A stretch of DNA of 64,000 nucleotides, from contig OZ252245.1 in NCBI GenBank assembly GCA_965249605.1, positions 1,294,967-1,358,966 on the forward strand, given 5' to 3'. This document shows positions 1-64,000 of this stretch, piece after piece (position 1 is the first letter of the stretch; each line of letters begins with the position of its first letter). The translations under genes and the position numbers were made by a program. The notes under the pieces are model-generated. The model ran no database searches. It was not told where the DNA came from and worked only from the letters and a program-made list of their open reading frames with translations. This DNA comes from Dehalococcoidia bacterium (GTDB taxonomy: Bacteria > Chloroflexota > Dehalococcoidia > Lucifugimonadales > UBA1127).

Positions 1-509
1 TTGCCTCTGATATCAGGGTCGAGGGTTCTGAAGGTTTCCGTGACGACACTGGAACCAAACGATACGTCCAATGAAGCCTCCACTTTGAAGTCAAAGGCTG
101 CCCACAGCGTCCCCGGACGATCTTCAGGCTGCGGCAATGCGGAGGCCGGCAATTCAAAGACCGCGACGCCGGTGTCAGACGTCGCCGACAGAGGGGGCGC
201 GTCAGGAAATATTTCGCCATGCCTCTCCCCGCCAACGTTGTAGGCGGAAGGCCTGGGGACTGTAGCGCGAGGGTATGGCGTTTCGGGACTGTACTTGAGG
301 TAGACCGTGGTTCCGTCAGTGTCGTCATCGGCGAGGTTTACGGTTACGGTGGCAGAGTTGGCGGCGATGTCGCTCACCACGATGGAGGTGATGCTGGGTT
401 CGGGAGGGCTTTGGGCCAGTGCGGTCGATATGAGGAGCGACGCCGTCAGCGATGCGGCGGCAACCAACGCCACCGACACGCCAATAGCGCGCCGTCTTAG
501 CGCGAACAT
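1..509 (-). CDS. secreted surface protein, N-terminal part (gene continues beyond window start)
   Basis: Absent from the ORF track because it has no stop in the window. The reverse frame is open from ATG 507-509 to base 1. The product starts MFALRRRAIGVSVALVAAASLTASLLISTALAQS (signal-peptide-like), followed by a beta-rich domain (ITSIVVSDIAANSATVTVNL..TVYLKYSP) in the style of the neighbouring 1052-2683 product. Confidence 0.5.
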   Translation of the reverse strand, partial: MFALRRRAIGVSVALVAAASLTASLLISTALAQSPPEPSITSIVVSDIAANSATVTVNLADDDTDGTTVYLKYSPETPYPRATVPRPSAYNVGGERHGEIFPDAPPLSATSDTGVAVFELPASALPQPEDRPGTLWAAFDFKVEASLDVSFGSSVVTETFRTLDPDIRG

Positions 510-1051
510 ATCTACTCGTCTCCTCGACAGCCGGCTTACACCGACTGGTTTCATGACATAGAACGACTACTCCATCGGTAATGTTCCATTGTGTTAATCC
601 CTATGTGTCAGCTCAGACTTGCTACCTGCTGGGCGAATTGACAATCCGGTGCAATATGGGGGCCCTGCAAGTGCGGTAAGAGTACCTATAAACAGCGCCT
701 GGTTCGTGGGCTTTCAGTGTTGAGTCCTCGGGGCCGCACCATTGACAGGACGTGCTGCTAACGATGCGAGCTACGTTGGCCTCGACGCCCAGCCACTTGG
801 GCCGCCGCGTTATTGCCTATTTCGACGGGCCCGAACCAGTGGTGGAAATGGCCTGGCATAACTCCGAACAGCTTCGCGGGGCTGCGTCGAATGACACCCA
901 GGCTGAGTAACCGGCGAATTGGGCGCCCTGTGGGGACAATGGCGGCAGCTTGAAAAGCCAAGGGGAGCGGCAGGCCCTCAGGCTCTCACGCTCCCCCTTG
1001 CTTGGTCAACACTCTCGTTTCATGTGTGGCGCTCGCCGCTGATGCCGCGGG

Positions 1052-2683
1052 CTACCCGGCCTCGCCGCCCGCGTCAGCCGGCTCTGCGGCGGCCTCGGTC
1101 TGCTGGGCGCCGCGTATGGCCGTAGTGAAGTAGACCTTCACGACTTGCTGCATGTCAGCCTTGGTAATCCGGCCCTCGAAGAAGTCCTTCAGCGCAGCGA
1201 GGACCTCTGCGCGGTCAATGACGCTGTCGCGGTTGAGGTCATACTTGTCCACCATCAAGGGGAGATCGTCAAAGTCAATGCTCCCGAATGCGCTGCCGTA
1301 GTACAGTTTCGTTATCTCCAGCATTTCGCGCTTCGTCAGGAGTCCCTTAGTAAAGTCAGCGGCGGCGGTCACCACCTCTTCCCTCTCCACTAGCTCGTTG
1401 TGGTTGTTGGCGAGGTCGTATTCGTCGGCCCGCCCGGGGAGAATGACGTCCGTCAATTTGACCTGCACGGACACGTAGGACGCGTCTCCCAGGGTGTCTG
1501 TTGCGACGACTTCCACCGAGAAGATGTTCCTCTCTCCCTCATAGTCCAGGAGCGCTTCGGGGCCTACGAGGAGCTGACCTGTGAGCTCGTCAATCGCGAA
1601 GAGCTCGGCATCGTCGCCCCGCAGCGAGTAGGAAAACTCGTCGCTGTTGGGGTCCCACGCGTATACGGGGTTGCCTACCTTGAAACCCTCTTCGCTGTTT
1701 TCGGGGACCGTGCGCGGTTCGCTTGCGCTGTCCCGGAAGACGGGCGAATGGTTGATGGGTTGCCCGCCTCCAAAGCCGAATCCGCCTCCGCCTCCGTTGT
1801 TCTCGGTAGTAGTGGTGGTCGTAGTTGTCGTGGCGGTGGTAGGCGTTGTGGAAATGATGGATGGCTCAGTAGGGGTCGTTATGGTAGGCGGAGACTCGCC
1901 GGTTGGCGTTCCAATGGTCGCAATGGCCGACGTGACTGTGCACGACATGAAGTCGCTCCCCATTGAGGCTTCAATCACGTAGTAGGATTTGTCTGTCAGC
2001 CCCGTAAGGTCGAACGACGCCTCATTCCTGTCCATCGCTTCCAGTGGGGGGTAAGGCTGCCAAGCGTACTCGTCCCCGTTCCCGTCGGTGCCATAGACGC
2101 GGTAGCGTAGGTAGATGGTCTTTTGGGAATAGCTATCCGTATTGATGGACACCAGGACGTTTGCGGTTGTCATGTCAACTGTGCCTGAAATGGTTCCGAT
2201 GGTGGCGCCGTCGACCGACGGGAAGCCGAAGCCATGCGGTGTGGAATCCGGGGTGAAATCTGGCGAGGGATCCGCTACGTCCTGACTGTGAATGGCAATC
2301 TCCATGCCGTAGTCGGTGGAAGGACAGAGCTCGGGCAGTTTAACACTGACCTTTATTTGATTGTCTTGTCCGTAAACCTTCTTTGGCGACCAGGGAGAGT
2401 TGGTTCGGGTCCAACCACAATTGTCACAAAGCGTCACATACAGGTAAGGATAGTCGACAATCACATTACTGCCATCGAATGTTTCGGTTGGGTACTCCAG
2501 GACAATGACTACGGACGACGCCTGCGTACCGCTAAATACGTCGGTGATGCGGACGATGTTGTCGCGGACTACGTCCTGCGCCTGTGCGGGCGTGGAGAGA
2601 TAGAGTGCGGGGAGCAGCGCCGACAGGGCGAGGGCCACGACGAAGGCCAGCATGCGCACAGGGATACCGGAAGGCATAGACAT
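1052..2683 (-). CDS. secreted cadherin-domain protein with C-terminal EF-hand/dockerin-like repeats
   Basis: Track ORF 1052..2746, with the start moved to the internal ATG giving MSMPSGIPVRMLAFVVALALSALLPALYLSTPAQA (signal peptide). It has a Thr/Gly-rich linker and a cadherin-like segment (PVFRDSASEPRTVPENSEEG..YSLRGDDAELFAIDELTGQLLV..LDYE..VEVVATD). Two C-terminal repeats are YDLxxxxxIxxxEVxxAxxDFFxGxITKxxMxxVxKxYF. Confidence 0.7.
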   Translation of the reverse strand: MSMPSGIPVRMLAFVVALALSALLPALYLSTPAQAQDVVRDNIVRITDVFSGTQASSVVIVLEYPTETFDGSNVIVDYPYLYVTLCDNCGWTRTNSPWSPKKVYGQDNQIKVSVKLPELCPSTDYGMEIAIHSQDVADPSPDFTPDSTPHGFGFPSVDGATIGTISGTVDMTTANVLVSINTDSYSQKTIYLRYRVYGTDGNGDEYAWQPYPPLEAMDRNEASFDLTGLTDKSYYVIEASMGSDFMSCTVTSAIATIGTPTGESPPTITTPTEPSIISTTPTTATTTTTTTTTENNGGGGGFGFGGGQPINHSPVFRDSASEPRTVPENSEEGFKVGNPVYAWDPNSDEFSYSLRGDDAELFAIDELTGQLLVGPEALLDYEGERNIFSVEVVATDTLGDASYVSVQVKLTDVILPGRADEYDLANNHNELVEREEVVTAAADFTKGLLTKREMLEITKLYYGSAFGSIDFDDLPLMVDKYDLNRDSVIDRAEVLAALKDFFEGRITKADMQQVVKVYFTTAIRGAQQTEAAAEPADAGGEAG

Positions 2684-2921
2684 TACAGCCTGTCTCCAAG
2701 GAGAAGTGGATGGGTCAATTCTATCACGGAAGGATGGGGTCAACACATCCGGAGGCCATCAAGAATGAACATCGGGGCAAGTGCCGCGGAACGTTCCGGA
2801 GACAACCGGCGACCAGCATTCGGATGAGGCGCGGGCGCGAAGTTTCGTCACTCAACAGAGCGCTGTCAAACCGGCTTGGTCTACGCCGGCCTGCCCCGCG
2901 TTTGGCGCCCGTTAGTTGCGA

Positions 2922-3721
2922 CTAGAGCTGGCGGCGGCTGAAGGCAATCAGCCCGGTAAGCACGCCAAGAATGACCACAATGATCAGCGCGATTACCCAG
3001 CTCGGGAGGCCGCCCGACTCTTCAATCTCCGGAGCCGGTTCCGGAGTCGGCGTTGGCGTTGAGGTGGGCGGCACGGGCGTTGGCGTCGGCGCGGGAGTCG
3101 GGGTCGGCGTGGCCGTGGGCTCGGGCGTCGGCGTTGAGGTGGGCGGCACGGGCGTGGCAGTCGGCTGAGGCGTGGGCGTCGACGTTGGCGTCGCTGTCGG
3201 CGTGGGGGTGTTGGTGGGAGTCGACGTCGGCGTATGCGTAGGCGTAAACGTTGGGGGGACAGGCGTCGGAGGCGGGCCCACACGGATGCTGGAGTCGCCG
3301 CCAATCAGTTCCTCATCGCCATTGAGGTCCCGCACAACACCGGTGAAAGTGAACTCACCTTCGGTGTCGGGGGCCGTTACCGTGTAGGTTACGCTGCTGT
3401 CTCCGATGACAAAAATGGTCAGGAACTGTCCCTCAACCTCAACCCCCCTAAGTCCGCTCTCACGTACGTGAAGCCTTCCGGCAGGGATTCAGCAACCTGC
3501 CCCAGGCCCAGGTTGTCGAAGGTGATGGTGACGGAGAATTCACCGCCCGGCAGAACCCAGGACGCGGAGAATTCGCGGGTGGCGCTATGCGACGTCGCCT
3601 CCGTGGGGCTCGGCAAGCCCACGAACACGACCGCCACCAGCGCGGCGAGAGCGGCCGCGAAGGCCGCCCGCACAGGGATGGAGAATCCTGCTTTCCTCAG
3701 GTCCTTCACCCGGTCCCTCAC
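2922..3721 (-). pseudogene. membrane-anchored surface protein interrupted by a frameshift at a C6/G6 homopolymer
   Basis: ORF 3419..3721 supplies a signal peptide and the start of a beta-sandwich domain (..[14 protein letters not shown]). The frame of ORF 2922..3335 stays open upstream of its Met and continues the same domain ([45 protein letters not shown]), then a PT-rich linker and a TM anchor ending SRRQL. The frames switch at the cccccc run 3443-3448. Confidence 0.55.
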
Positions 3722-4235
3722 TTCTCCTCAGGTTCTACTGAAGCTGAGCTTGTGCTGACCACGATCGGGGTTCCTGCCAACTTGCCTTGACGCCGAACGG
3801 GTGGCGCCTCGGACATTCTACTATCATATGGGCCATTTGGGACGCGAAGATGGCACCGTTGTGTACCTATATTGACTCGCCTAGGGCCCAACAGGCATCG
3901 GCAGGGATTCTAGCACAGACCTACTTTTCCGTCACCTTGACGCCCATTCCCATATACGGGCACATAGAGGCCAGTTATCCGGCGGGGTTTTCATTTACGG
4001 GCTTAGTGTATCGCCATTCGAAGCCCCTTCGTATGCACGGGCCCCCACAATAGTCAACCTATGTCAGTTGTAAAGCCAATCCAACATTACAATAGGAGTC
4101 AACATACAGCGTGCAATTGCTCCTGATTGAATGCGACAGGATTCGAAAGCACTCAAGCCGGCTCAGGCCAGTCCAGCGGTGAAATATCACAGGCGTGCCC
4201 CAACAGTGGGCGTGTCTGCCCTACGGCCAGAACGG

Positions 4236-5234
4236 CTAGCGAAACGCAGGCAGCACGCGTTCACCGAAGAGGCGCAGGGTGTTCGTGGCCGTGTCGTCGT
4301 CGAGATCAAGCCAGTGATAGTCGATGATGAGGTAGTTGAAGCCGAGGGCCTCGTAGCGGCGAATCTCCTCGAAGCACTCCTGCGGGTCGCCGAGGATGAA
4401 GCGGCCGGCGGCCAGCTCGTCAAAGTCGTCCTCGAACCGGTCTCCGGGCGGGAGCTGCAGGTCCTGCCCCTGGCGCGCGTAAACACGGAAGCGCTCGTGG
4501 AGGGCGGGCCTCGCGGTCCGTATGGCCTCCTCGTGCGTCTCGGCTACGAAGAGCTCGCGGCTCACAACGACGTCCTCGGGCGGCGGCGTGCCGTACTCGG
4601 CGAGGGCTGCGCGATAGATCGCCATCTGCTCTGCCAGGGTCTGGTACTTGGCGTGCGGGTTGGCGAACCAGACGTCGCCGAGGCGGGCGGCGCGGCGTAC
4701 CGGCGCATGGCCGTTGGCGGCGATCCACACGGGCGGGTGCGGCTTCTGCACCGGCCAGGCTGAGGGCCGGGCATGCAGCGTGAAGTGCGCCCCCTCGAAA
4801 TGGACCTCGTCCTCGGTCCACAGCCGCTTGATGATGGCGAGCGACTCCTCGAACCGGCCCGCCCGCTGTGAGGCGTCAAGGCCAAAGGCCTCGAACTCCT
4901 CCTTCTCGTACCCCAGGCCGACGCCGAAGATGAACTTGCCGCCTGTGATCTGGTCGAGGGTGGCAACCTGCTCCGCCATGTCGACCGGGTGCTGGAGCGG
5001 CAGCAAAACGATGCCCGTGCCGAGCCACATATCGCCCGCCTCCGCCGCCAGTCTTCCGAGGAGCGGCGTGGGCTGGAGGATCTGGACGGGGTAGCTCAGG
5101 TAGTGCTGGCCCGCCAGCGCAGAGTCAAATCCAAGGGAGCTCGCGAGCCGCACCTGGTTGACGAGGGCGCTCACGCGCTGCGTCATGGGCTGGCGGGCCG
5201 GGTACTCCGAGCCGAGGAACAGACCGAACTTCAT
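4236..5234 (-). CDS. LLM-class (luciferase-like) flavin/F420-dependent oxidoreductase
   Basis: Track ORF 4236..5336 trimmed to MKFGLFLGSEY. It shows typical LLM family features (MKFGLF start, GTGIVLLPLQHP, GGKFIFGVGLGY, RFEESLAIIKRLW, PKPVQKPHPPVWIAA). Confidence 0.85.
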   Translation of the reverse strand: MKFGLFLGSEYPARQPMTQRVSALVNQVRLASSLGFDSALAGQHYLSYPVQILQPTPLLGRLAAEAGDMWLGTGIVLLPLQHPVDMAEQVATLDQITGGKFIFGVGLGYEKEEFEAFGLDASQRAGRFEESLAIIKRLWTEDEVHFEGAHFTLHARPSAWPVQKPHPPVWIAANGHAPVRRAARLGDVWFANPHAKYQTLAEQMAIYRAALAEYGTPPPEDVVVSRELFVAETHEEAIRTARPALHERFRVYARQGQDLQLPPGDRFEDDFDELAAGRFILGDPQECFEEIRRYEALGFNYLIIDYHWLDLDDDTATNTLRLFGERVLPAFR

Positions 5235-5711
5235 GTGCGTCTCCTTCCGGGGCTTTCGCCTAGAGCAGATAGCCTTGGCCTTAACAGGGGCGCTCCGACG
5301 ATGGGCAGAGGGCCTCAGTCGGTCACCCGTTGCCAATCCGCCGGACTACACTTCTCCCTGTCGACGGTGGGTCAGAACGGCGATGCACTCGTTTCTGGCC
5401 TCGCCCTAACAAGTTTCAAGCTAGGTGATTCGTTTTCAGCTACGGACTTTCGATTACGAAAGTGGTGCTTTTGCAAAACGAGTCCCCCCAATTGTCACTC
5501 AACAACGAGACTTTGCTGACAATTGGCCACTCGGAAGAGCATTTGGCGACTCCCTGTTGGTAATGCATTGGTTAGCGTTGGGCAGACGGCTGCGGCGCGA
5601 ACAAGATAACGGTACCCTCCACACTTGCCATGCGGGGAAGGGTACCGAGGGGCCGAGCGCCGGCGCAAGGGGTCGGCGGCAGTCCGGCGGCGTGAATAGC
5701 ATCAGGCCCCG

Positions 5712-6383
5712 CTACAGGCCTCGGCGCCAGAGTAGCAGGGTCAGCGCCAGCAACGCCGACGCGCCGACGCCGATGGCTCCCACCGCCCAGGACGCGCCCG
5801 CTATGAACGCGTCGTATCGGCCGAGGAGCGTCGCAACGAGCATGGTGAGGAGCGCCAGCGACAGTCCGGCGGCGAGCAGGCCCACGAGCAAAAGGCCCTG
5901 GTATCGCAAGACGTGGCCCTTATCCGCCGCTGAGATGCCCTGGGACACCATCCGCCGGTCCAGTGAGCGGAGGCCCATCATGTGCTGCAGCATGACAACG
6001 CCGCCCAGGCTTGCGAGGAACAGTGCGGCGTCTCTGACCAACGAACGCTCGCCAATCAGTTCAGCCTCGGCGCCGAAGAGCTGGTACCACTCGAGCTGGT
6101 TATGCCCCCAGATGGGAACGGCGTGGGGCAGGACGACCAGTCCGGCAATCAGCCAAAATGAGAGTTGCCTATGTCCCAGCGCCTGCAACACCCAGTACAC
6201 AGCGATGAGCAGTGTCGCCAGCGCGAGCGCCTGAAGGGAGACGAGGGCGGGGACCCAGCCCGCCAACCATCTCAGCCATCGGGAGTCCGGCAACCCCAGG
6301 GCGGGGCCGGTGTCCCACGCCACAAACCCGGCGAGCGCCAGCAGGCCGGTCAGTAGAACCGTTTCAGGAAGGGCAACTCTCAC
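5712..6383 (-). CDS. integral membrane protein (about 6 TM), last gene of the MoxR operon
   Basis: 223-aa hydrophobic ORF with a GTG start preceded by GGGAGG, 20 nt after the DUF58 stop. Confidence 0.6.
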   Translation of the reverse strand: MRVALPETVLLTGLLALAGFVAWDTGPALGLPDSRWLRWLAGWVPALVSLQALALATLLIAVYWVLQALGHRQLSFWLIAGLVVLPHAVPIWGHNQLEWYQLFGAEAELIGERSLVRDAALFLASLGGVVMLQHMMGLRSLDRRMVSQGISAADKGHVLRYQGLLLVGLLAAGLSLALLTMLVATLLGRYDAFIAGASWAVGAIGVGASALLALTLLLWRRGL

Positions 6384-6403
6384 GCTGTTTTGACCTCCCT
6401 CGG

Positions 6404-7732
6404 CTACCGGTAAGCGTCAATGTGCCGCACGAGCACGGACGTGAACTCCTCACGGGCGGGTTCCCACTCGATCACCGAGGCGCCCTTCGCCCGCAACTCC
6501 CGTGCGACGTGCCGCGCCTCCCATCGAGCGAGCCTCAGTCCGTGGGGGTCCGCCTGCGCTTCCTCCGGGTCCACGTGCAGGACCCGAACCCGGCTGGAAC
6601 GCATCGAGCGTGCCTTTAGTGAGATCAGCCGCCCGATGGCGGTCATGAACCGCTCGAACCCCGCCGTGTCCTCGCCTGGACGCGCGTAGTGCACGTCGAG
6701 GCGCGTGATGACGAAGATGTCCGGCCTGATGCGGTACAGGAAGCTCTTGCACCGCTCGACGGACTGCAGCAGGTCCTGTTCCGCCGGGCCCGGTTTCAGG
6801 CCCGCCAGCATCCCCATGAGCCGGTTGAACTGCCGTTTTCCGGTTTCGGGGGCAAGCAGCTCGCCTACGCCGCCGGAGCTGTTGTAGGCGTAGGCGCCAA
6901 GTGTGGAGCCTCTCGAGAGGTAGTACTGCGCCAGCGTTCCCGAGGCCTCAACCGTGCTCTCCAGCGGGTTCGACAGCGGCACGCCCACGTCCATGTAGTT
7001 GGCGATGTCGAGGAAGATCCACACCGCCCGCTTCGTCTCGGGCTCACGCTCGTTCACAAGAGGGAGGTTATTCGAGCTCACGGTCCGGGCGCTGGCCTTC
7101 CAGTTGATGCGCTTGAACGGATCTCCCGGCTGGTATGGGCGCAGCTCCTTGAACTCGTCCGTGGTGGCGCCCGTCTTCCCGGGGTCGCTCTGGAGCCGTC
7201 CGAACCTGCGTACGGCGCGCACCTCGTTCAGGCGGGTGACGTTGCGAATCCTTGGGACCACCGAAACCTCAAACGTATGCTCGCTGACACCTGACGCTCC
7301 GCGGCCCACGCCAAAAGAGGTTGTCGACTCCCAACGAGACTCGGGCAGGACGTAGAGGCCGCGCTTGGGAAACCGTATTCGGTACGAGATGTCGACGTCG
7401 AGCCTGCCGGGCCACTTCCAGACGACCCGAAGGTTGTTCCCATCAACGACCTCCGCCTCAGGCGGCAGCTCGTCATGCACGAAGACGGGGCCGATGCCGC
7501 CCTTCGCCGTGACCTCGCGCCGCACGCTCAGAGTGTCGCCAACCCAGCACGAGGCACGGGACAGTTCCCGGTCCACGGCGACGCCGGAGGGAGCCGCGAG
7601 GGCGGTTGTCAGTAGCGCCGTCAGCAAAACGAACACCGCGCCGGTCAACAGGACAACGTTGCCCAGGGACAGCCCCAGCAATAGCAGGGCCAGGGCCACG
7701 GCGATCCAGATGAGTTGCGACGGCTGCACCAT
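6404..7732 (-). CDS. DUF58 domain protein (MoxR-associated, vWA-like)
   Basis: N-terminal TM pair and the DUF58 signature ELRPYQPGDPFKRINWKASART. It lies immediately downstream (2 nt) of MoxR. Confidence 0.85.
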   Translation of the reverse strand: MVQPSQLIWIAVALALLLLGLSLGNVVLLTGAVFVLLTALLTTALAAPSGVAVDRELSRASCWVGDTLSVRREVTAKGGIGPVFVHDELPPEAEVVDGNNLRVVWKWPGRLDVDISYRIRFPKRGLYVLPESRWESTTSFGVGRGASGVSEHTFEVSVVPRIRNVTRLNEVRAVRRFGRLQSDPGKTGATTDEFKELRPYQPGDPFKRINWKASARTVSSNNLPLVNEREPETKRAVWIFLDIANYMDVGVPLSNPLESTVEASGTLAQYYLSRGSTLGAYAYNSSGGVGELLAPETGKRQFNRLMGMLAGLKPGPAEQDLLQSVERCKSFLYRIRPDIFVITRLDVHYARPGEDTAGFERFMTAIGRLISLKARSMRSSRVRVLHVDPEEAQADPHGLRLARWEARHVARELRAKGASVIEWEPAREEFTSVLVRHIDAYR

Positions 7733-7734
7733 AG

Positions 7735-8721
7735 CTAGCGTGCCATCCGTCCCATGTCGCTGGGCACGGGCACCTGCGCTATCACATCCTCGACAACCTC
7801 CTCGCCGCGGGCGCCCTCGAGCGTGTCCTCGATGTTGAGGATGATGCGGTGCGACAGGACGTCCGGAACGACCATTTTGACGTCATCGGGCACGACAAAG
7901 TCGCGGCCATGAATGAGGGCCATCGCCCTGGCCGCGCGGAGCAGCGCGAGCCCGCCGCGAGGGCTCACGCCAACGGCCACCCGCGGGTGCTTGCGGGAAA
8001 GCCTGACGATCTGCGTGATGTACTCAACGATGACCTGGTCCGTGTAGACGCCGGTCTCCACGAAGCGCTGCAACTCCACAAAGCGGTCGACGTCGACCGC
8101 CGGTTCCAGGTTAGCAGTGGGGTCGTCCTGCTGCCACTGGATTCGCCGCAGCAGGATTTCGCTCTCCAGCTGGTCGTTGGCCGGGTAGCCGGTGGACAGC
8201 TTGAGCAGGAAGCGGTCGAGCTGCGCCTCGGGCAGCGGGTACGTGCCCTCCTGCTCGATGGGGTTCTGCGTGGCTATCACGACAAAGGGCGTGCCGAGGG
8301 GCATGGTGTCGCCATCGATGGTCACCTGGCGCTCCTCCATCGCCTCAAGCAGGGCGGACTGTGTCTTGGGGGGAGCGCGGTTGATCTCGTCAGATAGGAG
8401 AATGTTTGTGAACACCGGCCCGCGCATCATCTCGAACGTGCCATCGTTCTGGCGCCACACGTTCATGCCCAGGATGTCGGAGGGCAGCAGGTCGGGTGTG
8501 AACTGCACCCGTTTGGTGTCGCCGCCGATGGATTTCGCAAAGAGCTTGGCCAGCAAGGTCTTGCCCAAACCCGGGTAGTCCTCGAACAGGACGTGGCCGT
8601 TGGCCAGCGCCGCCGCCAGCAGCTTGCGCAGCAGCAGACGGTTGCCGACGAAGGTCTCCGCCACCCGGTCGATGATCTGCTCACACGAGAGGCGGGCCTC
8701 TTCCAGTTGTTGCTCGTTCAT
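7735..8721 (-). CDS. moxR: MoxR-family AAA+ ATPase
   Basis: Walker A (PGLGKT), FTPDLLPSDILG, Walker B (LLSDEINRAPPKTQSALLEAMEE), ATQNPIEQEGTYPLPEAQLDRF. Confidence 0.9.
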   Translation of the reverse strand: MNEQQLEEARLSCEQIIDRVAETFVGNRLLLRKLLAAALANGHVLFEDYPGLGKTLLAKLFAKSIGGDTKRVQFTPDLLPSDILGMNVWRQNDGTFEMMRGPVFTNILLSDEINRAPPKTQSALLEAMEERQVTIDGDTMPLGTPFVVIATQNPIEQEGTYPLPEAQLDRFLLKLSTGYPANDQLESEILLRRIQWQQDDPTANLEPAVDVDRFVELQRFVETGVYTDQVIVEYITQIVRLSRKHPRVAVGVSPRGGLALLRAARAMALIHGRDFVVPDDVKMVVPDVLSHRIILNIEDTLEGARGEEVVEDVIAQVPVPSDMGRMAR

Positions 8722-8788
8722 TGCTTGAACGCCACCCTTTCGCCCAAAGTATGGACCCCGTTCGCCGTGAAAACGCCCGCGTCCGGCA

Positions 8789-11305
8789 TCATGCTCCCCC
8801 CGCGCCGGACGCGTTGGACGCGCCGGACGCCCCCGCGACCTCCATCAGCTCCGCGGGGTCCGGGACGTCCGGTCTCCCGGACACGCCGCCGAAGACCATC
8901 GCCGCCGCGCCATCTACGAGCCAGACCCGCTCATGCCGGTACCGCAGCCGCGCGCCCGAGCCGGACCACGGCAGCGTAAACCGCCCTGAAGACGGGTCGG
9001 GCGCGTCAAGGAAGGGGAACCACAGGTCGATGGCGGATTGCAGGTCACGGCCCCGCTGGCAGTGCGCAACGATGAGGGCAACGGCAAGCCGCTCGACGTC
9101 CGCGCCGGTCTCAACGAACTGCGTCCCGGCCCTGCGCACGTCCTCGTCGGTGACGGGCTGCATCGGTTCCGGAGCGGTCGACAGCGCGATGTCGGTCCTG
9201 CGCAGCGCTTCCGCAAGGGCGGATGCCCTACCGAGCCGTCGCAGATTGCCTCGCTTTAGGAATGGCAGCCTGGAGGAGGAGACTGCGCCGGCGCGAAGAG
9301 GCCGGCACACCGCGCGCATCGACTCCTGGGATGCCCCGTTGTGGTAGAGCAGGCCCATGATGTACGACCACAACGGCTTCCACTCGCCGTAGTCCACGTA
9401 CTGCTGACGCATGGCGACAGTCAACGCGGAACGGGGGTCCTCCTTGCTCTCCAGCGTCTGATGGTGGTAGGACCACTCGCTCGACTCAGCCTCCTGCACG
9501 TCCGGCGCGCCGGCGTCTCGCCTCAGCAGGTCCAGGAGGAACATCAGGGCCATGACCAGCAAAGCCAGCAACGCGATGTACTCGTAGAGGGCGGCGAACC
9601 ACAGAGACTCGTAGAGCACAGGCCGCAGCAGCAGCCCATAGACGGCGACGGCCCCACCAAGGACGACTCCCCGCACCCTCGACGCAATGAGCCACCTGGT
9701 GATGGGGCCGAGGACAGCGTTCCGCGAGTTGGGGGCGTATTCCAACACCTGGATGAGCGCGAGCGACAACATGCCCGACGCCAAAGCCGCTCCCGCCAGC
9801 AAGAACCCGTGCCCCATCGACGACAGCGTGGCGCCCGCCATCCACGCAAGGAATCCGGCGGCGACGTAGCTGACGGCGTTCAGCAGCGGACGCATCCTGA
9901 AGAACGCTCCATCATTTCTAGCCCAAGGCAGGCTCCACGCGAAGGTCAGCGCCACGCCGAGAGCCGCCAGGGTGGACCTCGCGTCAAAAAGTACGCTGAG
10001 GTAGGCCGCCGCCGTTCGGCCGACGTCTCGTGTTGACTCGTGGTCGAGCAGGGCGGCGTTGATGACTGGAATGTGATTGAGGAAGACCCATACGGCCAAT
10101 CCGGCGGCAAGGGCGGTTGTCCCCGCGCTCGCGAGCCTAAGGGACACGGAAGCTGCTGCCCACAAGCGTCCCGGCGCCTCGATGCCCGCCGTGTTTCGCA
10201 TGATTGAGGCCAGGTAGGAGAGGCCGAGCGCCAGCGTCAAGACTGCCATGAGTTGTGAGGCTGATATCTGAAACGCAGCCGCGAGGACACCGTTGGCAGA
10301 GAACATGACATACACGGCGGCCCAAAGGGTCAACCGGCCCACAGGAAATCCGAGAATGCGGTCCACCGAGGGCCGGAAGACCCCGGCGATGCGGACCAGC
10401 GCGAAGGGCAGCATAACCGCGTAGGCCCGCGGCGACGTCAACTCGTCCAGGCCCTCGACGTATGAGGCCGCGATTGCCGCGTCCAAAGAGAAGTGGCCGG
10501 CGAGCACAGACTCCACCGTCGAGGGCAGGCCTGCCACCGCGCCAAGCGCGACGGTGATCCAGGCCGTCTCAGCGAGCAAGAGCTGAACTCGAAGGACGGG
10601 CAGCACTCGCGGTTGGATCGGTTCGGTAAGCATGCGGCGCAAAACCAGCGCGCCGTAGGAGAACCCCAATACAACGACAAGGGCCACCCAGTGCGTCAAG
10701 CCCTTAAAGTCGAATGCAACGTCGAGCACGCCCCCGTTCGCCAGCAACACGTAGCCGACTCCGAGGGCGGCCAGGCGCGACCACGGCGGCGCAAGGAGCG
10801 CTCCAACACCAGGGCGCATGTCGGCGACCGCGCGCGCAACCGCAACCGGGACCATCACGAGGATTCCCCACAGCGCCATCGAGCCGAACACGTGCGTGTA
10901 GGGAACAACGGAGGCAAGGCCCTCGCCACCTGTGCGATTGGCGACAGCGATGGTCATTGTGGGAATGGCAGACAGTAGACCCAGCACAAGGAAAATCCAG
11001 GCCAGGTCCGTCAACAGTTTCTGGCCAAAGAGCAGCGCGGTGGAAGCCCGCAGGCCGTCGCCGGAACGGGTGGGCCGCCAGGTCAGCGCGGCCAGTCTCG
11101 AGTGGCGCGCCCACACGGCGAGCCGGCTCAGCAGCATAAAGCACGACCAGGCGGCAAGCGGCGGAAACAGGAAGTCCAGGTCCACGCCGGACGACGCGGA
11201 CAGCGGGCTGGCCGTCCTCCAGAACAGCAGGAACCCCGCGACAAGGCCCGCGGCCATGAGCAAGGCCGTCAGAGGCAACCGGTTCGTGTGGGCGTCGCTT
11301 ACCAT
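8789..11305 (-). CDS. large polytopic membrane protein (roughly 20 TM) with a cytoplasmic C-terminal domain, function unknown
   Basis: 838-aa ORF, highly hydrophobic over about 580 aa and then a soluble tail of about 250 aa. The ATG lies 3 nt after the stop of the upstream transglutaminase gene (translational coupling). Confidence 0.65.
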   Translation of the reverse strand: MVSDAHTNRLPLTALLMAAGLVAGFLLFWRTASPLSASSGVDLDFLFPPLAAWSCFMLLSRLAVWARHSRLAALTWRPTRSGDGLRASTALLFGQKLLTDLAWIFLVLGLLSAIPTMTIAVANRTGGEGLASVVPYTHVFGSMALWGILVMVPVAVARAVADMRPGVGALLAPPWSRLAALGVGYVLLANGGVLDVAFDFKGLTHWVALVVVLGFSYGALVLRRMLTEPIQPRVLPVLRVQLLLAETAWITVALGAVAGLPSTVESVLAGHFSLDAAIAASYVEGLDELTSPRAYAVMLPFALVRIAGVFRPSVDRILGFPVGRLTLWAAVYVMFSANGVLAAAFQISASQLMAVLTLALGLSYLASIMRNTAGIEAPGRLWAAASVSLRLASAGTTALAAGLAVWVFLNHIPVINAALLDHESTRDVGRTAAAYLSVLFDARSTLAALGVALTFAWSLPWARNDGAFFRMRPLLNAVSYVAAGFLAWMAGATLSSMGHGFLLAGAALASGMLSLALIQVLEYAPNSRNAVLGPITRWLIASRVRGVVLGGAVAVYGLLLRPVLYESLWFAALYEYIALLALLVMALMFLLDLLRRDAGAPDVQEAESSEWSYHHQTLESKEDPRSALTVAMRQQYVDYGEWKPLWSYIMGLLYHNGASQESMRAVCRPLRAGAVSSSRLPFLKRGNLRRLGRASALAEALRRTDIALSTAPEPMQPVTDEDVRRAGTQFVETGADVERLAVALIVAHCQRGRDLQSAIDLWFPFLDAPDPSSGRFTLPWSGSGARLRYRHERVWLVDGAAAMVFGGVSGRPDVPDPAELMEVAGASGASNASGAGGA

Positions 11306-11308
11306 TCC

Positions 11309-14300
11309 CTACGCCTCCACCACGGCGCGCCACGCGCGGTACATAGACTCATAGTGACGCCGGGCGATGGGGTGCTCGCTGTAGTCCGCCTCCTCAAATC
11401 TGGAAATCAGCTCGTCCAGGGACTTCTGGGGTACGCGCGTGCCCCTCGTCACCAACATGAGCTCCACTTCACGCGGCGTCGCCTGGTCGATTGCGCTGCC
11501 CGTCGTCTCCCGTGCCCAGTCGAGGAAGGTGTTGTACAGGCGCACAATCTCCTCCCGGTAATCGACAACGCGGTAGCTCCGAGAGACAGAGGTCGGCAGA
11601 TGGTCCTCATCCCCCGCGAATGCCACAGCAACCATGTACTCGCCAGTTTCGTCCGCGGCGAGGCGCAGCGCGCAAGCACCGTCATCGCCGGTGACGAGCT
11701 CCGCCGGGTCCTCGCCGGTCACCGTGACCTCAAGCTCCACGCCAGCCAAGGCGCGGTCCTGCGAATCAACCGTTTGTACCTTTAAGTCAATTTCTTCCCC
11801 CACGCCCCAAACGTCAGGCAAGTCGGCCGTGGGCTTCGAGAAGTCGATTCCCAACGACACCAGAGCGCGAGTCTCGACGGGAGCCTCCTCCGCGTCAGCA
11901 TCCTCATCGGCCATCGAAGCCGCCGCTGCCTGCGCCGCGATCATGCTTCGTCGACGCATAGCCGGCGGCAGCGGCGCGACGTTCATCCTGCGGCCCGCGT
12001 AGCCCGCGGCAGCCAGCGCGGCCACGACGCCAGGCGCGCCGACCCACAGGAGCCAGTTGAAGCCCAGGGGAGTCACCGCCACGCCGTACAGGTAAGTCAG
12101 AGGCATGTGGGAATCGTCACCGTCAAAGGTGAAGGTCACGGGGAGGACCACGGGTTCCTGCCCGTCCGGCACGGTGAAATCCAGCAGCGCGACGCCTTGG
12201 CGGTCTGTGACGATCTCCACGCCCCCATCAGTGCGCAGCGTAGCTAGGGCGACGCCCTCCCACCGGTCGTCGAGCAAGGTGGCCTGCAACATCGCCAATT
12301 CACCAGGCCGCACCTTGTCGACGGGCGACACAATGATGTTGACGGCGGAACGCACCTCCAGGGACACGCTCTCACTGATGTTGAGATCGGCCGCGGCGAC
12401 CGTTACCTCACTAACGCCCAGCGGATGGTCGGTGGGCACCCGGTAGAGGTGGGCAAATGCGCCCGCTGCGTCGGACATTGCCCCGCCCTGTTCGCCCACC
12501 GTCAATTCGACGCCCTCCATGGGCCGATTGCCCAACAGCGCCGTGCCCCGAAGGGTTACGGCCTCTCCCCTGGCCACCGGCTCCAACGGTTCAAGCACTA
12601 CCCTCGGGACGCCGATGACAACGTCCGCCGCGGCGGCGCTCGGCGCCAGCTTGTCCGAACCGGCGAAGGCTACCTCCACGCTGAACGGCGACTCGTGGGG
12701 CGAGTCCGCCACGCCCTGATCAAACACCGCCAGGGCATCCCACGTGAAAACGCCGTCCGCGTCGGTCGTGAGCGTGCGCGCGCCGCTGCCAGTGACCTCC
12801 ACCTCGACGCCGGGCACAAGCTGCCCGTTGCCGTCGCTCAGGCTTCCTCGCAACGTGAACGTCTCCGAGTCCCGCACGATTTCGGGCGACTCCAGGCTCA
12901 TCGACGTCGGCGCAAGCACGGAGAAGGCGAAGCGCGCCGAGCTTGCCACAATGAAGTCGGCGCCGGGAAACTGGGCCTCCAGCGACTGCGAACCCGACTG
13001 GAAGAAGGCCTCGTGCTCGTACGAAAACCCGCCGTCGTCGTCCGTGGTCACCGTTGCGAGTTCCGCGCCGCCGCCGTCGACGATGCTCAGCGTCGACTGA
13101 GCGATGGGCGCGTCGGCGGTGGTGGTCAGCCGGCCCGTAAACGTGGCGCCGCCGCCAAGCTCGATGGCGCTGGGCCCATTCAGCGTCAGGAGTGAACTCT
13201 CCAGCACCGACAACCGCGCCGTCGCCTGCGATTGGAGCACGGGGCCGTCGCCGGGGAACTCCGCCTGCACGGTGACGGCGCCAGGGCTATCGAGCGCGCC
13301 CGTAAGCTCGAAGGCGCCCTCGGCGTCCGTCGAGACCCGTTGCGCGGGCAGGCCGCCGATCTGCACACTCACAGCGCGGCCCTCGAGGGGCTCACCGCGA
13401 GCGCCATGGAGCGTGCCCGTGACGCGGAACTCCTCGCCGACCTCCACGGAGACCGGGGCCTCGACGGTGGTCGCCGTGGGCAGCGTCACCTCAAGGTTGA
13501 TGCGGGCCACATTGTCGAGCAGGTACTCCTGGTCCTTCAGTTTCACCTCAACCCAATGCGGACCGGGGTCCGGGAAGGCCTGCGTGAAACTGAATCGCCC
13601 GAACTCCTGGGTGGTGATCGTGTCGGCTACAGTCCCATCGACAACTATCTCCAGCTCACTGCCCGCTACGCCTTCGCCGGTCTCCTCTGTGAGCTTTCCG
13701 CTGAATTCAGCTTCGTCGTCCACGGGGACCCTTGACGGGCCGGTCAGCTCGAGGCCGGTGCCTGAGAAGACGGAGATGTCCGGGTCGCTCCAGGATTCCT
13801 CGAAATCGTCATTCGCGACCGCGTGCGCTAGGAGCTGGTAGGGCCCGCGCTCCATGTCTCGGGGCAACGACACCTCGGCGCTCCAGCAGCCGAAGCGCGT
13901 GGTCGCCGTGCCGATCTTTGTGCCACCGTGCTCCTTGGTCTCATTCACGTAGATCTCGACGGTCATGCCGTCCACCGTATGCCCGGTGACGGTGTACACA
14001 GTGCCGCCCACGGTGAAGGGCCGTTCCCTGCGCACCTCCGCGGGCGACTGCGTGATGGCGGTGACGGTGTCCAGGGGCTGGGGCGGTGGCGGTGGAGGGT
14101 CGTCAGGCACGTCGCCTCCGGGTTGCGATGACGACCCACCATCGCCGGCGGCGCCGGCTGCCCGCGATGGCGGCCCACCGGAAGCCGTGGCCTCAATGGT
14201 CACCCATCCGACGTTCTCAAGCCCGATTTCCGCCCACTGGTGCGCTTGGCTGGCCTTGACCGTCTGAGTTTCCGGCGTTGCAGAGATCGCCCAGCCCGAG

Positions 14301-17300
14301 ACCACTCTTGCGGGAATGCCAACTGAGCGGGCCAGGACCACGAAGGCGCTGCTGAACACGCCGCACGTTCCCTCGCGATGATCGAAGAGAAACCAGTCAA
14401 CCGGATCGCGGCCGGACGGCGGCCTGTCCTCCGGACCGTCGGCAAATCGATACGGGTACGTGGTGCGCAGGTACGTTTCGATAGCCTTCGCCTTGGCGTA
14501 CGTTGATCTTTGCCCTTGCGTAATCCGCAGGGCTAGTGCCCGGATGCGGTCCGGCAACCCCGGCGGAAGTTGCAGGTACGTTGGGTCAGTGGCTGGCCTG
14601 GCCTGCTCGTAGACATCTCGTGAGAAAGACTCGATATGGGTGCTGAAAGAGTAGGCGCCAGTCGACACGCCCGACCGGAATGTCCTGCTGTACGGAAAGT
14701 ACTGTCCCTCCAAGGACACGGTGGCGAGGTCTCGCGAGACAGGCATTGCTCCTGAGGGCAGACCGGTGTTTGGATTGATTGACCGTATTGTGATCTCATC
14801 CGTCCGCTGACTGTAGAAAAACGTTTGGACACCGAACAGAGAAGCATTGGCCCGTCTCTCGAATGGCAGACCGGCAAAATTGCCCTCCATGTGGGAGAGG
14901 TGCCTCCAAATCACAGCGGAGAATGATGAGTTTGGCTGGGCGCCAATGAACACAGGGTCCAACTGGCGCCACCTTCCATTCTCGTAAACGTCGCCCGTGG
15001 CAGTGCGCAGATAGCGGGTTTCCGCCGCCCCGGTGACCGTGAAGAGGGGAGTTTTCAGAAGACCTGGCGACTGCGCTGTTGTGGTGCCGGGCACAAAGTA
15101 CTGACTCCCGCCTTTCTCCAACAGGAATCCGCCGTTCTCCAGCTCGGTGACTTTCTGCCCTGCTTCCTCCAGCGCCTGCAGGGCTTGCACAACTGCATCC
15201 TCGTTGCCACCGCCGAGGGTGTTCAGCGCTGCGCGTGACCCTGGGCCGGCTGCAGTTGGTTCGAATTCCACCCAACCGAGACCTTCAAACGCTACCTCCG
15301 CCCATTGGTGTGCCTGGTCCGTCGAGACCGTTTGCTGATAGGGTGTCTGGCCGATGGCCCAGCCCGACACCACGCGCGCCGGGAGGCCGACGGAACGGGC
15401 CAGCATTACAAAGGCGCTGCTGAAGGTGCCGCAGGTACCCTCCCGCTTGTCGAAGAGGAACCAGTCCACGGGGTCCTGCCCCTGGGGTGGAAGCGCGTCC
15501 TGGGGAGACTCGGCAAAGCTGTAGGTATAGTTTGTTCGCAGGTACGTCTCGATGGCCTTGGCCTGTGCATAGGACGTCGAATGCCCCGCCGTTATCTCGA
15601 CGGCAAGGTCGTGGATGCGGCCGCGGAGGGCCCATTCCGGTAGCGCCGTGTTTGGGGAGTCGACCCCGCCGGGCCACCTTCCGGCCGCGTTGAGTTGGGC
15701 ATCGGAAAAGTCATCTACTTCTGCAACCCAGGCGAATCTACTCGTCGGATCGTCCATGGTGAACGTGGCGCTCTTCTGCCAGTACGTACCCCTGACGAAC
15801 ATCTTGCTCAGTCGTTTGGATATGGGCACAACGCCGGCGGCTAGTCGCCGGCTGGTGTCGAGGCTTGTGACGGCAATCTCGTTCGTGTGGGTTGAAGCCG
15901 CATCGGCGGTGGGGTGAATGTCGCCGTAGGGAATGGAGACGGTGTAGTCTTCGTTGAGGTATCCAGGGCCCTTGCTTGCGAGCCAACTGCCGTTGACATA
16001 GATTTCCCCGACAGCTGACCGGAGGTAACTCGTGTGGCTGGCGCCCTCGACCGCAAAGACGGGGATGTGGGGTGGTTTTGTCGCCGTGAGGGCTGTGGTC
16101 CCTGGGATGAACAATGAAGTTGCACCATTGATGGAAAGGTGGCCGCTGCCGTTTTCGAGCGCGATGTAGTTCCCCAATAATTTCAGTGCATCGAGGGCCG
16201 CCAGGCGCACTATTGCTTCAGGGTCGTCCAGGGCCTCAACCAATGCAGGCGCCGCCCTCACGTCACCGAGTTCGCCGAGGAGGCGTGCGGCGGTTGCTCG
16301 CTCTTCCGGGTTATCTGACTCTTTCAGAACGCGGGTAAGTGCGTTTCTGTCCCATTTGAGCAAGGCCTCCGCCGCAGCTTGCCTGACGGCCTCTACCGGA
16401 TCATCGGATCTCGCCTCCACCAGGGGCAGCAGGGCACCCGGTACCTGAATCTCGCCGAGGGACCACGCCGCGGCGGCGCGAATCACCGAGTCCTCATCGG
16501 AACGGAGCAGAGTGGCGACCTCCGCCACCGTCCACGCCGCCTTGTTCTTGCCGAGTGCGAGCACGGACCGCTCCCGGACTCCCTGGTCCTCGTCCGACAA
16601 CGCGGCCTGCAGCAGCCCCTCTTCCGCGCGCTCTCCGCCAATCTTCTCCAGGGCTTTGACAGTGGCCAAACGGACTCGGGCGTCTACATCGGAGGATAGG
16701 GCCTGGCGTAGGGGGTCCACTGCCCTCGACGAGCCTACTACCCGAAGGGCATCGGCGGCAGCCTCCCGCACCAGCGGGTCCTCGTGGTTCAGGAGCAGTT
16801 CGATCAGCTCGTCCGTGCCGATCTTGTGCAACGCTGTCTCCGCCGACAGTTGGACGGCAGTCGATTCATCGTTGATCGCAGCGTCCACCAACGCGGGCAG
16901 GCCTTCCGGAGCGGCGATGTCGCCCAGGGCCTCCGCGGCCTCCTGCCTCTCCTGCGAGTCCTCGCTGCCCTGCAGTTCCTCCACCAGCATTGGCAACTGC
17001 GCTTCCACCACATCCGGCGGAAATGCGTCGTGGCGCGTGGGGTCGAACCTCACCCAGCCGATGCCTTTCAGTGCGACCTCCACCCACTGGTGCGCCTGGT
17101 CCGCGGTGACGATCTGCGCCTCCCCGTCCGCCTCGATGGCCCACCCGGCGACCACCCGTGCCGGTATGCCGGCCGCCCGCGCGAGAATCGCGAAGGCGTT
17201 GCTGAAGCTGCGGCTGTCGCCACCTCGGCGTTCGAACAGGAACCAATCAATCGGGTCTTGTCCGTCGGGACGTTCTATGACCGTCCTGCCCGGTTCGGGT

Positions 17301-18703
17301 GTGAAGAAGGCAAACTTCTCCCGCAGGAACCCGTGAATTCGATTCGCCCGGATGTACGGGGACTCGTCGCCCCTGAACTGCTCGGCGAGTTCCAGCACTC
17401 GCGCGGGCAGGTCATCCGGGAGTTGGAGGTAGGTGGAGTCCTGAGCGGGGGCGGCGGCAAGAATATCGCTGGGCGCAAACTGTGGGACCGTGGTATTGAG
17501 CTGGTAACTGCCGGTCGGCCCCGAAACCCGCAGCGTGCCGCTGAACGGGTAGTACGACGCCGGTACGAAAACCCTGACGAGGTGGTCCGCGCTTGGCACG
17601 ACGCCTTCGCTGAAGGTGTCCCCCTCGTAGTAGGGCGTGATGACGATCACGTCCGGCACGTACTGCACAGCCTCCAACGTCGGGTAGGCAAGAAGCGCCT
17701 GATCCAAACGCTCTGGCTGAGCAATTCCTGACTCCGTGCCTCTCAGCCCCTCAAGCGCGGCAATCACGCTGTCTGGCACCAGATTGTCCATGTCCACGGG
17801 TAGGTGCCCCGGGTCCAGCTGCGTCCACGTTCCGTTCTCATACACGTCTCCGGTCGCGGTGCGGAGGTAACGCGTGTGGAAGGCGCCCGAGACCCAGAAC
17901 ACCGGCACCGGTGGGGGCGCTTCGAGCTGCTCCACCATGACGTCTGCAACCACCGAGATGTTGACGACCGGCGGTTGCTGAGCCTCGACTTCCTCCGGTG
18001 GCTCAGGTGGCGCCTCCGGCTCTTCAATCAGCGGTGTATCCGTCTGCTGGTATCGCTCGACGACATCGGCGTATTCGAGCGTCACCTCCAGCCTCTCCGG
18101 GCGCTGGAACAGGTACAGGCCGTCGACAGGTGCGGGGTCAAGGAAGCCGAAGACAGACGCAGCAGCCAGCCAGGCGACAATGAGGAGCCCGAGCGCATAG
18201 CGATTGATGAAGCCGGCAATGATAAGGGTAAGGAAGATCGCTGCCAGGAGTGCGAGGCCCCCCGGCTCAAGGATTGAGCGATGGACCGTGTGTTCGCTGT
18301 ACGCAACGTTCTCGCCGAGAACCCCCGAGAAGGCAAGGTACACGCCAACCCCCGCCAGCACGATGGCCGCCAGCGCCCCTGCAGCCAGCGACAGCGTCGG
18401 GCGGAACGAGCCCCTCGACAGCGGCCATCCGGCTGACGCGATGAGGACGGCCAGGGCCAGCACCAGGGACACGCCAAGGACCGCAGCTTCCAGCAGGCCA
18501 ACGCCGTTGGGCAGCCCGACTGTTTCTTCCTGCCACGCCGTTTGCGCAAGGATGTCCTGAGGCCCGGAGGAAAGCAGTGAGACCAGGAACTCGAGGATGA
18601 GAAAGAACCCCGCCAAGGCCGCCGTCAGCATGAGAAGCAACCTGGCTTGGCGCACCAGGTTGCTGGACATCGGCGACGATAGGCTTGTAGTCAGCCAACG
18701 CAT
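11309..18703 (-). CDS. giant membrane protein with three transglutaminase-core modules, HEAT repeats, Ig-like repeats and a DUF4129-like C-terminus
   Basis: 7.4-kb ORF with N-terminal TM helices. Three modules share DWFLF..G(TC/DS)..FS.AF..ARVV.GWA, QAHQW.E and GWV..(D/E)(P/A)T; their His motifs lie near 17090, 15305 and 14240. PBS-lyase/HEAT-like repeats span about 16200-16960 and beta-sandwich repeats about 12050-14080. A late TM segment is followed by a DUF4129-like tail. Confidence 0.85.
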   Translation of the reverse strand: MRWLTTSLSSPMSSNLVRQARLLLMLTAALAGFFLILEFLVSLLSSGPQDILAQTAWQEETVGLPNGVGLLEAAVLGVSLVLALAVLIASAGWPLSRGSFRPTLSLAAGALAAIVLAGVGVYLAFSGVLGENVAYSEHTVHRSILEPGGLALLAAIFLTLIIAGFINRYALGLLIVAWLAAASVFGFLDPAPVDGLYLFQRPERLEVTLEYADVVERYQQTDTPLIEEPEAPPEPPEEVEAQQPPVVNISVVADVMVEQLEAPPPVPVFWVSGAFHTRYLRTATGDVYENGTWTQLDPGHLPVDMDNLVPDSVIAALEGLRGTESGIAQPERLDQALLAYPTLEAVQYVPDVIVITPYYEGDTFSEGVVPSADHLVRVFVPASYYPFSGTLRVSGPTGSYQLNTTVPQFAPSDILAAAPAQDSTYLQLPDDLPARVLELAEQFRGDESPYIRANRIHGFLREKFAFFTPEPGRTVIERPDGQDPIDWFLFERRGGDSRSFSNAFAILARAAGIPARVVAGWAIEADGEAQIVTADQAHQWVEVALKGIGWVRFDPTRHDAFPPDVVEAQLPMLVEELQGSEDSQERQEAAEALGDIAAPEGLPALVDAAINDESTAVQLSAETALHKIGTDELIELLLNHEDPLVREAAADALRVVGSSRAVDPLRQALSSDVDARVRLATVKALEKIGGERAEEGLLQAALSDEDQGVRERSVLALGKNKAAWTVAEVATLLRSDEDSVIRAAAAWSLGEIQVPGALLPLVEARSDDPVEAVRQAAAEALLKWDRNALTRVLKESDNPEERATAARLLGELGDVRAAPALVEALDDPEAIVRLAALDALKLLGNYIALENGSGHLSINGATSLFIPGTTALTATKPPHIPVFAVEGASHTSYLRSAVGEIYVNGSWLASKGPGYLNEDYTVSIPYGDIHPTADAASTHTNEIAVTSLDTSRRLAAGVVPISKRLSKMFVRGTYWQKSATFTMDDPTSRFAWVAEVDDFSDAQLNAAGRWPGGVDSPNTALPEWALRGRIHDLAVEITAGHSTSYAQAKAIETYLRTNYTYSFAESPQDALPPQGQDPVDWFLFDKREGTCGTFSSAFVMLARSVGLPARVVSGWAIGQTPYQQTVSTDQAHQWAEVAFEGLGWVEFEPTAAGPGSRAALNTLGGGNEDAVVQALQALEEAGQKVTELENGGFLLEKGGSQYFVPGTTTAQSPGLLKTPLFTVTGAAETRYLRTATGDVYENGRWRQLDPVFIGAQPNSSFSAVIWRHLSHMEGNFAGLPFERRANASLFGVQTFFYSQRTDEITIRSINPNTGLPSGAMPVSRDLATVSLEGQYFPYSRTFRSGVSTGAYSFSTHIESFSRDVYEQARPATDPTYLQLPPGLPDRIRALALRITQGQRSTYAKAKAIETYLRTTYPYRFADGPEDRPPSGRDPVDWFLFDHREGTCGVFSSAFVVLARSVGIPARVVSGWAISATPETQTVKASQAHQWAEIGLENVGWVTIEATASGGPPSRAAGAAGDGGSSSQPGGDVPDDPPPPPPQPLDTVTAITQSPAEVRRERPFTVGGTVYTVTGHTVDGMTVEIYVNETKEHGGTKIGTATTRFGCWSAEVSLPRDMERGPYQLLAHAVANDDFEESWSDPDISVFSGTGLELTGPSRVPVDDEAEFSGKLTEETGEGVAGSELEIVVDGTVADTITTQEFGRFSFTQAFPDPGPHWVEVKLKDQEYLLDNVARINLEVTLPTATTVEAPVSVEVGEEFRVTGTLHGARGEPLEGRAVSVQIGGLPAQRVSTDAEGAFELTGALDSPGAVTVQAEFPGDGPVLQSQATARLSVLESSLLTLNGPSAIELGGGATFTGRLTTTADAPIAQSTLSIVDGGGAELATVTTDDDGGFSYEHEAFFQSGSQSLEAQFPGADFIVASSARFAFSVLAPTSMSLESPEIVRDSETFTLRGSLSDGNGQLVPGVEVEVTGSGARTLTTDADGVFTWDALAVFDQGVADSPHESPFSVEVAFAGSDKLAPSAAAADVVIGVPRVVLEPLEPVARGEAVTLRGTALLGNRPMEGVELTVGEQGGAMSDAAGAFAHLYRVPTDHPLGVSEVTVAAADLNISESVSLEVRSAVNIIVSPVDKVRPGELAMLQATLLDDRWEGVALATLRTDGGVEIVTDRQGVALLDFTVPDGQEPVVLPVTFTFDGDDSHMPLTYLYGVAVTPLGFNWLLWVGAPGVVAALAAAGYAGRRMNVAPLPPAMRRRSMIAAQAAAASMADEDADAEEAPVETRALVSLGIDFSKPTADLPDVWGVGEEIDLKVQTVDSQDRALAGVELEVTVTGEDPAELVTGDDGACALRLAADETGEYMVAVAFAGDEDHLPTSVSRSYRVVDYREEIVRLYNTFLDWARETTGSAIDQATPREVELMLVTRGTRVPQKSLDELISRFEEADYSEHPIARRHYESMYRAWRAVVEA

Positions 18704-18936
18704 AGTGCAATTGTTTCACGCCGTTGTTCGGCGATTCGGCGTCACTCTCTAGCGACCAGCAGTCACCGTATGCAGATGCAACAGGAGGACTGGTGATTCA
18801 AGCGGGACCCGTGATTGCTGTAGCAAAATTCCCTTGTGCTGTGGGTGCGCATTCTACCACTCACCTTGCCCCATTGCCAAAGTTGAAGGCGATGGCGAGC
18901 GCAGCTTCCGCATGGCGCTCGCAGGCATTTCTCACA

Positions 18937-19188
18937 GACCAAAAGCCCCAGCAGTACAGGGTCGAACGCAACGAGCTTATCAAACAGCTCTTAGCGGACG
19001 AATGCGAGTTGTGCGGGTCAACGGAGGAAGCCAAGTCCACCACGTCCGCGCTCTCCGCGACCTGAACGTGAAGGGTCAAAGGGCCAAGTCCCTGTGGGTA
19101 CAGGTCATGGCGGCCAGACGGCCCAAAACACTCTCTCGTCATTTCCTTGCCCCCCTCCAGCAGCGCCACCCCCCCTGACACGATCCCC
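18937..19188 (+). pseudogene. remnant of a group II intron reverse transcriptase/maturase C-terminus (HNH region), frameshifted
   Basis: Two frames together read ..RNELIKQLLADECELCGSTEE / VHHVRALRDLNVKGQRAKSLWVQVMAARRPKTL.. This is the characteristic CxxCG..VHH(I/V)R.L.DL...W...M..RRRKTL(V)VC..CH tail of intron-encoded proteins. No upstream RT domain is present. Confidence 0.45.
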
Positions 19189-19570
19189 TGGCGCCCACGC
19201 CCCGACCATCGCTACCCTCCCCCCATGGAATACGACATCCCCGACGCCAACCTCCGCCTCACCTTGCGCACAATGTGGGTCCCCGCCCCCATGGTCCGCA
19301 TCGACGCCCGATCGCCGCTCGGACCCCAGCAGCAGGGATTAGGTTGCCCCCGAAATATTCTTTTCGATTTATAGCTGCAATGCGACACTACAGCTACAAA
19401 TACGATTACCCTTGGGGTCTCCCCTCAGCTACGACGGGCCGCGGCACAATCGCCCACGCCCCATCCGGGAGCGCCGCAAACGCAAGAATCAGCGGGAGAT
19501 CGCAGAGGAGGAGGTGTGGCTGTCGTTGGCGGAAGTTGCGCTGACGGGCGGTTTAGCAGCGCTGCGGGGT

Positions 19571-19615
19571 TGGTGGCGCATACGGGATTCGAACCCGTGG
19601 TCTCCGCCTTGAGAG
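19571..19615 (-). repeat. distal att repeat: partial copy of the tRNA-Glu(CUC) 3' end
   Basis: tggtggcgcatacgggattcgaacccgtggtctccgccttgagag is identical to 59065-59109. Four of the next five bases also match. No 5' half of a tRNA follows. Confidence 0.8.
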
Positions 19616-19636
19616 AGCGGGCTATTACAAATGGAG

Positions 19637-20422
19637 TTAGCGTAACTGTCTGATGGGAGAGTGAAGGCGGTGTTGGGCGGCGGCAGCTACGACGTTGTAT
19701 GGCTTGTAAATCTTGAGCATGCGAGGACTAGTCCATCCCATGATCGATACTAGCAGCGATTCATCACCCATCCACATTCGTGTGAAGGTGTGGCGTAATG
19801 TATGAGCGCTTGCCCGCTTACCACCCAAGCCGGCAGCCCGGAAGGCGCGCCTCACAGCGCGACTTGCCGCATTTGGCGTGCGCCATGTCCAAGGCAGGGA
19901 ATTAGTTACCATGCGGGCTACCCACGGGTGAATGGGCAACTCGCGTTCGCCGGTCTTGCCGTTGACAACGACTCTTCCTAACCATGGGTCTATCTTGGTG
20001 ATGGCAAATGCCTCGCCGATTCTTACTCCCGTGTCAGCAAGAAGCCATAGGAGAGCGCGCACCTGAGGCGTGAACCCCTCATGCGTTAGCAGAGTGGCTA
20101 GTTCATCGCGGCTCAAAGCGCGGGCTACCTTGCGGGAAACGAAGGGTGGAGGGATGGAGGGCATTGGGTTCTTCCGAAACAGGCGACGCTGTTGGAGCCA
20201 GCGATAGAAAGCAGAGAGCAGCCTAAAGTATGTTGAGCGCGTCTCATCGGACGGTCCCTGTTTAGCGAGGAAGGCTTCTATCTGGTCGGGGCGGTTAGGT
20301 AGGCGCGTGAACGCGGTGGCAAACCTACCGAGCCGGTATCGGTAGCCTTCCAGCGTTCTAGGGGAGACTCCCACTGCTGTTCGTGCTGCAACGAACTTGT
20401 CGATAGCTGCCTGTGTCTTCAT
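19637..20422 (-). CDS. tyrosine recombinase / phage-type integrase (paralogue 1)
   Basis: 261 aa with an N-terminal SAM-like core-binding region. Catalytic signatures are LLADTGVRIGEA (Arg), HTLRHTF (HxxR) and GWTSPRMLKIYKPY (Tyr). Confidence 0.9.
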   Translation of the reverse strand: MKTQAAIDKFVAARTAVGVSPRTLEGYRYRLGRFATAFTRLPNRPDQIEAFLAKQGPSDETRSTYFRLLSAFYRWLQQRRLFRKNPMPSIPPPFVSRKVARALSRDELATLLTHEGFTPQVRALLWLLADTGVRIGEAFAITKIDPWLGRVVVNGKTGERELPIHPWVARMVTNSLPWTWRTPNAASRAVRRAFRAAGLGGKRASAHTLRHTFTRMWMGDESLLVSIMGWTSPRMLKIYKPYNVVAAAAQHRLHSPIRQLR

Positions 20423-20958
20423 CGCTCTAGACTAACGAGGCTCAACTAGAGAAGGTTCAATGCTAGATAGGGACACCTGGCTCCTGCGCCACCCTGACGA
20501 CCTCAAAGACTTGCGGCGAAACGTCCTGTCGGCGAACAGGCCCAAGCACTACCGCCGTCTGCAAAAAGTAGGTAGGCTGGCATGTGGCCGGTGGACCTGA
20601 CATTGCGCCCGGTATGCCCAACGCCGAACGCTCCGACTACGACCAGGTGGTGTTGGCGCGTCGGCTGCCGAATGCCCGAACTGGCGCAGTCGTGAGAACC
20701 GAGCCTGCACTCCCAGCTCGTTGGGGGTTATAGCCTCGGGCAGTATGGGGTCCGCCTGGTTACAGCTCCAGAACGCACCTCAGCGTGAACGCGGCAAAGT
20801 ACGTACGTCATTCATAAATGGTGGCCATTATACAGAACTTCGGTCTACGTTTTCGTCGGGCTCTGTCTGGGTCACTTGCTTTGCTGACGGGTGGTACGAA
20901 AGCTGGGACGGCAATGTTGCATGGATTACTGACCTGCCCCCGGTCTTTGTACCCCCTG

Positions 20959-21692
20959 CTATGTTATTCCTGCAAGCACAGGAGCAGTGTCCGCGGGCAT
21001 GAGGACCTCGGGCGCCGGCGGCCTGTAGCCCAAGGCGCTGTGAGGCCTGACACGAGTGTACGTCTGCCTATACTGCTCGGTCAGCACCTTCACCTCTAGC
21101 AGCGTGTAGAGGATCTCCCTGTCCAGCAATTCGTCCCTCAGCTTGCCGTTGCAGCTCTCGATGTAACCGTTCTCCCACGGTGATCCAGGCTCGATGTACA
21201 GCGTCCTGGCTCCTACCCTCCCAAGCCACTCACGCACAGCCCTGGCCGTGAACTCTGGTCCGTTGTCCGACCGGATGTGGTCAGGCACTCCCCAAGTCAG
21301 CATCACCTGGGCCAGCGTCTCTATCACATCGGGAGACCGTATGCTGCGGGCGGCCCGGATCGCCAGGCATTCCCGAGTGTACTCGTCCATGACGGTCAAC
21401 AGCCTCACCCCTCTGCCATCCTCGGTCCTGGTCTGCACGAAGTCGTACGCCCACACGTGGTTCTTTCACTCCGGCCGCAGCCGTACACAGGAGCCGTCAC
21501 CCAACCACGCTGTCGCAGCAGAGCAGTGATTCTCCGGTAGCCGTACCTGCCGAATCTACCGGCCAGTTCCACAATCTCCTCAGTGAGCAGCTGCTCCTGT
21601 CCCACAGGTCTCGGCTCATAGCGCTGGGTGGACCGGGGATGGTCCAGGACCTTGCAGGCTCGTCGCTCGGCGACTCCGAGAGTATCTATCAC
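20959..21692 (-). pseudogene. IS3-family transposase OrfB (rve DDE domain) with internal deletion/frameshift and a premature TGA
   Basis: ORF 21405..21692 (HTH_21-like, ..YGYRRITALLRQRGW) and ORF 20959..21456 (DDE core ..HIRSDNGPEF..PWENGYIES..) are in different frames. The joint reads ..LGDGSCVRLRPE*KNHVWAYDFV, with a stop where Trp/Tyr is expected. Confidence 0.7.
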
Positions 21693-21724
21693 GTGGCCGA
21701 CGAACTGGCGACGACGGGAGGGGC

Positions 21725-22003
21725 TTAGAAGTTTCCCTCCGCCGCCTCCCTCAGTATTTGGTTGTCCACCGTCAGGTCAGCCACCGCTCTCCTGAAGCGA
21801 CTGTTCTCCGACTCCGGCTGCTTCAGGCGTCTCAGCTGGTCGATCCTGAGGCCACCGTACTCGGTGCGCCACCGGTAGAAGGTCTGTTGGGCCACTCCAA
21901 TCCGCCTGGCGGCCTCGGCGACCGTGTTGCCCGCGGCTATGGCTACCTCAGCCTCTCTGAGCTTGTTGATCACCTGCTCCGGTGTGTGTTTCCTCTGGGC
22001 CAT
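21725..22003 (-). CDS. IS3-family transposase OrfA (HTH)
   Basis: MAQRKHTPEQVINKLREAEV..AEAARRIGVAQQTFYRWRTEYGG plus a leucine-zipper-like tail, typical of IS3 OrfA. Confidence 0.8.
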   Translation of the reverse strand: MAQRKHTPEQVINKLREAEVAIAAGNTVAEAARRIGVAQQTFYRWRTEYGGLRIDQLRRLKQPESENSRFRRAVADLTVDNQILREAAEGNF

Positions 22004-22066
22004 TTCTCCCCCTTTCTACTGCCCAAGATTAACATTGCTCTTGGACCAGTTGTCGGCGGGCAGGTC

Positions 22067-22566
22067 CTGTGGGCCAGGATGAAGCGGGACATGACCGCCG
22101 ACTCTCTCATCGAGGTGGTGCAGGAGGCGGTGGACCGGACGGGCATGGACCGGGTCCCGATAACAGATCGGACTAGGTTGCTGAGCGACAACGGCCCCGG
22201 CTAGGTTTCAAGAGCATTCAGAGACTACCGGGGCATGGTGGGTATCAAGCACATCCTGGCTGCTCCCTTCCACCCGCAGACCAACGGCAAGCTGGAGCGC
22301 TATCACCAGACCCTCAAGCGGGACGTAAACCAACTGCCGTACGAGATGCCATCAGACCTGAAAGCGGCCATCGTGGCCTTCGTCAGCTACTACAACTCCC
22401 GGCGCTACCACAAGGCCCTGGGCAACGTGACACCGTCAGACGTCCTCAGGGGCAGACGAGAAGACATATTGTGACGGAGGAAGGAGGTGCAGACCCAAAC
22501 AATCGAGAGACGAAGGCGCTACAACAGGGCCCTCAGGGAGCTCACCAGACCTCCATCCAGCCCCTG
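22067..22566 (+). pseudogene. 3' remnant of an older rve-type DDE transposase gene, disrupted by the IS3 insertion
   Basis: Reads LWARMKRDMTADS..RLLSDNGPG*VSRAF..FHPQTNGKLERYHQTLKRDV..YNSRRYHKALGNVTPSDVLRGRREDIL*RRKEVQTQTIERRRRYNR. It has two in-frame stops and its 5' part is missing. Confidence 0.6.
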
Positions 22567-22792
22567 ATCTCTCGGCTCCCAATGTGTCCCACTATTGCTG
22601 GTTGCTAACAACGCTTCGGTCTATGACGTAAAGGGAGCACGGGAAGAGACCAAATCGAGGTCCTCCTTCATGTGTCCGATGCCAACCACCGTTTCCTCAG
22701 CTGTCTGACGCTGCGGCTGGATAAACCCAAGGAAAACTATGGAAGGTGCCTCACCATTGCAAAACATACTGTGAATGACTATCATTGTACTC

Positions 22793-24009
22793 ATGATGGA
22801 CGTTACACTCCCCCGCCTCGTTGGGCCAAGCCTTCAGCACCGTCTCCGGGTCATGCCTGCGGTGGTGGTGACCGGAGCCCGTCAGACGGGGAAGAGCACC
22901 CTAGCACAGGAGCTTATGCCGGGGGACGGCTCTTCCTCTCCCCTGGACGACCTCGACGTGGTAGATGCAGCCCGCCGCGATCCCGAGGCGCTCCTGGGGG
23001 GCAGCCAGCAGGTGACCCTTGATGAGGTGCAGCGAGAGCCGGACCTTCTGCATGCGGTGAAGCGGGCTATAGACCAGCAGCGCCAGCCGGGGAAATTCCT
23101 CATCACCGGTTCGGCCAACCTGCTATTGATGCGACAGGTCTCCGAGTCCCTTGCTGGCCGGGCCAGCTATCTGACCCTCTGGCCGATGACCCGGCGAGAG
23201 CAGCTGGGTCTCGGACGTGTGGCATCTGGGAGGAGTTGCTGAAGGCCCGCGACGAGGAATGGCTCGACCTGGTGGCTGCCCAACCTGACCAGCCGGAGGA
23301 CAGGCTGGCGCTTCGCGGTGGCTTCCCGCTACCGGCCATCCACCTCAAGGCCGCTCAGGACAGGGCCGTCTGGTTTGACGGCTACGTGCGCACCTATCTG
23401 GAACGGGACCTCCAGAACCTCTCTTCCTTCTCGGCAGTGCCAGACTTTCGCAGGCTAATGCGGGCCGTCTGCCTCCGCATGGGCAACCTTGTGAACCAGG
23501 CGGAACTTGGCTGTGACGTGGCTCTGCCCCAGCCGACGGTGGGCCGCTACCTCAACCTGCTGGAAACGTCGTACCTGCTCGTTCGACTTCCCGTCTACGC
23601 GGTGAACCGCACCAAGCGGCTGATCAAATCTCCCAAGCTCTACTGGGGCGACACCGGGGTGGTGTTGCATCTCACCCAGGAGGAGGAGCCCCGAGGGGCA
23701 CATCTGGAGAAACTGGTGCTTCACGATCTGCTGGCCTGGCGGGACGCACGGCTCGACCGGGCTGAGGTCCTCTACTGGCGCACGGCCATCGGCGAAGAGG
23801 TGGACTTCGTGATTGAGGCTGGGGACCGGCTGCTGCCCATCGAAGTCAAGGCGACGGAGCGGCCGCGCCTCCGAGACGTAGCCCATCTGCGCACCTTCCG
23901 GGCCGAGTATGGCGATAGGGCCAGGGCAGGCCTGTTGCTCCACGCTGGCAATACCCTGGAATGGCCGGCACCGGATGTGCTTGCTGCGCTCTGGTGGAGG
24001 GTGCTATGA
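22793..24009 (+). pseudogene. AAA+ ATPase with DUF4143 domain, split by a frameshift (or sequencing error)
   Basis: ORF 22775..23242 carries the Walker A motif (TGARQTGKST) and LDEVQREPDL. ORF 23236..24009 carries the DUF4143-type C-terminal half (..YVRTYLERDL..PKLYWGDTG..EVDFVIE..IEVKA). The frames change around 23200-23240. Confidence 0.65.
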
Positions 24010-24681
24010 GGCGTCGTCTGGCGGGGATGGGGTTCAAAAGTCAACAGGGTTTTGGGTATCGGCTCCCACAGAGGACCGCCAGGGTGGAGGCAGGTCTACT
24101 AGGGCCGGACCGGGTGGTAGCGATAAATCCGCGCCATGGGTGGGTGGCCTGCTGCTCATCTCTCTGCTGTTCATGCTGAACGTGACGTTAATCTTTACCG
24201 GCACAACTGGCATGGACCTGTACGGCTTCTACACACTGGACCCGGTGGCAGCTCAACCCCTGCCGCTGGTGCTGTCCACTCTGTTGAATCTGGGCATGGT
24301 CTTCCGGCCTACTGTGCCAATGAAAACATTCGCGAGGGTTAAAACCCCAGATAAGGTTCCGGACCAGCGGACCGGTCTGTCCACGGAGGCGCTCTACACC
24401 CAGCCGAGGCCGAGTTGTTACGATCCTACAGCCGACGCGCCATACATAACCAACTAACAGATATGGAAGCTTGCGAACTGTGCAAAGCTGACGGCCGACT
24501 TCCCAACTCTGCATAATGAATCCGAGTATACCGTAGTGGTGGACGGAGATACTGGGGTGATAGCACCGTACCGGGGCGGCGATTCCGGTACGGCTGGCGT
24601 GTTTATCAGGGGTTCGAAATTCGGTAGGTGGACCTTAGCGGACAAGCTAACCGCATCCGATTCCGACGATCAGGACATTAT

Positions 24682-27600
24682 ATGAGAACAATCCATATAG
24701 GAACTTTCCCGCGACTGACAATCATCGGCGTGCTCCTCGCCGTTGGTGTGCTCCTCCTCCTCATCATGGCTCCGGCCAACGCCGCCAACGCGCCGTCCAA
24801 TTTCAGCGCGACCGCCGGCGATACCCAGGTGACGTTAACGTGGAATGACCCCAACGACACTACGATCACCGGCTACCAAGTGTTGCAGGTAGCAATCACC
24901 AAGCTGACCGGCGGCAGTAGCGCTGCAGGCGACAGGTTTGGGGATTCCGTAGGCGTGCACAACAACCGGGCCGTGGTTGGAGCGCCCTTACAGGACACTG
25001 CGGACGGAAACAATACCCTGACCGACGCCGGATTGGTCCACTTCTTCAACTTCAACACGAGTTCCACTGTGTGGGAGCGGGAAACCGAACGGGCCTTCAT
25101 TGGCGTGTCGGGAGGCGACAAGACGGGGTCCTCCGTAGCGGTGTCCGGCAATACGGTCGTGTATGGAGTCCCCGAGTACGACAACGAGATTTCCAATAGC
25201 GTCACTTATTCTGATGCCGGTAGGATGATTGTATACGTCAAAACGCAAGGATTAGGGTGGGGCTACCCCTGGGATCCGAAGGGCGAGGCGGCAAATGATC
25301 GGTTCGGATATTCCGTCGCGGTGGACGGCGGCACCGCCATCGTGGGGGCGCCGAGAGTCGAGGTCAGCAACCTCGCGCTTGCCGGTAAGGCTTACGTGGA
25401 CACCAAGAATAACGACAATAGTTGGAGCCGGAAGGCCACATTGGACGCCGGCCTCAACGCCGGCGCCGGTAGCTCGTTCGGCACTTCAGTAGCAGTGGAC
25501 GGCAGCACTGCCGTTGTAGGGGCATTCGGGGACGATGCTGGCAAGGGCGCGGTTTACGTATTCACCCAAAGCGGAAACGCGTGGACCCGCGCCGCCAGGC
25601 TCACCGCCTCCGATGGCGCTAATAACGACTCGTTCGGCCGGTCCGTAGCGATTGACGGCGATACCATCGTGGCAGGGGCTTGGCGGGACGGCGACGGCGG
25701 AACCGATTCCGGCTCTGTGTACGTGTTCACCAAGCCCCAGGCTGGCTGGAGCAACATGACTCAGACCGCCAAGCTAACCGCCTCCGACGCCGCTCAAAAC
25801 GATTTCTTCGGGTGGTCGGTAGCGATTGACGGCGACAATGTGGTTGTTGGGGCCTACGGGAATGACGATGACGGCTCCAACTCCGGTTCGGTTTATCTGT
25901 TCACCAAGCGCAGCGGGGTATGGGTAACCACCACCGAGATTGTGAAGCTGACCGCTCCCGACGCCGCGGCGGGCGACCAATTCGGATATTCCGTTGCGGC
26001 TGGCGGTGGCAGCAGGGCCATAGTCGGGGCGCCCGGGGACGACCGCGACAGCGATTCTGACATCGGCGCCGCTTACGTGTTCAGCATCCCCGCATGGACC
26101 GGCATTTCCGGAAGTGGAGCGGGGACCACGTCCCACACGGTAACCGGCCTGACCAACGATGTGGAGTACACTTTCTGGGTTCGTCCAGTTGTGGGCAACG
26201 CCCTTGGCCCTGCCTCCGGCAGCAAACACGCCACGCCGCAGCAATCGCCGGCGGCCACGCCGGCCAATCTGACTGCCGTGGCGGGCGTTGGCGAGGTTAC
26301 GCTGTCCTGGGACGACCCCAACGACTCCACCATCACGGGCTATAAGTATCGGCAGAAAGAGGGCAGCGGCAGCTTCGGAAGTTGGACCAACATCGCCCTC
26401 ACCGACATCGACTCCACCAGCGTCCCGGGCAAGATCAGATACACGGTGACCGGCCTGACCAACGGCCAAACTTACACCTTCCGAATTCGGGCGGTGGACG
26501 AGGATGGCGATACCGGAAACTCGAACGACGTCACCGTCACGACGATACTAGCCGCTCCGACGACCCTCTCGGCCACGGTGGGCGCCGGCCAGATTGGGCT
26601 TAACTGGGACAATCCGAACAACACCCTGATCACGAAATACCAGTACAGCACCAACGGCGGTACGAGCTTCATGGACATCACCGGCAGCAACGCGACCACC
26701 ACCGCGTACACCGTGACCGGCCTGGACAACGGCACGGAGTATACCTTGGCAGTGAGGGCGGTAAACGCTGCAGTCAACGGTGAGGCATCCACCGTGACCT
26801 CCACGCCGTTGTTGCCTGCGCCGACCAATCTGGTGGCTACGCCCTACAGCGAACGGGTAGTCCTGGAGTGGGACACGGGCGGCGTAGGGTACGAACAATA
26901 TCAGATCACCATCGAGACCAGCGGCACCGGCGTGGTTCCCACGCCTTACATAGTATCGGCCTCGTCCGAACCAAAAACTTCGGTCGAGATTACTCCATTG
27001 ACCGACAACACGGCATACACGTTCGCCGTATTGTCGGTGTATGTCCCCCCGGGATTAAGCGGCACCCCAAAAATCACCGGAATGGCAGCCGTAGTGACTG
27101 CCACCCCGATACCGGTACCGGCCGCCCCGGTGAACCTCACGGCCATGCCGCTAGACATGCAGGTCCAGCTTACCTGGGATGACCCCGCGAATACGACCAT
27201 AACCAAGTATGAGTTATTGCAGCTCGCCGAGGAGAGTGGGCTGATCGCCTCCGACGCCGCTAAAAACGATCGGTTCGGCGTGTCGGTTGCGGTGGACGGC
27301 AACACCGCCGCGGTCGGAGCGTTCCAGCCCGATTATGTGGACTCCGGTACTAACGTTAGCAGGCCCGGCGCGGCCTACGTCTACACCAAGGATTCCAACG
27401 GTGCGTGGAGCCAGCAGGCGAAGCTGACCGCCTCGGATGGCGCGGATGGTGACGAGTTCGGAATCTCCGTAGCGGTGGACGGCGATATCGTCGTGGTTGG
27501 GGCCCGTGGGAACGTCAGCAAAACGGGCGCAATCTACGTGTTCACCAAGCCTTCCGATGGCGACTGGACCTCCACCATTACCGAGACCAAGCTCACCGCT

Positions 27601-30600
27601 ACAGGCGGCTCGGCGGACGACCTGTTCGGAGCCTCCGTGGCATTGTACAGTGAGAGCACCATCGTGGTCGGAGCGCCTGGAGACCAAATTACGGTTGGAG
27701 GCGTCGTGGTAAGGTCCGGATCGGCATACGTCTTCACCAAGAACTCCGGTGTGTGGAGCCAGGCGGCCAATCTTACCGCCACCGACGCCCAGACGGGCGA
27801 CGAGATCGGGAATTCAGTAGGGGTGGACGATGATACCATCGCAGTCGGGGCGTACGGTAAGGACGGCAACAGCATCGCCGATTCCGGTTTGGTCTACGTG
27901 TTCGTCAAGCCCGAAGTCGATGGCGGCTGGGCCAACGCTAGCACTGAAACCGTGCAGCTCAGGGCGTCCGACCGGGCCGCCAACGACAATTTCGGTCGTT
28001 CCGTAGCCGTCGGTAGCAGCACAATAGTCGTTGGCGCGTCCGGAGACCAGAACACGGTTGGGGGCGCTGAGGTCAGCACCGGTTCGACCTACGTATTCAC
28101 GGAACCCAACACCGGCTGGGCCAACAGTGGAGGCACCGAGACGGCCAAGCTCACCGCGTCAGACGGCGCCCATACCGACCAGTTCGGTCGGTCCGTTGCA
28201 GTGTACGGCGACACCATCGTGGTCGGGGCCCACCAGAACGACGACGATGGCACGGACTCCGGTTCGATCTACGTATTCATCAAGCCCACGAACGGCTGGA
28301 CCGACATTACTGGCACGGTGAAGCTCACCGCGTCAAACGGCAAAGCGGGCGACAGGTTCGGAATCGCGCTGGCGCTGGACGGTGCCACTGCATTGGTTGC
28401 TGCGCCCAGGAACGACGCCAATGATGACGACGCCGACACTGGCAACGATGTCCTCGACGCCGGTTCTGCCTACGTTATCGGGACATCGGAGTGGGCCAAA
28501 ATCCCCGACGACGACGCCGGGAACAGGTACCACGAGGTAACCGGCCTGACCAACGACATCACATACACGTTCGCAGTGCGTGCGGTGAACCCTTCCGGCG
28601 ACGGCCCGGCATCCACTGTGACCGGCGTGCCCATGCCCGTACCAGCCGCGCCCCTGAATCTCTCGGCCACGCCGGGCGACGGCCAGGTTGAGCTTACTTG
28701 GGACGACCCGGAAGACGACACAATCACGAAATACCAGTACAGCACCGACTACGTCATTAACGGCGGCGGGATGGGCAACAACGGAGGCGCGAGCTTCACC
28801 GACATCCCCGACAGCGACGGGAGCGACGGGAGCACCACGGAATACACCGTCACCGGCCTGACCAACGGCACCACGCACACGCTGGCAGTGCGCGCGGTGA
28901 ACGCTTACGGCAACGGCATGGTAGCCACCCTGGATGTCGTGATGGTGCCGGCCGCTCCGAAGCTGTCGGCGGCGCCGGGAGATGGCCAGGTTGTCCTTTC
29001 CTGGGACGATCCGGCCAACCCCACGATCGGCAAGTACCAGCTGTCGCAGTCCGACCCCCCGGAATGGTCCGAAATCACCGGAAGCAACGCCACGACCACG
29101 ACCCACCCGGTAACCGGCTTGACCAACTACACAGGGTATTCATTCCAGATCCGCGCAGTAAACGAGACCGGCGCCGGCCCAGCCTCCAACAGCGCCAGCG
29201 CCACGCCCAGACTCGGGAAGCCGGCCAAGCCGGCGGGGATGTCGGCCCAGGGGGGCGACGCCCAAGTGATGCTGAACTGGGATGATGCCATGAATTCGAC
29301 CATAGACAAGTATCAGATATCGGAGGTGATCCCGGAACACTTTCTCACCGCCTCCGGCGGCGCGGCCGGCGCCCATTTCGGGACTTCCGTGGCAATCGAC
29401 GGCGACACGGCCGTAGTAGGGGCGGACCGGGCAAATAGTAGGAAGGGTTCAGCCTACATATTCACTAGGGATTCCAACGGTAACTGGATCCAGCAGGCCA
29501 AGCTCGACGGCGAAAATGAGGGCGACCAGTTCGGGTGGTCCGTTGCGGTGGACGGGGACACCGTAGTGGTTGGAGCCCACGCATACGACGGCGAAGACGC
29601 TAGCAATACTACCCTGGTAAATTCCGGTGCGGCCTACGTAATCACCAAGCCCGACACCGACGCCAACGTCGACGGCTCGATCGACTGGAAGGATTGGAAC
29701 TCGCTGAGTGACGATGGCAGGGCTGGGTTGACGGACACGCTGACCCTCACCACCCCTGAGGCGTACGCCTTCTTCGGAGGTTCGGTAGCCTTGGACGATA
29801 GCACCCTGGTGATTGGGTCCCGCCTCACTGACGTTGGAGGCTATCTGAGTGCTGGTGCGGCCTATGTGTTCACCAAGGACTCGGTGACAGGTGTGTGGAG
29901 CCAAGCGGCCAAGCTGACCGCCTCCGACGGCTCGTCGCTGGCATATTTAGGGTACTCGGTAGCGGTGGACGGCGGCACTGTATTGGCAGGGGCGTTCGGG
30001 TCGTACACGGCCTTTGGTCGCACAGGAAACGGTTCGGCCTACGTATTCGCGAAGCCCGCCAGCGGCTGGGCCGACGGAAATGAGACTACCAAGCTGACCG
30101 CCTCCGACCTCCAGCCGAGCGACTATTTCGGGTTTTCCGTGGCGCTGGACGGCGACACTGCGGTGATCGGAGCAAGGCAGCACAACGACCCCGGAACCGG
30201 CGCCGGTTCCGGCGCCGCTTACGTCTTCACCAGGGAATCGGGTGTGTGGGGCGAGAAGGCCAAACTTACCGCCTCCGACGCCGCAGCTGGAGACAACTTC
30301 GGAGTGTCAGTGGCGGTGGAGGATGATACCGTCGTAGTTGGGTCGTGGCAAAACGACGACAACGGACGCAATTCCGGTTCGGCGTATGTTTTCACCAAGC
30401 CTGCCCTCGGCTGGGCCGGCACCTTTGAGACGCTCAAGCTCACCGCCCCGGACGGCGCGGCCAATGACAGGTTCGGATGGTCAGTGGCAGTAGACCTGGA
30501 TGATCAACGCGGTGATCTCGCACTGGTTGGGGTGTACAGTGACGACATCGCAACTGGCATGGATGCTGGTTCGGTCCACGTGTTGGGCATACCCGATTGG

Positions 30601-33600
30601 ATGGACATTGGCCTCAGCGATCATCAGACCACAAATCACACAGTGACCAGCCTGACCAACGGAACAGAGTACGCGTACCAAATCCGGGCGCTGAACCGAA
30701 GTGGCGCAGGCCCCGCCTCGGACGGAGCCAGCGCCACTCCGTTGGGGAAGCCGGTCGCGCCGACCGGGCTGAACGCGGATGCGGGCGACGGCCAGGTGAC
30801 GTTGAGCTGGACTACGGTCACCGCCGACGCCACAAGAGCTCCCGTCACGAGGTACGAGTACAACACCGACGGCGGTACGACCTTCACGAGTATTCCCGAC
30901 AGCGGGCCGAGCACCGACAATTACACGGTGCTCGGCCTGACCAACCTCACCACGTACACGTTTGCGGTGCGGGCGGTGAACGTGATCGGAGAGGGTCCTT
31001 CGGCCACAAAAGATGCCAAGCCCGCAAGTGCGACACCGGGCGCGCCGGACCTCTCCGCAACCGCGGGCGACACCCAGGTGAAGCTGGAGTGGGCCGACCC
31101 CAACGACTCTTCGATCGATAAATACCAGTACAGCACCGACGGCGGCACTGGCTTCATCGACATCGACTACAGCGTCGCGAACACTATCGGTTACACCGTT
31201 ACCAGTCTGATCGACGGCACCCGCCTGACCAACGGCACCGAGTACACGTTCCATATCCGCGCGGTGGACAACCAGGCTCTTCAACCATACGGCGATGCCT
31301 CGGACGTCACTGCCACACCGGCGGGTACGCTACCAGACTCGCCGTTGAATCTCGCGGCGGAGCCGGGCCACGAAGAGGTGCGTCTGAGTTGGGACGACCC
31401 CGACGACGCTTCGATCGATAAATACCATTACAGCATCGACGGAGTCCCGAACTCAACCAACATCAGTGCCGACGCCACCACATACACCATTACCGGCCTC
31501 ACCAACGGCACCACGTACACGTTCCAAATCTGGGCGGAGACCGCAACCGGCGTTGGCCCTGCCTCGGCGATCGACGCCAGGCCTCTGCCGCCTCAACTAG
31601 TTAGCCCGGCCTTGGAGCCCCCGGAGGAGGGCAATGGTGAGGTGAAGCTGAAATGGGCTTACACCCACGTTGAGACAAAAGCGACCATACTCAGATACGA
31701 GGTATTGCACTTGCTCCAGACCAGCACGTTGACCGGCGTGGGGGGCGACAAGTTCGGGTATGCGGTGGCGGTTGACGGTGACATCGCGGTTATCGGGGCG
31801 TACCAGGATGACGACAATGGCGCTGATTCCGGCGCGGTATACGTCTTCAGCAGAGTTGAGGGTGTGTGGACCCAGGCGGCCAAGCTGACCGCCTTCGATG
31901 GCGAGGCTTACGACAACTTCGGGATTTCCGTGGCGGTGGACGGTGATACTGTCGTGGTTGGGGCGCCTGGGAACGACGGCGCCGGCGCTGATTCCGGCTC
32001 GGTCTACGTATTTGTGAAGCCCACAGGGGGCTGGGTCACCAGTACTGAGACCGCCAAGCTGACCGCCTACGACGGCGCGGCCCTCGACTACTTCGGGTAT
32101 TCCGTGGCGGTGGACGGTGACACCGTCCTAGTAGGAGCGTACCTGGACGACGACGAGGAAAACGACTCAGAAGATTCCGGTTCGGCCTACGTATTCACCA
32201 AACCCAACAGCAGTGGCGGCTGGGCCGACTGGGACCCCATGGAAGACACTGAGACGGCCAAGTTGACCGCCTCAGACGGTGCCGATGACGACTGGTTCGG
32301 GGTGTCCGTAGCATTGGACGGCAACACCGCTGTGATCGGGGCGTCCGGGGACGATGACAAAGGCATTGACTCAGGCTCGGTCTACGTGTTCGTGAAGCCC
32401 TCCGGTGCCTGGGCCGGCGGGAATGAGACCGACAAGCTGACCGCCGACGACGGCGAGGCGCAGGATAACTTCGGGTATTCCGTAGCGGTGGACGTTGATA
32501 CCGTGGAGGTTAGTGGTGCAGAGGTGGAGGTTGCCACCGTCGTGGTGGGAGCGTATCAGCACGACCCCATTGACCCCCTTTCAGACCCCGATTCACCCTT
32601 GTACCTTCTGGATGCCGGTGCGGCCTATGTCTTCACCAGAGATTCGGGAGGCGTGTGGGACGGTGGGGAAAAGCTGACTGCAGACGATGGCGATGCTCTC
32701 GACTACTTCGGGTATTCGGTGGCGGTGGCCGTTGATACCGTGGTGGTTGGTGCCTACGGGGACGACGACAACGGCTCTGCTTCAGGTTCGGCTTACGTCT
32801 TCACCAGGGATACCAAGGGTACAGTGGATACCTCTGATGATACGTGGATCCAAACGAAACGACTGACCCCCGAAGAACCCGAAGCGGGCGACCGGTTCGG
32901 TTATGCTGTCGCGGTGGACACGGCCGCTCACACCGCCTTGGTAGGGGCCGGTTCGGCCCATGTGTTGGACATCCATGACTGGGAGGACGTCCCCGGCGGG
33001 CCGGCGGCCAGTGCACACGTGGTGGATGGCCTGTTCAATAACCTGGCGTACGAATTCAAGGTCCGCGCAGTGAACCTCCGCGGCGCCGGTGACGAGGGAG
33101 AGACGGATGCCACGCCTCGGGCGAATGTGTACGAACCGTCACCCAACTCCGCGCCCACCTTTGACGAGGGCGCCAGCACCACCCGTACTGTTCCGGAGGA
33201 CGCGGCGGTAGGAACAACCGTAGGGGACCCGGTAAGCGCCACCGATGTGGACTTTGATGTTCTGGAATACTCTTTGTCGGAAACCGACCAGGTGTCCTTC
33301 GACATAGACCCACGCACGGGCCAGCTCACCACCGCCGCGCAGTTGGACTACGAAACTCAGAGCGAGTACACGCTGCGGCTGCAGGTCCGCGACGGCCAAG
33401 GTGGAGTCGATAGGATTACCGTGACCATCACCGTTGTGGACGTGGATGAGCCACCCTCTCGGCCAGGAGCTCCTGGAGTAAGCAGCACCGGCCAGACTAG
33501 CCTGGCGGTCACCTGGACGGCGCCCGACAACCAGGGGCCGGATATCACTGATTACAACGTCCAATACCGGCAAGCCGGGGGAGAGTTCCAGGACGCTGGG

Positions 33601-34134
33601 TTCGTTGGCGTTGGGACCTCTCTATCCTTGACGGGCCTGCGGCCCGGAACCGGTTACGAGGTACAGGTTCGTGCTGCAAACGCTGAGGGGATCAGCCCCT
33701 GGTCGGACTCGGGACTAGGTGAGACGGAAGACGTGCCGCCCACACCCGTCCCTACACCAACGTCGAGACCAGAGCCGATGGCTACGCCAGTGCCATCTCC
33801 TACACCAACCCCGGCGCAAATGCCAACTCCAACGCCAAGCCCGGCGCCGGTGCCTACTCCTACACCAACCCCAGCGCGAATTCCATCTCCCACGCCGAGC
33901 CCGGCGCCGATCGCAATTGCGACTCCAGCGCCGACCGTTACCTCAACGGCGGTCCCCACCGCTATTTCGGAGCTAACGGCCACACCTGCTCCCACCCCGA
34001 CGGCTGCTCCAGCCGTCGCGCTCCCAGAGTCTGAGGACGATGAAAGCCTACCGTTATGGATCGCTCTTCTGGTCCTCGCTATAATTGTGGGAATAGTCAT
34101 CGCAATATTCGCCTATAGCAGTCGTGGCCCGTAG
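24682..34134 (+). CDS. giant cell-surface protein (3150 aa): FG-GAP beta-propeller blocks alternating with Fn3 domains, one cadherin domain, PT linker, C-terminal TM anchor
   Basis: Start set at MRTIHIGTFPRLTIIGVLLAVGVLLLLIMAPANA (signal/anchor). It has dozens of repeats of the form D.FG.SVA.DGDT.VVGA...D..G..SG..YVF and many Fn3 units (..L.A..GD.QV.L.W..P....I..Y.Y....G.....T.YTVTGLTNGT.Y.F.VRAVN). The cadherin segment spans about 33140-33456. The PT-rich linker starts at about 33721 and the tail is LPLWIALLVLAIIVGIVIAIFAYSSRGP. Confidence 0.85.
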   Translation: MRTIHIGTFPRLTIIGVLLAVGVLLLLIMAPANAANAPSNFSATAGDTQVTLTWNDPNDTTITGYQVLQVAITKLTGGSSAAGDRFGDSVGVHNNRAVVGAPLQDTADGNNTLTDAGLVHFFNFNTSSTVWERETERAFIGVSGGDKTGSSVAVSGNTVVYGVPEYDNEISNSVTYSDAGRMIVYVKTQGLGWGYPWDPKGEAANDRFGYSVAVDGGTAIVGAPRVEVSNLALAGKAYVDTKNNDNSWSRKATLDAGLNAGAGSSFGTSVAVDGSTAVVGAFGDDAGKGAVYVFTQSGNAWTRAARLTASDGANNDSFGRSVAIDGDTIVAGAWRDGDGGTDSGSVYVFTKPQAGWSNMTQTAKLTASDAAQNDFFGWSVAIDGDNVVVGAYGNDDDGSNSGSVYLFTKRSGVWVTTTEIVKLTAPDAAAGDQFGYSVAAGGGSRAIVGAPGDDRDSDSDIGAAYVFSIPAWTGISGSGAGTTSHTVTGLTNDVEYTFWVRPVVGNALGPASGSKHATPQQSPAATPANLTAVAGVGEVTLSWDDPNDSTITGYKYRQKEGSGSFGSWTNIALTDIDSTSVPGKIRYTVTGLTNGQTYTFRIRAVDEDGDTGNSNDVTVTTILAAPTTLSATVGAGQIGLNWDNPNNTLITKYQYSTNGGTSFMDITGSNATTTAYTVTGLDNGTEYTLAVRAVNAAVNGEASTVTSTPLLPAPTNLVATPYSERVVLEWDTGGVGYEQYQITIETSGTGVVPTPYIVSASSEPKTSVEITPLTDNTAYTFAVLSVYVPPGLSGTPKITGMAAVVTATPIPVPAAPVNLTAMPLDMQVQLTWDDPANTTITKYELLQLAEESGLIASDAAKNDRFGVSVAVDGNTAAVGAFQPDYVDSGTNVSRPGAAYVYTKDSNGAWSQQAKLTASDGADGDEFGISVAVDGDIVVVGARGNVSKTGAIYVFTKPSDGDWTSTITETKLTATGGSADDLFGASVALYSESTIVVGAPGDQITVGGVVVRSGSAYVFTKNSGVWSQAANLTATDAQTGDEIGNSVGVDDDTIAVGAYGKDGNSIADSGLVYVFVKPEVDGGWANASTETVQLRASDRAANDNFGRSVAVGSSTIVVGASGDQNTVGGAEVSTGSTYVFTEPNTGWANSGGTETAKLTASDGAHTDQFGRSVAVYGDTIVVGAHQNDDDGTDSGSIYVFIKPTNGWTDITGTVKLTASNGKAGDRFGIALALDGATALVAAPRNDANDDDADTGNDVLDAGSAYVIGTSEWAKIPDDDAGNRYHEVTGLTNDITYTFAVRAVNPSGDGPASTVTGVPMPVPAAPLNLSATPGDGQVELTWDDPEDDTITKYQYSTDYVINGGGMGNNGGASFTDIPDSDGSDGSTTEYTVTGLTNGTTHTLAVRAVNAYGNGMVATLDVVMVPAAPKLSAAPGDGQVVLSWDDPANPTIGKYQLSQSDPPEWSEITGSNATTTTHPVTGLTNYTGYSFQIRAVNETGAGPASNSASATPRLGKPAKPAGMSAQGGDAQVMLNWDDAMNSTIDKYQISEVIPEHFLTASGGAAGAHFGTSVAIDGDTAVVGADRANSRKGSAYIFTRDSNGNWIQQAKLDGENEGDQFGWSVAVDGDTVVVGAHAYDGEDASNTTLVNSGAAYVITKPDTDANVDGSIDWKDWNSLSDDGRAGLTDTLTLTTPEAYAFFGGSVALDDSTLVIGSRLTDVGGYLSAGAAYVFTKDSVTGVWSQAAKLTASDGSSLAYLGYSVAVDGGTVLAGAFGSYTAFGRTGNGSAYVFAKPASGWADGNETTKLTASDLQPSDYFGFSVALDGDTAVIGARQHNDPGTGAGSGAAYVFTRESGVWGEKAKLTASDAAAGDNFGVSVAVEDDTVVVGSWQNDDNGRNSGSAYVFTKPALGWAGTFETLKLTAPDGAANDRFGWSVAVDLDDQRGDLALVGVYSDDIATGMDAGSVHVLGIPDWMDIGLSDHQTTNHTVTSLTNGTEYAYQIRALNRSGAGPASDGASATPLGKPVAPTGLNADAGDGQVTLSWTTVTADATRAPVTRYEYNTDGGTTFTSIPDSGPSTDNYTVLGLTNLTTYTFAVRAVNVIGEGPSATKDAKPASATPGAPDLSATAGDTQVKLEWADPNDSSIDKYQYSTDGGTGFIDIDYSVANTIGYTVTSLIDGTRLTNGTEYTFHIRAVDNQALQPYGDASDVTATPAGTLPDSPLNLAAEPGHEEVRLSWDDPDDASIDKYHYSIDGVPNSTNISADATTYTITGLTNGTTYTFQIWAETATGVGPASAIDARPLPPQLVSPALEPPEEGNGEVKLKWAYTHVETKATILRYEVLHLLQTSTLTGVGGDKFGYAVAVDGDIAVIGAYQDDDNGADSGAVYVFSRVEGVWTQAAKLTAFDGEAYDNFGISVAVDGDTVVVGAPGNDGAGADSGSVYVFVKPTGGWVTSTETAKLTAYDGAALDYFGYSVAVDGDTVLVGAYLDDDEENDSEDSGSAYVFTKPNSSGGWADWDPMEDTETAKLTASDGADDDWFGVSVALDGNTAVIGASGDDDKGIDSGSVYVFVKPSGAWAGGNETDKLTADDGEAQDNFGYSVAVDVDTVEVSGAEVEVATVVVGAYQHDPIDPLSDPDSPLYLLDAGAAYVFTRDSGGVWDGGEKLTADDGDALDYFGYSVAVAVDTVVVGAYGDDDNGSASGSAYVFTRDTKGTVDTSDDTWIQTKRLTPEEPEAGDRFGYAVAVDTAAHTALVGAGSAHVLDIHDWEDVPGGPAASAHVVDGLFNNLAYEFKVRAVNLRGAGDEGETDATPRANVYEPSPNSAPTFDEGASTTRTVPEDAAVGTTVGDPVSATDVDFDVLEYSLSETDQVSFDIDPRTGQLTTAAQLDYETQSEYTLRLQVRDGQGGVDRITVTITVVDVDEPPSRPGAPGVSSTGQTSLAVTWTAPDNQGPDITDYNVQYRQAGGEFQDAGFVGVGTSLSLTGLRPGTGYEVQVRAANAEGISPWSDSGLGETEDVPPTPVPTPTSRPEPMATPVPSPTPTPAQMPTPTPSPAPVPTPTPTPARIPSPTPSPAPIAIATPAPTVTSTAVPTAISELTATPAPTPTAAPAVALPESEDDESLPLWIALLVLAIIVGIVIAIFAYSSRGP

Positions 34135-34199
34135 GGGACCTGCATCGAGGCGAGTGCGCATACCTGGGCAACGCAATGACCAAACTTCCGCACTAAAAA

Positions 34200-34222
34200 G
34201 GGGCAGGCGTTTGGCCTGCCCC
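34200..34222. terminator. GC-rich hairpin, possibly a bidirectional terminator
   Basis: GGGGCAGGC-gtttg-GCCTGCCCC lies 66 nt after the giant-gene stop. On the minus strand it is followed by TTTTT and directly abuts the stop of the truncated integrase. Confidence 0.45.
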
Positions 34223-34849
34223 TTATGCTGTCGTCCTGACCTGCTTCCCGGTGATGCCGGCGTTTCGAAATGCGATGCGCACCGCTAGGCCTGCATAGTG
34301 AGCATTGGCCCACGGCCAGGGGAGTTCAGCGTTGACCATGCGGGCGACAGCGGGGTGTATGGGGAGTTCACGTTCCCCAGTTTTGCCATTCACGACAAAC
34401 CTTCCTCCGTGCCTGTCGATCTGGGTGACAGAAAACGCTTCGCCAAGGCGCACGCCAGTATCTGCTAGAAGCCACAGAAGAGCCCGCACTTGCGAAGTGT
34501 GATGCTGATAAGTGAGAAGCGCTGTGAGCTCTTCACGGGAAAGCGCCCGGGCGACCTTTCGGTAAACGTAAGGCGTGGCCACGCGAGGCATTGGGTTGCT
34601 CTTAAACAGGCCCCGCACCTTCAGCCACCGGTAGAACGCGGTCAGCAACCTATGGTAGGTTAGGCGTGTCTCATCGGAGGGACCTTGTTGCGAAAGGAAT
34701 AACTCCACTTGCTCCGGGCGCTTTGGCAGACGGGTGAACCACTCTGCATACCTCCGGAGCCGGTACCTGTAGCCGTCCAGGGCTCTCGGCGAGACGCCGA
34801 CTGCTGTTCGTGCTGCAACGAACCTGTCAATTGCTGTCTGTGTCTTCAT
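34223..34849 (-). pseudogene. tyrosine integrase paralogue 2, 3'-truncated (lacks the HxxR and Tyr catalytic region)
   Basis: About 96% identical to paralogue 3 over 205 aa. It diverges at 34243 and ends ..NAGITGKQVRTTA* instead of ..GKRASAHTLRHTF.... Confidence 0.8.
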
Positions 34850-35334
34850 CGCTCTATAACAACGAAGCTCAATCAAAGAATGTTCAATGCTAGATAGGGA
34901 CACCTAGCTCCTGCGCCACCCCGCCAACCTCAAAGACTTGCGGCGAAACGTCCTGCCGGCGAACAGGTCCAAGCACTACCAGCGTCGGCAAAAAGAAGGT
35001 AGGCCGGATGCCCATGTGGATGCCAAGACCGAGAAATGCACCGAGGAAGGGTGATGCCTGCAACTGCGTCCGCACCTCTTGGGGGAACGTCTGCGCCCAC
35101 CCTTGCCCCGTGTTAACCCACGTCCTGCAAACTCACAGATCTCCTGGGGATAATCAAGATATGGCGACGAAGTTCGCCCTGGAGCATGCGGAAGTGCTGA
35201 CGGAGGGGTGGGCCTCCTGGTGAGTAGCCGTGAGCGATTCATGAGAAGGGTAGCGGGGATGGGGCGGGGCCTTCGTAGGCACCGCAATGCAAGCTTGGCT
35301 GGCGGCATTGGCGCTGCAACAGTCGTAGTGCTTG
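34243..35334. repeat. 1092-bp direct repeat, copy A (integrase 5' part + leader + pentapeptide-gene 5' end)
   Basis: Collinear with 46611-47702 at a constant offset of 12368. It is near-identical over 34243 to about 35225 and more diverged thereafter. Confidence 0.85.
35259..35334 (+). pseudogene. 5' stub of a second 2TM-pentapeptide gene, cut by the IS insertion
   Basis: MGRGLRRHRNASLAGGIGAATVVVLV.. parallels MGRVLRRHRIASVAGGIGAATVVVIA.. of the 47627 gene. Homology stops exactly at the IS end (35335). Confidence 0.5.
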
Positions 35335-35366
35335 TGACCTGCCTCCTGAATTAGGTCCAAGGATTC

Positions 35367-36216
35367 TTAGAGCCCGACCGGCGTATTCCTAGTCACCTGT
35401 TGTGCGAACTCCTCGGGCGTCCGATTGCCCAGTGCGCTGTGGGGCCGGACGGCATTGTAGTCGTCCCGCCAGCGCTCGACGATGTTCCGGGCCGCAGGCA
35501 AGCTCATGAACCAGTGCTCGTTCAGGCACTTGTCCCGAAGTCTCCCGTTGAAGCTCTCGATATACGCGTTCTGCACGGGCTTGCCGGGCTCGATGAAGTG
35601 CAGCCGCACCCTATGGGTGTACGCCCAAGCATCCAGAATCCTCCCGGCGAATTCAGGGCCGTTATCTACGGTGATCAGCTCCGGCAGGCCACGGTCAACG
35701 GCCAGTCGGTCCAGGACCCGCGTCACGCGAAGGCCCGGCAACGACGTGTCCACCTCTGTGGCAAGGCTCTCTCGGGTGAAATCATCGATCACGGTTAGCA
35801 CCCGGATCCGCCGGCCATTGGCGAGGGCATCGGACACGAAGTCCATCGACCACCGCTGGTTTGGGCGCTCCGGCGCCGGCGTGAGGACTCGAGCGACGCC
35901 AGCCATCCGCTTACGCGGCCGTCGCTGGGCGGACAGCCCCTCTTCCCGATAGAGCCGGTAGACCCGTTTGGGGTTCACGCCGAACCCATCCCGGCGCAGC
36001 AACACCCACAACCACCGTTACCCGAAGCGCCGCCGCTCCGCGGCGAGCGTGCGCAGTCGCTTGCGGAGTTCGGGTGCGTCGCTGCCCACCCGCCTAGAGC
36101 GGGCCACCGACCGCTGGATGCCGATCAGCCCGCAGGCGCGACGCTCGCTGAAGCCCCACCGCTCCTGGACATGGTGCACGGCTTCGCGTCGGGCAACAGG
36201 CGTTCGGCATTTTTTC
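35367..36216 (-). pseudogene. IS3/IS407-type transposase OrfB (rve DDE), reached by -1 frameshift, carrying an in-frame TAA
   Basis: The -1 frame after AAAAAAT (36210-36216) reads [53 protein letters not shown].. The stop at 36018-36020 sits where Tyr is expected. The DDE core downstream is intact (..[34 protein letters not shown]). Confidence 0.7.
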
Positions 36217-36469
36217 GGAGCAGCTCCCGCAAGACGTGATTGTCGAGCGTCGCCTCCGCGAGCAGCTGCTTCAGCTTCCGGTTCTCCTCATCCAGATGGC
36301 GCAGCCGTCGTGCCTCGCTCACGCCCATCCCGCCGAACCGCGCCTTCCCGTTGTAGAAGGTCCCCGGCGAGCTACCATGTCGGCGGCATACCTCGGACGT
36401 CGGCACTCCCGCGTCCGCCTCCCTCAGGACCCCGATGATCTGCTCGTCCGTAAACCCGCTTCGACGCAT
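36125..36469 (-). CDS. IS3/IS407-type transposase OrfA
   Basis: MRRSGFTDEQIIGVLREADAGVPTSEVCRRHGSSPGTFYNGKARFGGMGVSEARRLRHLDEENRKLKQLLAEATLDN. Confidence 0.8.
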   Translation of the reverse strand: MRRSGFTDEQIIGVLREADAGVPTSEVCRRHGSSPGTFYNGKARFGGMGVSEARRLRHLDEENRKLKQLLAEATLDNHVLRELLRKNAERLLPDAKPCTMSRSGGASASVAPAG

Positions 36470-37068
36470 GCTGTCCTCCTCTGTTTGACCGGAGGACTCC
36501 AATTATCCGTGGACCGGTTTTCGGGGAGCAGGTCAATGTTTGTAGCATTGGTGTCGCAGACTTGCGTGTAGGAACGTTGTAGCGCGCTGGACGTTATCGA
36601 CATGTATCCTTCTAGGATTGCTTTGGAACCCCCTAAGGTAAGATCGCGGTACGAAATGGTGCCTTCTGTTAGACATCTGCATTCTCTATAGCACTAATAG
36701 CCTATTTCAAATCATGGCTAGTATTCTAGCGTCGAGTTGCGCTTGTGATAAAGGAAGTGCTGGTGGGCGCAAGCGTACTGTACTGCGAACTTTTGGCTGG
36801 GAGATCCTTATATGAGGAGCAGGTAGGGTGACCCCGGATTGGTCCACCACGAGCCTTCGGCCCGCAAGGGTTGGAGGCTTCTCCCTTTCCGTCAGGGCGG
36901 AGTGGCCGCGTCGCCAGAAGGTGTAAGCAGAGGCCGACGTTCATTGTCCCTGGTGCGCCTAGGTTAAGACAAGGCCCGGCAATCGATCCCGGAGCTGGCT
37001 GCGCTACCATTGATGAAGCACTGGTTCCCGTGTGTTTCTGTTAATAAAACGTCTGGCTGCCCATCGTT

Positions 37069-40000
37069 TTATATCTGACGGCGGCTCAGCGCAATCAGGT
37101 ACATAAAGGCAACGACTGCCACCGCCCAGACCGCTATAAGGATGATCCACCACAGATTAGATCCGCCATCGTCAACAGGCGCCTTGATGGATGCAGTCGG
37201 CGAAGGTTCTGGGGTCGGCGGAGGTTCTGGGGTCGGGCTGGGGACCGCCAACGGCGTAGATGTCGGACTGGGGGTTGCTGTAGGCGGCATGGCCGTAGGT
37301 ACAGCAGTAGGCGGGGGTGTAGGACTCGGCGTTTCGATGGATACAGGAAGCGCTTGGACTGTGCCGCCCAAAACGGCCTGTACCTTCTTGCCAACGCCCT
37401 CGCCGTCAGCATAAGACACGATGACCCGCAGGTATTTGTCCGCATCATCGTCAATCGGCGTGTATACGTCGGAGTTGGCCCCGGCGATATCGCTCCAATT
37501 GGAACCGTCTGAGGACCTCGCCCACTGCCAGGAGATGTTCGACAGCGTGCCGTCGAGATCGGTTAGGGATGCGGCAAGCGCGGTTCCGGCCTGCGGCTGT
37601 TCCGGGGGCACCGACACCGTCCCGGCCTCATCTACGTTATTGATATCGATGTTCACTTCAATGTGGTCGTCGACCCCGGCGTCGTCGTTGCCGTAGGCGT
37701 CTCTGCCGTCGTGGACGGTGACGACGACCGTGTACCTAGTAAGCCCGGATTCGTAGTCGAGCATGATCCCGGAGCCAACTGTGATCTGACCGGAGGAACC
37801 GTCTATGACAAAGGAAGATGCATCGGTCCCTGAAAGCGAGTAGGTCAGGATATCGTCGTCCGGATCTGTCGCGGCGAGGGCGTCCCCCACTAGGGAGCCC
37901 GGCGGCGTGTTCTCATCAACAGTGAATGTGACGTCTCCTTCGAAGGATGGATCTCGTTGCGTGGTCCGCTGTCTGGAGACCGCGTCTGCGGACTTGCTGG
38001 GGCCGTGCCCGTCTGTATAGGAGGCCGTTGCCCGGAGATAGCTGCCGGCGTCGTCTGCGACCGGAGAGTACGTGTCGGAGTTGGCCCCAGATATATCGCT
38101 CCAATTGGAACCGTCGGAGGACCTGGCCCACTGCCAGGAAGTGTTGGACAACGAGCCGTCAGGATCGGTCAGTGAGGCCTTCAGCGCGGTCCCAACCCTC
38201 GGTTGTTCCGGCAGCACAACCACCGTCCCGGCCTCATCTCTGTTGGTGACGGCGATGTTTACTTCAATGTGATCGTCGATGGAGGTGTTGGGGTTGTTGT
38301 AGGGACTCTTCCCGTCGTGGACGGAGACGATGACAGTGTATGTCATGGGGCCAGACTCATAGTCGATCTGGGTCTCAGAGCCGACGGAGATCTGTCCTGT
38401 GTAGATGTCAATGCTGAAGAATGAGGCGTGGGCGCCGGAGAGGGAGTATGTGAGGGCATCGCCGTCCTGATCCGTGGCGTTTACGGCGCTGCCCACAAGA
38501 GTGCCCGGCGGCGTTCCCTCATCTATTGATATAGAGAGGGTGACTTCACCGCCAATGAAGTAGGGAGAGCGGTTGGGCGCCTCTGGCGCCGGCATGGGCG
38601 TGGCCCGTCTGATGTCCGAAGGCAGGCCTTCTACTTCTTCTCCGCCTACTACTCTGTCGACGGCGCGGACCTGAAACATGTATTCCACGCCGTTGGTCAG
38701 GCCTCCCACGGTGGCGGACGTGGTCTCTCCTCCGCTGGCCAAAAAGCCCCACTGTGGGATGTCCGACACGTAGACCGAACCGAAGCTACCGTCGCCCTCG
38801 GGCGCACCGACCACGATGCTCTGGCCGTCCAGGGCGACGGAGTTTCCGAACTCGTCGGACTGCTCTACGGCCCCTTCTTCGATGGGTAAGGTGAGCCTGC
38901 CTGACTCCGTTCTGTGGTCTTTGTTCGGATCGTTGACCCAGTCAACGTTGGCTGGCTTCGTGAAGAGGTAAGCCGCACCTGAGCGATTGTTATCTTGGCA
39001 ATCTCCGTCTTCGTCCACTTCTTCGCATTCGTCGATGTTGGCGTAGTCCGCGCCGACCACGATGGTTCTATCCCTCACTGCAACGGAGGACCCGAATTCT
39101 TCGGACCCGTCGCTGTCAGAAGCCTCGAGCTTTGCCGCTTGGGACCACGCACCAGAGCCCGGAACGCATACGAATACGTAAGCTGCGTTATCGTTGCGGG
39201 CCCCGACCACGACAGTGTTACCGTCCACCGCTATGGAAGACCCGAATTGGTCGCCACCGTCGGCGTCGGCGGCGGTGAGTTTGGCCGTCTCTATTCTGTG
39301 GGTTCCTGGATCCGCTGGAGCGTTTCCCCACACTCCAGTACCCAAATTCCTGGTGAATACATAGGCCGCACCGGCATCGGCGATACTGGCGCCGTTGTCA
39401 TCGACGTCGTGCAGGTGCGCTCCAACCACGATGGTGTTGCTGTCCATCGCAACGGAGTGACCGAAATAATCGACGGCGCCGCCGCCGGATGCGGTGAGCT
39501 TCACCGTCTCTACCCTGTGGGTTTCTCCTGAGTCCGGAGTGTTGCCCCACACACCGCCGACCTTGGTGAATACATAGGCTGCACCCGTCTTGCCGTTGTG
39601 TCCCCGCGCCCCAATCACGACTGTATCCCCACCCACTGCTACGGAATACCCAAACCAGTCGTTCGCCGCGCCGTCGGCGGCGATCAGCTTGACCGGCTTG
39701 CTCCACTCACCGGTGGAGTCCCTGGTGAAGACGTAGGCCGCACCGGCATTGTCGTTGTCGTTGGTGTCGTGCTGGTACGCGCCGACCACGAGCGTGTCCC
39801 CATCCACTGCTACGGAGTACCCGAACCAGTCGTTCACCGCGCCGTCGGAGGCGATGAGCTTAAGCGGCCCGCTCCACTCACCGTCAACCTTGGTGAAGAC
39901 GTAGGCCGCACCGGCATTGGCGTTGCCGTTGATGTTGTGCTTGGGCGCACCCACCACGGCGGTGCCATCGTCCACTGCTACCGATTCCCCGAACTCTCCG

Positions 40001-43000
40001 TTCGTCTCGCCGTCCGAGCCGGCGGTAAGTTTGATTTGCTCGGCAGGCCGCAGCACCTCGTATTCGTCTATGGACGAATCGCGGGGATCATCCCAACGGA
40101 GCGTTACCCGCCGGTCTCCCGCCCTCGCGGTCAGACCTTCAAGCTTGACCGGCTTCATATGCATGGGCGTGGCCGCGGCGGTTTCGGCAGACGGACGTTT
40201 GGCGGCATCGTTCACCGCACGCACCCGGAAGGCGTACTGTTGGTCGTTGGTCAGATTGAGCACCCGATAGACGTGGTACCGATCGTCGTCGGACATCGTC
40301 AATTCTGTTAAGACGAGGTTCGCCCACTTCGCGGTTGATATGTCCATCGCGTAAGCCGAACCGCGATTACCGTGGTCCTGGGGCACGCCTGCCAAGACGG
40401 TGTCGTTGGACACCGCAACGGAGTGTCCGAACCGGTCGTCCGGCGCGGAGCTGGAGGCCGCGAGATTGAGCGTCTGGCTCCACTTGCCAGACTTCGGATC
40501 CCTGGCAAACACGTAGGCCGAACCGGAGCCAGGAACAATGCCGTCGTCGCGGTCGAACAGATACGCCCCGACGACGGCGGTATTGCCGTCCACCGCAACG
40601 GAAATCCCGAACCCATCGCCCAGGACGCCCTTGGAGGCTGTGAGCTTGACCGGCTGGCCCCACTTGCCGGAGTTTGACTCCTTGGTGAAGACGTAGGCCG
40701 CACCGGGCCCCACGTCGACGATCTCTTCGTCTTCGATTTTGTAGCTGGGCTGGTGTGCTCCGACTACGACGGTATCAACGTTGATGGCCACCGAAATCCC
40801 GAATTGGTCCTTCGCCGCGCCGTCGGGGGCGGTGAGCCTTGCCGATTCGGTTCTGTGATCTTTGCTCGGTTCGTTGGCCCAGCCGCCGGTGTCGGTCTTA
40901 GTAAAGACGTAGGCTGCACCGGCGTGGGGGATACCGGTGCCGTTGTCATTAATGTCGTGCAGGTGTGCTCCTACCACGACGGTGTCACCGTCTATCGCCA
41001 CGGAGATTCCAAGCTCGTCGCTCGCCGCGCCGTCGGAAGCGGTGAGTTTGGCCGCCTCCTTCTTGTGGTTTTCACCCGAATCGTTGGCCCAGGCGACGTC
41101 GGCTGCCTTGGTGAATACGTACGCTGCGCCGTCGCGAGTGTCGTCCTGGCGCGCCCCAACCACGATGGTGTTTCCGTCTATCGCCACAGAAATTCCGAAC
41201 TCGTCGTCCGCCGCGCTGTCGGAAGCGGCGAGCTTGGCCGTCTCCCCCTTGTAGGTCTGATTCTCATCATTTGCCCAGACGCTGTCGGGTGACTTGGTGA
41301 ATACGTACGCTGCGCCGTCGCGAGTGTCGTCCTGGCGCGCCCCAACCACGATGGTGTTTCCGTCTATGGCCACGGATATTCCGAACTCGTCATTCGCTGC
41401 TCCGTCGGAGGCAGTCAGCGTGGCGGCTTGGCTCCATGCATCGTCCGCATCCTTGGTGAAAACATAGGCCACACCGACGTTGGCGTTTCCGTCGAGTTTC
41501 CGGTGGTAGGCCCCGACGACGGCGGTGCTGCCATCTATCGCTACCGAATACCCGAACTCGTCGTTGGCCGCGCGGTCGTCGACGGTCAGCGTGCTTATAG
41601 AGATCTGCAATAGCTGGTACTTGTCTATCGGCACGGACGGCACACGCCATTGGACCGTCGCCTGGGTGTCGCCGGCGGTAGCGTTGAACCCAGTGGGCCT
41701 CAGTGGCTCCCCGTCGATCGTCACATCGCGGAAGCGGGAAGAGAAGCCCTGGAGCGTGTAGCTGTTGACGGCCCGGACGGCGAATCTGTAAGTGTGGGAG
41801 CCGGGGTCAGGCTCTTTCAGACCGGAGACCGTGTGGGAGTTAGTGCCGGAATCGCTCTCGACGATGGCGATCCAACTAGAAACGTCGTCCCCATCGGACA
41901 GGTCGTCCTGACTGTATTCATAGCCGGTAACAGTGGTGGGCGGCGAAACCGCGCTCCAGGTCAACTCCACCTGGCCGACGCCGGTCTGCTCGGCATTGAA
42001 GTTGTTCGGCGAGGCGAGGCGAGAGCCGGCCGCTGACGGGGTGGCGCTTTCCGGGGCGACAGCAGTGCTTCCTATGGTCACGTTCACCGAACGTACCCGG
42101 AAAAAATATTCTGTCCCGTTGGCCAAGCCGGTCACAAAGTGGGACGTGGTCGTTTCGGTGATGTCGGTCCAATCGTCGCCGAAGTCGTCCTCCCCCGATA
42201 TTTGCTGGTACTGGTAGCCGGTGAAAATAGGCAGTGGGTCGCCGGTAGGGGCGTTCCAAGTAAGCTTCACCTGCTCGTCGCCCGGCTCGGCTTTGAGGTC
42301 GGTGGGCGCCGCGGGGGCGGCCACCATTGTCACGTAGCGGGGATAGGAAGAAGCGCCCTCTCCGCGGCTGTTGACGGCGCGAATAGTGAAAGTGTAGGTG
42401 GTGTCGCTGGCCAGGCTAGAGACGGTGTAAGAGACGGTGGCGGAATCGCTTGGGTCGATTAGGGTCCAAGTGCCTAGGGTCCAAGTGCCGTCGCTGTTTT
42501 TGGTGTCCTGCTTGTACCCATAACCGGTGATGTTCAGGGGATCGGCGACCTGCCCCCACTCCAAACGCACCCGGTCTGCGCCGGTCTGCACCGCGGAGAA
42601 GTTCCTGGGCTTCAGAGGGGGCGTGGTCGGCGTCGCCGTATCCGCGGACGCCTGGGCAGGCAGGCCTGCGCCGCCGCCGTTCACCGCCCGGACCGCGAAG
42701 GTGTGCTCCACGTCGTTGGTCAGGCTGGTCACCCGGTGGGACGTGGTCCCTCCCGTGCTTCCGTCGATGTCGTCCCACACCTGGATGTCGTAAAGGTAGG
42801 CGGCGCCTACGTCGTTGCCACCTTGCCAGTCCGCCCCCACCAGAATGGTGTCCCTGTCTATTGCTACGGACCATCCGAATTGGTCGTCCGCACTGTCGCC
42901 AGGTCCAGGAAGCTTGGCAGCCTCAGAACTGTCTACCCACCCTGCGTTGGCCTTGGTGCACACGTAGGCCGAACCCTCTATATCCGTGCCCCCTCCGATA

Positions 43001-45912
43001 TTGTCCTTATGCGCACCAACTACTATGGTGTCGCCGTCCACCGATACCGATCGTCCGAAGCTGTCGTTGCTGCTGCGATCGGATGCGGTGAGTTGGGCCG
43101 TCTGTGTCCCTGGGCTGTTGGCCCAGCCGGTGGCGGGCTCGATGAACACGAAAGCCGAACCCTTATTGCTGTCGTCCCCGTAGGCCCCAACCACGATGGT
43201 CTTACCGTCAATGGCTACTGAAAGCCCGAATCTGTCGTTGTCTTCGCGGGAGTAGGAGGTTAGCTTGGCGGACAATGCGGCCTTGTCAACTTTGTTTGGG
43301 TCGTCCCAGTCTGTCCAGCCGTCATCGGTGTCGGGCTTAATGAACACCAAAGCCGAACCCTTATTGCTGTCGTCCCCGCTCGCCCCAACCACGACGGTGT
43401 CACCGTCGATTGCGACCGACCTGCCGAAATTGTCGGAAACGCTACTCCCGCTGAGTTTGAGTGTCTCCGTTGCGTGGTCGTCCGTTCCATCATTATCTTC
43501 ATCCTGATCGTTGGCCCAGCCGGTAGCGGGTTCGGTGAAGACGTATGCGGCGCCTTCGTTGGTGTCGAGATCGGCGACGGCGTCATTCTCGTGCGCCCCG
43601 ACCACGATGGTGTTACCGTCCACCGCTACCGAAAGTCCGAACTCGTCCTTCGCCGCGCCGGACTGGGCTAGGAACTTTGCCGTTTCCGTGGTGTGGTCGA
43701 ATTCACTATCTGGATCGTCCGAATCTTTATTGTTGGCCCAGCCGGTGGCGGGCTCGCTGAATACGTATACCGCACCTTTACTGTCCGAGTGGCCGGGAGC
43801 GCCAACCGCTATCGTGTCGCCATTCACAGTGTCTTCATGCACCGCCACAGATAGTCCGAATCTATGCTGATCAGTATTGTCATCATCATCACCATCAACG
43901 TTATCAACCGGATCGCTGGCTCTGAGCCTGGCCGCCGCCGGGCTCCACGTGCCGGATGAGTCCCGGGTGAACACGAAGGCGGCGCCGGAATTAACGGGGT
44001 TGTCCTCCCCGGGCATCCCGACCACGGCGGTGTCGCCGTCTATCGCTACGGCATATCCAAACTCATCGTTAAGCGTCCGGTTGTCGGCGGTCAGCATCGG
44101 GTGCTCGGCATGCTGCCATAGCTGGTAGTTGGTGATGGGCGGCGAATCCCCGGCGGGATCGTTCCAGCTCAGCTCCACCTGGCTGTCGCCGGCCACAGCG
44201 GAGAGCACAGTCAGATCCGCCGGCTTCGGCTTTAACGGCATGGCCCTGAGGGGGTCCGAGGGCGGGCCGGCGCCGGCGCCTTCCACCTTGTCCACCGCGC
44301 GGACCTGAAAGCTGTACTCTTCGCCGTTGGTCAGACCGGTGACAGTGTGGGACGCGGTCGTCGGTCCGCTACCGTTGATGTCGGCCCACTTCGGGACTAC
44401 CCACAGGTAGACGGCGCCTGAATCGGGGCCGCTGATGTTGGACCGTTCCGCTCCGGCGATGACCGTATCCCCCACCACCGCAACGGAATGCCCCAACCAG
44501 TCGCCCCGTCCGCGGGAGGGGCCGGTGAGCTTCGTCTTCTGGTCCCACCCATTGGAATCCTGAGTGAAGACGTAAGCCGAGCCGGAATTGTCGCCATTGG
44601 CCTCGTCCAGGTATGCCCCGACCACGATGGTGTCCTCGTCGTCGTCCACGGCCACGGAAATCCCGAACGCGTCTCCTCTCGCAGCGTCGGAGGCGATGAG
44701 CTTCGCGGTCTCAGTATCGTTAACCCAAGAGCTGCCGGTAGGCTTGATAAAGACGTAGGCCGCACCGGCGTTAGCCTTCTCGGTGCCTTCGCCGACATCG
44801 TACTTGTGCGCCCCGACCACGACCGTGTCACCGTGCACCGTTACGGAGATTCCGAGCTCGTCGCTCGCCGCGGCGCCGAACGCGGTGAGCTTGGCGGTCT
44901 CGGTGGCGTTGGCCCAGCCGCCGCTCGAGGGCTTGGTGAAGACGTACGCTGCACCCTCATCGTCATCGGTGTCGCCGTCGCCGTCAGTGTGGTCGTCTAG
45001 GTGCGCTCCTACGACCACTGTTTCGCCGTGTACAGACACGGAGATTCCGAATTCGTCGTCCACCGCGCCGTCATTGGCAGTAAGCTTGGCGGTCTCGGTG
45101 GTATCGGCCCAGCCGCCGCTGGCAGGCTTGGTGAACACGTAGGCCGCACCAGAGTCAGCGACGTCGTCGGTGGTGTCTACGTCGTCGTCATTGGCGTTTT
45201 CCAGGTGCGCACCTACGACCACGGTTTCGTCGTGCACAGCCACAGAGATTCCGAACTCGTCGTTCTCCACGGCGTCGGAAGCGGTGAGCTTGGCGGTCTC
45301 GGTGCCGGTGACCCAGCCGCCGCTGGCAGGCTTGGTGAAGACGTAGGCAGCGCCAGAGTCAGTGACGTCGTCAGAGGTGTCTACGTCGTCGTCATTGGCG
45401 TTTTCTAGGTGCGCTCCCACCACGACGGTGTCGCCGTGCACCGCCACGGAGATTCCGAACTCGTCGTTCTCCGCGGCGTCGGCAGCGGTGAGCTTGGCCG
45501 CCCAGCTCCACGGATCGGTAGGCGAGCTCCTGGTGAAGACGTGGGCGGAACCGGAATTGGCGCCATCGTCATCGTCTTGATGAGCCCCGATCACGGCAGT
45601 GTTGCCGTCCACCGCGACGGAGATTCCGAACCCGTCGCCGCGCACCACTGGGTCGTCGGTGGAGGCATTGGGCAGCTTGCGGCCCTGAGTAATCTGCAGC
45701 AGTTGGTACTTGTCTATCGTCGAATCTCCTGGGTCAGCCCAGCTCAGCCTCACCTGGGCGTCGCCGGCCTCAGTAGACAGGCCGGACAGCTGCTCCGGGG
45801 TGGTGTCACTCTGGGCGGACGTGGTCGATGGACCAGTGGACCAGGAGATAAGAAGTACAGCAGTCACCGCCGCAGTGATGGCCAGTCTTTGGAACCAGCA
45901 GCTAGACCACAT
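37069..45912 (-). CDS. giant cell-surface protein (2947 aa): FG-GAP propeller blocks + Fn3, two cadherin/beta-sandwich modules, PT linker, C-terminal TM anchor
   Basis: Start set at the ATG giving MWSSCWFQRLAITAAVTAVLLISWSTGPSTTSAQS. The repeat grammar matches the 24682 gene (DEFGISVAV.GDT.VVGA... GAAYVFTKP; Fn3 units). Two cadherin-like segments lie at about 37620-37950 and 38245-38575. The tail is NLWWIILIAVWAVAVVAFMYLIALSRRQI. Confidence 0.85.
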   Translation of the reverse strand: MWSSCWFQRLAITAAVTAVLLISWSTGPSTTSAQSDTTPEQLSGLSTEAGDAQVRLSWADPGDSTIDKYQLLQITQGRKLPNASTDDPVVRGDGFGISVAVDGNTAVIGAHQDDDDGANSGSAHVFTRSSPTDPWSWAAKLTAADAAENDEFGISVAVHGDTVVVGAHLENANDDDVDTSDDVTDSGAAYVFTKPASGGWVTGTETAKLTASDAVENDEFGISVAVHDETVVVGAHLENANDDDVDTTDDVADSGAAYVFTKPASGGWADTTETAKLTANDGAVDDEFGISVSVHGETVVVGAHLDDHTDGDGDTDDDEGAAYVFTKPSSGGWANATETAKLTAFGAAASDELGISVTVHGDTVVVGAHKYDVGEGTEKANAGAAYVFIKPTGSSWVNDTETAKLIASDAARGDAFGISVAVDDDEDTIVVGAYLDEANGDNSGSAYVFTQDSNGWDQKTKLTGPSRGRGDWLGHSVAVVGDTVIAGAERSNISGPDSGAVYLWVVPKWADINGSGPTTASHTVTGLTNGEEYSFQVRAVDKVEGAGAGPPSDPLRAMPLKPKPADLTVLSAVAGDSQVELSWNDPAGDSPPITNYQLWQHAEHPMLTADNRTLNDEFGYAVAIDGDTAVVGMPGEDNPVNSGAAFVFTRDSSGTWSPAAARLRASDPVDNVDGDDDDNTDQHRFGLSVAVHEDTVNGDTIAVGAPGHSDSKGAVYVFSEPATGWANNKDSDDPDSEFDHTTETAKFLAQSGAAKDEFGLSVAVDGNTIVVGAHENDAVADLDTNEGAAYVFTEPATGWANDQDEDNDGTDDHATETLKLSGSSVSDNFGRSVAIDGDTVVVGASGDDSNKGSALVFIKPDTDDGWTDWDDPNKVDKAALSAKLTSYSREDNDRFGLSVAIDGKTIVVGAYGDDSNKGSAFVFIEPATGWANSPGTQTAQLTASDRSSNDSFGRSVSVDGDTIVVGAHKDNIGGGTDIEGSAYVCTKANAGWVDSSEAAKLPGPGDSADDQFGWSVAIDRDTILVGADWQGGNDVGAAYLYDIQVWDDIDGSTGGTTSHRVTSLTNDVEHTFAVRAVNGGGAGLPAQASADTATPTTPPLKPRNFSAVQTGADRVRLEWGQVADPLNITGYGYKQDTKNSDGTWTLGTWTLIDPSDSATVSYTVSSLASDTTYTFTIRAVNSRGEGASSYPRYVTMVAAPAAPTDLKAEPGDEQVKLTWNAPTGDPLPIFTGYQYQQISGEDDFGDDWTDITETTTSHFVTGLANGTEYFFRVRSVNVTIGSTAVAPESATPSAAGSRLASPNNFNAEQTGVGQVELTWSAVSPPTTVTGYEYSQDDLSDGDDVSSWIAIVESDSGTNSHTVSGLKEPDPGSHTYRFAVRAVNSYTLQGFSSRFRDVTIDGEPLRPTGFNATAGDTQATVQWRVPSVPIDKYQLLQISISTLTVDDRAANDEFGYSVAIDGSTAVVGAYHRKLDGNANVGVAYVFTKDADDAWSQAATLTASDGAANDEFGISVAIDGNTIVVGARQDDTRDGAAYVFTKSPDSVWANDENQTYKGETAKLAASDSAADDEFGISVAIDGNTIVVGARQDDTRDGAAYVFTKAADVAWANDSGENHKKEAAKLTASDGAASDELGISVAIDGDTVVVGAHLHDINDNGTGIPHAGAAYVFTKTDTGGWANEPSKDHRTESARLTAPDGAAKDQFGISVAINVDTVVVGAHQPSYKIEDEEIVDVGPGAAYVFTKESNSGKWGQPVKLTASKGVLGDGFGISVAVDGNTAVVGAYLFDRDDGIVPGSGSAYVFARDPKSGKWSQTLNLAASSSAPDDRFGHSVAVSNDTVLAGVPQDHGNRGSAYAMDISTAKWANLVLTELTMSDDDRYHVYRVLNLTNDQQYAFRVRAVNDAAKRPSAETAAATPMHMKPVKLEGLTARAGDRRVTLRWDDPRDSSIDEYEVLRPAEQIKLTAGSDGETNGEFGESVAVDDGTAVVGAPKHNINGNANAGAAYVFTKVDGEWSGPLKLIASDGAVNDWFGYSVAVDGDTLVVGAYQHDTNDNDNAGAAYVFTRDSTGEWSKPVKLIAADGAANDWFGYSVAVGGDTVVIGARGHNGKTGAAYVFTKVGGVWGNTPDSGETHRVETVKLTASGGGAVDYFGHSVAMDSNTIVVGAHLHDVDDNGASIADAGAAYVFTRNLGTGVWGNAPADPGTHRIETAKLTAADADGGDQFGSSIAVDGNTVVVGARNDNAAYVFVCVPGSGAWSQAAKLEASDSDGSEEFGSSVAVRDRTIVVGADYANIDECEEVDEDGDCQDNNRSGAAYLFTKPANVDWVNDPNKDHRTESGRLTLPIEEGAVEQSDEFGNSVALDGQSIVVGAPEGDGSFGSVYVSDIPQWGFLASGGETTSATVGGLTNGVEYMFQVRAVDRVVGGEEVEGLPSDIRRATPMPAPEAPNRSPYFIGGEVTLSISIDEGTPPGTLVGSAVNATDQDGDALTYSLSGAHASFFSIDIYTGQISVGSETQIDYESGPMTYTVIVSVHDGKSPYNNPNTSIDDHIEVNIAVTNRDEAGTVVVLPEQPRVGTALKASLTDPDGSLSNTSWQWARSSDGSNWSDISGANSDTYSPVADDAGSYLRATASYTDGHGPSKSADAVSRQRTTQRDPSFEGDVTFTVDENTPPGSLVGDALAATDPDDDILTYSLSGTDASSFVIDGSSGQITVGSGIMLDYESGLTRYTVVVTVHDGRDAYGNDDAGVDDHIEVNIDINNVDEAGTVSVPPEQPQAGTALAASLTDLDGTLSNISWQWARSSDGSNWSDIAGANSDVYTPIDDDADKYLRVIVSYADGEGVGKKVQAVLGGTVQALPVSIETPSPTPPPTAVPTAMPPTATPSPTSTPLAVPSPTPEPPPTPEPSPTASIKAPVDDGGSNLWWIILIAVWAVAVVAFMYLIALSRRQI

Positions 45913-46422
45913 AGGAAACAAACCTCACACTTGGTTCGTGCGAGGCGTACGTTGCCAAGCTGGCTTCAAGTCCGATGGTTAGTACAGCTGAAGCGTCCAC
46001 ACTGTCTACGTCAAATCTCAATTCTCTGCACATCGTCAACAGTAGATGTATGATACACAGTCCCTAGGGGCGGCTTGAATCATAGTGATTGTCGCACTGC
46101 ATCGTCAAGCACCGGTGCCTCATACCGTTGCGGGCGCTCAGGCGTGCCGTCCATGTGAACTTCATCGGCCTCACTTAAGTGAGTGAGCATACGCAGGCGA
46201 GGAATGTGGCGCCGTAAGTGGGCAGCCAACAAGTTGAGGAAGCAGGGCATCATCATCTTACCGGGAGGAGCGAGGTCGGGTGGATGAGGCACCATCTGGA
46301 GACTTTCAAGAAGAGGTTGAAGGCGCTGGAGGCAAGGTGGCCCAGCAGGGCATCATACTCACTGAGAGCCAGCTGGCGGCGCTGGAGAGAGGTCCCAGAG
46401 TGACAGGGCGGCATATTAGGCC

Positions 46423-47217
46423 CTAGGCGGATGAACCTATCTGGCGAAGGGGAGAATGAACCCTGTGCTGAGTAATCGCTGCGCGAATGTTGTAAGGTTT
46501 GTAGACCTTGAGCATGCGGGGGCTGGTCCATCCCATGATCTCCACAAGGAGTGACTCGTCTCCTCGCCACATACGCGCAAAGGTATGGCGCAAGGTATGT
46601 GCACTGGCGCGCTTCCCGGTGATGCCGGCGTTTCGAAATGCGATGCGCACCGCTAGGCCTGCATAGTGAGCATTGGCCCACGGCCAGGGGAGTTCAGCGT
46701 TGACCATGCGGGCGACAGCGGGGTGTATGGGGAGTTCACGTTCCCCAGTTTTGCCATTCACGACAAACCTTCCTCCGTGCCTGTCGATCTGGGTGACAGA
46801 AAACGCTTCGCCAAGGCGCACGCCAGTATCTGCTAGAAGCCACAGAAGAGCCCGCACTTGCGAAGTGTGATGCTGAAAGGTGAGAAGCGCTGTGAGCTCT
46901 TCACGGGAAAGCGCCCGGGCGACCTTTCGGTAAACGTAAGGTTTGGCCACGCGAGGCATTGGGTTGCTCTTAAACAGGCCCCGCACCTTCAGCCACCGGT
47001 AGAACGCGGTCAGCAACCTATGGTAGGTCGGGCGTGTCTCATCGGAGGGGCCTTGTTGCGAAAGAAATAACTCCACTTGCTCCGGGCGCTTTGGTAGACG
47101 GGTGAACCACTCTGCATACTTCCGGAGCCGGTATCGGTAGCCTTCCAAGGTTCTAGAGGAGACTCCGACTGCTATTCGCGCCGCAACGAACCTGTCAATT
47201 GCTGTCTGTGTCTTCAT
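46423..47217 (-). CDS. tyrosine recombinase / phage-type integrase (paralogue 3, full length)
   Basis: 264 aa starting at MKTQTAIDRFVAAR, with ADTGVRLGEA, HTLRHTF and GWTSPRMLKVYKPY. It is a homologue of the 19637 integrase with conserved blocks throughout (about three-quarters identical by eye). Confidence 0.9.
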   Translation of the reverse strand: MKTQTAIDRFVAARIAVGVSSRTLEGYRYRLRKYAEWFTRLPKRPEQVELFLSQQGPSDETRPTYHRLLTAFYRWLKVRGLFKSNPMPRVAKPYVYRKVARALSREELTALLTFQHHTSQVRALLWLLADTGVRLGEAFSVTQIDRHGGRFVVNGKTGERELPIHPAVARMVNAELPWPWANAHYAGLAVRIAFRNAGITGKRASAHTLRHTFARMWRGDESLLVEIMGWTSPRMLKVYKPYNIRAAITQHRVHSPLRQIGSSA

Positions 47218-47702
47218 CGCTCTATAACAACGAAGCTCAATCAAAGAATGTTCAATGCTAGATAGGGACACCTAGCTCCTGCGCCACTCCGCCAACCTCA
47301 AAGACTTGCGGCGAAACGTCCTGCCGGCGAACAGGTCCAAGCACTACCAGCGTCGGCAAAAAGAAGGTAGGCCGGATGCCCATGTGGATGCCAAGACCGA
47401 GAAATGCACCGAGGAAGGGTGATGCCTGCAACTGCGTCCGCACCTCTTGGGGGAACGTCTGCGCCCACCCTTGCCCCGTGTTAACCCACGTCCTGCAAAC
47501 TCACAGATCTCCTGGGGATAATCAAGATATGGCGACGAAGTTCGCCCTGGAGCATGCGGAAGTGCTGACGGAGGGGTGGGCCTCCTGGTGAGTAGCCGAG
47601 AGCACTTCTTGAGAAGGATAGCGGGAATGGGAAGAGTCCTTCGTAGGCACCGCATTGCAAGCGTGGCTGGCGGCATTGGCGCTGCAACAGTCGTAGTGAT
47701 TG
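46611..47702. repeat. 1092-bp direct repeat, copy B
   Basis: See 34243-35334. Several track ORFs are duplicated at the constant offset of 12368 (34305/46673, 34890/47258, 35008/47376). Confidence 0.85.
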
Positions 47703-48832
47703 CTGCACTCTTGATAATGTTCTGGGAGTGGCTAAGCGGTGGAGAATCCGGCAGCACGACGATACGGAACGTCGCCCTGGTCCTTGCGGGGGTCGTCGCG
47801 TTGCCCCTGGCGATTTGGCGCAGTAAGGTGGCAGACCGTCAGGCCAAAACCGCGGAACAGGGCCTCCTCAATGAGCGTTACCAAAAGGGAGCCGAGATGC
47901 TTGGCAGCGCAGTCCTTGCAGTCCGACTGGCTGGGATTTACGCGCTACAGAATCTCGCAGGGGAACATCCGGAGGACTACCATCCCCAGGTCATGGGCCT
48001 GTTCTGCGCATTTGTTCGGCTCCCCACTCGGGACCAGAGCCTGGAATCAGGACAGGCAGAAATGCCGCCGGGTACCCTATTGGGCATTCGTCAGGACCTT
48101 GAGTCCATCATGGAAGCAATCGGATCTCGGGATAGGGAACGAATAGCAGTTGAGCGGAGGGCGAAGTTTACGCTGGACTTGCGGGAGGCCGACCTTAGCA
48201 AGGTAGTGATCTCGGCTGCAGACCTGTCGCAAGCCAAGTTCCAGCACGCAAACTTGTCCTACGCCCATTTTGAGAAGGTGGATCTGACGGATGCGTACCT
48301 TGTCGGCGCGGACTTGTCACACGCTCACTTCTATGACGTGAACTTCACGGGAACACGCCTGTGGTCCGCGAACTTATCGCACGCGATGCTGCAAGACGCT
48401 CAGATGGCCAGGAGGAATCTCCATAACCTGAACTTGACCGGTGCGAATCTCGACCGAGCCAATCTCTCCAAAGGGATCTTTCAGTATGCAATCGCAGCCA
48501 ACGCGTGGTTTGCACACGCAACTCTGTCAAGGGCGAACTTTCAGCGAGCAGACTTGTCCCGCGCATGTCTCATTCGGGCGGATCTCTCTGGCGCGAAGTT
48601 TCTCGACGCGAACCTAACCGGAGCGGACATGTCCGAGGCGAACCTTTCGGGCGGCCAGTTTTCTAATGGCGGATTGCAGACAGCGAGGGGATTGACCCAA
48701 GCCCAACTTGATCAGGCTCGAGCGGACCCGAACAATCCGCCCAAATTAGTTGGTGTCCTAGACGCCGAGACCGGCAAACAGTTGCTCTGGCGAGGAACGC
48801 CGAAGGATTGGAGAAGACATGCCTATTCCTGA
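47627..48832 (+). CDS. 2TM membrane protein with helical linker and C-terminal pentapeptide-repeat domain
   Basis: Start set at MGRVLRRHR. There are two TM helices (GIGAATVVVIAALLIMFW; IRNVALVLAGVVALPLAIW), then LNERYQKGAEMLGS..VRLAGIYALQNLAGEHPEDYH..FCAFVR. About 35-40 pentapeptide units follow (ADLSQAKFQHANLSYAHFEKVDLTDAYLVGADLSHAHF...). Confidence 0.8.
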   Translation: MGRVLRRHRIASVAGGIGAATVVVIAALLIMFWEWLSGGESGSTTIRNVALVLAGVVALPLAIWRSKVADRQAKTAEQGLLNERYQKGAEMLGSAVLAVRLAGIYALQNLAGEHPEDYHPQVMGLFCAFVRLPTRDQSLESGQAEMPPGTLLGIRQDLESIMEAIGSRDRERIAVERRAKFTLDLREADLSKVVISAADLSQAKFQHANLSYAHFEKVDLTDAYLVGADLSHAHFYDVNFTGTRLWSANLSHAMLQDAQMARRNLHNLNLTGANLDRANLSKGIFQYAIAANAWFAHATLSRANFQRADLSRACLIRADLSGAKFLDANLTGADMSEANLSGGQFSNGGLQTARGLTQAQLDQARADPNNPPKLVGVLDAETGKQLLWRGTPKDWRRHAYS

Positions 48833-49664
48833 ATCCACACTAGCCCAGTGGAGCCATCATCAGGCTGGTACGGCCCCCAAACAGGCGCACATATCCATCC
48901 GAGAGGCGCTGGACGCTTACAACTGGCCCTCGGAGCTCAAGTACGAGGTCTTCCTCCAAGGCTCGTACAAGAACGACACGAACCTCGGCAGGGACAGCGA
49001 CGTCGACGTGGTCGTCCGGTTGGCGTCCAAGCTCAAGCCTCGCGTGGTCGCCCTATCCGGCGAACAGCTTCAGGAAGACGGTTCCCACAGATGTGCACTG
49101 GAACGCTGGCAGTCGTTTCGAGACCATGCAATGAAGGCGATGAAGGCCAGATTCGGGAAGGCCGTGAAGAGCGGCCGCAAGACCATAAAGGTACCGAAGG
49201 GCAAGATCCCGGCGGACGCTGACCTCGTGGTCACGCTGAGCCACAGGGAGGGGATAGGGTTTTATCTCCCCGAGGAGGGACGCTGGGTCGTGAGCTTTCC
49301 GCACCAGCACCATCAGCGGGGATCAAAGAAGGAAAAGGCGTCGAACGAGCGCTTCAAGAGGACCGTCCGCATGTTCAAGGTTGCGCGGAACCAGCTGGAC
49401 AGCAGGCGAGTGCTCACTAAGGAGGACGCTCCCTCCTACTTCATAGAGTGTCTGCTCTACAACGTCCCCGACGATCTCTTCGTACCGAAGCTGGCGCCGA
49501 CGTACGCAGGTATCTTGACCTGGCTGAAGACCGCGAAGCTCAAGGACTTCCAGTGCCAGAACGGGCAGGTGCCCCTGTTCGGGCGACAGCGAGAACAATG
49601 GACCGTGAAGAAGGCGCAGGCGTTCGTCAAGGCACTGCAAGACATGGGAGACACGTGGCGTTGA
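48819..49664 (+). CDS. Pol-beta-fold nucleotidyltransferase, SMODS/CD-NTase-like
   Basis: Overlaps the upstream gene by 14 nt. It has the motif GS-x11-DVD (LQGSYKNDTNLGRDSDVDVVV) and a third acidic site ADADLVV. The C-terminal half reads ..FPHQHHQRGSKK..FKRTVRMFKVARNQL..PSYFIECLLYNVPDDLF, which I recognise from SMODS-type nucleotidyltransferases. Confidence 0.75.
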   Translation: MPIPESTLAQWSHHQAGTAPKQAHISIREALDAYNWPSELKYEVFLQGSYKNDTNLGRDSDVDVVVRLASKLKPRVVALSGEQLQEDGSHRCALERWQSFRDHAMKAMKARFGKAVKSGRKTIKVPKGKIPADADLVVTLSHREGIGFYLPEEGRWVVSFPHQHHQRGSKKEKASNERFKRTVRMFKVARNQLDSRRVLTKEDAPSYFIECLLYNVPDDLFVPKLAPTYAGILTWLKTAKLKDFQCQNGQVPLFGRQREQWTVKKAQAFVKALQDMGDTWR

Positions 49665-49748
49665 GATTGGAAGCCACCTCCTTTACGGGGTGGGCCTGCC
49701 GTGGCGGAGGCCTCTAGGGGCACAAGGGTGGGGGCGCAACCCGTGGTG

Positions 49749-50024
49749 TCAAGAGGCGTGCGCCGGAGTGGTCGCCGCCTCCGGGGCGGGCGGGCCTTCG
49801 GCCAGCGGGGCCCATAGCTCGACGCTCCCATCGTTCAGCACCAAGTGGCCGTCGGCGAGCAGGACCTCTCCCACCGCCCTGGTTTGGTGGAAACACACGG
49901 CCTGGGCGGTGTCGTGTTCCTTGGCGCACGCCGCGCAGATGGCCAGCGTGGCGGCGCGTCTGTAGGCGAGGACCTGCTTGGCGAGCTCGCCCACGGGCCC
50001 CTCAACCCAGATGTGCGGTTGCAT
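49749..50024 (-). CDS. small hypothetical protein (possibly a decayed zinc-ribbon protein)
   Basis: 91-aa ORF. The same frame upstream of the ATG encodes ..DRCPYCGHPGFSHA but has no start codon before a stop, so the N-terminus may be lost. Confidence 0.3.
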   Translation of the reverse strand: MQPHIWVEGPVGELAKQVLAYRRAATLAICAACAKEHDTAQAVCFHQTRAVGEVLLADGHLVLNDGSVELWAPLAEGPPAPEAATTPAHAS

Positions 50025-50378
50025 GGCGTGGCTGAAGCCGGGGTGGCCGCAGTACGGGCAGCGGTCTCCAAAACTTTATGCTGGGCCTTGTGGGCCCTCG
50101 TGGAGTCGCACAGGGCCCTCATTCACATCTGCAGAGGACGTGCAAGCCCGTAGAGGCTTACCTGGCACCGTGGAGTTGGTTTGCAAAATGTTTGCAAAAT
50201 GACCCCGATGGAAGAAAGCACCTACCATCGGGGTCTCACTGCGGAGGGTTGGCTCAGAGGTCTACAGCGTATGGTTACGGCCCATGTAAGGGATGCCAAA
50301 ACCATCTTACACCACTTTCTGGGACTCTACTCGGCGGGGCGGCACCAACGCCGCCCCGCTTCTCTCTGCCGCCCTGTT

Positions 50379-52388
50379 CTACCGCAGTATTCCGAACTGC
50401 CGCACCAGGGCATACAGTCCGGGCAGGATGATGAGAATCTGCGCGGCAATGGGCCACGCGAGGGGGATGCCGAGCAGCCGGTAGCCGAGGAAGAGCACAA
50501 GGACGGACGTGGCGCAGGCCATGCCGAAGCCCAGGGGAGCCGCGCCGCGGCGCATGCCGATCCACACGCTGACGAGGGCCAGCGTGGCCGCTAGGGTGAG
50601 GATGGCGAACTCGACCACCTGTCCCTCGTCGGGGTCGATGCCCGCCGGCCCCAGTGAACCGCGCACGATCTCTTCGATGTCTCCCCGGAAGGTCATGACG
50701 TCCGCGCCGGGGGCCACCGTCGCCGCGACGGGTATGGTGCGGGGCTTGGGCGTGAACGTGGCGGTGTTCCATGCGGTCCACTCGGTATAGCAGGGTGCGC
50801 CGGAGCAATCCCCGCGGGCGCGGACGCGGACGCTGACGGGAGAGAAGGCCGTGATGGCGGCGTCTGTGTGGGAGACGCGGATGATCTCGCTGGTCTCGGA
50901 GATGGGGGCGATGCTGAAACGCCGGAGCTGGAGCTCGTAGATGGTTGCGCCGCTCACGGCGGACCAGGTGAGCCAGAACTCCCGGTGAGTGTCGTAGGCA
51001 ACGTCGCGGGCCTTGTCGAGGGTGAAAGCCGCGGGCGCGTCGCCGAAGCTGAAATGGGCGGGCGACGAGTTGCCCCACTCGGAGTAGTCGCCGGCGGCGT
51101 TCTCGGTGACGGAGGCGATGCGGTAGCGATAGGTGACGGACGGGACGATGGTGGTGTCCTTGTAGTAGGACAGCGACGCCGGGAGCCAGGGGTTGCCGAG
51201 GGACACGGTGTTGGCCCAGCGGGCGACGCCGCCAATGACCCGCAGCTCCTCGCGCTGGGCGGCGTAGTTGTCCACATCGCCGGCAGGCGCGGACCACGAC
51301 AGGGTGATGCTCGCGGCGCTGCGGCTGGTGGCGAGGCCGCTGGGTGGGGACGGGCCGGTGACGACGGCGGTGGAGGCGGTATAGAGCAGCACCGCCGAGT
51401 CCACCCCCCCATAGGCGGTTCCGGTGACCGTGCCCTGGGCCGTGCTCCAGGCCGAGACCGCGCAGGTCCAGGGCTGGGCCGTGCCGCTGGCCCCGGCCGG
51501 GAGCATGTGCACCGCGTTCTGGTGCTCCAACGAGAAGGCTTCCACGTCGAACTTGGGGTTGCCGGCCCGCTGGCCCTGGGTGAACAGGGGACGCCATTGC
51601 TGGGAGAAGCGCTGGGGCACCTCTCCTACCAAGCCCTCCACCGTCTTGACCCGCCAGTCGGGACGGCCATCGCCGTAGGAGTCTCCCGCCAGGGTGCGGA
51701 GGACCCATCGGAGCTCCGCGAGGTGGGTGTGGCCGGGGCCCACCAACGGCAGCATGGTCCGGGCGGCGTGCAGGCCCAGCTCCCCAGGGGCGATGTGCTC
51801 CAGCGCCTCCTGGGGAAGGGCCAGGACCCGCAGGTTGTTGGCCAGGGTGGAGCGGTCCATCTTCAGTTGGGCCGCCAGCCCCGCCACCGTCAGCCCCTCG
51901 ATGGTGTCCAGGGCGTGCCGGTAGGCCCGGAGCCGCTCGATGTCCGTCAGGTCCTGGCGGTCATCGTTCTCCGCAAAGGCGATGACCGCCATCTGCTCGT
52001 CGGTAAAGGGCTGCAGGGTGACGGTCACCGTCTCGCCCCACTGGCCCCGGGAGTGGAGGAGCTTGAGGGCGTCCCGCCGGCGATGCCCAAAGGCCAGCTG
52101 AAAGCGTTCCCCCTGGGCCCGGGCGCCGGGAAGCTGCAGCAGCCCGTTGTCCAGGATGCTCTGGGCCAACCCCTCCAGGGAGGCCGCGTCTTGTGCAGCC
52201 CGCGGCTGCCAGGGGTTGTCGTCCAGCAGGTCCAGGGCAACGGGCGCCCTGGTCCCGATGCCCTGGACCAGTTGCCCGACATAGGCCCGGCTCATGCCGA
52301 TCGCAGCGGCTATGGCCCGCACCGACATCCCCTGTGCCCGAAGCCGGAGCACCTCTTCCAACTGTGGGTGCGTTTCTGTGGTCGTCAC
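50379..52388 (-). CDS. HTH + ParB/Srx-like domain protein fused to Fn3-like domains and a C-terminal multi-TM region
   Basis: Start set at a GTG preceded by GGAGAGAGGAGA; the upstream 126 codons of the track ORF are Gly/Pro/Arg low-complexity. The ParB N-domain signature is LLDDNPWQPR..LEGLAQSILDNGLLQ..FQLAFGHRRRDA. Two Fn3-like units follow (SPPSGL..ITLSWSAP..YRYRI; FWLTWSAVSGATIYELQ), then 3-4 TM helices at the C-terminus. Confidence 0.7.
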   Translation of the reverse strand: MTTTETHPQLEEVLRLRAQGMSVRAIAAAIGMSRAYVGQLVQGIGTRAPVALDLLDDNPWQPRAAQDAASLEGLAQSILDNGLLQLPGARAQGERFQLAFGHRRRDALKLLHSRGQWGETVTVTLQPFTDEQMAVIAFAENDDRQDLTDIERLRAYRHALDTIEGLTVAGLAAQLKMDRSTLANNLRVLALPQEALEHIAPGELGLHAARTMLPLVGPGHTHLAELRWVLRTLAGDSYGDGRPDWRVKTVEGLVGEVPQRFSQQWRPLFTQGQRAGNPKFDVEAFSLEHQNAVHMLPAGASGTAQPWTCAVSAWSTAQGTVTGTAYGGVDSAVLLYTASTAVVTGPSPPSGLATSRSAASITLSWSAPAGDVDNYAAQREELRVIGGVARWANTVSLGNPWLPASLSYYKDTTIVPSVTYRYRIASVTENAAGDYSEWGNSSPAHFSFGDAPAAFTLDKARDVAYDTHREFWLTWSAVSGATIYELQLRRFSIAPISETSEIIRVSHTDAAITAFSPVSVRVRARGDCSGAPCYTEWTAWNTATFTPKPRTIPVAATVAPGADVMTFRGDIEEIVRGSLGPAGIDPDEGQVVEFAILTLAATLALVSVWIGMRRGAAPLGFGMACATSVLVLFLGYRLLGIPLAWPIAAQILIILPGLYALVRQFGILR

Positions 52389-52501
52389 TGCCCGTTCTCC
52401 TCTCTCCGCTCCCCCGGAGGTCCTGCGAACTCCCTGGGGCGGGCTCCCCGAGTTGCAATGGCCGCTGCCCCGCAACGGCGGCAGACCCACCCCCAAGGCC
52501 C

Positions 52502-52858
52502 CTAGCCGCCGCACGCCTCCTTGATGTACCGGTCCACCCTGTACACGCTGATGCCCAAGGCGCGGCTGATGGCCGCCAAGGATACGCCGGCGCGGACCAT
52601 CTGCACGGCCTGCGGCTGGCACCGGGCCTGCTCCTCGGCAGCCGCCCGGACCCGCGCCTTGACACGCTCCTGGGCCTGCAGGCGGCGGTACTCTCCCACC
52701 ACCCCCGGCCGGTCGTACCGGCAGGCGCTGAACGGGCAAGTGAAGCAGTCGTGATGGAATCGGCACCCATTGCCGTACATGAGCGGTCCTTTGTAGTAGT
52801 GGTTACGGTGGGCGCCCTCGTAATCGAGCGGTCCTTTGCTGTGGTTCTTCCCACTCAT
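52502..52858 (-). CDS. small Cys/His-rich protein with C-terminal HTH
   Basis: MSGKNHSKGPLDYEG..CRFHHDCFTCPFSAC.. then GVSLAAISRALGISVYRVDRYIKEA (HTH). Start trimmed from track ORF 52502..52954. Confidence 0.55.
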   Translation of the reverse strand: MSGKNHSKGPLDYEGAHRNHYYKGPLMYGNGCRFHHDCFTCPFSACRYDRPGVVGEYRRLQAQERVKARVRAAAEEQARCQPQAVQMVRAGVSLAAISRALGISVYRVDRYIKEACGG

Positions 52859-52950
52859 GCGCCGGCCTCCTCCCCCGCAAAACACAGACTGACCGGGTTG
52901 CACCCTTCCCACGAGCACCTCTTGACACGCTGCAGGGCTTTTTCCCTCAA

Positions 52951-53081
52951 ACAACCCGGCACTCCGGCACCGCCCCTTATTTCCCTAGCTAAAAGCGCTA
53001 ATTCCCAAAAGATTAAACTAGCTATGGAATAGCTACGAGTGCCGGGTTGTCAGCTTTGCGGTGCCGGGTGTGCCGGGTTGT
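52951..53081. promoter_or_regulatory. iteron-like repeats flanking an AT-rich block (candidate replication origin and/or operator region)
   Basis: GTGCCGGGT(T)GT occurs at 53039-53050, 53061-53070 and 53070-53081, with an inverted copy ACAACCCGGCAC at 52951-52962. The AT-rich stretch 52981-53035 contains three TAGCTA palindromes. The region sits directly 3' of the primase-helicase gene. Confidence 0.45.
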
Positions 53082-53126
53082 TTGGGGGTAGAAAGTAAGA
53101 AAACATGCTGAGTACGTGTGAGAGTC

Positions 53127-55439
53127 TCATTGCGATGCGCCCTCCAGCCGCTCAAAACACCACGTCTTCCCTTGGTTGGTGCGGCCATGCGTAATAGCAA
53201 AGGCAACCCCCAGCGCATCTTCCAGCGCCTGCAGTTGACGGCCCAGGGCGACCTCGCTGGCGTAGTACCACTTGATGTTCTCCCGCTCGGCGATAGCGCG
53301 CAGCTCAGCGTGGAGGGCTTTGGTGTTGACGGCCCGGCCCGCGTTTGGGATGGGAGCCAGGGCCTGTTGGGAGGTGGGGGGCGCGTGCCCGTCCAGCCAC
53401 ACATCCAAGAGGCGGTAGAGGTCGTGCTCTTCCACGGCGTACTGGTGCTGCGCCTGCTTCATCTTGCTGAGGGCCTCGGCGACCCGGTCAGCGATGCCCA
53501 GCCCTTCGCCGATCCGGGATGCTACGGAGGCGAAGTCCGCCAGCCGGATGCTAGGGTCCACGGACTGTGGTGTGCCGACGGCCAGCACCTTGTTGAGCAA
53601 CCGTGCGTATTCAGACAGCAGAGCGTTGCGCTGAACAAGCACCTCCTGCAGCAGCTCATACTCGCTGCGTTTCTGGTTGAGCTTCTCCAGGCGGAGCAGC
53701 ACCAGCCGTTCCGCAACGTCCTCCCGGCGAAACTTGGGGGTCCGGGCCGTCAGCCCCAGGAAGGCGTGGGGGGTGAACGTGGCGGCGTCGTTGGTCGTGA
53801 AGAAGGCGCGGGTGGTGTACTTCATGCCCGTGGCGCTGGCGGCCAGGGCGTCCTCCAACCAGGGCACGTAGTGGTCCACGTTGTCGAAGGCGCAGAAGGC
53901 GCTGTGGGTGGTGGCCACGAAGAAGTCCCGCTCCCCATCTTTCCGGAGCACGTCGACGTTAAAGGCGGGCCCAAAGAGCAACTGCCCCACCCGCCGCATG
54001 AGGTTGGACTTCCCGGAACCGGCGGGCCCCACGGCCAGGAGCAGGGGTTTGGTGGGCTGCACAGACTCGAAGGCCAAGGAGAGGAGCCACACCGTGAACA
54101 AGACGCGTTGTTCCTCTGCGGTGTGCGGCGTGTCGTCGCCGGATGCGAAGGTGAGGGGCCGCACCAACGTGTCGCCCAAGAGGTGGGGCTGCTCGCGCTC
54201 TTGGAACGTCCACGGGCTTGCCGTATCCGCCGGCGTGAACAGGATGCCGTCAGTCCCGTTGTCCACCAGCTCGATGTGCTTACCGTTCAGACGGAGCATC
54301 TGCCCAGAGCCCGTGTCCAGGTAGAGGTGGTTGGTGCCGGCGTCGTAGTACGAGAAGGTGCGCACCATGGCCTCTTTGCCCGTTTCCCAGGTCTCTACCA
54401 GGATGTCCTCCTTGATGTACTTGAAGAGGGCTTCGGCAGCATTGATCCCGTAGTCCCGGTTGAGCACCCGCTTGATCGCAAACCCGTCCAGGGAGCAGAG
54501 CAAGCGCGTGGTGTAGTCGAAGTAGTAGGCGACGCCGTCGGCATGGATAAGGTCGCCGTGCTTCATGAGCCCTTCGCGGATGATGCGTTGCGAGGCCGGC
54601 CGCAGCCTGCTGCCTTCCCACAAGACAACCGTCTCCTTGAGGGCCTGGGGGTCCCCGTGGCCGTTGCCGTTCACCGGTGGCGGGGGCGCTGCGTAGAAGG
54701 GCGGTGCGGCGGCGGCCAACGCTCGCAGCTGTTCCGGGGCGCCCCCCCGGTCCAGCCAGTCGCTCACGTCGCCGTGCTCCGAGAGGCCTGGCAGGTCCAG
54801 AACGACAAGGGAGGCGGCTACGGGGTAGAGGGCCTTTGCCACCTGGCCGGCATGTTTCTGGCCGGCGTCGTCGTGGTCCGGGACAATGGCCACATGGCGG
54901 CCCGCCAGGGAGGCGTTGTATTCCGGCCGCCACTTGCCGGCCCCCATGGCGTTGGTGGTAGCCACAAGGCCAAGACCCTGAAGTCGGTCCGTGTCCTTCT
55001 CCCCCTCTACGATGAAGACGGTCTCAGTGGGGTCCGCCTGCGAGAGCTCCGGGAGCCGGTACAGCACGCGTGTTACGCCACGAAGGTTGTAGACCCATTC
55101 ACCAGGGCGGGCAGGGTCTGGGCGGCGCTGGGAGAAGGACTTTCCGGCGAAGCGGACCACCTGGAAGAGCAACCGCCCGTCGTGGTCCACGTAGTCGTAG
55201 GTCCGGTCAATCGCCCTGGCTTCATTGCGGCCCAAGGGTTGGGCCAACCCCAGGAGCTCCGCAAACTGTGCGGGCGTCCAGGACCGGTCGCAGGGACCAA
55301 AGCAAAGCGCCCCGCCGTCGGCAAACACCCTGAGCGATGGGGTGCGGTCATCGTGTTGCGGGCATCGGGCCAAGTAGCGGCCCTCGGCGTCTGGTCCGGT
55401 GACGCCCTGGAGATGGCTAAGGATGGTGGTGATGTCCAT
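53127..55439 (-). CDS. primase-helicase (zinc finger + Toprim + P-loop NTPase), P4-alpha/phage-plasmid type
   Basis: Start trimmed to MDITTILSHLQG. The zinc motif is CPQHDDRTPSLRVF..CFGPC and the Toprim motif is VFIVEGEKDTDRL..IVPDHDDAGQKHA. Walker A is AVGPAGSGKSNL and Walker B-like is FCAFDNVD. Confidence 0.85.
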   Translation of the reverse strand: MDITTILSHLQGVTGPDAEGRYLARCPQHDDRTPSLRVFADGGALCFGPCDRSWTPAQFAELLGLAQPLGRNEARAIDRTYDYVDHDGRLLFQVVRFAGKSFSQRRPDPARPGEWVYNLRGVTRVLYRLPELSQADPTETVFIVEGEKDTDRLQGLGLVATTNAMGAGKWRPEYNASLAGRHVAIVPDHDDAGQKHAGQVAKALYPVAASLVVLDLPGLSEHGDVSDWLDRGGAPEQLRALAAAAPPFYAAPPPPVNGNGHGDPQALKETVVLWEGSRLRPASQRIIREGLMKHGDLIHADGVAYYFDYTTRLLCSLDGFAIKRVLNRDYGINAAEALFKYIKEDILVETWETGKEAMVRTFSYYDAGTNHLYLDTGSGQMLRLNGKHIELVDNGTDGILFTPADTASPWTFQEREQPHLLGDTLVRPLTFASGDDTPHTAEEQRVLFTVWLLSLAFESVQPTKPLLLAVGPAGSGKSNLMRRVGQLLFGPAFNVDVLRKDGERDFFVATTHSAFCAFDNVDHYVPWLEDALAASATGMKYTTRAFFTTNDAATFTPHAFLGLTARTPKFRREDVAERLVLLRLEKLNQKRSEYELLQEVLVQRNALLSEYARLLNKVLAVGTPQSVDPSIRLADFASVASRIGEGLGIADRVAEALSKMKQAQHQYAVEEHDLYRLLDVWLDGHAPPTSQQALAPIPNAGRAVNTKALHAELRAIAERENIKWYYASEVALGRQLQALEDALGVAFAITHGRTNQGKTWCFERLEGASQ

Positions 55440-55446
55440 GGGGCCC

Positions 55447-55605
55447 CTAACTCGCCAGGACCTTGGGGGCGGTGGGTAGGTGGCCGTTAGTAGCGAGCTC
55501 GAGGCCGCAGTTGAAACACTTGGCGCCCCTGTACCAGGGGTGCCCCAACACGACGAGCCGGCCTGGACACTTCGGGCAGCTTCCGCGGGGTAAGAGGTGC
55601 AACAT
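55447..55605 (-). CDS. 52-aa zinc-ribbon protein (below the track length cut-off)
   Basis: ATG preceded by AAGGAG. The product is MLHLLPRGSCPKCPGRLVVLGHPWYRGAKCFNCGLELATNGHLPTAPKVLAS, with two CxxC pairs. The stop is 7 nt before the primase ATG. Confidence 0.5.
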   Translation of the reverse strand: MLHLLPRGSCPKCPGRLVVLGHPWYRGAKCFNCGLELATNGHLPTAPKVLAS

Positions 55606-55682
55606 TCCCTCGCTCCTTGTTCGCTATGCTGGGCTGACAGGGACCGTTTCCCGGGAAACGGTACCCTGCCCGCCCATTGCAT

Positions 55683-56087
55683 CTAGGCGTCATCGGTGGC
55701 CAGGGGCCGCGGGTGACGCGCTACCCAGACGGCGACGTACTCACCCCACAACTCCCAGTGGTCTTCTGGGAGCCGGGCGATCACATCCCGCTTGAATGGC
55801 TGATGGTTCGCCACGGCGTAGCGGCCGTTGCCCGTGAAGTCCGCGAGGATGGCCAGGGCGAGCTGCGCAGGCCCTGAGCCGCCATAGCCCCACCCAAAGC
55901 CCGTCGGGCTGTGGTTCCACAGGTCCAGGCGAAAGGGGAGGGGAGCCTGCTCATCCCCGCCCTTGGCCTCGCTGGACCAGACGAGAACCGTGGCGTTGCC
56001 CGATGCCCGGCTCCCGGTGTACCTGCAGGGCAACATGCGCCGCGTCGGTGTGTAGGGCCACGTCGTCTGGCGCACGGCGTCACGCAT
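55683..56087 (-). CDS. phage/mobile-element conserved hypothetical protein
   Basis: Start trimmed to MRDAVRQ. It contains the motif HSPTGFGWGYGGSGPAQLALAILAD, which recurs in small phage-borne proteins of unknown function. Confidence 0.55.
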   Translation of the reverse strand: MRDAVRQTTWPYTPTRRMLPCRYTGSRASGNATVLVWSSEAKGGDEQAPLPFRLDLWNHSPTGFGWGYGGSGPAQLALAILADFTGNGRYAVANHQPFKRDVIARLPEDHWELWGEYVAVWVARHPRPLATDDA

Positions 56088-56307
56088 TGTCCAACTCCCG
56101 CTCCAAGTCCTTCCGCAAGGCCTTGATGACGTTGCCAACGCCTCTCCAAGCGACCGCCGGGCCGAGGAAGCGGTGGACGCGCAGGAAGTGCAGGGAGTCG
56201 CATGCCCGCTGGTACAGAGCAACCCGTTCCTCGGGGACTCCCAGTTGCTCATGTAGCGGCGGGGCCATGGCTCCGGCCGTGATGTTGGAGGGTAGCTGCT
56301 TTTGCAT
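56080..56307 (-). CDS. hypothetical protein
   Basis: 75-aa ORF with non-repetitive composition, overlapping the next gene start by 8 nt (operon-like). Confidence 0.35.
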   Translation of the reverse strand: MQKQLPSNITAGAMAPPLHEQLGVPEERVALYQRACDSLHFLRVHRFLGPAVAWRGVGNVIKALRKDLERELDNA

Positions 56308-56375
56308 TGAGCCCCTTTCTCTTACAGGCCCTGCAGGTCCTTGTCCCGCTCCGCCGCTTTCTCTTGGAGGTGGTC

Positions 56376-56771
56376 CTACAACCCCTGCAGGTCCTTGTCC
56401 CGGTCCGCTTCGGCCTCGGCCTGGTCGGCCCGGGCAATGGGGGCCATGCGCTCCCGGGCCCGCAGCTTACGAAGCTCCGAAATCATGCCGTCCCGGTGGC
56501 GGATGATCTGCTCGATGACCTGGTTAGGCAGCCTCCACACCTGGCCCGCAAACTCCACCCAGGTCACCATGGGGTGCCGGTCGCCCGACATGTAGTCCGA
56601 GGTCACCACGTAGTGGTCCACCGTTGTGGGGCCCCGCTCTCCGCGGACGTCCTCGCGCTCCATATGGAAGCGCACGACGTTAACCAGACTCTGGCGGCGG
56701 GCCTGGTTGGGGAGCATTCCCTTCCGGCCTCGCCCGGGCTTCGCCTTCCGCGTTGGTTTGCGTGGCGCCAT
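56376..56771 (-). CDS. hypothetical protein (basic N-terminus)
   Basis: 131-aa ORF: MAPRKPTRKAKPGRGRKG.. then a globular-looking part. Confidence 0.5.
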   Translation of the reverse strand: MAPRKPTRKAKPGRGRKGMLPNQARRQSLVNVVRFHMEREDVRGERGPTTVDHYVVTSDYMSGDRHPMVTWVEFAGQVWRLPNQVIEQIIRHRDGMISELRKLRARERMAPIARADQAEAEADRDKDLQGL

Positions 56772-57110
56772 GCCTTCCTCCTTGTTGCTGTATTGCTACT
56801 CTTGCTCGTCTTAGTCTTTCGTTCAGATAGATAGCAACGCCGGCAAAGAACAGGCTCACTCCGGCAAAGGCCCATATACCGACGCAACTGCACTCCATCG
56901 CTCTCCTTCGTGCTCAGGGTTTGTGTGCTTACCTCGTATTGCTGCTGTCCGGACCGTAGACGCTCGCTGGCCTCCCTGCCCCAGTGCCTGGCCCTATGGC
57001 TTTCTCTAGCTTGCGCACCGTCTTCAGCCTTAGCGGCCGTCTACTGGTCATCACATAGGACAAGCACGCGGGACTGATGCCAGCTTGCCCTCCTGTCGCA
57101 AGCTAGCCCC

Positions 57111-57737
57111 TCACGCGCGGATCATGCGCTGGTAGAGGTCGTGGGCCGATGCCTGGAGCCCCTGCACCGTCGGCTCTAGCGCTTCCTCAGCTGCGGCCCT
57201 GGCTGCGGCCCCGGCTGCGTCCCTGGCTGCGGCCCCAGCTGCGTCCCAGGCTGCGTCCGCAACTGCGTCCTCAGCTGCGTCCCCAACTGCGTCGCTGGCT
57301 GCGGCCCTGGCTGCATGTATCATGGGGTATGCGGCCTCCGCTGTTTCCGGCCCCACGACCGGCAGCGCAGCCAGCGGCGCCGCATGGTCCCTCAACCCCG
57401 CCAACCTCAACCACGCTGGGAGGTGCGTCCGGATGAGCCAGTCCGCAGCCATCCACGCACGGCGGGCGTCGGCGTCCGGATCGCCCGCCGTACCCGCCAG
57501 CAGGGGGATATACTGCACCAGCTGCACGCGTTCCGCGTCGGAGCGCATCCCGTCGTTCCATTCACGCCCAAAGGCCGCCAACACCGGGCTGACGCCGGCG
57601 GGATGGTCGCTGTGGCTCTCGCCTGCCCACCACGCCACGGCCTCCAGCAGACATACCCCTTCCTCGCGAGTGGTGTGGTTGCCCCGCTGCAACACCAAGC
57701 TGTCGAGGGTGTGCAGTGGGGCTGCGTGCTCTGTCAT
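57111..57737 (-). CDS. conserved hypothetical protein with C-terminal Ala/Asp-rich tandem repeats
   Basis: ATG preceded by AGGAG. The product begins MTEHAAPLHTLDS..GVCLLEAVAWWAGESHSDHP..SPVLAAFGREWND... The C-terminus is (DAxxDAAxDAA)n. Confidence 0.6.
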   Translation of the reverse strand: MTEHAAPLHTLDSLVLQRGNHTTREEGVCLLEAVAWWAGESHSDHPAGVSPVLAAFGREWNDGMRSDAERVQLVQYIPLLAGTAGDPDADARRAWMAADWLIRTHLPAWLRLAGLRDHAAPLAALPVVGPETAEAAYPMIHAARAAASDAVGDAAEDAVADAAWDAAGAAARDAAGAAARAAAEEALEPTVQGLQASAHDLYQRMIRA

Positions 57738-58027
57738 GGCGCTCCTTTCAGGCATAGGTTGCTGACGGTAGTGCAAGGGTTGGGCCCAGGGCGCCCGGGC
57801 GCAAAACGCGGCGGGGAGGAGCGCCGCGGCCTTGGAGGCGCACCGCGGACGCCCTGGGTGCGATGGGGGGGCATGGTGCAATGGACTTCGACTTGCCCGT
57901 CATAACGAGGGGGCCGAGGTGAGTGGAACGGCCGCTGAGGGTTTGGGCCTCACGCAGTTTATGTGCGGTCACTAAAAACCCCCAGCCAGAGTAGCTGGGG
58001 GTAGGCTACCGTGATAAACGAAACATG

Positions 58028-58447
58028 TCAATAGGATTCGTTTATCCGCTTTGTGCGGTGTACACCCCTCTTAGGGGGGTCGGCCAACACTCTGCCAAGC
58101 TCGTTCTCGTCAATGACGACCATGCCACCTGGCCCAGGCCCCTTGATGCGCCCCACCACCTGGAGATGGCTGCTGCGAAGCCAGGTGTGAAGAGTGTGGG
58201 GGGATTTGTGGTACTTGGAAGCCGCATCCTTGAGAGTAATGGGCTGCACGCCGCAATCGGCCGGCAGGCCAAGCAATTCAGCAAGTTCACCGGGTGCGAT
58301 GGGACGAGACTTGTTGGTGTATGCTGCGGTCACCAGCTCTGCGATCTCCTCGTCAGGGTAACCCCGCTCGCGCATCAGGCGGGTCACCGTTTCCCAGGAA
58401 ACGGTTCCGGCTACGGAAGCGCCGTTCTTCGCCTTTAAGTCTACCAT
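58028..58447 (-). CDS. HTH DNA-binding protein, excisionase/regulator-like
   Basis: The C-terminal half ITLKDAASKYHKSPHTLHTWLRSSHLQVVGRIKG..VVIDENEL resembles Xis/MerR-type winged HTH proteins. It is located at the end of the module next to a tRNA-derived att-like scar. Confidence 0.55.
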   Translation of the reverse strand: MVDLKAKNGASVAGTVSWETVTRLMRERGYPDEEIAELVTAAYTNKSRPIAPGELAELLGLPADCGVQPITLKDAASKYHKSPHTLHTWLRSSHLQVVGRIKGPGPGGMVVIDENELGRVLADPPKRGVHRTKRINESY

Positions 58448-58553
58448 GCCGCCCTCCCACCTTTCGAGCAGAAGCCCATCAAGTTCTAGCGACTTGGGTG
58501 ACTTCCGGCTACTTTGCTATCGCCACCCTCCGCGCAACCGCCACCAGAGGTCG

Positions 58554-58603
58554 TGGTGCCCCCAGCGGGATTCGAACCCGCGGTCTCCACCTTGAAAGGG
58601 CGA
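58554..58603 (-). other. orphan 3' half of a tRNA-Glu(UUC)-like gene (att-type scar)
   Basis: The reverse complement reads TCGCC-CTTTCAA-GGTGG-AGACC-GCGGG-TTCGAAT-CCCGC-TGGGGGC-A-CCA, i.e. anticodon arm, variable region, T arm, acceptor 3' strand and CCA. No matching 5' acceptor strand (GCCCCCA) or D arm lies upstream. Confidence 0.6.
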
Positions 58604-58751
58604 TCATATGGCAAGCCCACTTCAGCCAAACGCCGCCTTTCCGACTTTAGGGTAGCCTCCAAACGCATCTTCTTCAGCACAAGGTCGTTCCACTTGGTAG
58701 CTACCCCCTTCTCCACCGGTTGCTACACACGTTATTGAGCCCCTTTAGTTG

Positions 58752-58997
58752 CTAAGTCTTGGGACGCTTCACGACGTACTGCGCTGCATCTACTGGACCC
58801 ATGCCAATCTCTTCGATAGCCCCAACGAGGGCTTCGACGGATTCCTTGAGTTGAAGAGACAGGAGCTCGATTGCGCCCATATTGAAAGCTCGTCCACCAG
58901 TGTTATTAGTTCCCAGTTTTAGGAGCGCACTTGAGAGGCGCTCCACTGCCTCTACGAAACGCAAGTCCAACTCATTGGCCTCGTCAAACATAGGCAT
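58752..58997 (-). CDS. hypothetical protein (81 aa)
   Basis: Track ORF 58752..59075 trimmed to MPMFDEANELD because the longer version overlaps the tRNA gene. Confidence 0.35.
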   Translation of the reverse strand: MPMFDEANELDLRFVEAVERLSSALLKLGTNNTGGRAFNMGAIELLSLQLKESVEALVGAIEEIGMGPVDAAQYVVKRPKT

Positions 58998-59064
58998 TCT
59001 TGGCCCTCCCCTTCCTTGAGTGGACCTCCTAGTCCAGGCCAAACTACAAACCACCACTAAGTAG

Positions 59065-59141
59065 TGGTGGCGCATACGGGATTCGAACCCGTGGTCTCCG
59101 CCTTGAGAGGGCGGTGTCCTTGGCCACTAGACGAATGCGCC
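59065..59141 (-). tRNA. tRNA-Glu (anticodon CUC), CCA encoded
   Basis: GGCGCAT-TC-GTC..GAC-A-CCGCC-CTCTCAA-GGCGG-AGACC-ACGGG-TTCGAAT-CCCGT-ATGCGCC-A-CCA folds as a cloverleaf by hand. Confidence 0.9.
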
Positions 59142-59264
59142 ACGCTAGTGAGGCCTAACTGGTCAAGTATAACCCACCCCCGCGCGCCATGTCAGCACTC
59201 GATCGCGCCTTGGCCCCGCTGTTGAGGGCCGCCTCCGCTTCCCGTACAATTGAGGGTGCACCCT

Positions 59265-59350
59265 GCCGAAGTGGCGGAATGGAAGACGCGGCGGACTCAA
59301 AATCCGCTGCCCGCGAGGGCGTGTGGGTTCGACTCCCTCCTTCGGCACCA
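59265..59350 (+). tRNA. tRNA-Leu (anticodon CAA), long variable arm, CCA encoded
   Basis: GCCGAAG-TG-GCGGAATGGAAGACGCG-GCGGA-CTCAAAA-TCCGC-TGCCCGCGAGGGCGT-GTGGG-TTCGACT-CCCTC-CTTCGGC-A-CCA. There is one T-T mismatch in the T stem. Confidence 0.85.
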
Positions 59351-59408
59351 CTTTCGACGCTGCGGCCACCCCCAACGACTCCACGCCGCGGCTCGCGCAG
59401 GAGGCGCC

Positions 59409-59663
59409 ATGCCCGACATGCAGGACGCCTTCGCCCTCGCTCGCAGCATCGATGGCCGCTTGGAGCACACGGACGCACCCTCCGCCGAGCAGGCCGTCGA
59501 CCACTTTCGCGAAGCCCTCTACGACTACCGCGCCGACGGCGACCTCGACGCCTTCCTCGACCGCTGCCGCGAGCTGCTCGCGGAACTCGGCGGCTCCCCC
59601 GACGCCACCCCGGTCGAAGGCCGCTGCTTCCGCGCGCTGGACTCGGTGTTCAGCAGCGGGTAG
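59409..59663 (+). CDS. small hypothetical protein (84 aa)
   Basis: ATG preceded by CAGGAGG. The product is MPDMQDAFALARSIDGRLEH..ALYDYRADGDLDAFLDRCRELLAEL.. Start trimmed from ORF 59250..59663, which overlaps tRNA-Leu. Confidence 0.4.
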   Translation: MPDMQDAFALARSIDGRLEHTDAPSAEQAVDHFREALYDYRADGDLDAFLDRCRELLAELGGSPDATPVEGRCFRALDSVFSSG

Positions 59664-59767
59664 CTTTCGCCATTCCTGCAGCGCACCCCTGGCATTCAAT
59701 CTACCGCAGTTGCCCCACACTCCCTGTTGGCATAAGGTTGGCGTGCCAGCAACCGAAGGGGATAGAC

Positions 59768-61066
59768 GTGCAAGCTGCCGCGCCACAACAGGGTGCCCGC
59801 AAGCCGCGGTTCTACTACGGCTGGGTGATTGTCGCCATTGCGATCGTGGGCGGCGCGTTCACCAGCGGCACGAGCGTCTGGGGCGCCAGCGTCTTCGTGA
59901 CGCACATGGGCGAGGACCTGGGATGGTCGCGCTCCGCCTTCTACGGCGCGTTCACTGTGCGCGCGCTGGCCGCGGGAGCGCTTGCGCCGGTGCTGGGCCC
60001 CTTGCAGGACAAGCCCAACGGCCCCCGCATCCTGATGCTGATGAGCGCGCTCTGCCTCGGCTGCGCCCTCGTCTTGCTCAAGTTTGTCGAAGACCTTTGG
60101 GTGTTCTACCTGGTCTTCGGCGGGCTGGGCGCGCTGTCCATGTCCGCGCTGGGCGAGATGATGACGGTGGCCGTCGTGCCCAAGTGGTTCGTCCGACGCC
60201 GAGGCCGGGCCGTCGGCATCGCCACCACCGGGACGGCCATGGGTCCGCTCTTCTTTCCCATCACCGTGCAGGCGCTCATCGAGGCGGTGGGTTGGCGCGA
60301 TGGCTGGCTCGTACTTGGCGCCGTGACGCTGGTCGTGCTCGTCCCCCTCGCGCTGTTGGTGCGAACCAGCCCCGAGGAGGTGGGACTGCTGCCCGACGGC
60401 GACGACCCGACGGCCCGCCCCTCGACTGAAGCCTCCTCGCGGCCCGCGGCGGCAGCCGAGGTGAGCTACAGTCGGGGAGAGGCGACGCGAACGCTCACGT
60501 TCTGGCTGCTGGCACTGGCCTTCGCCCTGGCGACTCTGAGCATGGGCGGGTTCTTCGCCAACTGGCTGCCATACTTCCAGGACATCGGTTTCACGGCGGC
60601 CGTCGGCTCGCTGGCGGCTGTGGGCTACGGCATCTGCTCCATCACCGTGCGGCTCTTCTGGGGCATCCTCAGCGAGCGCTTTTCGGTGCGCTACCTGCTC
60701 ATGGCCCAATCGTTGGTAACGGCGGTCAGTGTGCTCTACTTCCTGCAGATCGGAGGGACCACGTCCCTGATTGTTGCCGGCTCATTCCACGGGATAGCCG
60801 TGGGCGGGTTCTTCATCATGCGGCCGCTCATCATCGCGAACTACTTTGGGCGGCAGCACCTGGGCGCGGTCAACAGCATCATCAGGCCGCTCACAACGGT
60901 CACCGGGTCGCTGAGCCCGCTGCTGATCGCGGGGCTGTTTGACATCCACGGTTCATACACATGGGCGTTTACGGCGGTGCTGTTCTCGTGGTTTGGCGTG
61001 GCAGCCATCGTCGCCTTTGCGAAACCGCCGACGCGCCGGCCCGCCCCCGCGACGCAACCTGCGTAG
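59768..61066 (+). CDS. MFS transporter
   Basis: GTG start after GAAGGGGA. About 12 TM segments follow (RKPRFYYGWVIVAIAIVGGAF..). The upstream 193 codons of the track ORF are Arg/Pro-rich and overlap tRNA-Leu. Confidence 0.8.
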   Translation: MQAAAPQQGARKPRFYYGWVIVAIAIVGGAFTSGTSVWGASVFVTHMGEDLGWSRSAFYGAFTVRALAAGALAPVLGPLQDKPNGPRILMLMSALCLGCALVLLKFVEDLWVFYLVFGGLGALSMSALGEMMTVAVVPKWFVRRRGRAVGIATTGTAMGPLFFPITVQALIEAVGWRDGWLVLGAVTLVVLVPLALLVRTSPEEVGLLPDGDDPTARPSTEASSRPAAAAEVSYSRGEATRTLTFWLLALAFALATLSMGGFFANWLPYFQDIGFTAAVGSLAAVGYGICSITVRLFWGILSERFSVRYLLMAQSLVTAVSVLYFLQIGGTTSLIVAGSFHGIAVGGFFIMRPLIIANYFGRQHLGAVNSIIRPLTTVTGSLSPLLIAGLFDIHGSYTWAFTAVLFSWFGVAAIVAFAKPPTRRPAPATQPA

Positions 61067-61078
61067 GTCGGCCTACAG

Positions 61079-61981
61079 CTACACCCCGAAGTGCGGTGCC
61101 TGCGGGCCGAGCTCGCCGGAGAACAGCTTGGCGGTCATCTCCGGGTTGCCGATGGGGTCCGGGGCCAACCATGCGTCGTGACCGCCCAGGCCATGCTCCA
61201 GGTTCCAGGTGGTGGCGGTGAACATCTTGCCGGTTACGCCCCCGGCAGCGTCCTGTCCCGCCAGGAACTTGGTGACGGGCACCACTGTGTCGGCGCGGCC
61301 GGACAGTGACCCCGGCGGCTGCCCCTTGGCGACCCGCTCAGCCGACCGCTCGTCGTAGCCCGTTGTGCGGGCCCCGGGGGGAAACACGACGTTGACGGCA
61401 ACGTTGTGCTCACGAATCTCGTCGGCCAAATAGTGCGACAGATTGGTGAGGGCGGCCTTCGTCGCCATGTACGGTTGCTCGCGGCTCCACGGCCGCCAGA
61501 GCTCGTGCGACGGGATGCTGCCGGTGGTGGAGACGTTGATGATGCTGCCCCATCGCTTCTCTATCATTGGGCGGACGAAGCGACGGATGGTCTTGACGGC
61601 CCCGATGACGTTGGTGGCGAAGGCTCGCTCCCAGTCGGCGTCAACCGTTTCGAGGATCGTGATGCCGAGGGCGCCCTCGTGCTGTTGGTCGCGCGTGCGG
61701 AACGCTGCGTTGTTGATCAGGACGTCCACCGTGCCGAATCGCTCGATGACGGCGGCATACGCGTCGTCCAATTGTTGGTCATCGGAGACGTCGCAGTTAA
61801 GGGTCAGGGCCAGTTCGTTCGAGTCCAACTCCTCGCGAAACGCCTCTTCGCCCTCCCACGAGCGTTCCAGCGCCGCGACCCGCGCGCCCTCTTGCAGGAA
61901 TGCCTGTGTGTACTCCGCGCCCATACCCCGGCCCGCGCCGGTGATGACCACCACCAGGTCTCGCAATTCTCTGGCCGCCAT
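61079..61981 (-). CDS. SDR-family oxidoreductase
   Basis: VVVITGAGRGMG (TGxxxGxG), NNAA, and the catalytic YMATK (YxxxK). Confidence 0.85.
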   Translation of the reverse strand: MAARELRDLVVVITGAGRGMGAEYTQAFLQEGARVAALERSWEGEEAFREELDSNELALTLNCDVSDDQQLDDAYAAVIERFGTVDVLINNAAFRTRDQQHEGALGITILETVDADWERAFATNVIGAVKTIRRFVRPMIEKRWGSIINVSTTGSIPSHELWRPWSREQPYMATKAALTNLSHYLADEIREHNVAVNVVFPPGARTTGYDERSAERVAKGQPPGSLSGRADTVVPVTKFLAGQDAAGGVTGKMFTATTWNLEHGLGGHDAWLAPDPIGNPEMTAKLFSGELGPQAPHFGV

Positions 61982-62150
61982 GCGCCGTCTCCTCTCCCGT
62001 TTACAGTAGGTGCGGCGATGGTACTCGAAACAGCACGCAACCTCCAGCGCGCGGCCGATTACCGTAAGCCAACGACCGGTGGAGAAGATGCACCCTCCCC
62101 TCACTGGAGAGGGGGAGTTGGTGCGGACAGACCAATCCGGGACCTACATG

Positions 62151-62822
62151 CTAGTTCATGATGGTGTTGTCCATCAGGCCGTTTCTCACAGCCCAGAGGA
62201 CCAGCAATTGCTTGGACTTGATGCCAAGCTTGACCTGGATCCGGTAGATGGTGTTTCGGATGGTCAGAGGACGGTTGCCCCGGATGGCTGCGATGTCCGA
62301 GTACGACATCCCTTTCGAGAACAGCGTGAGGATCTCCCGCTCTCCCGCCGTGAGCTTGGCCGTGTCCCGACTGGCGTCTTGCTGATTCCTCGCCCTGATG
62401 CCGGCAAACACCTGACCGGTCAAGCCGCTCGGGATGTGGTACTCACCTGTGGCAACCGTTCTCATGACGCCCAGGAGGTGTTCCCGGCCCGTGTACTTCT
62501 GCAAGTAGCCCGTGGCGCCGGCTGCCACGGCATTGATCACCGCGTCAGTCTCTGTCGCCGCCGTCAGCATGAGCACCTTTGTCCCCGGCAGCAGCTCCAT
62601 GATTTCACGGCACGCTTCAATGCCATCCATGTTCGGCATGTAAACGTCCATGATGATAACGTCCGGCCGGACCTCTTGCGCCACCTTCACGGCCTCCGCG
62701 CCGTCCGTGGCCTGGCCCACAACCTCGAAGCCTTCCCCATGCCCGAGCACCTCGACCAAGCCGTCCCGCATGATCTCGTGATCGTCGACAAGCATGACCC
62801 TCGTCGGAGTATCCGTAGCCAC
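62151..62822 (-). CDS. NarL/LuxR-family response regulator
   Basis: GTG start with GGAGG 10 nt upstream, placed just after the kinase stop. The receiver is VMLVDDHEIMRDG..DVIIMDVYMPNMDG and the C-terminal LuxR HTH is LTAGEREILTLFSKGMSYSDIA. Confidence 0.9.
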   Translation of the reverse strand: MATDTPTRVMLVDDHEIMRDGLVEVLGHGEGFEVVGQATDGAEAVKVAQEVRPDVIIMDVYMPNMDGIEACREIMELLPGTKVLMLTAATETDAVINAVAAGATGYLQKYTGREHLLGVMRTVATGEYHIPSGLTGQVFAGIRARNQQDASRDTAKLTAGEREILTLFSKGMSYSDIAAIRGNRPLTIRNTIYRIQVKLGIKSKQLLVLWAVRNGLMDNTIMN

Positions 62823-62823
62823 G

Positions 62824-64000
62824 TCAGTTACCTCCTTCGCCTGCTTTGTATGGGACCACACACGTAACCGTAGTGCCCGTCGTACCATTCCCTGAGTTCA
62901 CCTCAAGCTGACCACCCATGCGCTGTGCGTACGCGGTCATGTTCCTGAACCCGTGCCCACGAGCCAAGTAGTCGTCTGGAAGGCCCACACCGTCGTCCGA
63001 TATGGTCATCTGAAGGCTGTCGCGTCCGTAGTCAAGCCCAAGCGTGACCTTGGTGGCATGGGCATGCCGAAATGCGTTCGTCATCGCATTATGCGCAATC
63101 GAGAAAAGGAGCCCTCGAGTGATTGCCGACAGTGAGGGCTCTGCCCCTGACTCCACGACCTCCGCGGGGATGGAGGTGATGGTTGTGAACGTCGAGGCGT
63201 GGGACCGGAGCACTTCGCCCAATTCCCGGCCTTCGAAGATGAGGCCCATGTCTATGGGGTGCCGCAGGTCCCACAACGTCGACTTCGAGAGGGCGTGCGT
63301 CGCCTCCAGCCTGGCTACCTGTTCACGGTTGGACCGGTCCTCCGCCACCAGGGCGCCCTCTATCCCGAGACCTATCATGTAGGTCGACTGCGCTATCGTG
63401 TCGTGAATGGTCTGTGAGAGTTCGATGCGCTCTTGTTGCAGCTCCCGCTCCCTTTCGACCGCTTCCCGCCGGCGAATGCGCTCAAATCGAGAAATCAGGC
63501 TAACGGCCAACGAGAGTACGTAGAGTGCAGCGATCTTGCTAATGAGCTCCCGCTCGTCCCCGGCCTGCACGTCAACGCCCGAATCCACCAATACACTCAA
63601 CGCGGTGTACACCGCCGACACCAATGTGACCCAAATGAGGTTGACCCTGATGGACGTGAAGACCGCCGCAAAGATCGCCAGTCCCGGGAAGTACAGGACA
63701 AAGAAGTTGCTGTCCAGACCGCCGGTCGTTGCAATGCCAATTGCGACAATGGCAACGTCCATCGCGCTGATGGCCATGAGCCATGGCCACGTCACCGCTC
63801 GATGGGTCGAGATCCGGAAGTGCAGATAACCGTTCGCGGCAAAAGGCAGGAGATTGAAGAGGAGGCTATTGAGAATGTAGGAGGGATCTGGAAAATCAGA
63901 ACGGTAGTTGACCTGAAAGAGACAGGTGAGCAGGACGACCCATCGCACCCAAACTGAGACTATTGCACCATAGCGTAGTTCATCTGCGCCAACATACCCG
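62824..64000 (-). CDS. sensor histidine kinase (HisKA_3/NarX-type), possibly 5'-incomplete
   Basis: Multi-TM N-terminus, H-box LSQTIHDTIAQS and an HATPase region (ISDDGVGLP..GHGFRNM). The track ORF starts at GTG 63948 but the frame stays open to the window end. Confidence 0.8.
   Translation of the reverse strand, partial: GYVGADELRYGAIVSVWVRWVVLLTCLFQVNYRSDFPDPSYILNSLLFNLLPFAANGYLHFRISTHRAVTWPWLMAISAMDVAIVAIGIATTGGLDSNFFVLYFPGLAIFAAVFTSIRVNLIWVTLVSAVYTALSVLVDSGVDVQAGDERELISKIAALYVLSLAVSLISRFERIRRREAVERERELQQERIELSQTIHDTIAQSTYMIGLGIEGALVAEDRSNREQVARLEATHALSKSTLWDLRHPIDMGLIFEGRELGEVLRSHASTFTTITSIPAEVVESGAEPSLSAITRGLLFSIAHNAMTNAFRHAHATKVTLGLDYGRDSLQMTISDDGVGLPDDYLARGHGFRNMTAYAQRMGGQLEVNSGNGTTGTTVTCVVPYKAGEGGN

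Follow-up and report, generated by a model that had tools for sequence, protein, structure and literature searches.

The interval 19616-59064 of the window (the whole 64,000-nt stretch of DNA analysed) is very probably a mosaic integrative island, inserted into the gene of tRNA-Glu(CUC) by a Xer-like tyrosine integrase of the int1/int3 family. The observations that carry this reading are the terminal repeat, an empty site and occupied sites in other assemblies, the integrase motifs, the link between related integrases and tRNA fragments, and the mosaic identity to sibling elements. The island is of a known kind, namely an ordinary anticodon-type tRNA island with a textbook mechanism, and has a patchwork interior. 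The first-pass annotation had described a 39.5-kb composite island in tRNA-Glu(CUC), bounded by an exact 45-bp direct repeat from the 3' end of that gene and with an integrase gene ending 21 bp from the distal copy; the repeat, the empty site, the recurring junctions and the mosaic identity all speak for it.

Table 1. Features of the island and its right border (window coordinates)
Feature	Position	Strand	Remarks
attL, displaced tRNA-Glu(CUC) 3' fragment	19571..19620	-	45 bp exact, 50 bp with mismatch at 19616
int1, Xer-like tyrosine integrase	19637..20422	-	intact, 261 aa, reads outward; PF00589, PHROG 1, NCBIfam Xer models
Degraded IS3-family element	20959..22003	-	HTH_Tnp_1, rve, rve_3 matches; orfA 21725-22003, frameshifted orfB pieces 21405-21692 and 20959-21456
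Second IS3-family fragment	22075..22610	+	rve_3 ORF 22235-22474
Frameshifted AAA_14/DUF4143 ATPase gene	22775..24009	+	like PADLOC candidate PDC-S01
giant1, surface protein	24628..34134	+	3168 aa
int2', integrase copy	34223..34903	-	truncated before HxxR motif
Third IS3-family element	35367..36502	-	orfA 36125-36502, orfB 35367-36011
giant2, paralogue of giant1	37069..45921	-	2950 aa, 36-45% aa identity
int3, second intact integrase	46423..47271	-	72% aa identity to int1
Membrane-anchored pentapeptide-repeat protein	47576-48832	+	overlaps CD-NTase gene
CD-NTase / CBASS-type cyclase	48819-49664	+	overlaps pentapeptide-repeat gene
ParB-like protein	50379..52766	-	795 aa; HTH, ParB_N, HTH_ParB; fn3-like C-terminal half
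Primase-like protein	53127..55439	-	770 aa; CHC2 zinc ribbon and toprim N-terminus
DUF6166 protein	55683-56252	-	97.6% identical to L125
Two ORFs of unknown type	56376-56771, 57111-57881	-	99-100% identical to L125
139-aa protein	58028..58447	-	first gene inside right end; weak HTH_17 (excisionase/MerR-like), E = 0.003
Fossil att, tRNA-Glu(UUC)-like 3' fragment	58554..58602	-	anticodon loop to CCA; 27 bits, tRNA model
Terminal 462-bp segment	58603..59064	-	low GC (0.53); arm adjoining present att core
80-aa ORF in terminal segment	58752-58994	-	
attR, intact tRNA-Glu(CUC)	59065..59141	-	3' 45 nt (59065-59109) = repeat
tRNA-Leu(CAA)	59265-59350	+	ARAGORN, Rfam

Sequences 19571-19615 and 59065-59109 are identical, on the same strand and in direct orientation, and no third copy of this 45-mer occurs on either strand of the 64-kb window. 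A single mismatch (A at 19616, G at 59110) is followed by four matching bases, extending the repeat to 50 bp at 98% identity. By our estimate, the chance of an exact 45-mer pair in 64 kb is ~1e-18. The repeat corresponds to the 3' part of tRNA-Glu(CUC), from the anticodon loop to CCA, and its 5-bp extension spans the 5' strand of the anticodon stem. In line with the Islander definition, an intact tRNA gene (ARAGORN and Rfam, 67.5 bits in Rfam) lies at one end, a directly oriented piece displaced from it lies at the far end, and the interval contains tyrosine integrases with their catalytic residues (int1 and int3). A close relative lacks the interval, and its junction falls at the repeat.

This relative is a Dehalococcoidia chromosome (OZ244559.1, locus L002), in which the left flank runs straight into the tRNA with nothing in between. 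Bases 1-9209 of L002 align to window 10335-19620 at 92.9%, so that homology on the left extends to 19620, and bases 9160-14095 align to window 59065-64000 at 94.2%; the two alignments overlap by 50 bp, that is by the repeat, and the flanks are collinear. The search for an empty tRNA-Glu(CUC) site in relatives, suggested as a check, has thus yielded one with flanks 93-94% identical. Occupied sites are found as well, since both island junctions are present again in an independent metagenome assembly (sample ERZ26167216). At the left junction (L014), int1 is 99.7% identical at the nucleotide level, att and the 21-bp spacer are 100% identical, and on the chromosome side the next 270 bp and the transglutaminase gene are 90% and 94.8% identical, respectively. 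At the right junction (L125), these values are 94-96.7% for the flank, 100% for the tRNA and 99.8% for the terminal 462 bp. The two junctions lie on separate large contigs, which reflects either two strains or a rearranged genome. The flanks carry ordinary chromosomal genes, as announced: luciferase-like, DUF58, MoxR and a giant transglutaminase/HEAT gene on the left; tRNA-Leu, MFS, SDR, a LuxR-type response regulator and a histidine kinase (a two-component system) on the right. Composition profiles, proposed as a further check, agree with these borders, with tetranucleotide correlation to the flanks of 0.72-0.87 outside and 0.34-0.68 inside the island, whereas bulk GC is barely different (0.621 in the island versus 0.638 in the flanks).

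In the proposed mechanism, attP of the element would carry a tRNA copy running from the anticodon stem/loop to CCA. A crossover in or near the anticodon loop, at a point that we infer, would split the tRNA gene; the functional tRNA would then be rebuilt at the right end (attR) from the element's copy, and the original 3' part would be stranded at the far end beside int1 (attL).

The integrase genes fit this scheme. The stop codon of int1 (19637-19639) lies 21 bp from attL, and its relatives in the PDB are Brujita Gp33, XerA and XerD; a look-up in IMG/VR gave no match. The R, K, HxxR, W and Y residues are retained in int1 and int3. The three integrase paralogues listed by the first-pass annotation are indeed three copies, but only two are intact; the truncated int2' sits in a 1092-bp duplicate (34243-35334 repeats 46611-47702). 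At thirteen loci (L019, L020 and eleven metagenome loci), the sequence downstream of the integrase was inspected for a T loop resembling that of a tRNA. A tRNA-Asp(GUC) fragment starting at the anticodon loop is found ~13-190 bp past the integrase stop in six, whose integrases share 48-64% identity with int1; the remaining seven are mostly more distant or partial matches. The result is a small family of integrases that clearly prefer tRNA anticodon loops (Asp, Glu).

A second att-like sequence lies inside the right end, 106 bp from the start of the HTH gene and 462 bp from the tRNA. It was considered as a live tRNA and rejected: there is no D arm, its 27 bits are below the gathering score, and the 5' side differs in a sibling. 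The same tRNA-Glu(UUC)-like fragment and leader occur in L125 and in L124, an element beside tRNA-Gly(GCC), and the upstream sequence diverges exactly at the anticodon loop. Classical accretion, in which three integrase-bearing elements would have inserted successively into tRNA-Glu(CUC) as a tandem array, could account for this extra fragment and for the three integrase copies in one orientation, and 125 tandem arrays at tRNA genes are known in Islander (PMC4383910). It is nevertheless improbable. The window holds just two CUC-type copies, and neither a tRNA fragment nor a T-loop-like motif adjoins int3 or int2', whereas each unit of an Islander tandem array has its own fragment and integrase. 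Moreover, the internal fragment is UUC-type, lies next to the tRNA end rather than between integrase-bearing units, and is shared by the sibling beside tRNA-Gly.

A single clean insertion, with internal duplications and IS elements arising later in place, is about as improbable, even though there are just two perfect att copies and a second assembly has the central 24 kb (27118-51440) in one piece. Within short distances, identity to sibling loci changes abruptly, with values from 73% to 99.8%, and the island includes a fossil att junction, at which identity to L125 drops from 99.8% to 73%. With L124, an element that lies at another tRNA, the primase/ParB module (window 51423-56784) shares 96-97% identity (97% in the ParB-like region, 51423-53041), in contrast to 75% at the HTH end, and internal GC varies from 0.53 to 0.66. 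Breakpoints relative to contig ctg495338 occur at 51440 and 52499. The int3 block in this contig, bounded by IS3 and an aminotransferase gene, had been taken as a copy at an unrelated locus; it was withdrawn as evidence because ctg495338 itself bears a tRNA-Glu right junction, ~23 kb from the block, with ~11 kb between them not seen. A composite transposon was likewise rejected, because the IS3 copies on either side of that block are different IS. Finally, window 23879-31545, in the giant1 region, is 85-91% identical to L014, older than the identity of int1 and att to the same locus, and thus points to more than one event.

Collectively, the integrase paralogues, the 1092-bp duplication, the IS3 elements, the sibling breakpoints and the fossil tRNA-Glu(UUC)-like att support a mosaic interior. 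Sibling elements recombining with one another, together with IS3 activity, would have shaped the 39.5 kb, which would be neither one clean insertion nor a tidy tandem array. This agrees with the suggested accretion or rearrangement of at least two elements; the composite or rearranged character stands, while a textbook array does not, int3 and int2' having no tRNA fragment of their own.

The cargo comprises two giant membrane-anchored surface proteins, a CD-NTase with a pentapeptide-repeat partner, and the PDC-S01-like ATPase gene, which is dead. The giant genes, recognized from the outset as such, make up 47% of the island and are rich in FG-GAP, fn3 and cadherin domains. The giant1 protein has a signal/TM N-terminus, 27 FG-GAP_2 repeats, 10 fn3 and a cadherin domain, a Pro/Thr linker and a TM anchor at the C-terminus; giant2 has 28 FG-GAP_2 repeats, fn3 domains, a Pro/Thr linker and a TM anchor. 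Segment 27118-34134 of giant1 is 98.4% identical to L123, and giant2 is ~99.5% identical to L015/L018. The CD-NTase matches the PADLOC Cyclase model PDLC00788 over its full length (6.9e-80), as expected of a CBASS cyclase, and NCBIfam anti-phage NTase at 2.8e-64, under the cut-off of that model; its pentapeptide-repeat neighbour has no PADLOC match. The three transposase relics previously reported are IS3-family remnants, of which the second is 82% identical to an IS3 in L018.

The island shares its backbone with a family found in co-occurring Dehalococcoidia, which has the gene order tRNA, HTH gene, DUF6166, primase-like, ParB-like, cargo, integrase and tRNA fragment and no recognized virion or conjugation genes; the same backbone order is seen beside tRNA-Gly(CCC) in L016 and beside tRNA-Gly(GCC) in L124. 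HTH_17 genes occupy the equivalent position in L016, L124 and L125, and the 139-aa protein is a candidate regulator or, putatively, directionality factor. The primase product is the 770-aa protein and not the 851-aa ORF version; no domain is assigned to its C-terminal 500 aa. Exact-protein look-ups of the 851-aa version and of the HTH protein gave no match, nor did the primase match PDB sequences. The name 'replicon' given to this part was generous: ParB-like and primase-like genes are present, but neither a Rep initiator nor ParA was recognized in the island, and autonomous replication is conjectural. Among candidate genes across the island, no Pfam match to relaxase, coupling protein, type IV secretion or FtsK/TraB-type genes was found, so it does not qualify as an integrative conjugative element. 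The most fitting label is that of an integrative element, perhaps self-replicating and mobilisable; a replicating circular form and a route of cell-to-cell transfer are putative, and int1 and int3 are both candidates for the acting integrase.

A decayed prophage, left by a temperate phage after loss of the structural genes, is quite improbable. Phage primase/helicases and IMG/VR contigs share 33-53% identity with the primase-like protein in its N-terminal third, and one homologue in L017 sits among repressor, methylase and resolvase genes, but the same domain is equally common on plasmids. Pfam gave no capsid, portal, terminase or tail match in candidate genes across the island (small ORFs being partly scanned), PHROGs gave no structural match for ten island proteins, and the 20 kb seen of the siblings L016, L124 and L125 are likewise free of such genes. 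An assembly artefact joining two unrelated regions at the repeat, anticipated as a possible refutation, is extremely improbable. The window comes from a metagenome-derived contig, but no support for an artefact was found: contigs of another assembly show both junctions and the central block again, and the sequence of the empty site is precisely the one predicted.

The mosaic island in tRNA-Glu(CUC) may also bear on target choice. Upstream of the HTH gene, it has one fossil tRNA-Glu(UUC) junction in common with the tRNA-Gly(GCC) sibling, whereas the outer segments of the two differ, and so do the intact tRNAs beyond them. It is tempting, if rather speculative and unlikely, to propose that the HTH-primase-ParB family retargets to other chromosomal sites when a further att cassette is stacked on the outer side of the existing one; if true, the fossil att would be the record of a retargeting event. 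The island would then also be a vehicle that moves giant eukaryote-like adhesin genes, 98-99.5% identical across genomes with ~95% identical backbones, between co-resident, possibly sponge-associated Dehalococcoidia. In these genomes, the giant FG-GAP/fn3/cadherin genes and the CBASS-like pair lie on DNA that can be exchanged. For an uncultured marine Dehalococcoidia lineage in which few mobile elements are mapped, the island adds a presumably mobile one with precise borders and an empty site as control.

Literature searches on Dehalococcoidia islands in tRNA genes and on the FG-GAP proteins of sponge Chloroflexi found nothing specific. In Islander, 3760 of 3919 islands have a 3' fragment and 2083 have anticodon-centred sites (Hudson, Lau and Williams 2015, PMC4383910). 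The present island resembles them by its tyrosine integrase adjoining one att, the regenerated target tRNA, the displaced 3' fragment at the far end and an identity block that begins at the anticodon loop and extends to the 3' terminus. It differs from typical members by its uncultured Dehalococcoidia host, an unusually small integrase (261-282 aa) without arm-binding domain, extra integrase copies without their own fragments, and a fossil att of another tRNA inside. The ssrA islands of Dehalococcoides (McMurdie et al. 2011, PMC3146451) occur in the same bacterial class. They too are site-specific, lie downstream of a small RNA gene whose 3' end is repeated directly at their borders, and have modular integration and cargo parts of discordant histories, a ParB-domain gene, no transfer genes, and absence from sister strains. 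They rely on the large serine recombinase DsiB, a tmRNA target and a 20-bp repeat, are ~12 kb long and form tidy tandem arrays (PMC3146451); tyrosine recombinases, a tRNA-Glu target, a 45-bp repeat and 39.5 kb place the present island outside that group. Mycobacteriophage Brujita Gp33 (PDB 5vfz) is the best solved-structure sequence match to int1 (E = 3e-8), and the similarity is distant. Both proteins are in a similar size class. Brujita has a layout for integration-dependent immunity, and nothing in the island shows such a layout. Integrative mobilisable elements and phage-satellite-like islands of the int + primase type carry their integrase and a small HTH gene at opposite ends, along with a replication gene of primase type and defence-like cargo, and no virion or conjugation genes, as is the case here. 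In the present island neither packaging-redirection genes nor a helper were identified, and it is much larger than such int + primase elements because of its two 9-kb genes.

The 39.5-kb island that the first-pass annotation placed in tRNA-Glu(CUC) is real and was read correctly, as its repeat, an empty site in a relative and recurring junctions indicate. The empty site lies in L002 (OZ244559.1), a 2.86-Mb Dehalococcoidia chromosome found with the right-flank MFS protein as query (one genome per species). Its positions 1-9209 align with window 10335-19620 at 92.9% identity and 9160-14095 with 59065-64000 at 94.2%; the two alignments overlap solely in the 50-bp repeat, and in a three-way alignment the left flank runs straight into an intact tRNA-Glu. 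The limits of the island are thus 19616-59064. Composition across them is not uniform, with tetranucleotide correlations to the flanks of 0.34-0.68 inside and 0.72-0.87 outside. L001, a more distant genome, likewise has tRNA-Glu near the transglutaminase gene; other genes, spanning 3.1 kb, separate the two.

Features of the island and its flanks (window coordinates)
Feature	Position	Strand	Remark
Transglutaminase/HEAT gene	11309-18703	-	2464 aa; internal DNA repeats 14285-14493 and 15353-15564
AI2M-like_HNH relic	18834-19178; 18724-19065	+ (first part)	second part in other frame
Left repeat copy	19571-19615		
int1, tyrosine recombinase	19637-20422	-	ends 21 bp inside left repeat copy
AAA_14/DUF4143 ATPase gene	22775-24009	+	frameshift at 23236-23242
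1092-bp duplication	34243-35334; 46611-47702		96.7% identity
CD-NTase and partner	47576-49664	+	14-bp overlap
tRNA-Glu(UUC)-like 3' fragment	58554-58602	-	27 bits on tRNA model
Terminator-like hairpin	59050-59071	-	9 bp, then T-rich run
Right repeat copy	59065-59109		
tRNA-Glu(CUC)	59065-59141	-	ARAGORN + Rfam
tRNA-Leu(CAA)	59265-59350		ARAGORN + Rfam

The direct repeat is identical over its claimed 45 bp (TGGTGGCGCATACGGGATTCGAACCCGTGGTCTCCGCCTTGAGAG), has no further copy in the window and extends to 50 bp at 98% through one mismatch (19616 A vs 59110 G) and four matching bases. In the tRNA sense, it starts with the anticodon loop (CTCTCAA) and ends with CCA, the 5-bp extension being the 5' strand of the anticodon stem. 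The predicted attP junction reads ...ACCACCACTAAGTAG + 45-mer + AGCGGGCTATTACAAATGG... and the predicted attB junction ...GCAGCGCTGCGGGGT + 45-mer + GGCGGTGTCCTTGGCC... The crossover site likely lies in the anticodon loop. The hairpin at the junction is built from the tRNA 3' GCCACCA and the first island bases, so that the island gives the tRNA a new downstream hairpin.

The integrase gene int1 does end 21 bp from the distal repeat, as first annotated. Among solved structures it is matched best by Brujita Gp33, XerA and XerD. It is 72% identical to int3, a second integrase of the island, and both retain R, K, HxxR, W and Y; the truncated copy int2' breaks off ahead of HxxR. Thirteen loci with int1 relatives were checked downstream of the integrase for a tRNA-like T loop. 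In six (L019, L020, L043, L044, L045 and L051), whose integrases share 48-64% identity with int1, a tRNA-Asp(GUC) fragment spanning anticodon loop to CCA follows ∼13-190 bp past the stop; the other seven are mostly more distant or merely partial matches. This attL layout is thus a trait of the int1 family.

An assembly artefact as the source of the 45-mer is excluded, since the left and right junctions both recur in the independent assembly ERZ26167216. At the left junction (L014, on ctg494998), int1 is identical to the window at 784/786 nt and att plus the 21-bp spacer at 66/66, while the adjacent 270 bp of chromosome reach 90% and the transglutaminase gene 94.8%; the two sequences diverge from 20430 on, upstream of int1. 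At the right junction (L125, on ctg495338), identities are 94-96.7% in the right flank, 100% in tRNA-Glu, 99.8% in the terminal 462 bp, 95.9% in the UUC fragment, 73-77% in the spacer and HTH gene, 99-100% in the next two ORFs and 97% in DUF6166 plus primase. Island DNA is more alike between these genomes than their chromosomes are, which points to recent exchange. The giant surface-protein gene giant1 is only 85-91% identical between window and L014 although int1-att is near-identical; island ends and cargo thus differ in history. ctg495338 also carries window 27118-51440 at 98.4-99.5%, with at least 23 kb extra between the points matching 52499 and 51440 (∼11 kb of this stretch not seen). 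The two junctions lie on separate large contigs, covered about equally (17.0x and 16.4x), and stem either from two strains or from a single rearranged genome. In the ctg495338 copy, conservation at the right end is lowest in the HTH region: the HTH protein is longer there (226 aa, duplicated segment; L125 10001-10681), and a second HTH_17 gene is present (12552-12896).

Inward from the tRNA, the backbone starts with a short ORF and a protein of 139 aa that matches HTH_17 weakly. Two unknown ORFs, DUF6166 and the primase-like (770 aa) and ParB-like (795 aa) proteins come next, followed by a CD-NTase gene with its pentapeptide-repeat partner (both on the opposite strand) and by int3. The core order tRNA, HTH, DUF6166, primase, ParB recurs beside tRNA-Gly(GCC) in L124 (ena:ERZ26167216:ctg494998, 31318-51713), a sibling element with two DUF6166 genes, and beside tRNA-Gly(CCC) in L016, there without a recognised DUF6166 gene. 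Window 51423-56784, and with it the primase/ParB module, is 96-97% identical to L124, the HTH end just 75%. The primase-like protein has known relatives for its toprim N-terminal third only, on phages and plasmids alike. No virion or conjugation genes were found with Pfam on candidate genes picked across the island (not all small ORFs) or with PHROGs on ten island proteins.

Inside the right end of the island, the UUC fragment (anticodon loop CTTTCAA) and a ∼70-nt leader precede the HTH gene, as in L124 and L125. On its anticodon side window and L124 differ, with divergence exactly at the loop. The fragment is read as a putative fossil site-specific junction carried within the element; the current att core with its short arm would be a later addition outside it. 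A similar CCACC/GGTGG hairpin trails this fragment.

The interior proved composite and rearranged, as had been proposed, with the 1092-bp duplication (integrase 5' part plus upstream region), three IS3-family remnants, breakpoints against sibling loci at 20430, 27118, 51440 and 52499, and segment GC from 0.53 to 0.66. It is no tandem array in the sense of Islander, because int3 and int2' have no tRNA fragment of their own. giant1 and its counterpart giant2 account for 46.5% of the island length. Both products have a signal or anchor at the N-terminus, arrays of FG-GAP_2 and fn3 domains, a linker rich in Pro and Thr and, at the C-terminus, a transmembrane helix; they are surface proteins. A sponge-symbiont setting is possible, hinted at solely by the names of related MAGs and the schemes behind those names. 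The CD-NTase (PADLOC cyclase, 7e-80), 100% identical in sibling locus L015, overlaps the gene of a 418-aa protein, which combines pentapeptide repeats with a pair of TM helices at the N-terminus and has no match to known defence effectors; the two may be a CBASS-like pair whose second member is so far undescribed. Both halves of the split AAA_14/DUF4143 gene match PADLOC candidate system PDC-S01.

In the left flank, just beyond attL, lies a frameshifted group II intron maturase HNH relic (E = 2.6e-5), older than the island since L002 is collinear across it. The neighbouring gene, directly upstream of an 838-aa ORF, MoxR and DUF58, encodes a 2464-aa protein in which three transglutaminase cores are combined with HEAT repeats and Ig-like domains. 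In L014 (11127-13246) and L001 (16281-17883), tRNA-Glu and the transglutaminase gene have between them a 516-523-aa gene without Pfam match, which is absent from window and L002; this pattern conflicts with that of the island and suggests recombination in this flank. In L001 (CBDHDD010000002.1, 14430-15052), the tRNA-Leu/tRNA-Glu pair lies flipped with respect to the MFS gene, marking a rearrangement-prone spot.

The island is a well-known kind of element. Its nearest described counterparts are, in general, the anticodon-type tRNA islands; in Islander, 2083 of 3919 islands are anticodon-centred, the commonest class, and 3760 have a 3' fragment (PMC4383910). Within the bacterial class, the closest are the ssrA islands of Dehalococcoides, in which the recombinase is of the serine type and the repeat is 20 bp long (PMC3146451).

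Follow-up and report, generated by a model that had tools for sequence, protein, structure and literature searches.

The locus analysed here raises the question of whether two overlapping genes, one for a membrane-anchored pentapeptide-repeat protein (gene A) and the other for a nucleotidyltransferase (gene B), together constitute a two-gene conflict system with the layout of a minimal CBASS, as a preliminary description of the sequence had proposed. The window, that is, the whole stretch of 64,000 nucleotides that was analysed, is from a Dehalococcoidia bacterium, and its features relevant to this question are listed in the table. The presence of two plus-strand genes with an overlap of 14 nt (48819-48832) was confirmed.

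Table. Features of the locus, with positions in the window
Feature	Position	Strand	Remarks
Gene A, membrane-anchored pentapeptide-repeat protein	47627..48832	+	401 aa from ATG 47627
Gene B, clade-E cGAS/DncV-like nucleotidyltransferase (CdnE)	48819..49664	+	281 aa
Junction of the two modules	48796..48832	+	Homology boundaries
Xer-like tyrosine recombinase/integrase	46423..47271	-	282 aa; divergent from gene A
Intergenic leader between integrase and gene A	47272..47626		Near-identical in both copies
20-codon ORF ('uORF'), MATKFALEHAEVLTEGWASW	47529..47591	+	In both copies of the duplication
ParB-like gene	50379..52766	-	PHROGs
Primase/helicase	53127..55682	-	PHROGs
Relic second copy	34243..35334		Truncated integrase, leader and 5' stub of gene A paralogue
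Relic truncated integrase	34223-34903	-	226 aa; catalytic C-terminus missing
5' stub of gene A paralogue	35208-35354	+	Cut by IS3-family element
IS3-family element	35367..36502	-	orfB/rve 35367-36011, orfA 36125-36502; truncates relic gene A

The identification of gene A as a 2TM pentapeptide protein was supported by a match to Pfam Pentapeptide (PF00805) with an E-value of 7.4e-44 and 147 bits against a gathering threshold of 20.2, which places it in that family, and by the helices of a confident AlphaFold model (pLDDT 89.5). The open frame extends from GTG 47576 (47576..48832, plus strand; 418 aa), and the sequence suggests ATG 47627, with GAAGGA 8 nt upstream, as the more likely start. The model has two long N-terminal helices, remains helical to approximately residue 178, and proceeds to a beta-helix at residues 181-355 (about nine coils) and a C-terminal tail. 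TM1 covers approximately residues 14-31, with the N-terminus (RRHR) on the cytoplasmic side, and is connected by a short loop bearing the conserved ESGSTTIRN to TM2, which merges into a long helix (42-92), followed by a HEAT-like helical module containing LLNERYQKGAEMLGS..VRLAGIYAL; the conserved tail is GLTQAQLDQARADPNNPPKLVGVLDAETGKQLLWRG. Foldseek matches in the PDB were exclusively to pentapeptide proteins (1e-11 to 1e-7) and involved the beta-helix alone, with the N-terminal module (N-module) finding no match in this fold search.

Gene A was found to belong to a family, defined in this analysis, whose members have a 2TM anchor followed by a HEAT-like module on the cytoplasmic side, then a pentapeptide beta-helix that varies in length, and finally a conserved tail. 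The hallmark of the family is the N-module, in which the two TM helices are combined with LLNERYQKGAEMLGS..VRLGGIYAL ahead of the pentapeptide solenoid, and the tail has the consensus GLTQxQLDxAxADPxNPPxL..DAETGxPLVWRG; all three parts are present in gene A, each of them conserved. The family extends to 752 index matches, >524 metagenome stretches and 923 representative clusters, and its members occupy RM/IS/integrase-rich regions, with fragments of HsdR, IS and integrase genes nearby. An exhaustive profile search located the N-module in all of the 91 long tail-bearing representatives, so that tail and N-module always co-occur in the family, and the candidate idea of the tail as an independent module was rejected because the same search indicated its essential confinement to this family; the index search for the tail was insensitive, giving 2 matches only. 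One exception to the confinement was observed (L086). Gene A does not differ in architecture from stand-alone relatives at 67% identity and has no added domain, and neither a recognisable nucleotide-receptor domain nor a PADLOC match was identified by Pfam, PADLOC and Foldseek searches. Within this large and uncharacterised family, whose members usually stand alone, gene A is an ordinary representative.

Two likenesses that had been suggested for gene A were not upheld. The right-handed quadrilateral beta-helix is shared with MfpA, Qnr, AlbG, HetL and Rfr/Np275-276, but, unlike these soluble pentapeptide proteins, gene A is membrane-anchored, carries the HEAT-like module and the conserved tail, and has a near-neutral solenoid. 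A DNA mimic of the Qnr/MfpA type was rejected on the basis of the net charge of the solenoid, which is about -1 (a crude proxy for surface electrostatics), and of low family scores, namely 67.7 bits for Qnr (cut-off, 240) and 30.5 bits for MfpA (cut-off, 360), gene A being far under all the Qnr/MfpA/HetL cut-offs. As for the supposed SLATT character of the N-terminus, the SMODS-SLATT systems reportedly described by Burroughs et al. in 2015 have a nucleotide synthase beside a 2TM protein, and the locus is similar to them as an idea, but the family of gene A is unassociated with SMODS/CD-NTases. The SLATT families of Pfam, the one database searched for this, gave no match to gene A or to the N-modules of 16 family members even at E <= 0.1, and SLATT identity was thus rejected.

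Gene B had been read as a Pol-beta-fold SMODS/CD-NTase-like enzyme, and this assignment stood and could be refined to clade E. The catalytic residues are G48-S49 and, after 11 residues, D61-V-D63 (GS-x11-DVD), with D135 as the third acid, all of which are invariant over 67 relatives, and the SYFIECLLYNVP segment is present. The PADLOC model of a CBASS cyclase, PDLC00788, matched gene B with an E-value of 6.9e-80 (1-280/297), and the CdnE of Rhodothermus marinus (RmCdnE; PDB 6E0K/6E0L), a cUMP-AMP synthase, did so with 2.9e-66 (1-280 vs 1-286; ~50% identity end-to-end), with identical catalytic motifs and a C-terminal helical half that likewise has SYF(I/L)ECLLYNVPD. A precomputed match to PF26305 (CD_NTase_C) exists for the sister-strain copy. 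The proposed check by HMM thus returned a CD-NTase through PADLOC and 6E0K, but the Pfam SMODS model alone gave 20.3 bits, below its gathering score of 26.5. Among NCBIfam models, the best was NF053871 (DS2_2; 2.8e-64, full length), with 217.2 bits against an equivalog cut-off of 350, which leaves gene B outside DS2_2. DS-2 is a validated anti-phage CBASS variant comprising a phospholipase, a cGAS-like CD-NTase and a diadenylate cyclase (DefensePredictor preprint, 10.1101/2025.01.08.631726), and it differs from the present locus also in that the phospholipase and DAC genes are absent here. As judged from its sequence, gene B is a CD-NTase of clade E (CdnE) with its ancestry in CBASS.

The relatives of gene B fall on two sides of a difference in effector. 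Distant relatives (32-43% identity) belong to canonical type I CBASS, in which the Cap15 profile matched 39 of the 44 genome loci, and 34 of the 40 loci whose NTase is intact have Cap15 as the next gene downstream. The same profile found nothing in the window, in L001-L036 or in the sister-strain locus (L081), and the clade of gene B itself, represented in ~36 Dehalococcoidia/Caldilineaceae genomes, is entirely without Cap15. Gene B is in an effector-less ('orphan') Dehalococcoidia/Caldilineaceae subclade, and the minimal-CBASS layout is not supported in that the usual downstream partner of the lineage is absent here. CdnE-Cap15 operons are known from Cecembia, Enterococcus and Legionella (PMC10442399) and from staphylococci (PMC10686824). 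The locus has in common with them the cyclase family and clade and an adjacent 2TM protein, but it differs in having neither Cap15 nor a cyclic-dinucleotide receptor domain, in the position of gene A upstream instead of downstream, in the membership of gene A in an unrelated family normally unlinked to cyclases, and in a Ser in place of Asn at lid 1 of gene B.

This last difference concerns the predicted product. Ser159 of gene B occupies the position of Asn166 in RmCdnE; Ser is found at lid 1 in 27/27 copies of the orphan clade and Asn in 36/40 Cap15-linked copies. The N166S substitution in RmCdnE leads mainly to c-di-AMP in place of cUMP-AMP (PMC10442399). By analogy with this mutant, a di-purine product is predicted for gene B, because Ser is the lid-1 residue of the orphan clade.

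The orphan copies themselves are under purifying selection (dN/dS ~0.2), with ~8 of 37 close copies disrupted, and some MAGs have two copies per genome (L025 and L028 in OZ240219.1; P0020 and P0034, which share a longest contig of 5,370,824 bp). DNA homology between the window and 36 close loci is limited to 48808-49679, such that only the Shine-Dalgarno sequence and the ORF are common to them, and a leader of ~40 nt found in the closest subclade is missing from the window. An integron-cassette origin of this ORF-precise unit was rejected, since the integrase is Xer-like and scored far under the cut-offs of integron-integrase models, and no conserved attC-like sequence follows the gene B ORF, homology stopping 0-15 nt past the stop codon. 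The neighbours of orphan copies are variable and include DUF6615, a NucC-like PD-DExK nuclease, DUF5677, HK/RR, DruA (Druantia), methylases, RM, AbiEi and GmrSD-like genes. Swapping of effectors at the upstream position is conceivable in the orphan clade because several copies have effector-like genes directly upstream and co-directional (DUF6615; the NucC-like nuclease); DUF6615 co-diverges with the orphan NTase (r = 0.70).

To what extent A and B belong together was assessed from their junction and their synteny. DNA homology to relatives of gene A stops at ~48795, and homology to NTase relatives starts at 48808-48819, taking in the Shine-Dalgarno sequence GGAG (48810-48813); the boundary between the two blocks is therefore at 48796-48807, within the last ~12 codons of gene A. 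The 14-nt overlap exists because these codons read through the junction to the TGA at 48830-48832. An overlap of this length on the same strand is not unusual by itself, and here it results from the meeting of two modules that are each conserved separately. Homologues of the two genes also failed the check for synteny: no CD-NTase was found near members of the gene A family at any of ~95 loci from other genomes, and a pentapeptide relative, distant (24% identity) and head-to-head, was present at just one (L023) of 80 CD-NTase genome loci. Neither the nearest relatives of A (67% identity) nor those of B (83-84%) occur as a pair. The sole other locus with the pair is that of L081, a sister strain of 99.3% identity, in which gene A is frameshifted, with loss of the conserved tail, and gene B is intact. 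The frameshift, at the T-run 48664-48667 (sister assembly ERZ26167216), may be a homopolymer error of the long-read assembly. IMG/VR gave 3 + 3 weak matches, none with the pair, and phage origin was rejected on this ground. Thus, a conserved cyclase-effector pair across genomes, as expected of a type I CBASS operon, was not found for A and B, and the claim of a two-gene conflict system was not supported; the literature yielded no paper in which pentapeptide repeats partner CBASS or SMODS.

No recognised effector adjoins gene B, given that the window lacks Cap15 and that PADLOC did not match gene A, and no other PADLOC effector was found among the ORFs scanned. The scan covered gene A and the integrase, one overlapping ORF, four chromosomal genes past the tRNAs, and, from the stop of gene B to ~57.9 kb, five of the six longer ORFs, among them the primase/helicase ORF, which was read in both of its overlapping directions; a 91-aa ORF (49749-50024) was scanned with PHROGs only.

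The island setting was confirmed for the integrase and supported by PHROGs for the primase/helicase. The A/B pair is in a lower-GC patch (0.57-0.58 vs 0.62-0.69), and no direct repeat of >=12 nt that could serve as att sites is common to the integrase end and the tRNA-Glu/Leu genes at 59 kb. The second copy that had been noticed is a real duplication (34243-35334 = 46611-47702; 1092 nt, 96.7%), but it is a relic, with an integrase that has lost the catalytic C-terminus and a gene A stub (35208-35354) cut by the IS3-family element; the IS3 assignment was made by reading translations (IS3-type DDE core, HTH orfA) and not by HMM. The integrase was not found beside homologues of A or B in other loci, and the supposed integrase-leader-pentapeptide module is confined to this genome. 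Between the copies, the leader has 1 mismatch over 47183-47598, with the flanking coding parts diverging. It had no Rfam match at E <= 1 and an ordinary RNA fold (z = +0.67), and the sigma-70 and terminator scans were uninformative, with no sigma-70 consensus. The 20-codon ORF does precede gene A in both copies, because it is located inside the duplication, but nothing comparable precedes the genes of other family members; blastn/tblastn searches with the leader, the 20-aa ORF, a 71-aa ORF and a 61-aa antisense ORF against all loci returned nothing, and a function for the 20-codon ORF is unsupported.

Taken together, the locus is probably a lineage-specific juxtaposition of two independent island genes and not a conserved two-component system. 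Gene B would be a working cyclic-dinucleotide synthase of the CdnE type, with its origin in type I CBASS (CdnE + Cap15), in a sponge-type Dehalococcoidia/Caldilineaceae lineage that would have lost the adjacent Cap15 and fixed Ser at lid 1, with the orphan CdnE persisting as a single-gene unit (Shine-Dalgarno sequence and ORF) at the edges of defence islands. Upon infection, gene B may produce a cyclic dinucleotide of two purines (for instance, c-di-AMP or cGAMP), and this signal would act in trans on a receptor or effector encoded away from gene B. In this strain lineage, the NTase unit would have been joined straight onto the 3' end of gene A, which would account for the 14-nt overlap and for the probable co-transcription of A and B. 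Nothing points to gene A having been adapted as a sensor of the product of gene B. As counterpoints, co-directional overlap, a low-GC patch and sister-strain retention are the expected look of a real operon, and the head-to-head pentapeptide relative and NTase in L023 represent a second independent adjacency.

It is unlikely that the pair is a true minimal CBASS specific to this strain, in which the 2TM pentapeptide protein replaces Cap15 or acts as a tethered sensor or regulator of the cyclase, and the cyclic dinucleotide from gene B would set off oligomerisation of A or membrane disruption. Such a system would fit the co-directional overlap with the Shine-Dalgarno sequence of gene B inside gene A, the likewise 2TM nature of the ancestral partner Cap15, the retention of the pair in L081, the orphan CdnE adjoining a distant pentapeptide relative in L023, and the effector-like genes at the same upstream position in other orphan copies. 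However, the pairing does not recur outside the lineage (0/~95 A loci; 1/80 NTase loci, L023), the nearest relatives of both genes stand unpaired, gene A has nothing beyond its stand-alone kin in the way of an extra domain, a receptor domain or a PADLOC match, L081 has kept B intact with A frameshifted (if this is not an assembly error), and the junction resembles a simple fusion of two modules. The 2TM-HEAT-pentapeptide-tail family is also improbable as a constant module with variable downstream enzymes (CD-NTase, TIR, nuclease) in a modular conflict system of a new kind. The occurrence of pentapeptide repeats among the variable modules of conflict systems has been noted (PMC7159879), and co-directional NucS_C/PD-(D/E)xK-like (L082; gap ~17 nt), TIR_2 (L165 and L166), TIR-like (L088) and overlapping RCC1-repeat (L083) genes lie downstream of some of the closest relatives of gene A, but the TIR genes are separated from these relatives by gaps of 295-431 nt, L165 and L166 do not count as independent because their genomes are related (89% nt across the block), the close relatives L173-L177 are without any co-directional partner, and a tight downstream gene is absent in most of 80 metagenome loci; residence in defence/MGE islands, with their HsdR, IS and integrase fragments, explains the pattern equally well.

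The wider form of both ideas, that the membrane-anchored HEAT-pentapeptide-tail protein is an unrecognised partner of nucleotide-signalling and further immune enzymes, acting here as effector or sensor at the membrane for a CdnE that lacks Cap15 and thereby constituting a new CBASS effector class, and more broadly a constant module of ~10^3 clusters that pairs with CdnE, TIR and nuclease genes in the defence islands of sponge symbionts, likewise seems rather unlikely. We also regard as quite improbable that the orphan CdnE is a housekeeping second-messenger synthase of Chloroflexota regulated by an adjacent two-component system, with gene A irrelevant. In ~14/37 close loci, the NTase follows a histidine kinase or response regulator; it is more conserved than that kinase (mean 77% vs 63% aa) and is under purifying selection, and the Ser lid predicts products of the c-di-AMP/cGAMP type, which are also housekeeping signals. 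Against this, variable genes are interposed between kinase and NTase, the other flank has Druantia, RM, AbiE or GmrSD genes, NTase identity does not track the kinase (r = 0.15), some MAGs have two copies, ~8/37 copies are disrupted, and gene B of the window is in an integrase island 12 kb from the HK/RR pair.

If the locus is a juxtaposition, as we favor, it serves as a caution that two overlapping genes in an island may owe their arrangement to a recent fusion of modules that are independent of each other. The proposed new class of CBASS effectors would have been of note, but the comparative evidence does not support it. Gene A draws attention to a large and coherent family of membrane-tethered pentapeptide proteins in defence/MGE neighbourhoods, which is so far uncharacterised. 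Gene B represents an effector-less CdnE clade in sponge-type Chloroflexota, with ~36 species-level genomes and thousands of protein relatives, which is retained under purifying selection and in which the replacement of Asn by Ser at the base-specificity lid is fixed. The enzymes of this clade may work through a receptor in trans, through endogenous c-di-AMP/cGAMP circuitry, or through swapped upstream effectors such as DUF6615.

Both open reading frames of the preliminary description and their overlap were confirmed (coordinates are collected in the table), and its placement of gene B among SMODS/CD-NTase-like enzymes proved right. The gene B protein, with catalytic residues G48-S49, D61-x-D63, and D135, matched the PADLOC CBASS cyclase model PDLC00788 end-to-end (6.9e-80) and gave a full-length alignment to the CdnE of Rhodothermus marinus (RmCdnE; PDB 6E0K/6E0L, E = 2.9e-66, ~50% identity), other CdnE enzymes in the PDB giving weaker alignments. 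The best NCBIfam model was DS2_2 'anti-phage nucleotidyltransferase' (2.8e-64; the score of 217 bits is under the 350-bit cut-off); DS-2 is a system of phospholipase, cGAS-like, and DAC components (DefensePredictor preprint). Taken together, these matches identify gene B as a clade-E CD-NTase (CdnE).

Features of the A-B locus and its surroundings (window coordinates)
Feature	Position	Strand	Description
Giant ORFs (2464-3168 aa)	11309-18703; 24628-34134; 37069-45921	-; +; -	
Duplication	34243-35334 = 46611-47702		96.7%
IS3-family element	35367-36502	-	orfA 36125-36502, orfB/rve 35367-36011; inserted in relic gene A copy
Xer-like integrase			upstream of A-B
61-aa ORF	47258-47443	-	hydrophobic segment; overlaps integrase start by 14 nt, within conserved leader
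Gene A	47576..48832	+	ORF open from GTG; likelier start ATG 47627 (401 aa), GAAGGA 8 nt upstream
Gene B	48819..49664	+	281 aa; overlaps gene A by 14 nt
795-aa ORF	50379-52766	-	HTH + ParB_N + HTH_ParB + FN3 + C-terminal hydrophobic segments
Downstream genes			ParB-HTH-FN3 membrane protein (the 795-aa ORF), HTH protein, primase/helicase (PHROG 4.6e-25), DUF6166
tRNA-Glu, tRNA-Leu	~59 kb		beyond downstream island genes

When one genome per GTDB species was scanned, gene B relatives turned up at 80 loci, of which 36 are close (55-85% identity) and all from Dehalococcoidia, Caldilineaceae, or Tepidiformaceae MAGs, the remainder (32-43% identity) being from many phyla. At distant loci, the cyclase is followed by a tightly coupled gene for a ~200-aa protein, which was identified as the 2TM effector Cap15 (Pfam Cap15_CD_rec, 1e-32, and Cap15_TM; PADLOC CBASS effector 2TM, 5.9e-85). 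A profile built from these distant-locus proteins matched 39 of 44 distant genome loci and two viral loci, and gave no match in the window, the 36 close loci, or the sister strain (L081). With Cap15 present at the distant loci and absent from the close clade, the latter is taken to be an 'orphan' lineage that branched off type I CBASS and lacks the effector. The catalytic residues of the orphan clade are invariant and its median dN/dS is 0.21; by sequence criteria, the orphan cyclase would be functional. About 8 of 37 close copies (L006, L013, L020, L028, L030, L031, L033, and L034) are interrupted by stops or frameshifts, mostly in long-read MAG assemblies in which pseudogenisation is indistinguishable from assembly error, and long-read assembly error may account for them.

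Ser159 of gene B aligns with RmCdnE Asn166, the lid-1 residue reading the uracil of the acceptor nucleotide; according to PMC10442399, which cites Whiteley et al. 2019, RmCdnE N166S makes mainly c-di-AMP, not cUMP-AMP. The Ser159 alignment and the N166S result lead us to predict a di-purine product for gene B. Lid-1 Ser was found in 28 copies without and 2 with Cap15, and Asn in 2 without and 34 with; Ser occupies the site in 27 of 27 orphan copies and Asn in 36 of 40 Cap15-linked relatives. The association is numerically strong (Fisher p ~5e-14) but reflects essentially one clade and hence one evolutionary event; it predicts that effector loss in the orphan clade coincided with a change of product from U-containing to di-purine.

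When the window was compared with the close loci by blastn, homology was confined to 48808-49679, which takes in the ORF with its Shine-Dalgarno sequence and no more than 15 nt past the stop. The leaders upstream of orphan cyclases are of several types; one of ~40 nt is common to the closest subclade (L001, L004, L031, and L178), and the window is without it. Neighbours also vary between genomes: upstream, eight loci carry DUF6615 and three an unknown family, and others have a DUF6602/PD-DExK protein resembling NucC, DUF5677, or simply histidine kinases, response regulators, and an epimerase; downstream, an HTH_17 protein with DruA (Druantia), C5 or N6 DNA methylases, AbiEi, and a GmrSD-like protein. 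The picture is that of a single-gene unit at defence-island edges. In 7-8 Dehalococcoidia genomes, the gene for the DUF6615 protein (~315 aa; L005, L008, L019, L020, L026, L029, and L036, at ~3981-4928 in each) is separated by 73 nt from the orphan CdnE that follows it, and at L010 the NucC-like protein stands in the place of DUF6615. Another recurrent arrangement, downstream of the cyclase in L004, L008, L019, L021, L028, and L029, comprises an excisionase-like, mad1-like HTH_17 protein, DruA (PADLOC 1.8e-140), and a ~988-aa unannotated protein; this block is a Druantia-like island in a conserved position beside a hybrid histidine kinase. Conservation of the cyclase is 77% versus 63% for the neighbouring kinase, with no co-variation between them (r = 0.15). 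The cyclase co-varies with DUF6615 where that is present (r = 0.70), and in a subset of loci DUF6615 may genuinely have taken over as partner or effector of the cyclase.

Gene A matched Pfam Pentapeptide (7.4e-44), and its AlphaFold model, computed from a 43-sequence family alignment, was confident (pLDDT 89.5, pTM 0.76). The model consists of two long N-terminal helices, the second extending to residue 92, more helices up to ~residue 178, a beta-helix at 181-355, and a C-terminal tail; Foldseek matches were limited to the beta-helix. By the positive-inside rule, the helical module and solenoid would be cytoplasmic, given a basic N-terminus (RRHR) and a short inter-helix loop. The earlier label of a DNA-mimic solenoid is not supported, as the net charge is -1, that is, near-neutral, and every score against Qnr, MfpA, and HetL models was far under the cut-off.

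The non-repeat N-terminal half retrieved 752 proteins in an index search and >524 stretches in JGI metagenomes, including soils. This N-module carries the near-invariant motif ...ESGSTTIRN...LPLAIWRS...LLNERYQKGAEMLGS..VRLGGIYALQRLA.EHP..YH.QIM.LFCAFVR.PT... and gave only faint HEAT matches and no SLATT match. An exhaustive profile search with the C-terminal tail (GLTQxQLDxAxADPxNPPxLxGVxDAETGxPLVWRG) found 923 representative clusters, and tail and N-module occur together in 91 of 91 long representatives. This co-occurrence indicates one coherent, uncharacterised family, in which a 2TM segment is followed by a HEAT-like module, a pentapeptide solenoid whose length varies (67-174 aa), and the tail. 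In one rare exception, the tail sits on a different scaffold: at L086, a family member is immediately followed by a gene (1757-2686, + strand) for a 309-aa protein with an unrelated N-terminal part and the tail GLTQ..NPPKL..VWR.

The preliminary description had proposed that A and B form a two-gene conflict system and had set synteny of the homologues in other genomes as its test; its gene descriptions and cyclase assignment hold, whereas the proposed system fails that test. No CD-NTase was found near gene A relatives at 82 loci (80 metagenome loci, L082, and L083) or among the called genes of 10 further ENA loci, and the three viral loci of the family include none from the NTase scan. The sole other A-B pair is that of the sister strain L081 (ENA ERZ26167216 ctg495338), which matches the window at 99.3% identity across 9.7 kb; in L081, a one-T deletion in the T4 run 48664-48667 (equivalent to window 48667) frameshifts gene A and deletes the conserved tail, by either real decay or long-read homopolymer error, and the cyclase is intact. 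Among the 80 cyclase loci, the only gene A family member (L023) is distant (24%, N-module) and head-to-head with the cyclase. The adjacent recognised effector that marks CBASS membership is absent from the A-B locus. A genuine two-gene system is unlikely, as is a broader system coupling the pentapeptide module with a variable enzyme. Among the closest gene A relatives, a NucS_C-type protein directly follows the gene in L082, an RCC1-repeat protein gene overlaps it in L083, and TIR_2 genes lie 295-431 nt downstream in L165 and L166, which are related genomes (89% nt) and not independent; L173-L177 have no co-directional neighbour, and what lies close by is HsdR, IS elements, integrase fragments, or a convergent TPR gene.

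The closest relatives of gene A share homology over 47708-48795 and those of the cyclase from 48808-48819 onward, which places the seam within the last 12 codons of gene A. Members of the gene A family usually end 3-12 residues past the WRG motif, and gene A reads on across the Shine-Dalgarno sequence and start codon of the cyclase until it meets a first stop; the overlap is a by-product of module joining. The two genes are likely co-transcribed, and nothing points to functional coupling. A-B is probably a strain-lineage-specific fusion of an orphan Ser-lid CdnE unit and a stand-alone membrane-anchored pentapeptide gene.

The GC content of the A-B patch (0.57-0.58) is lower than that of its flanks; no att-like repeat was found in the island, and the integrase of the island has no match next to relatives of A or B at other loci. 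In the relic copy (34243-35334) of the duplicated integrase-leader-gene A stretch, the integrase is without its catalytic C-terminus and the gene A paralogue is a 48-codon stub, cut by the IS3-type element. Differences between the copies number 0 in 46611-46876, 22 in 46877-47182, 1 in 47183-47598, and 13 in 47599-47699, such that near-identical or identical stretches alternate with 7-13% divergent blocks, and the near-identical 47183-47598 takes in the entire integrase-gene A intergenic region. Such a mosaic suggests recombination patches, gene conversion, or a non-coding element under constraint. A 20-codon ORF within the near-identical stretch has no counterpart upstream of other gene A family members, and the leader gave no Rfam match and has no unusual fold. 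The 61-aa ORF had no PHROG match, and none of the loci compared has a homologue of it. Two of the giant ORFs (24628-34134 and 37069-45921), with mutually related repeats on opposite strands, read as secreted or anchored proteins of FG-GAP, FN3, and cadherin-like repeats; such proteins are typical of sponge-symbiont Chloroflexota. The 795-aa protein is unusual, and L081 becomes SNP-dense relative to the window from 50374, homology stopping at 51440, within its gene.

If A-B is indeed a fusion of two separate units, the gene B cyclase would signal to something encoded away from its own locus.
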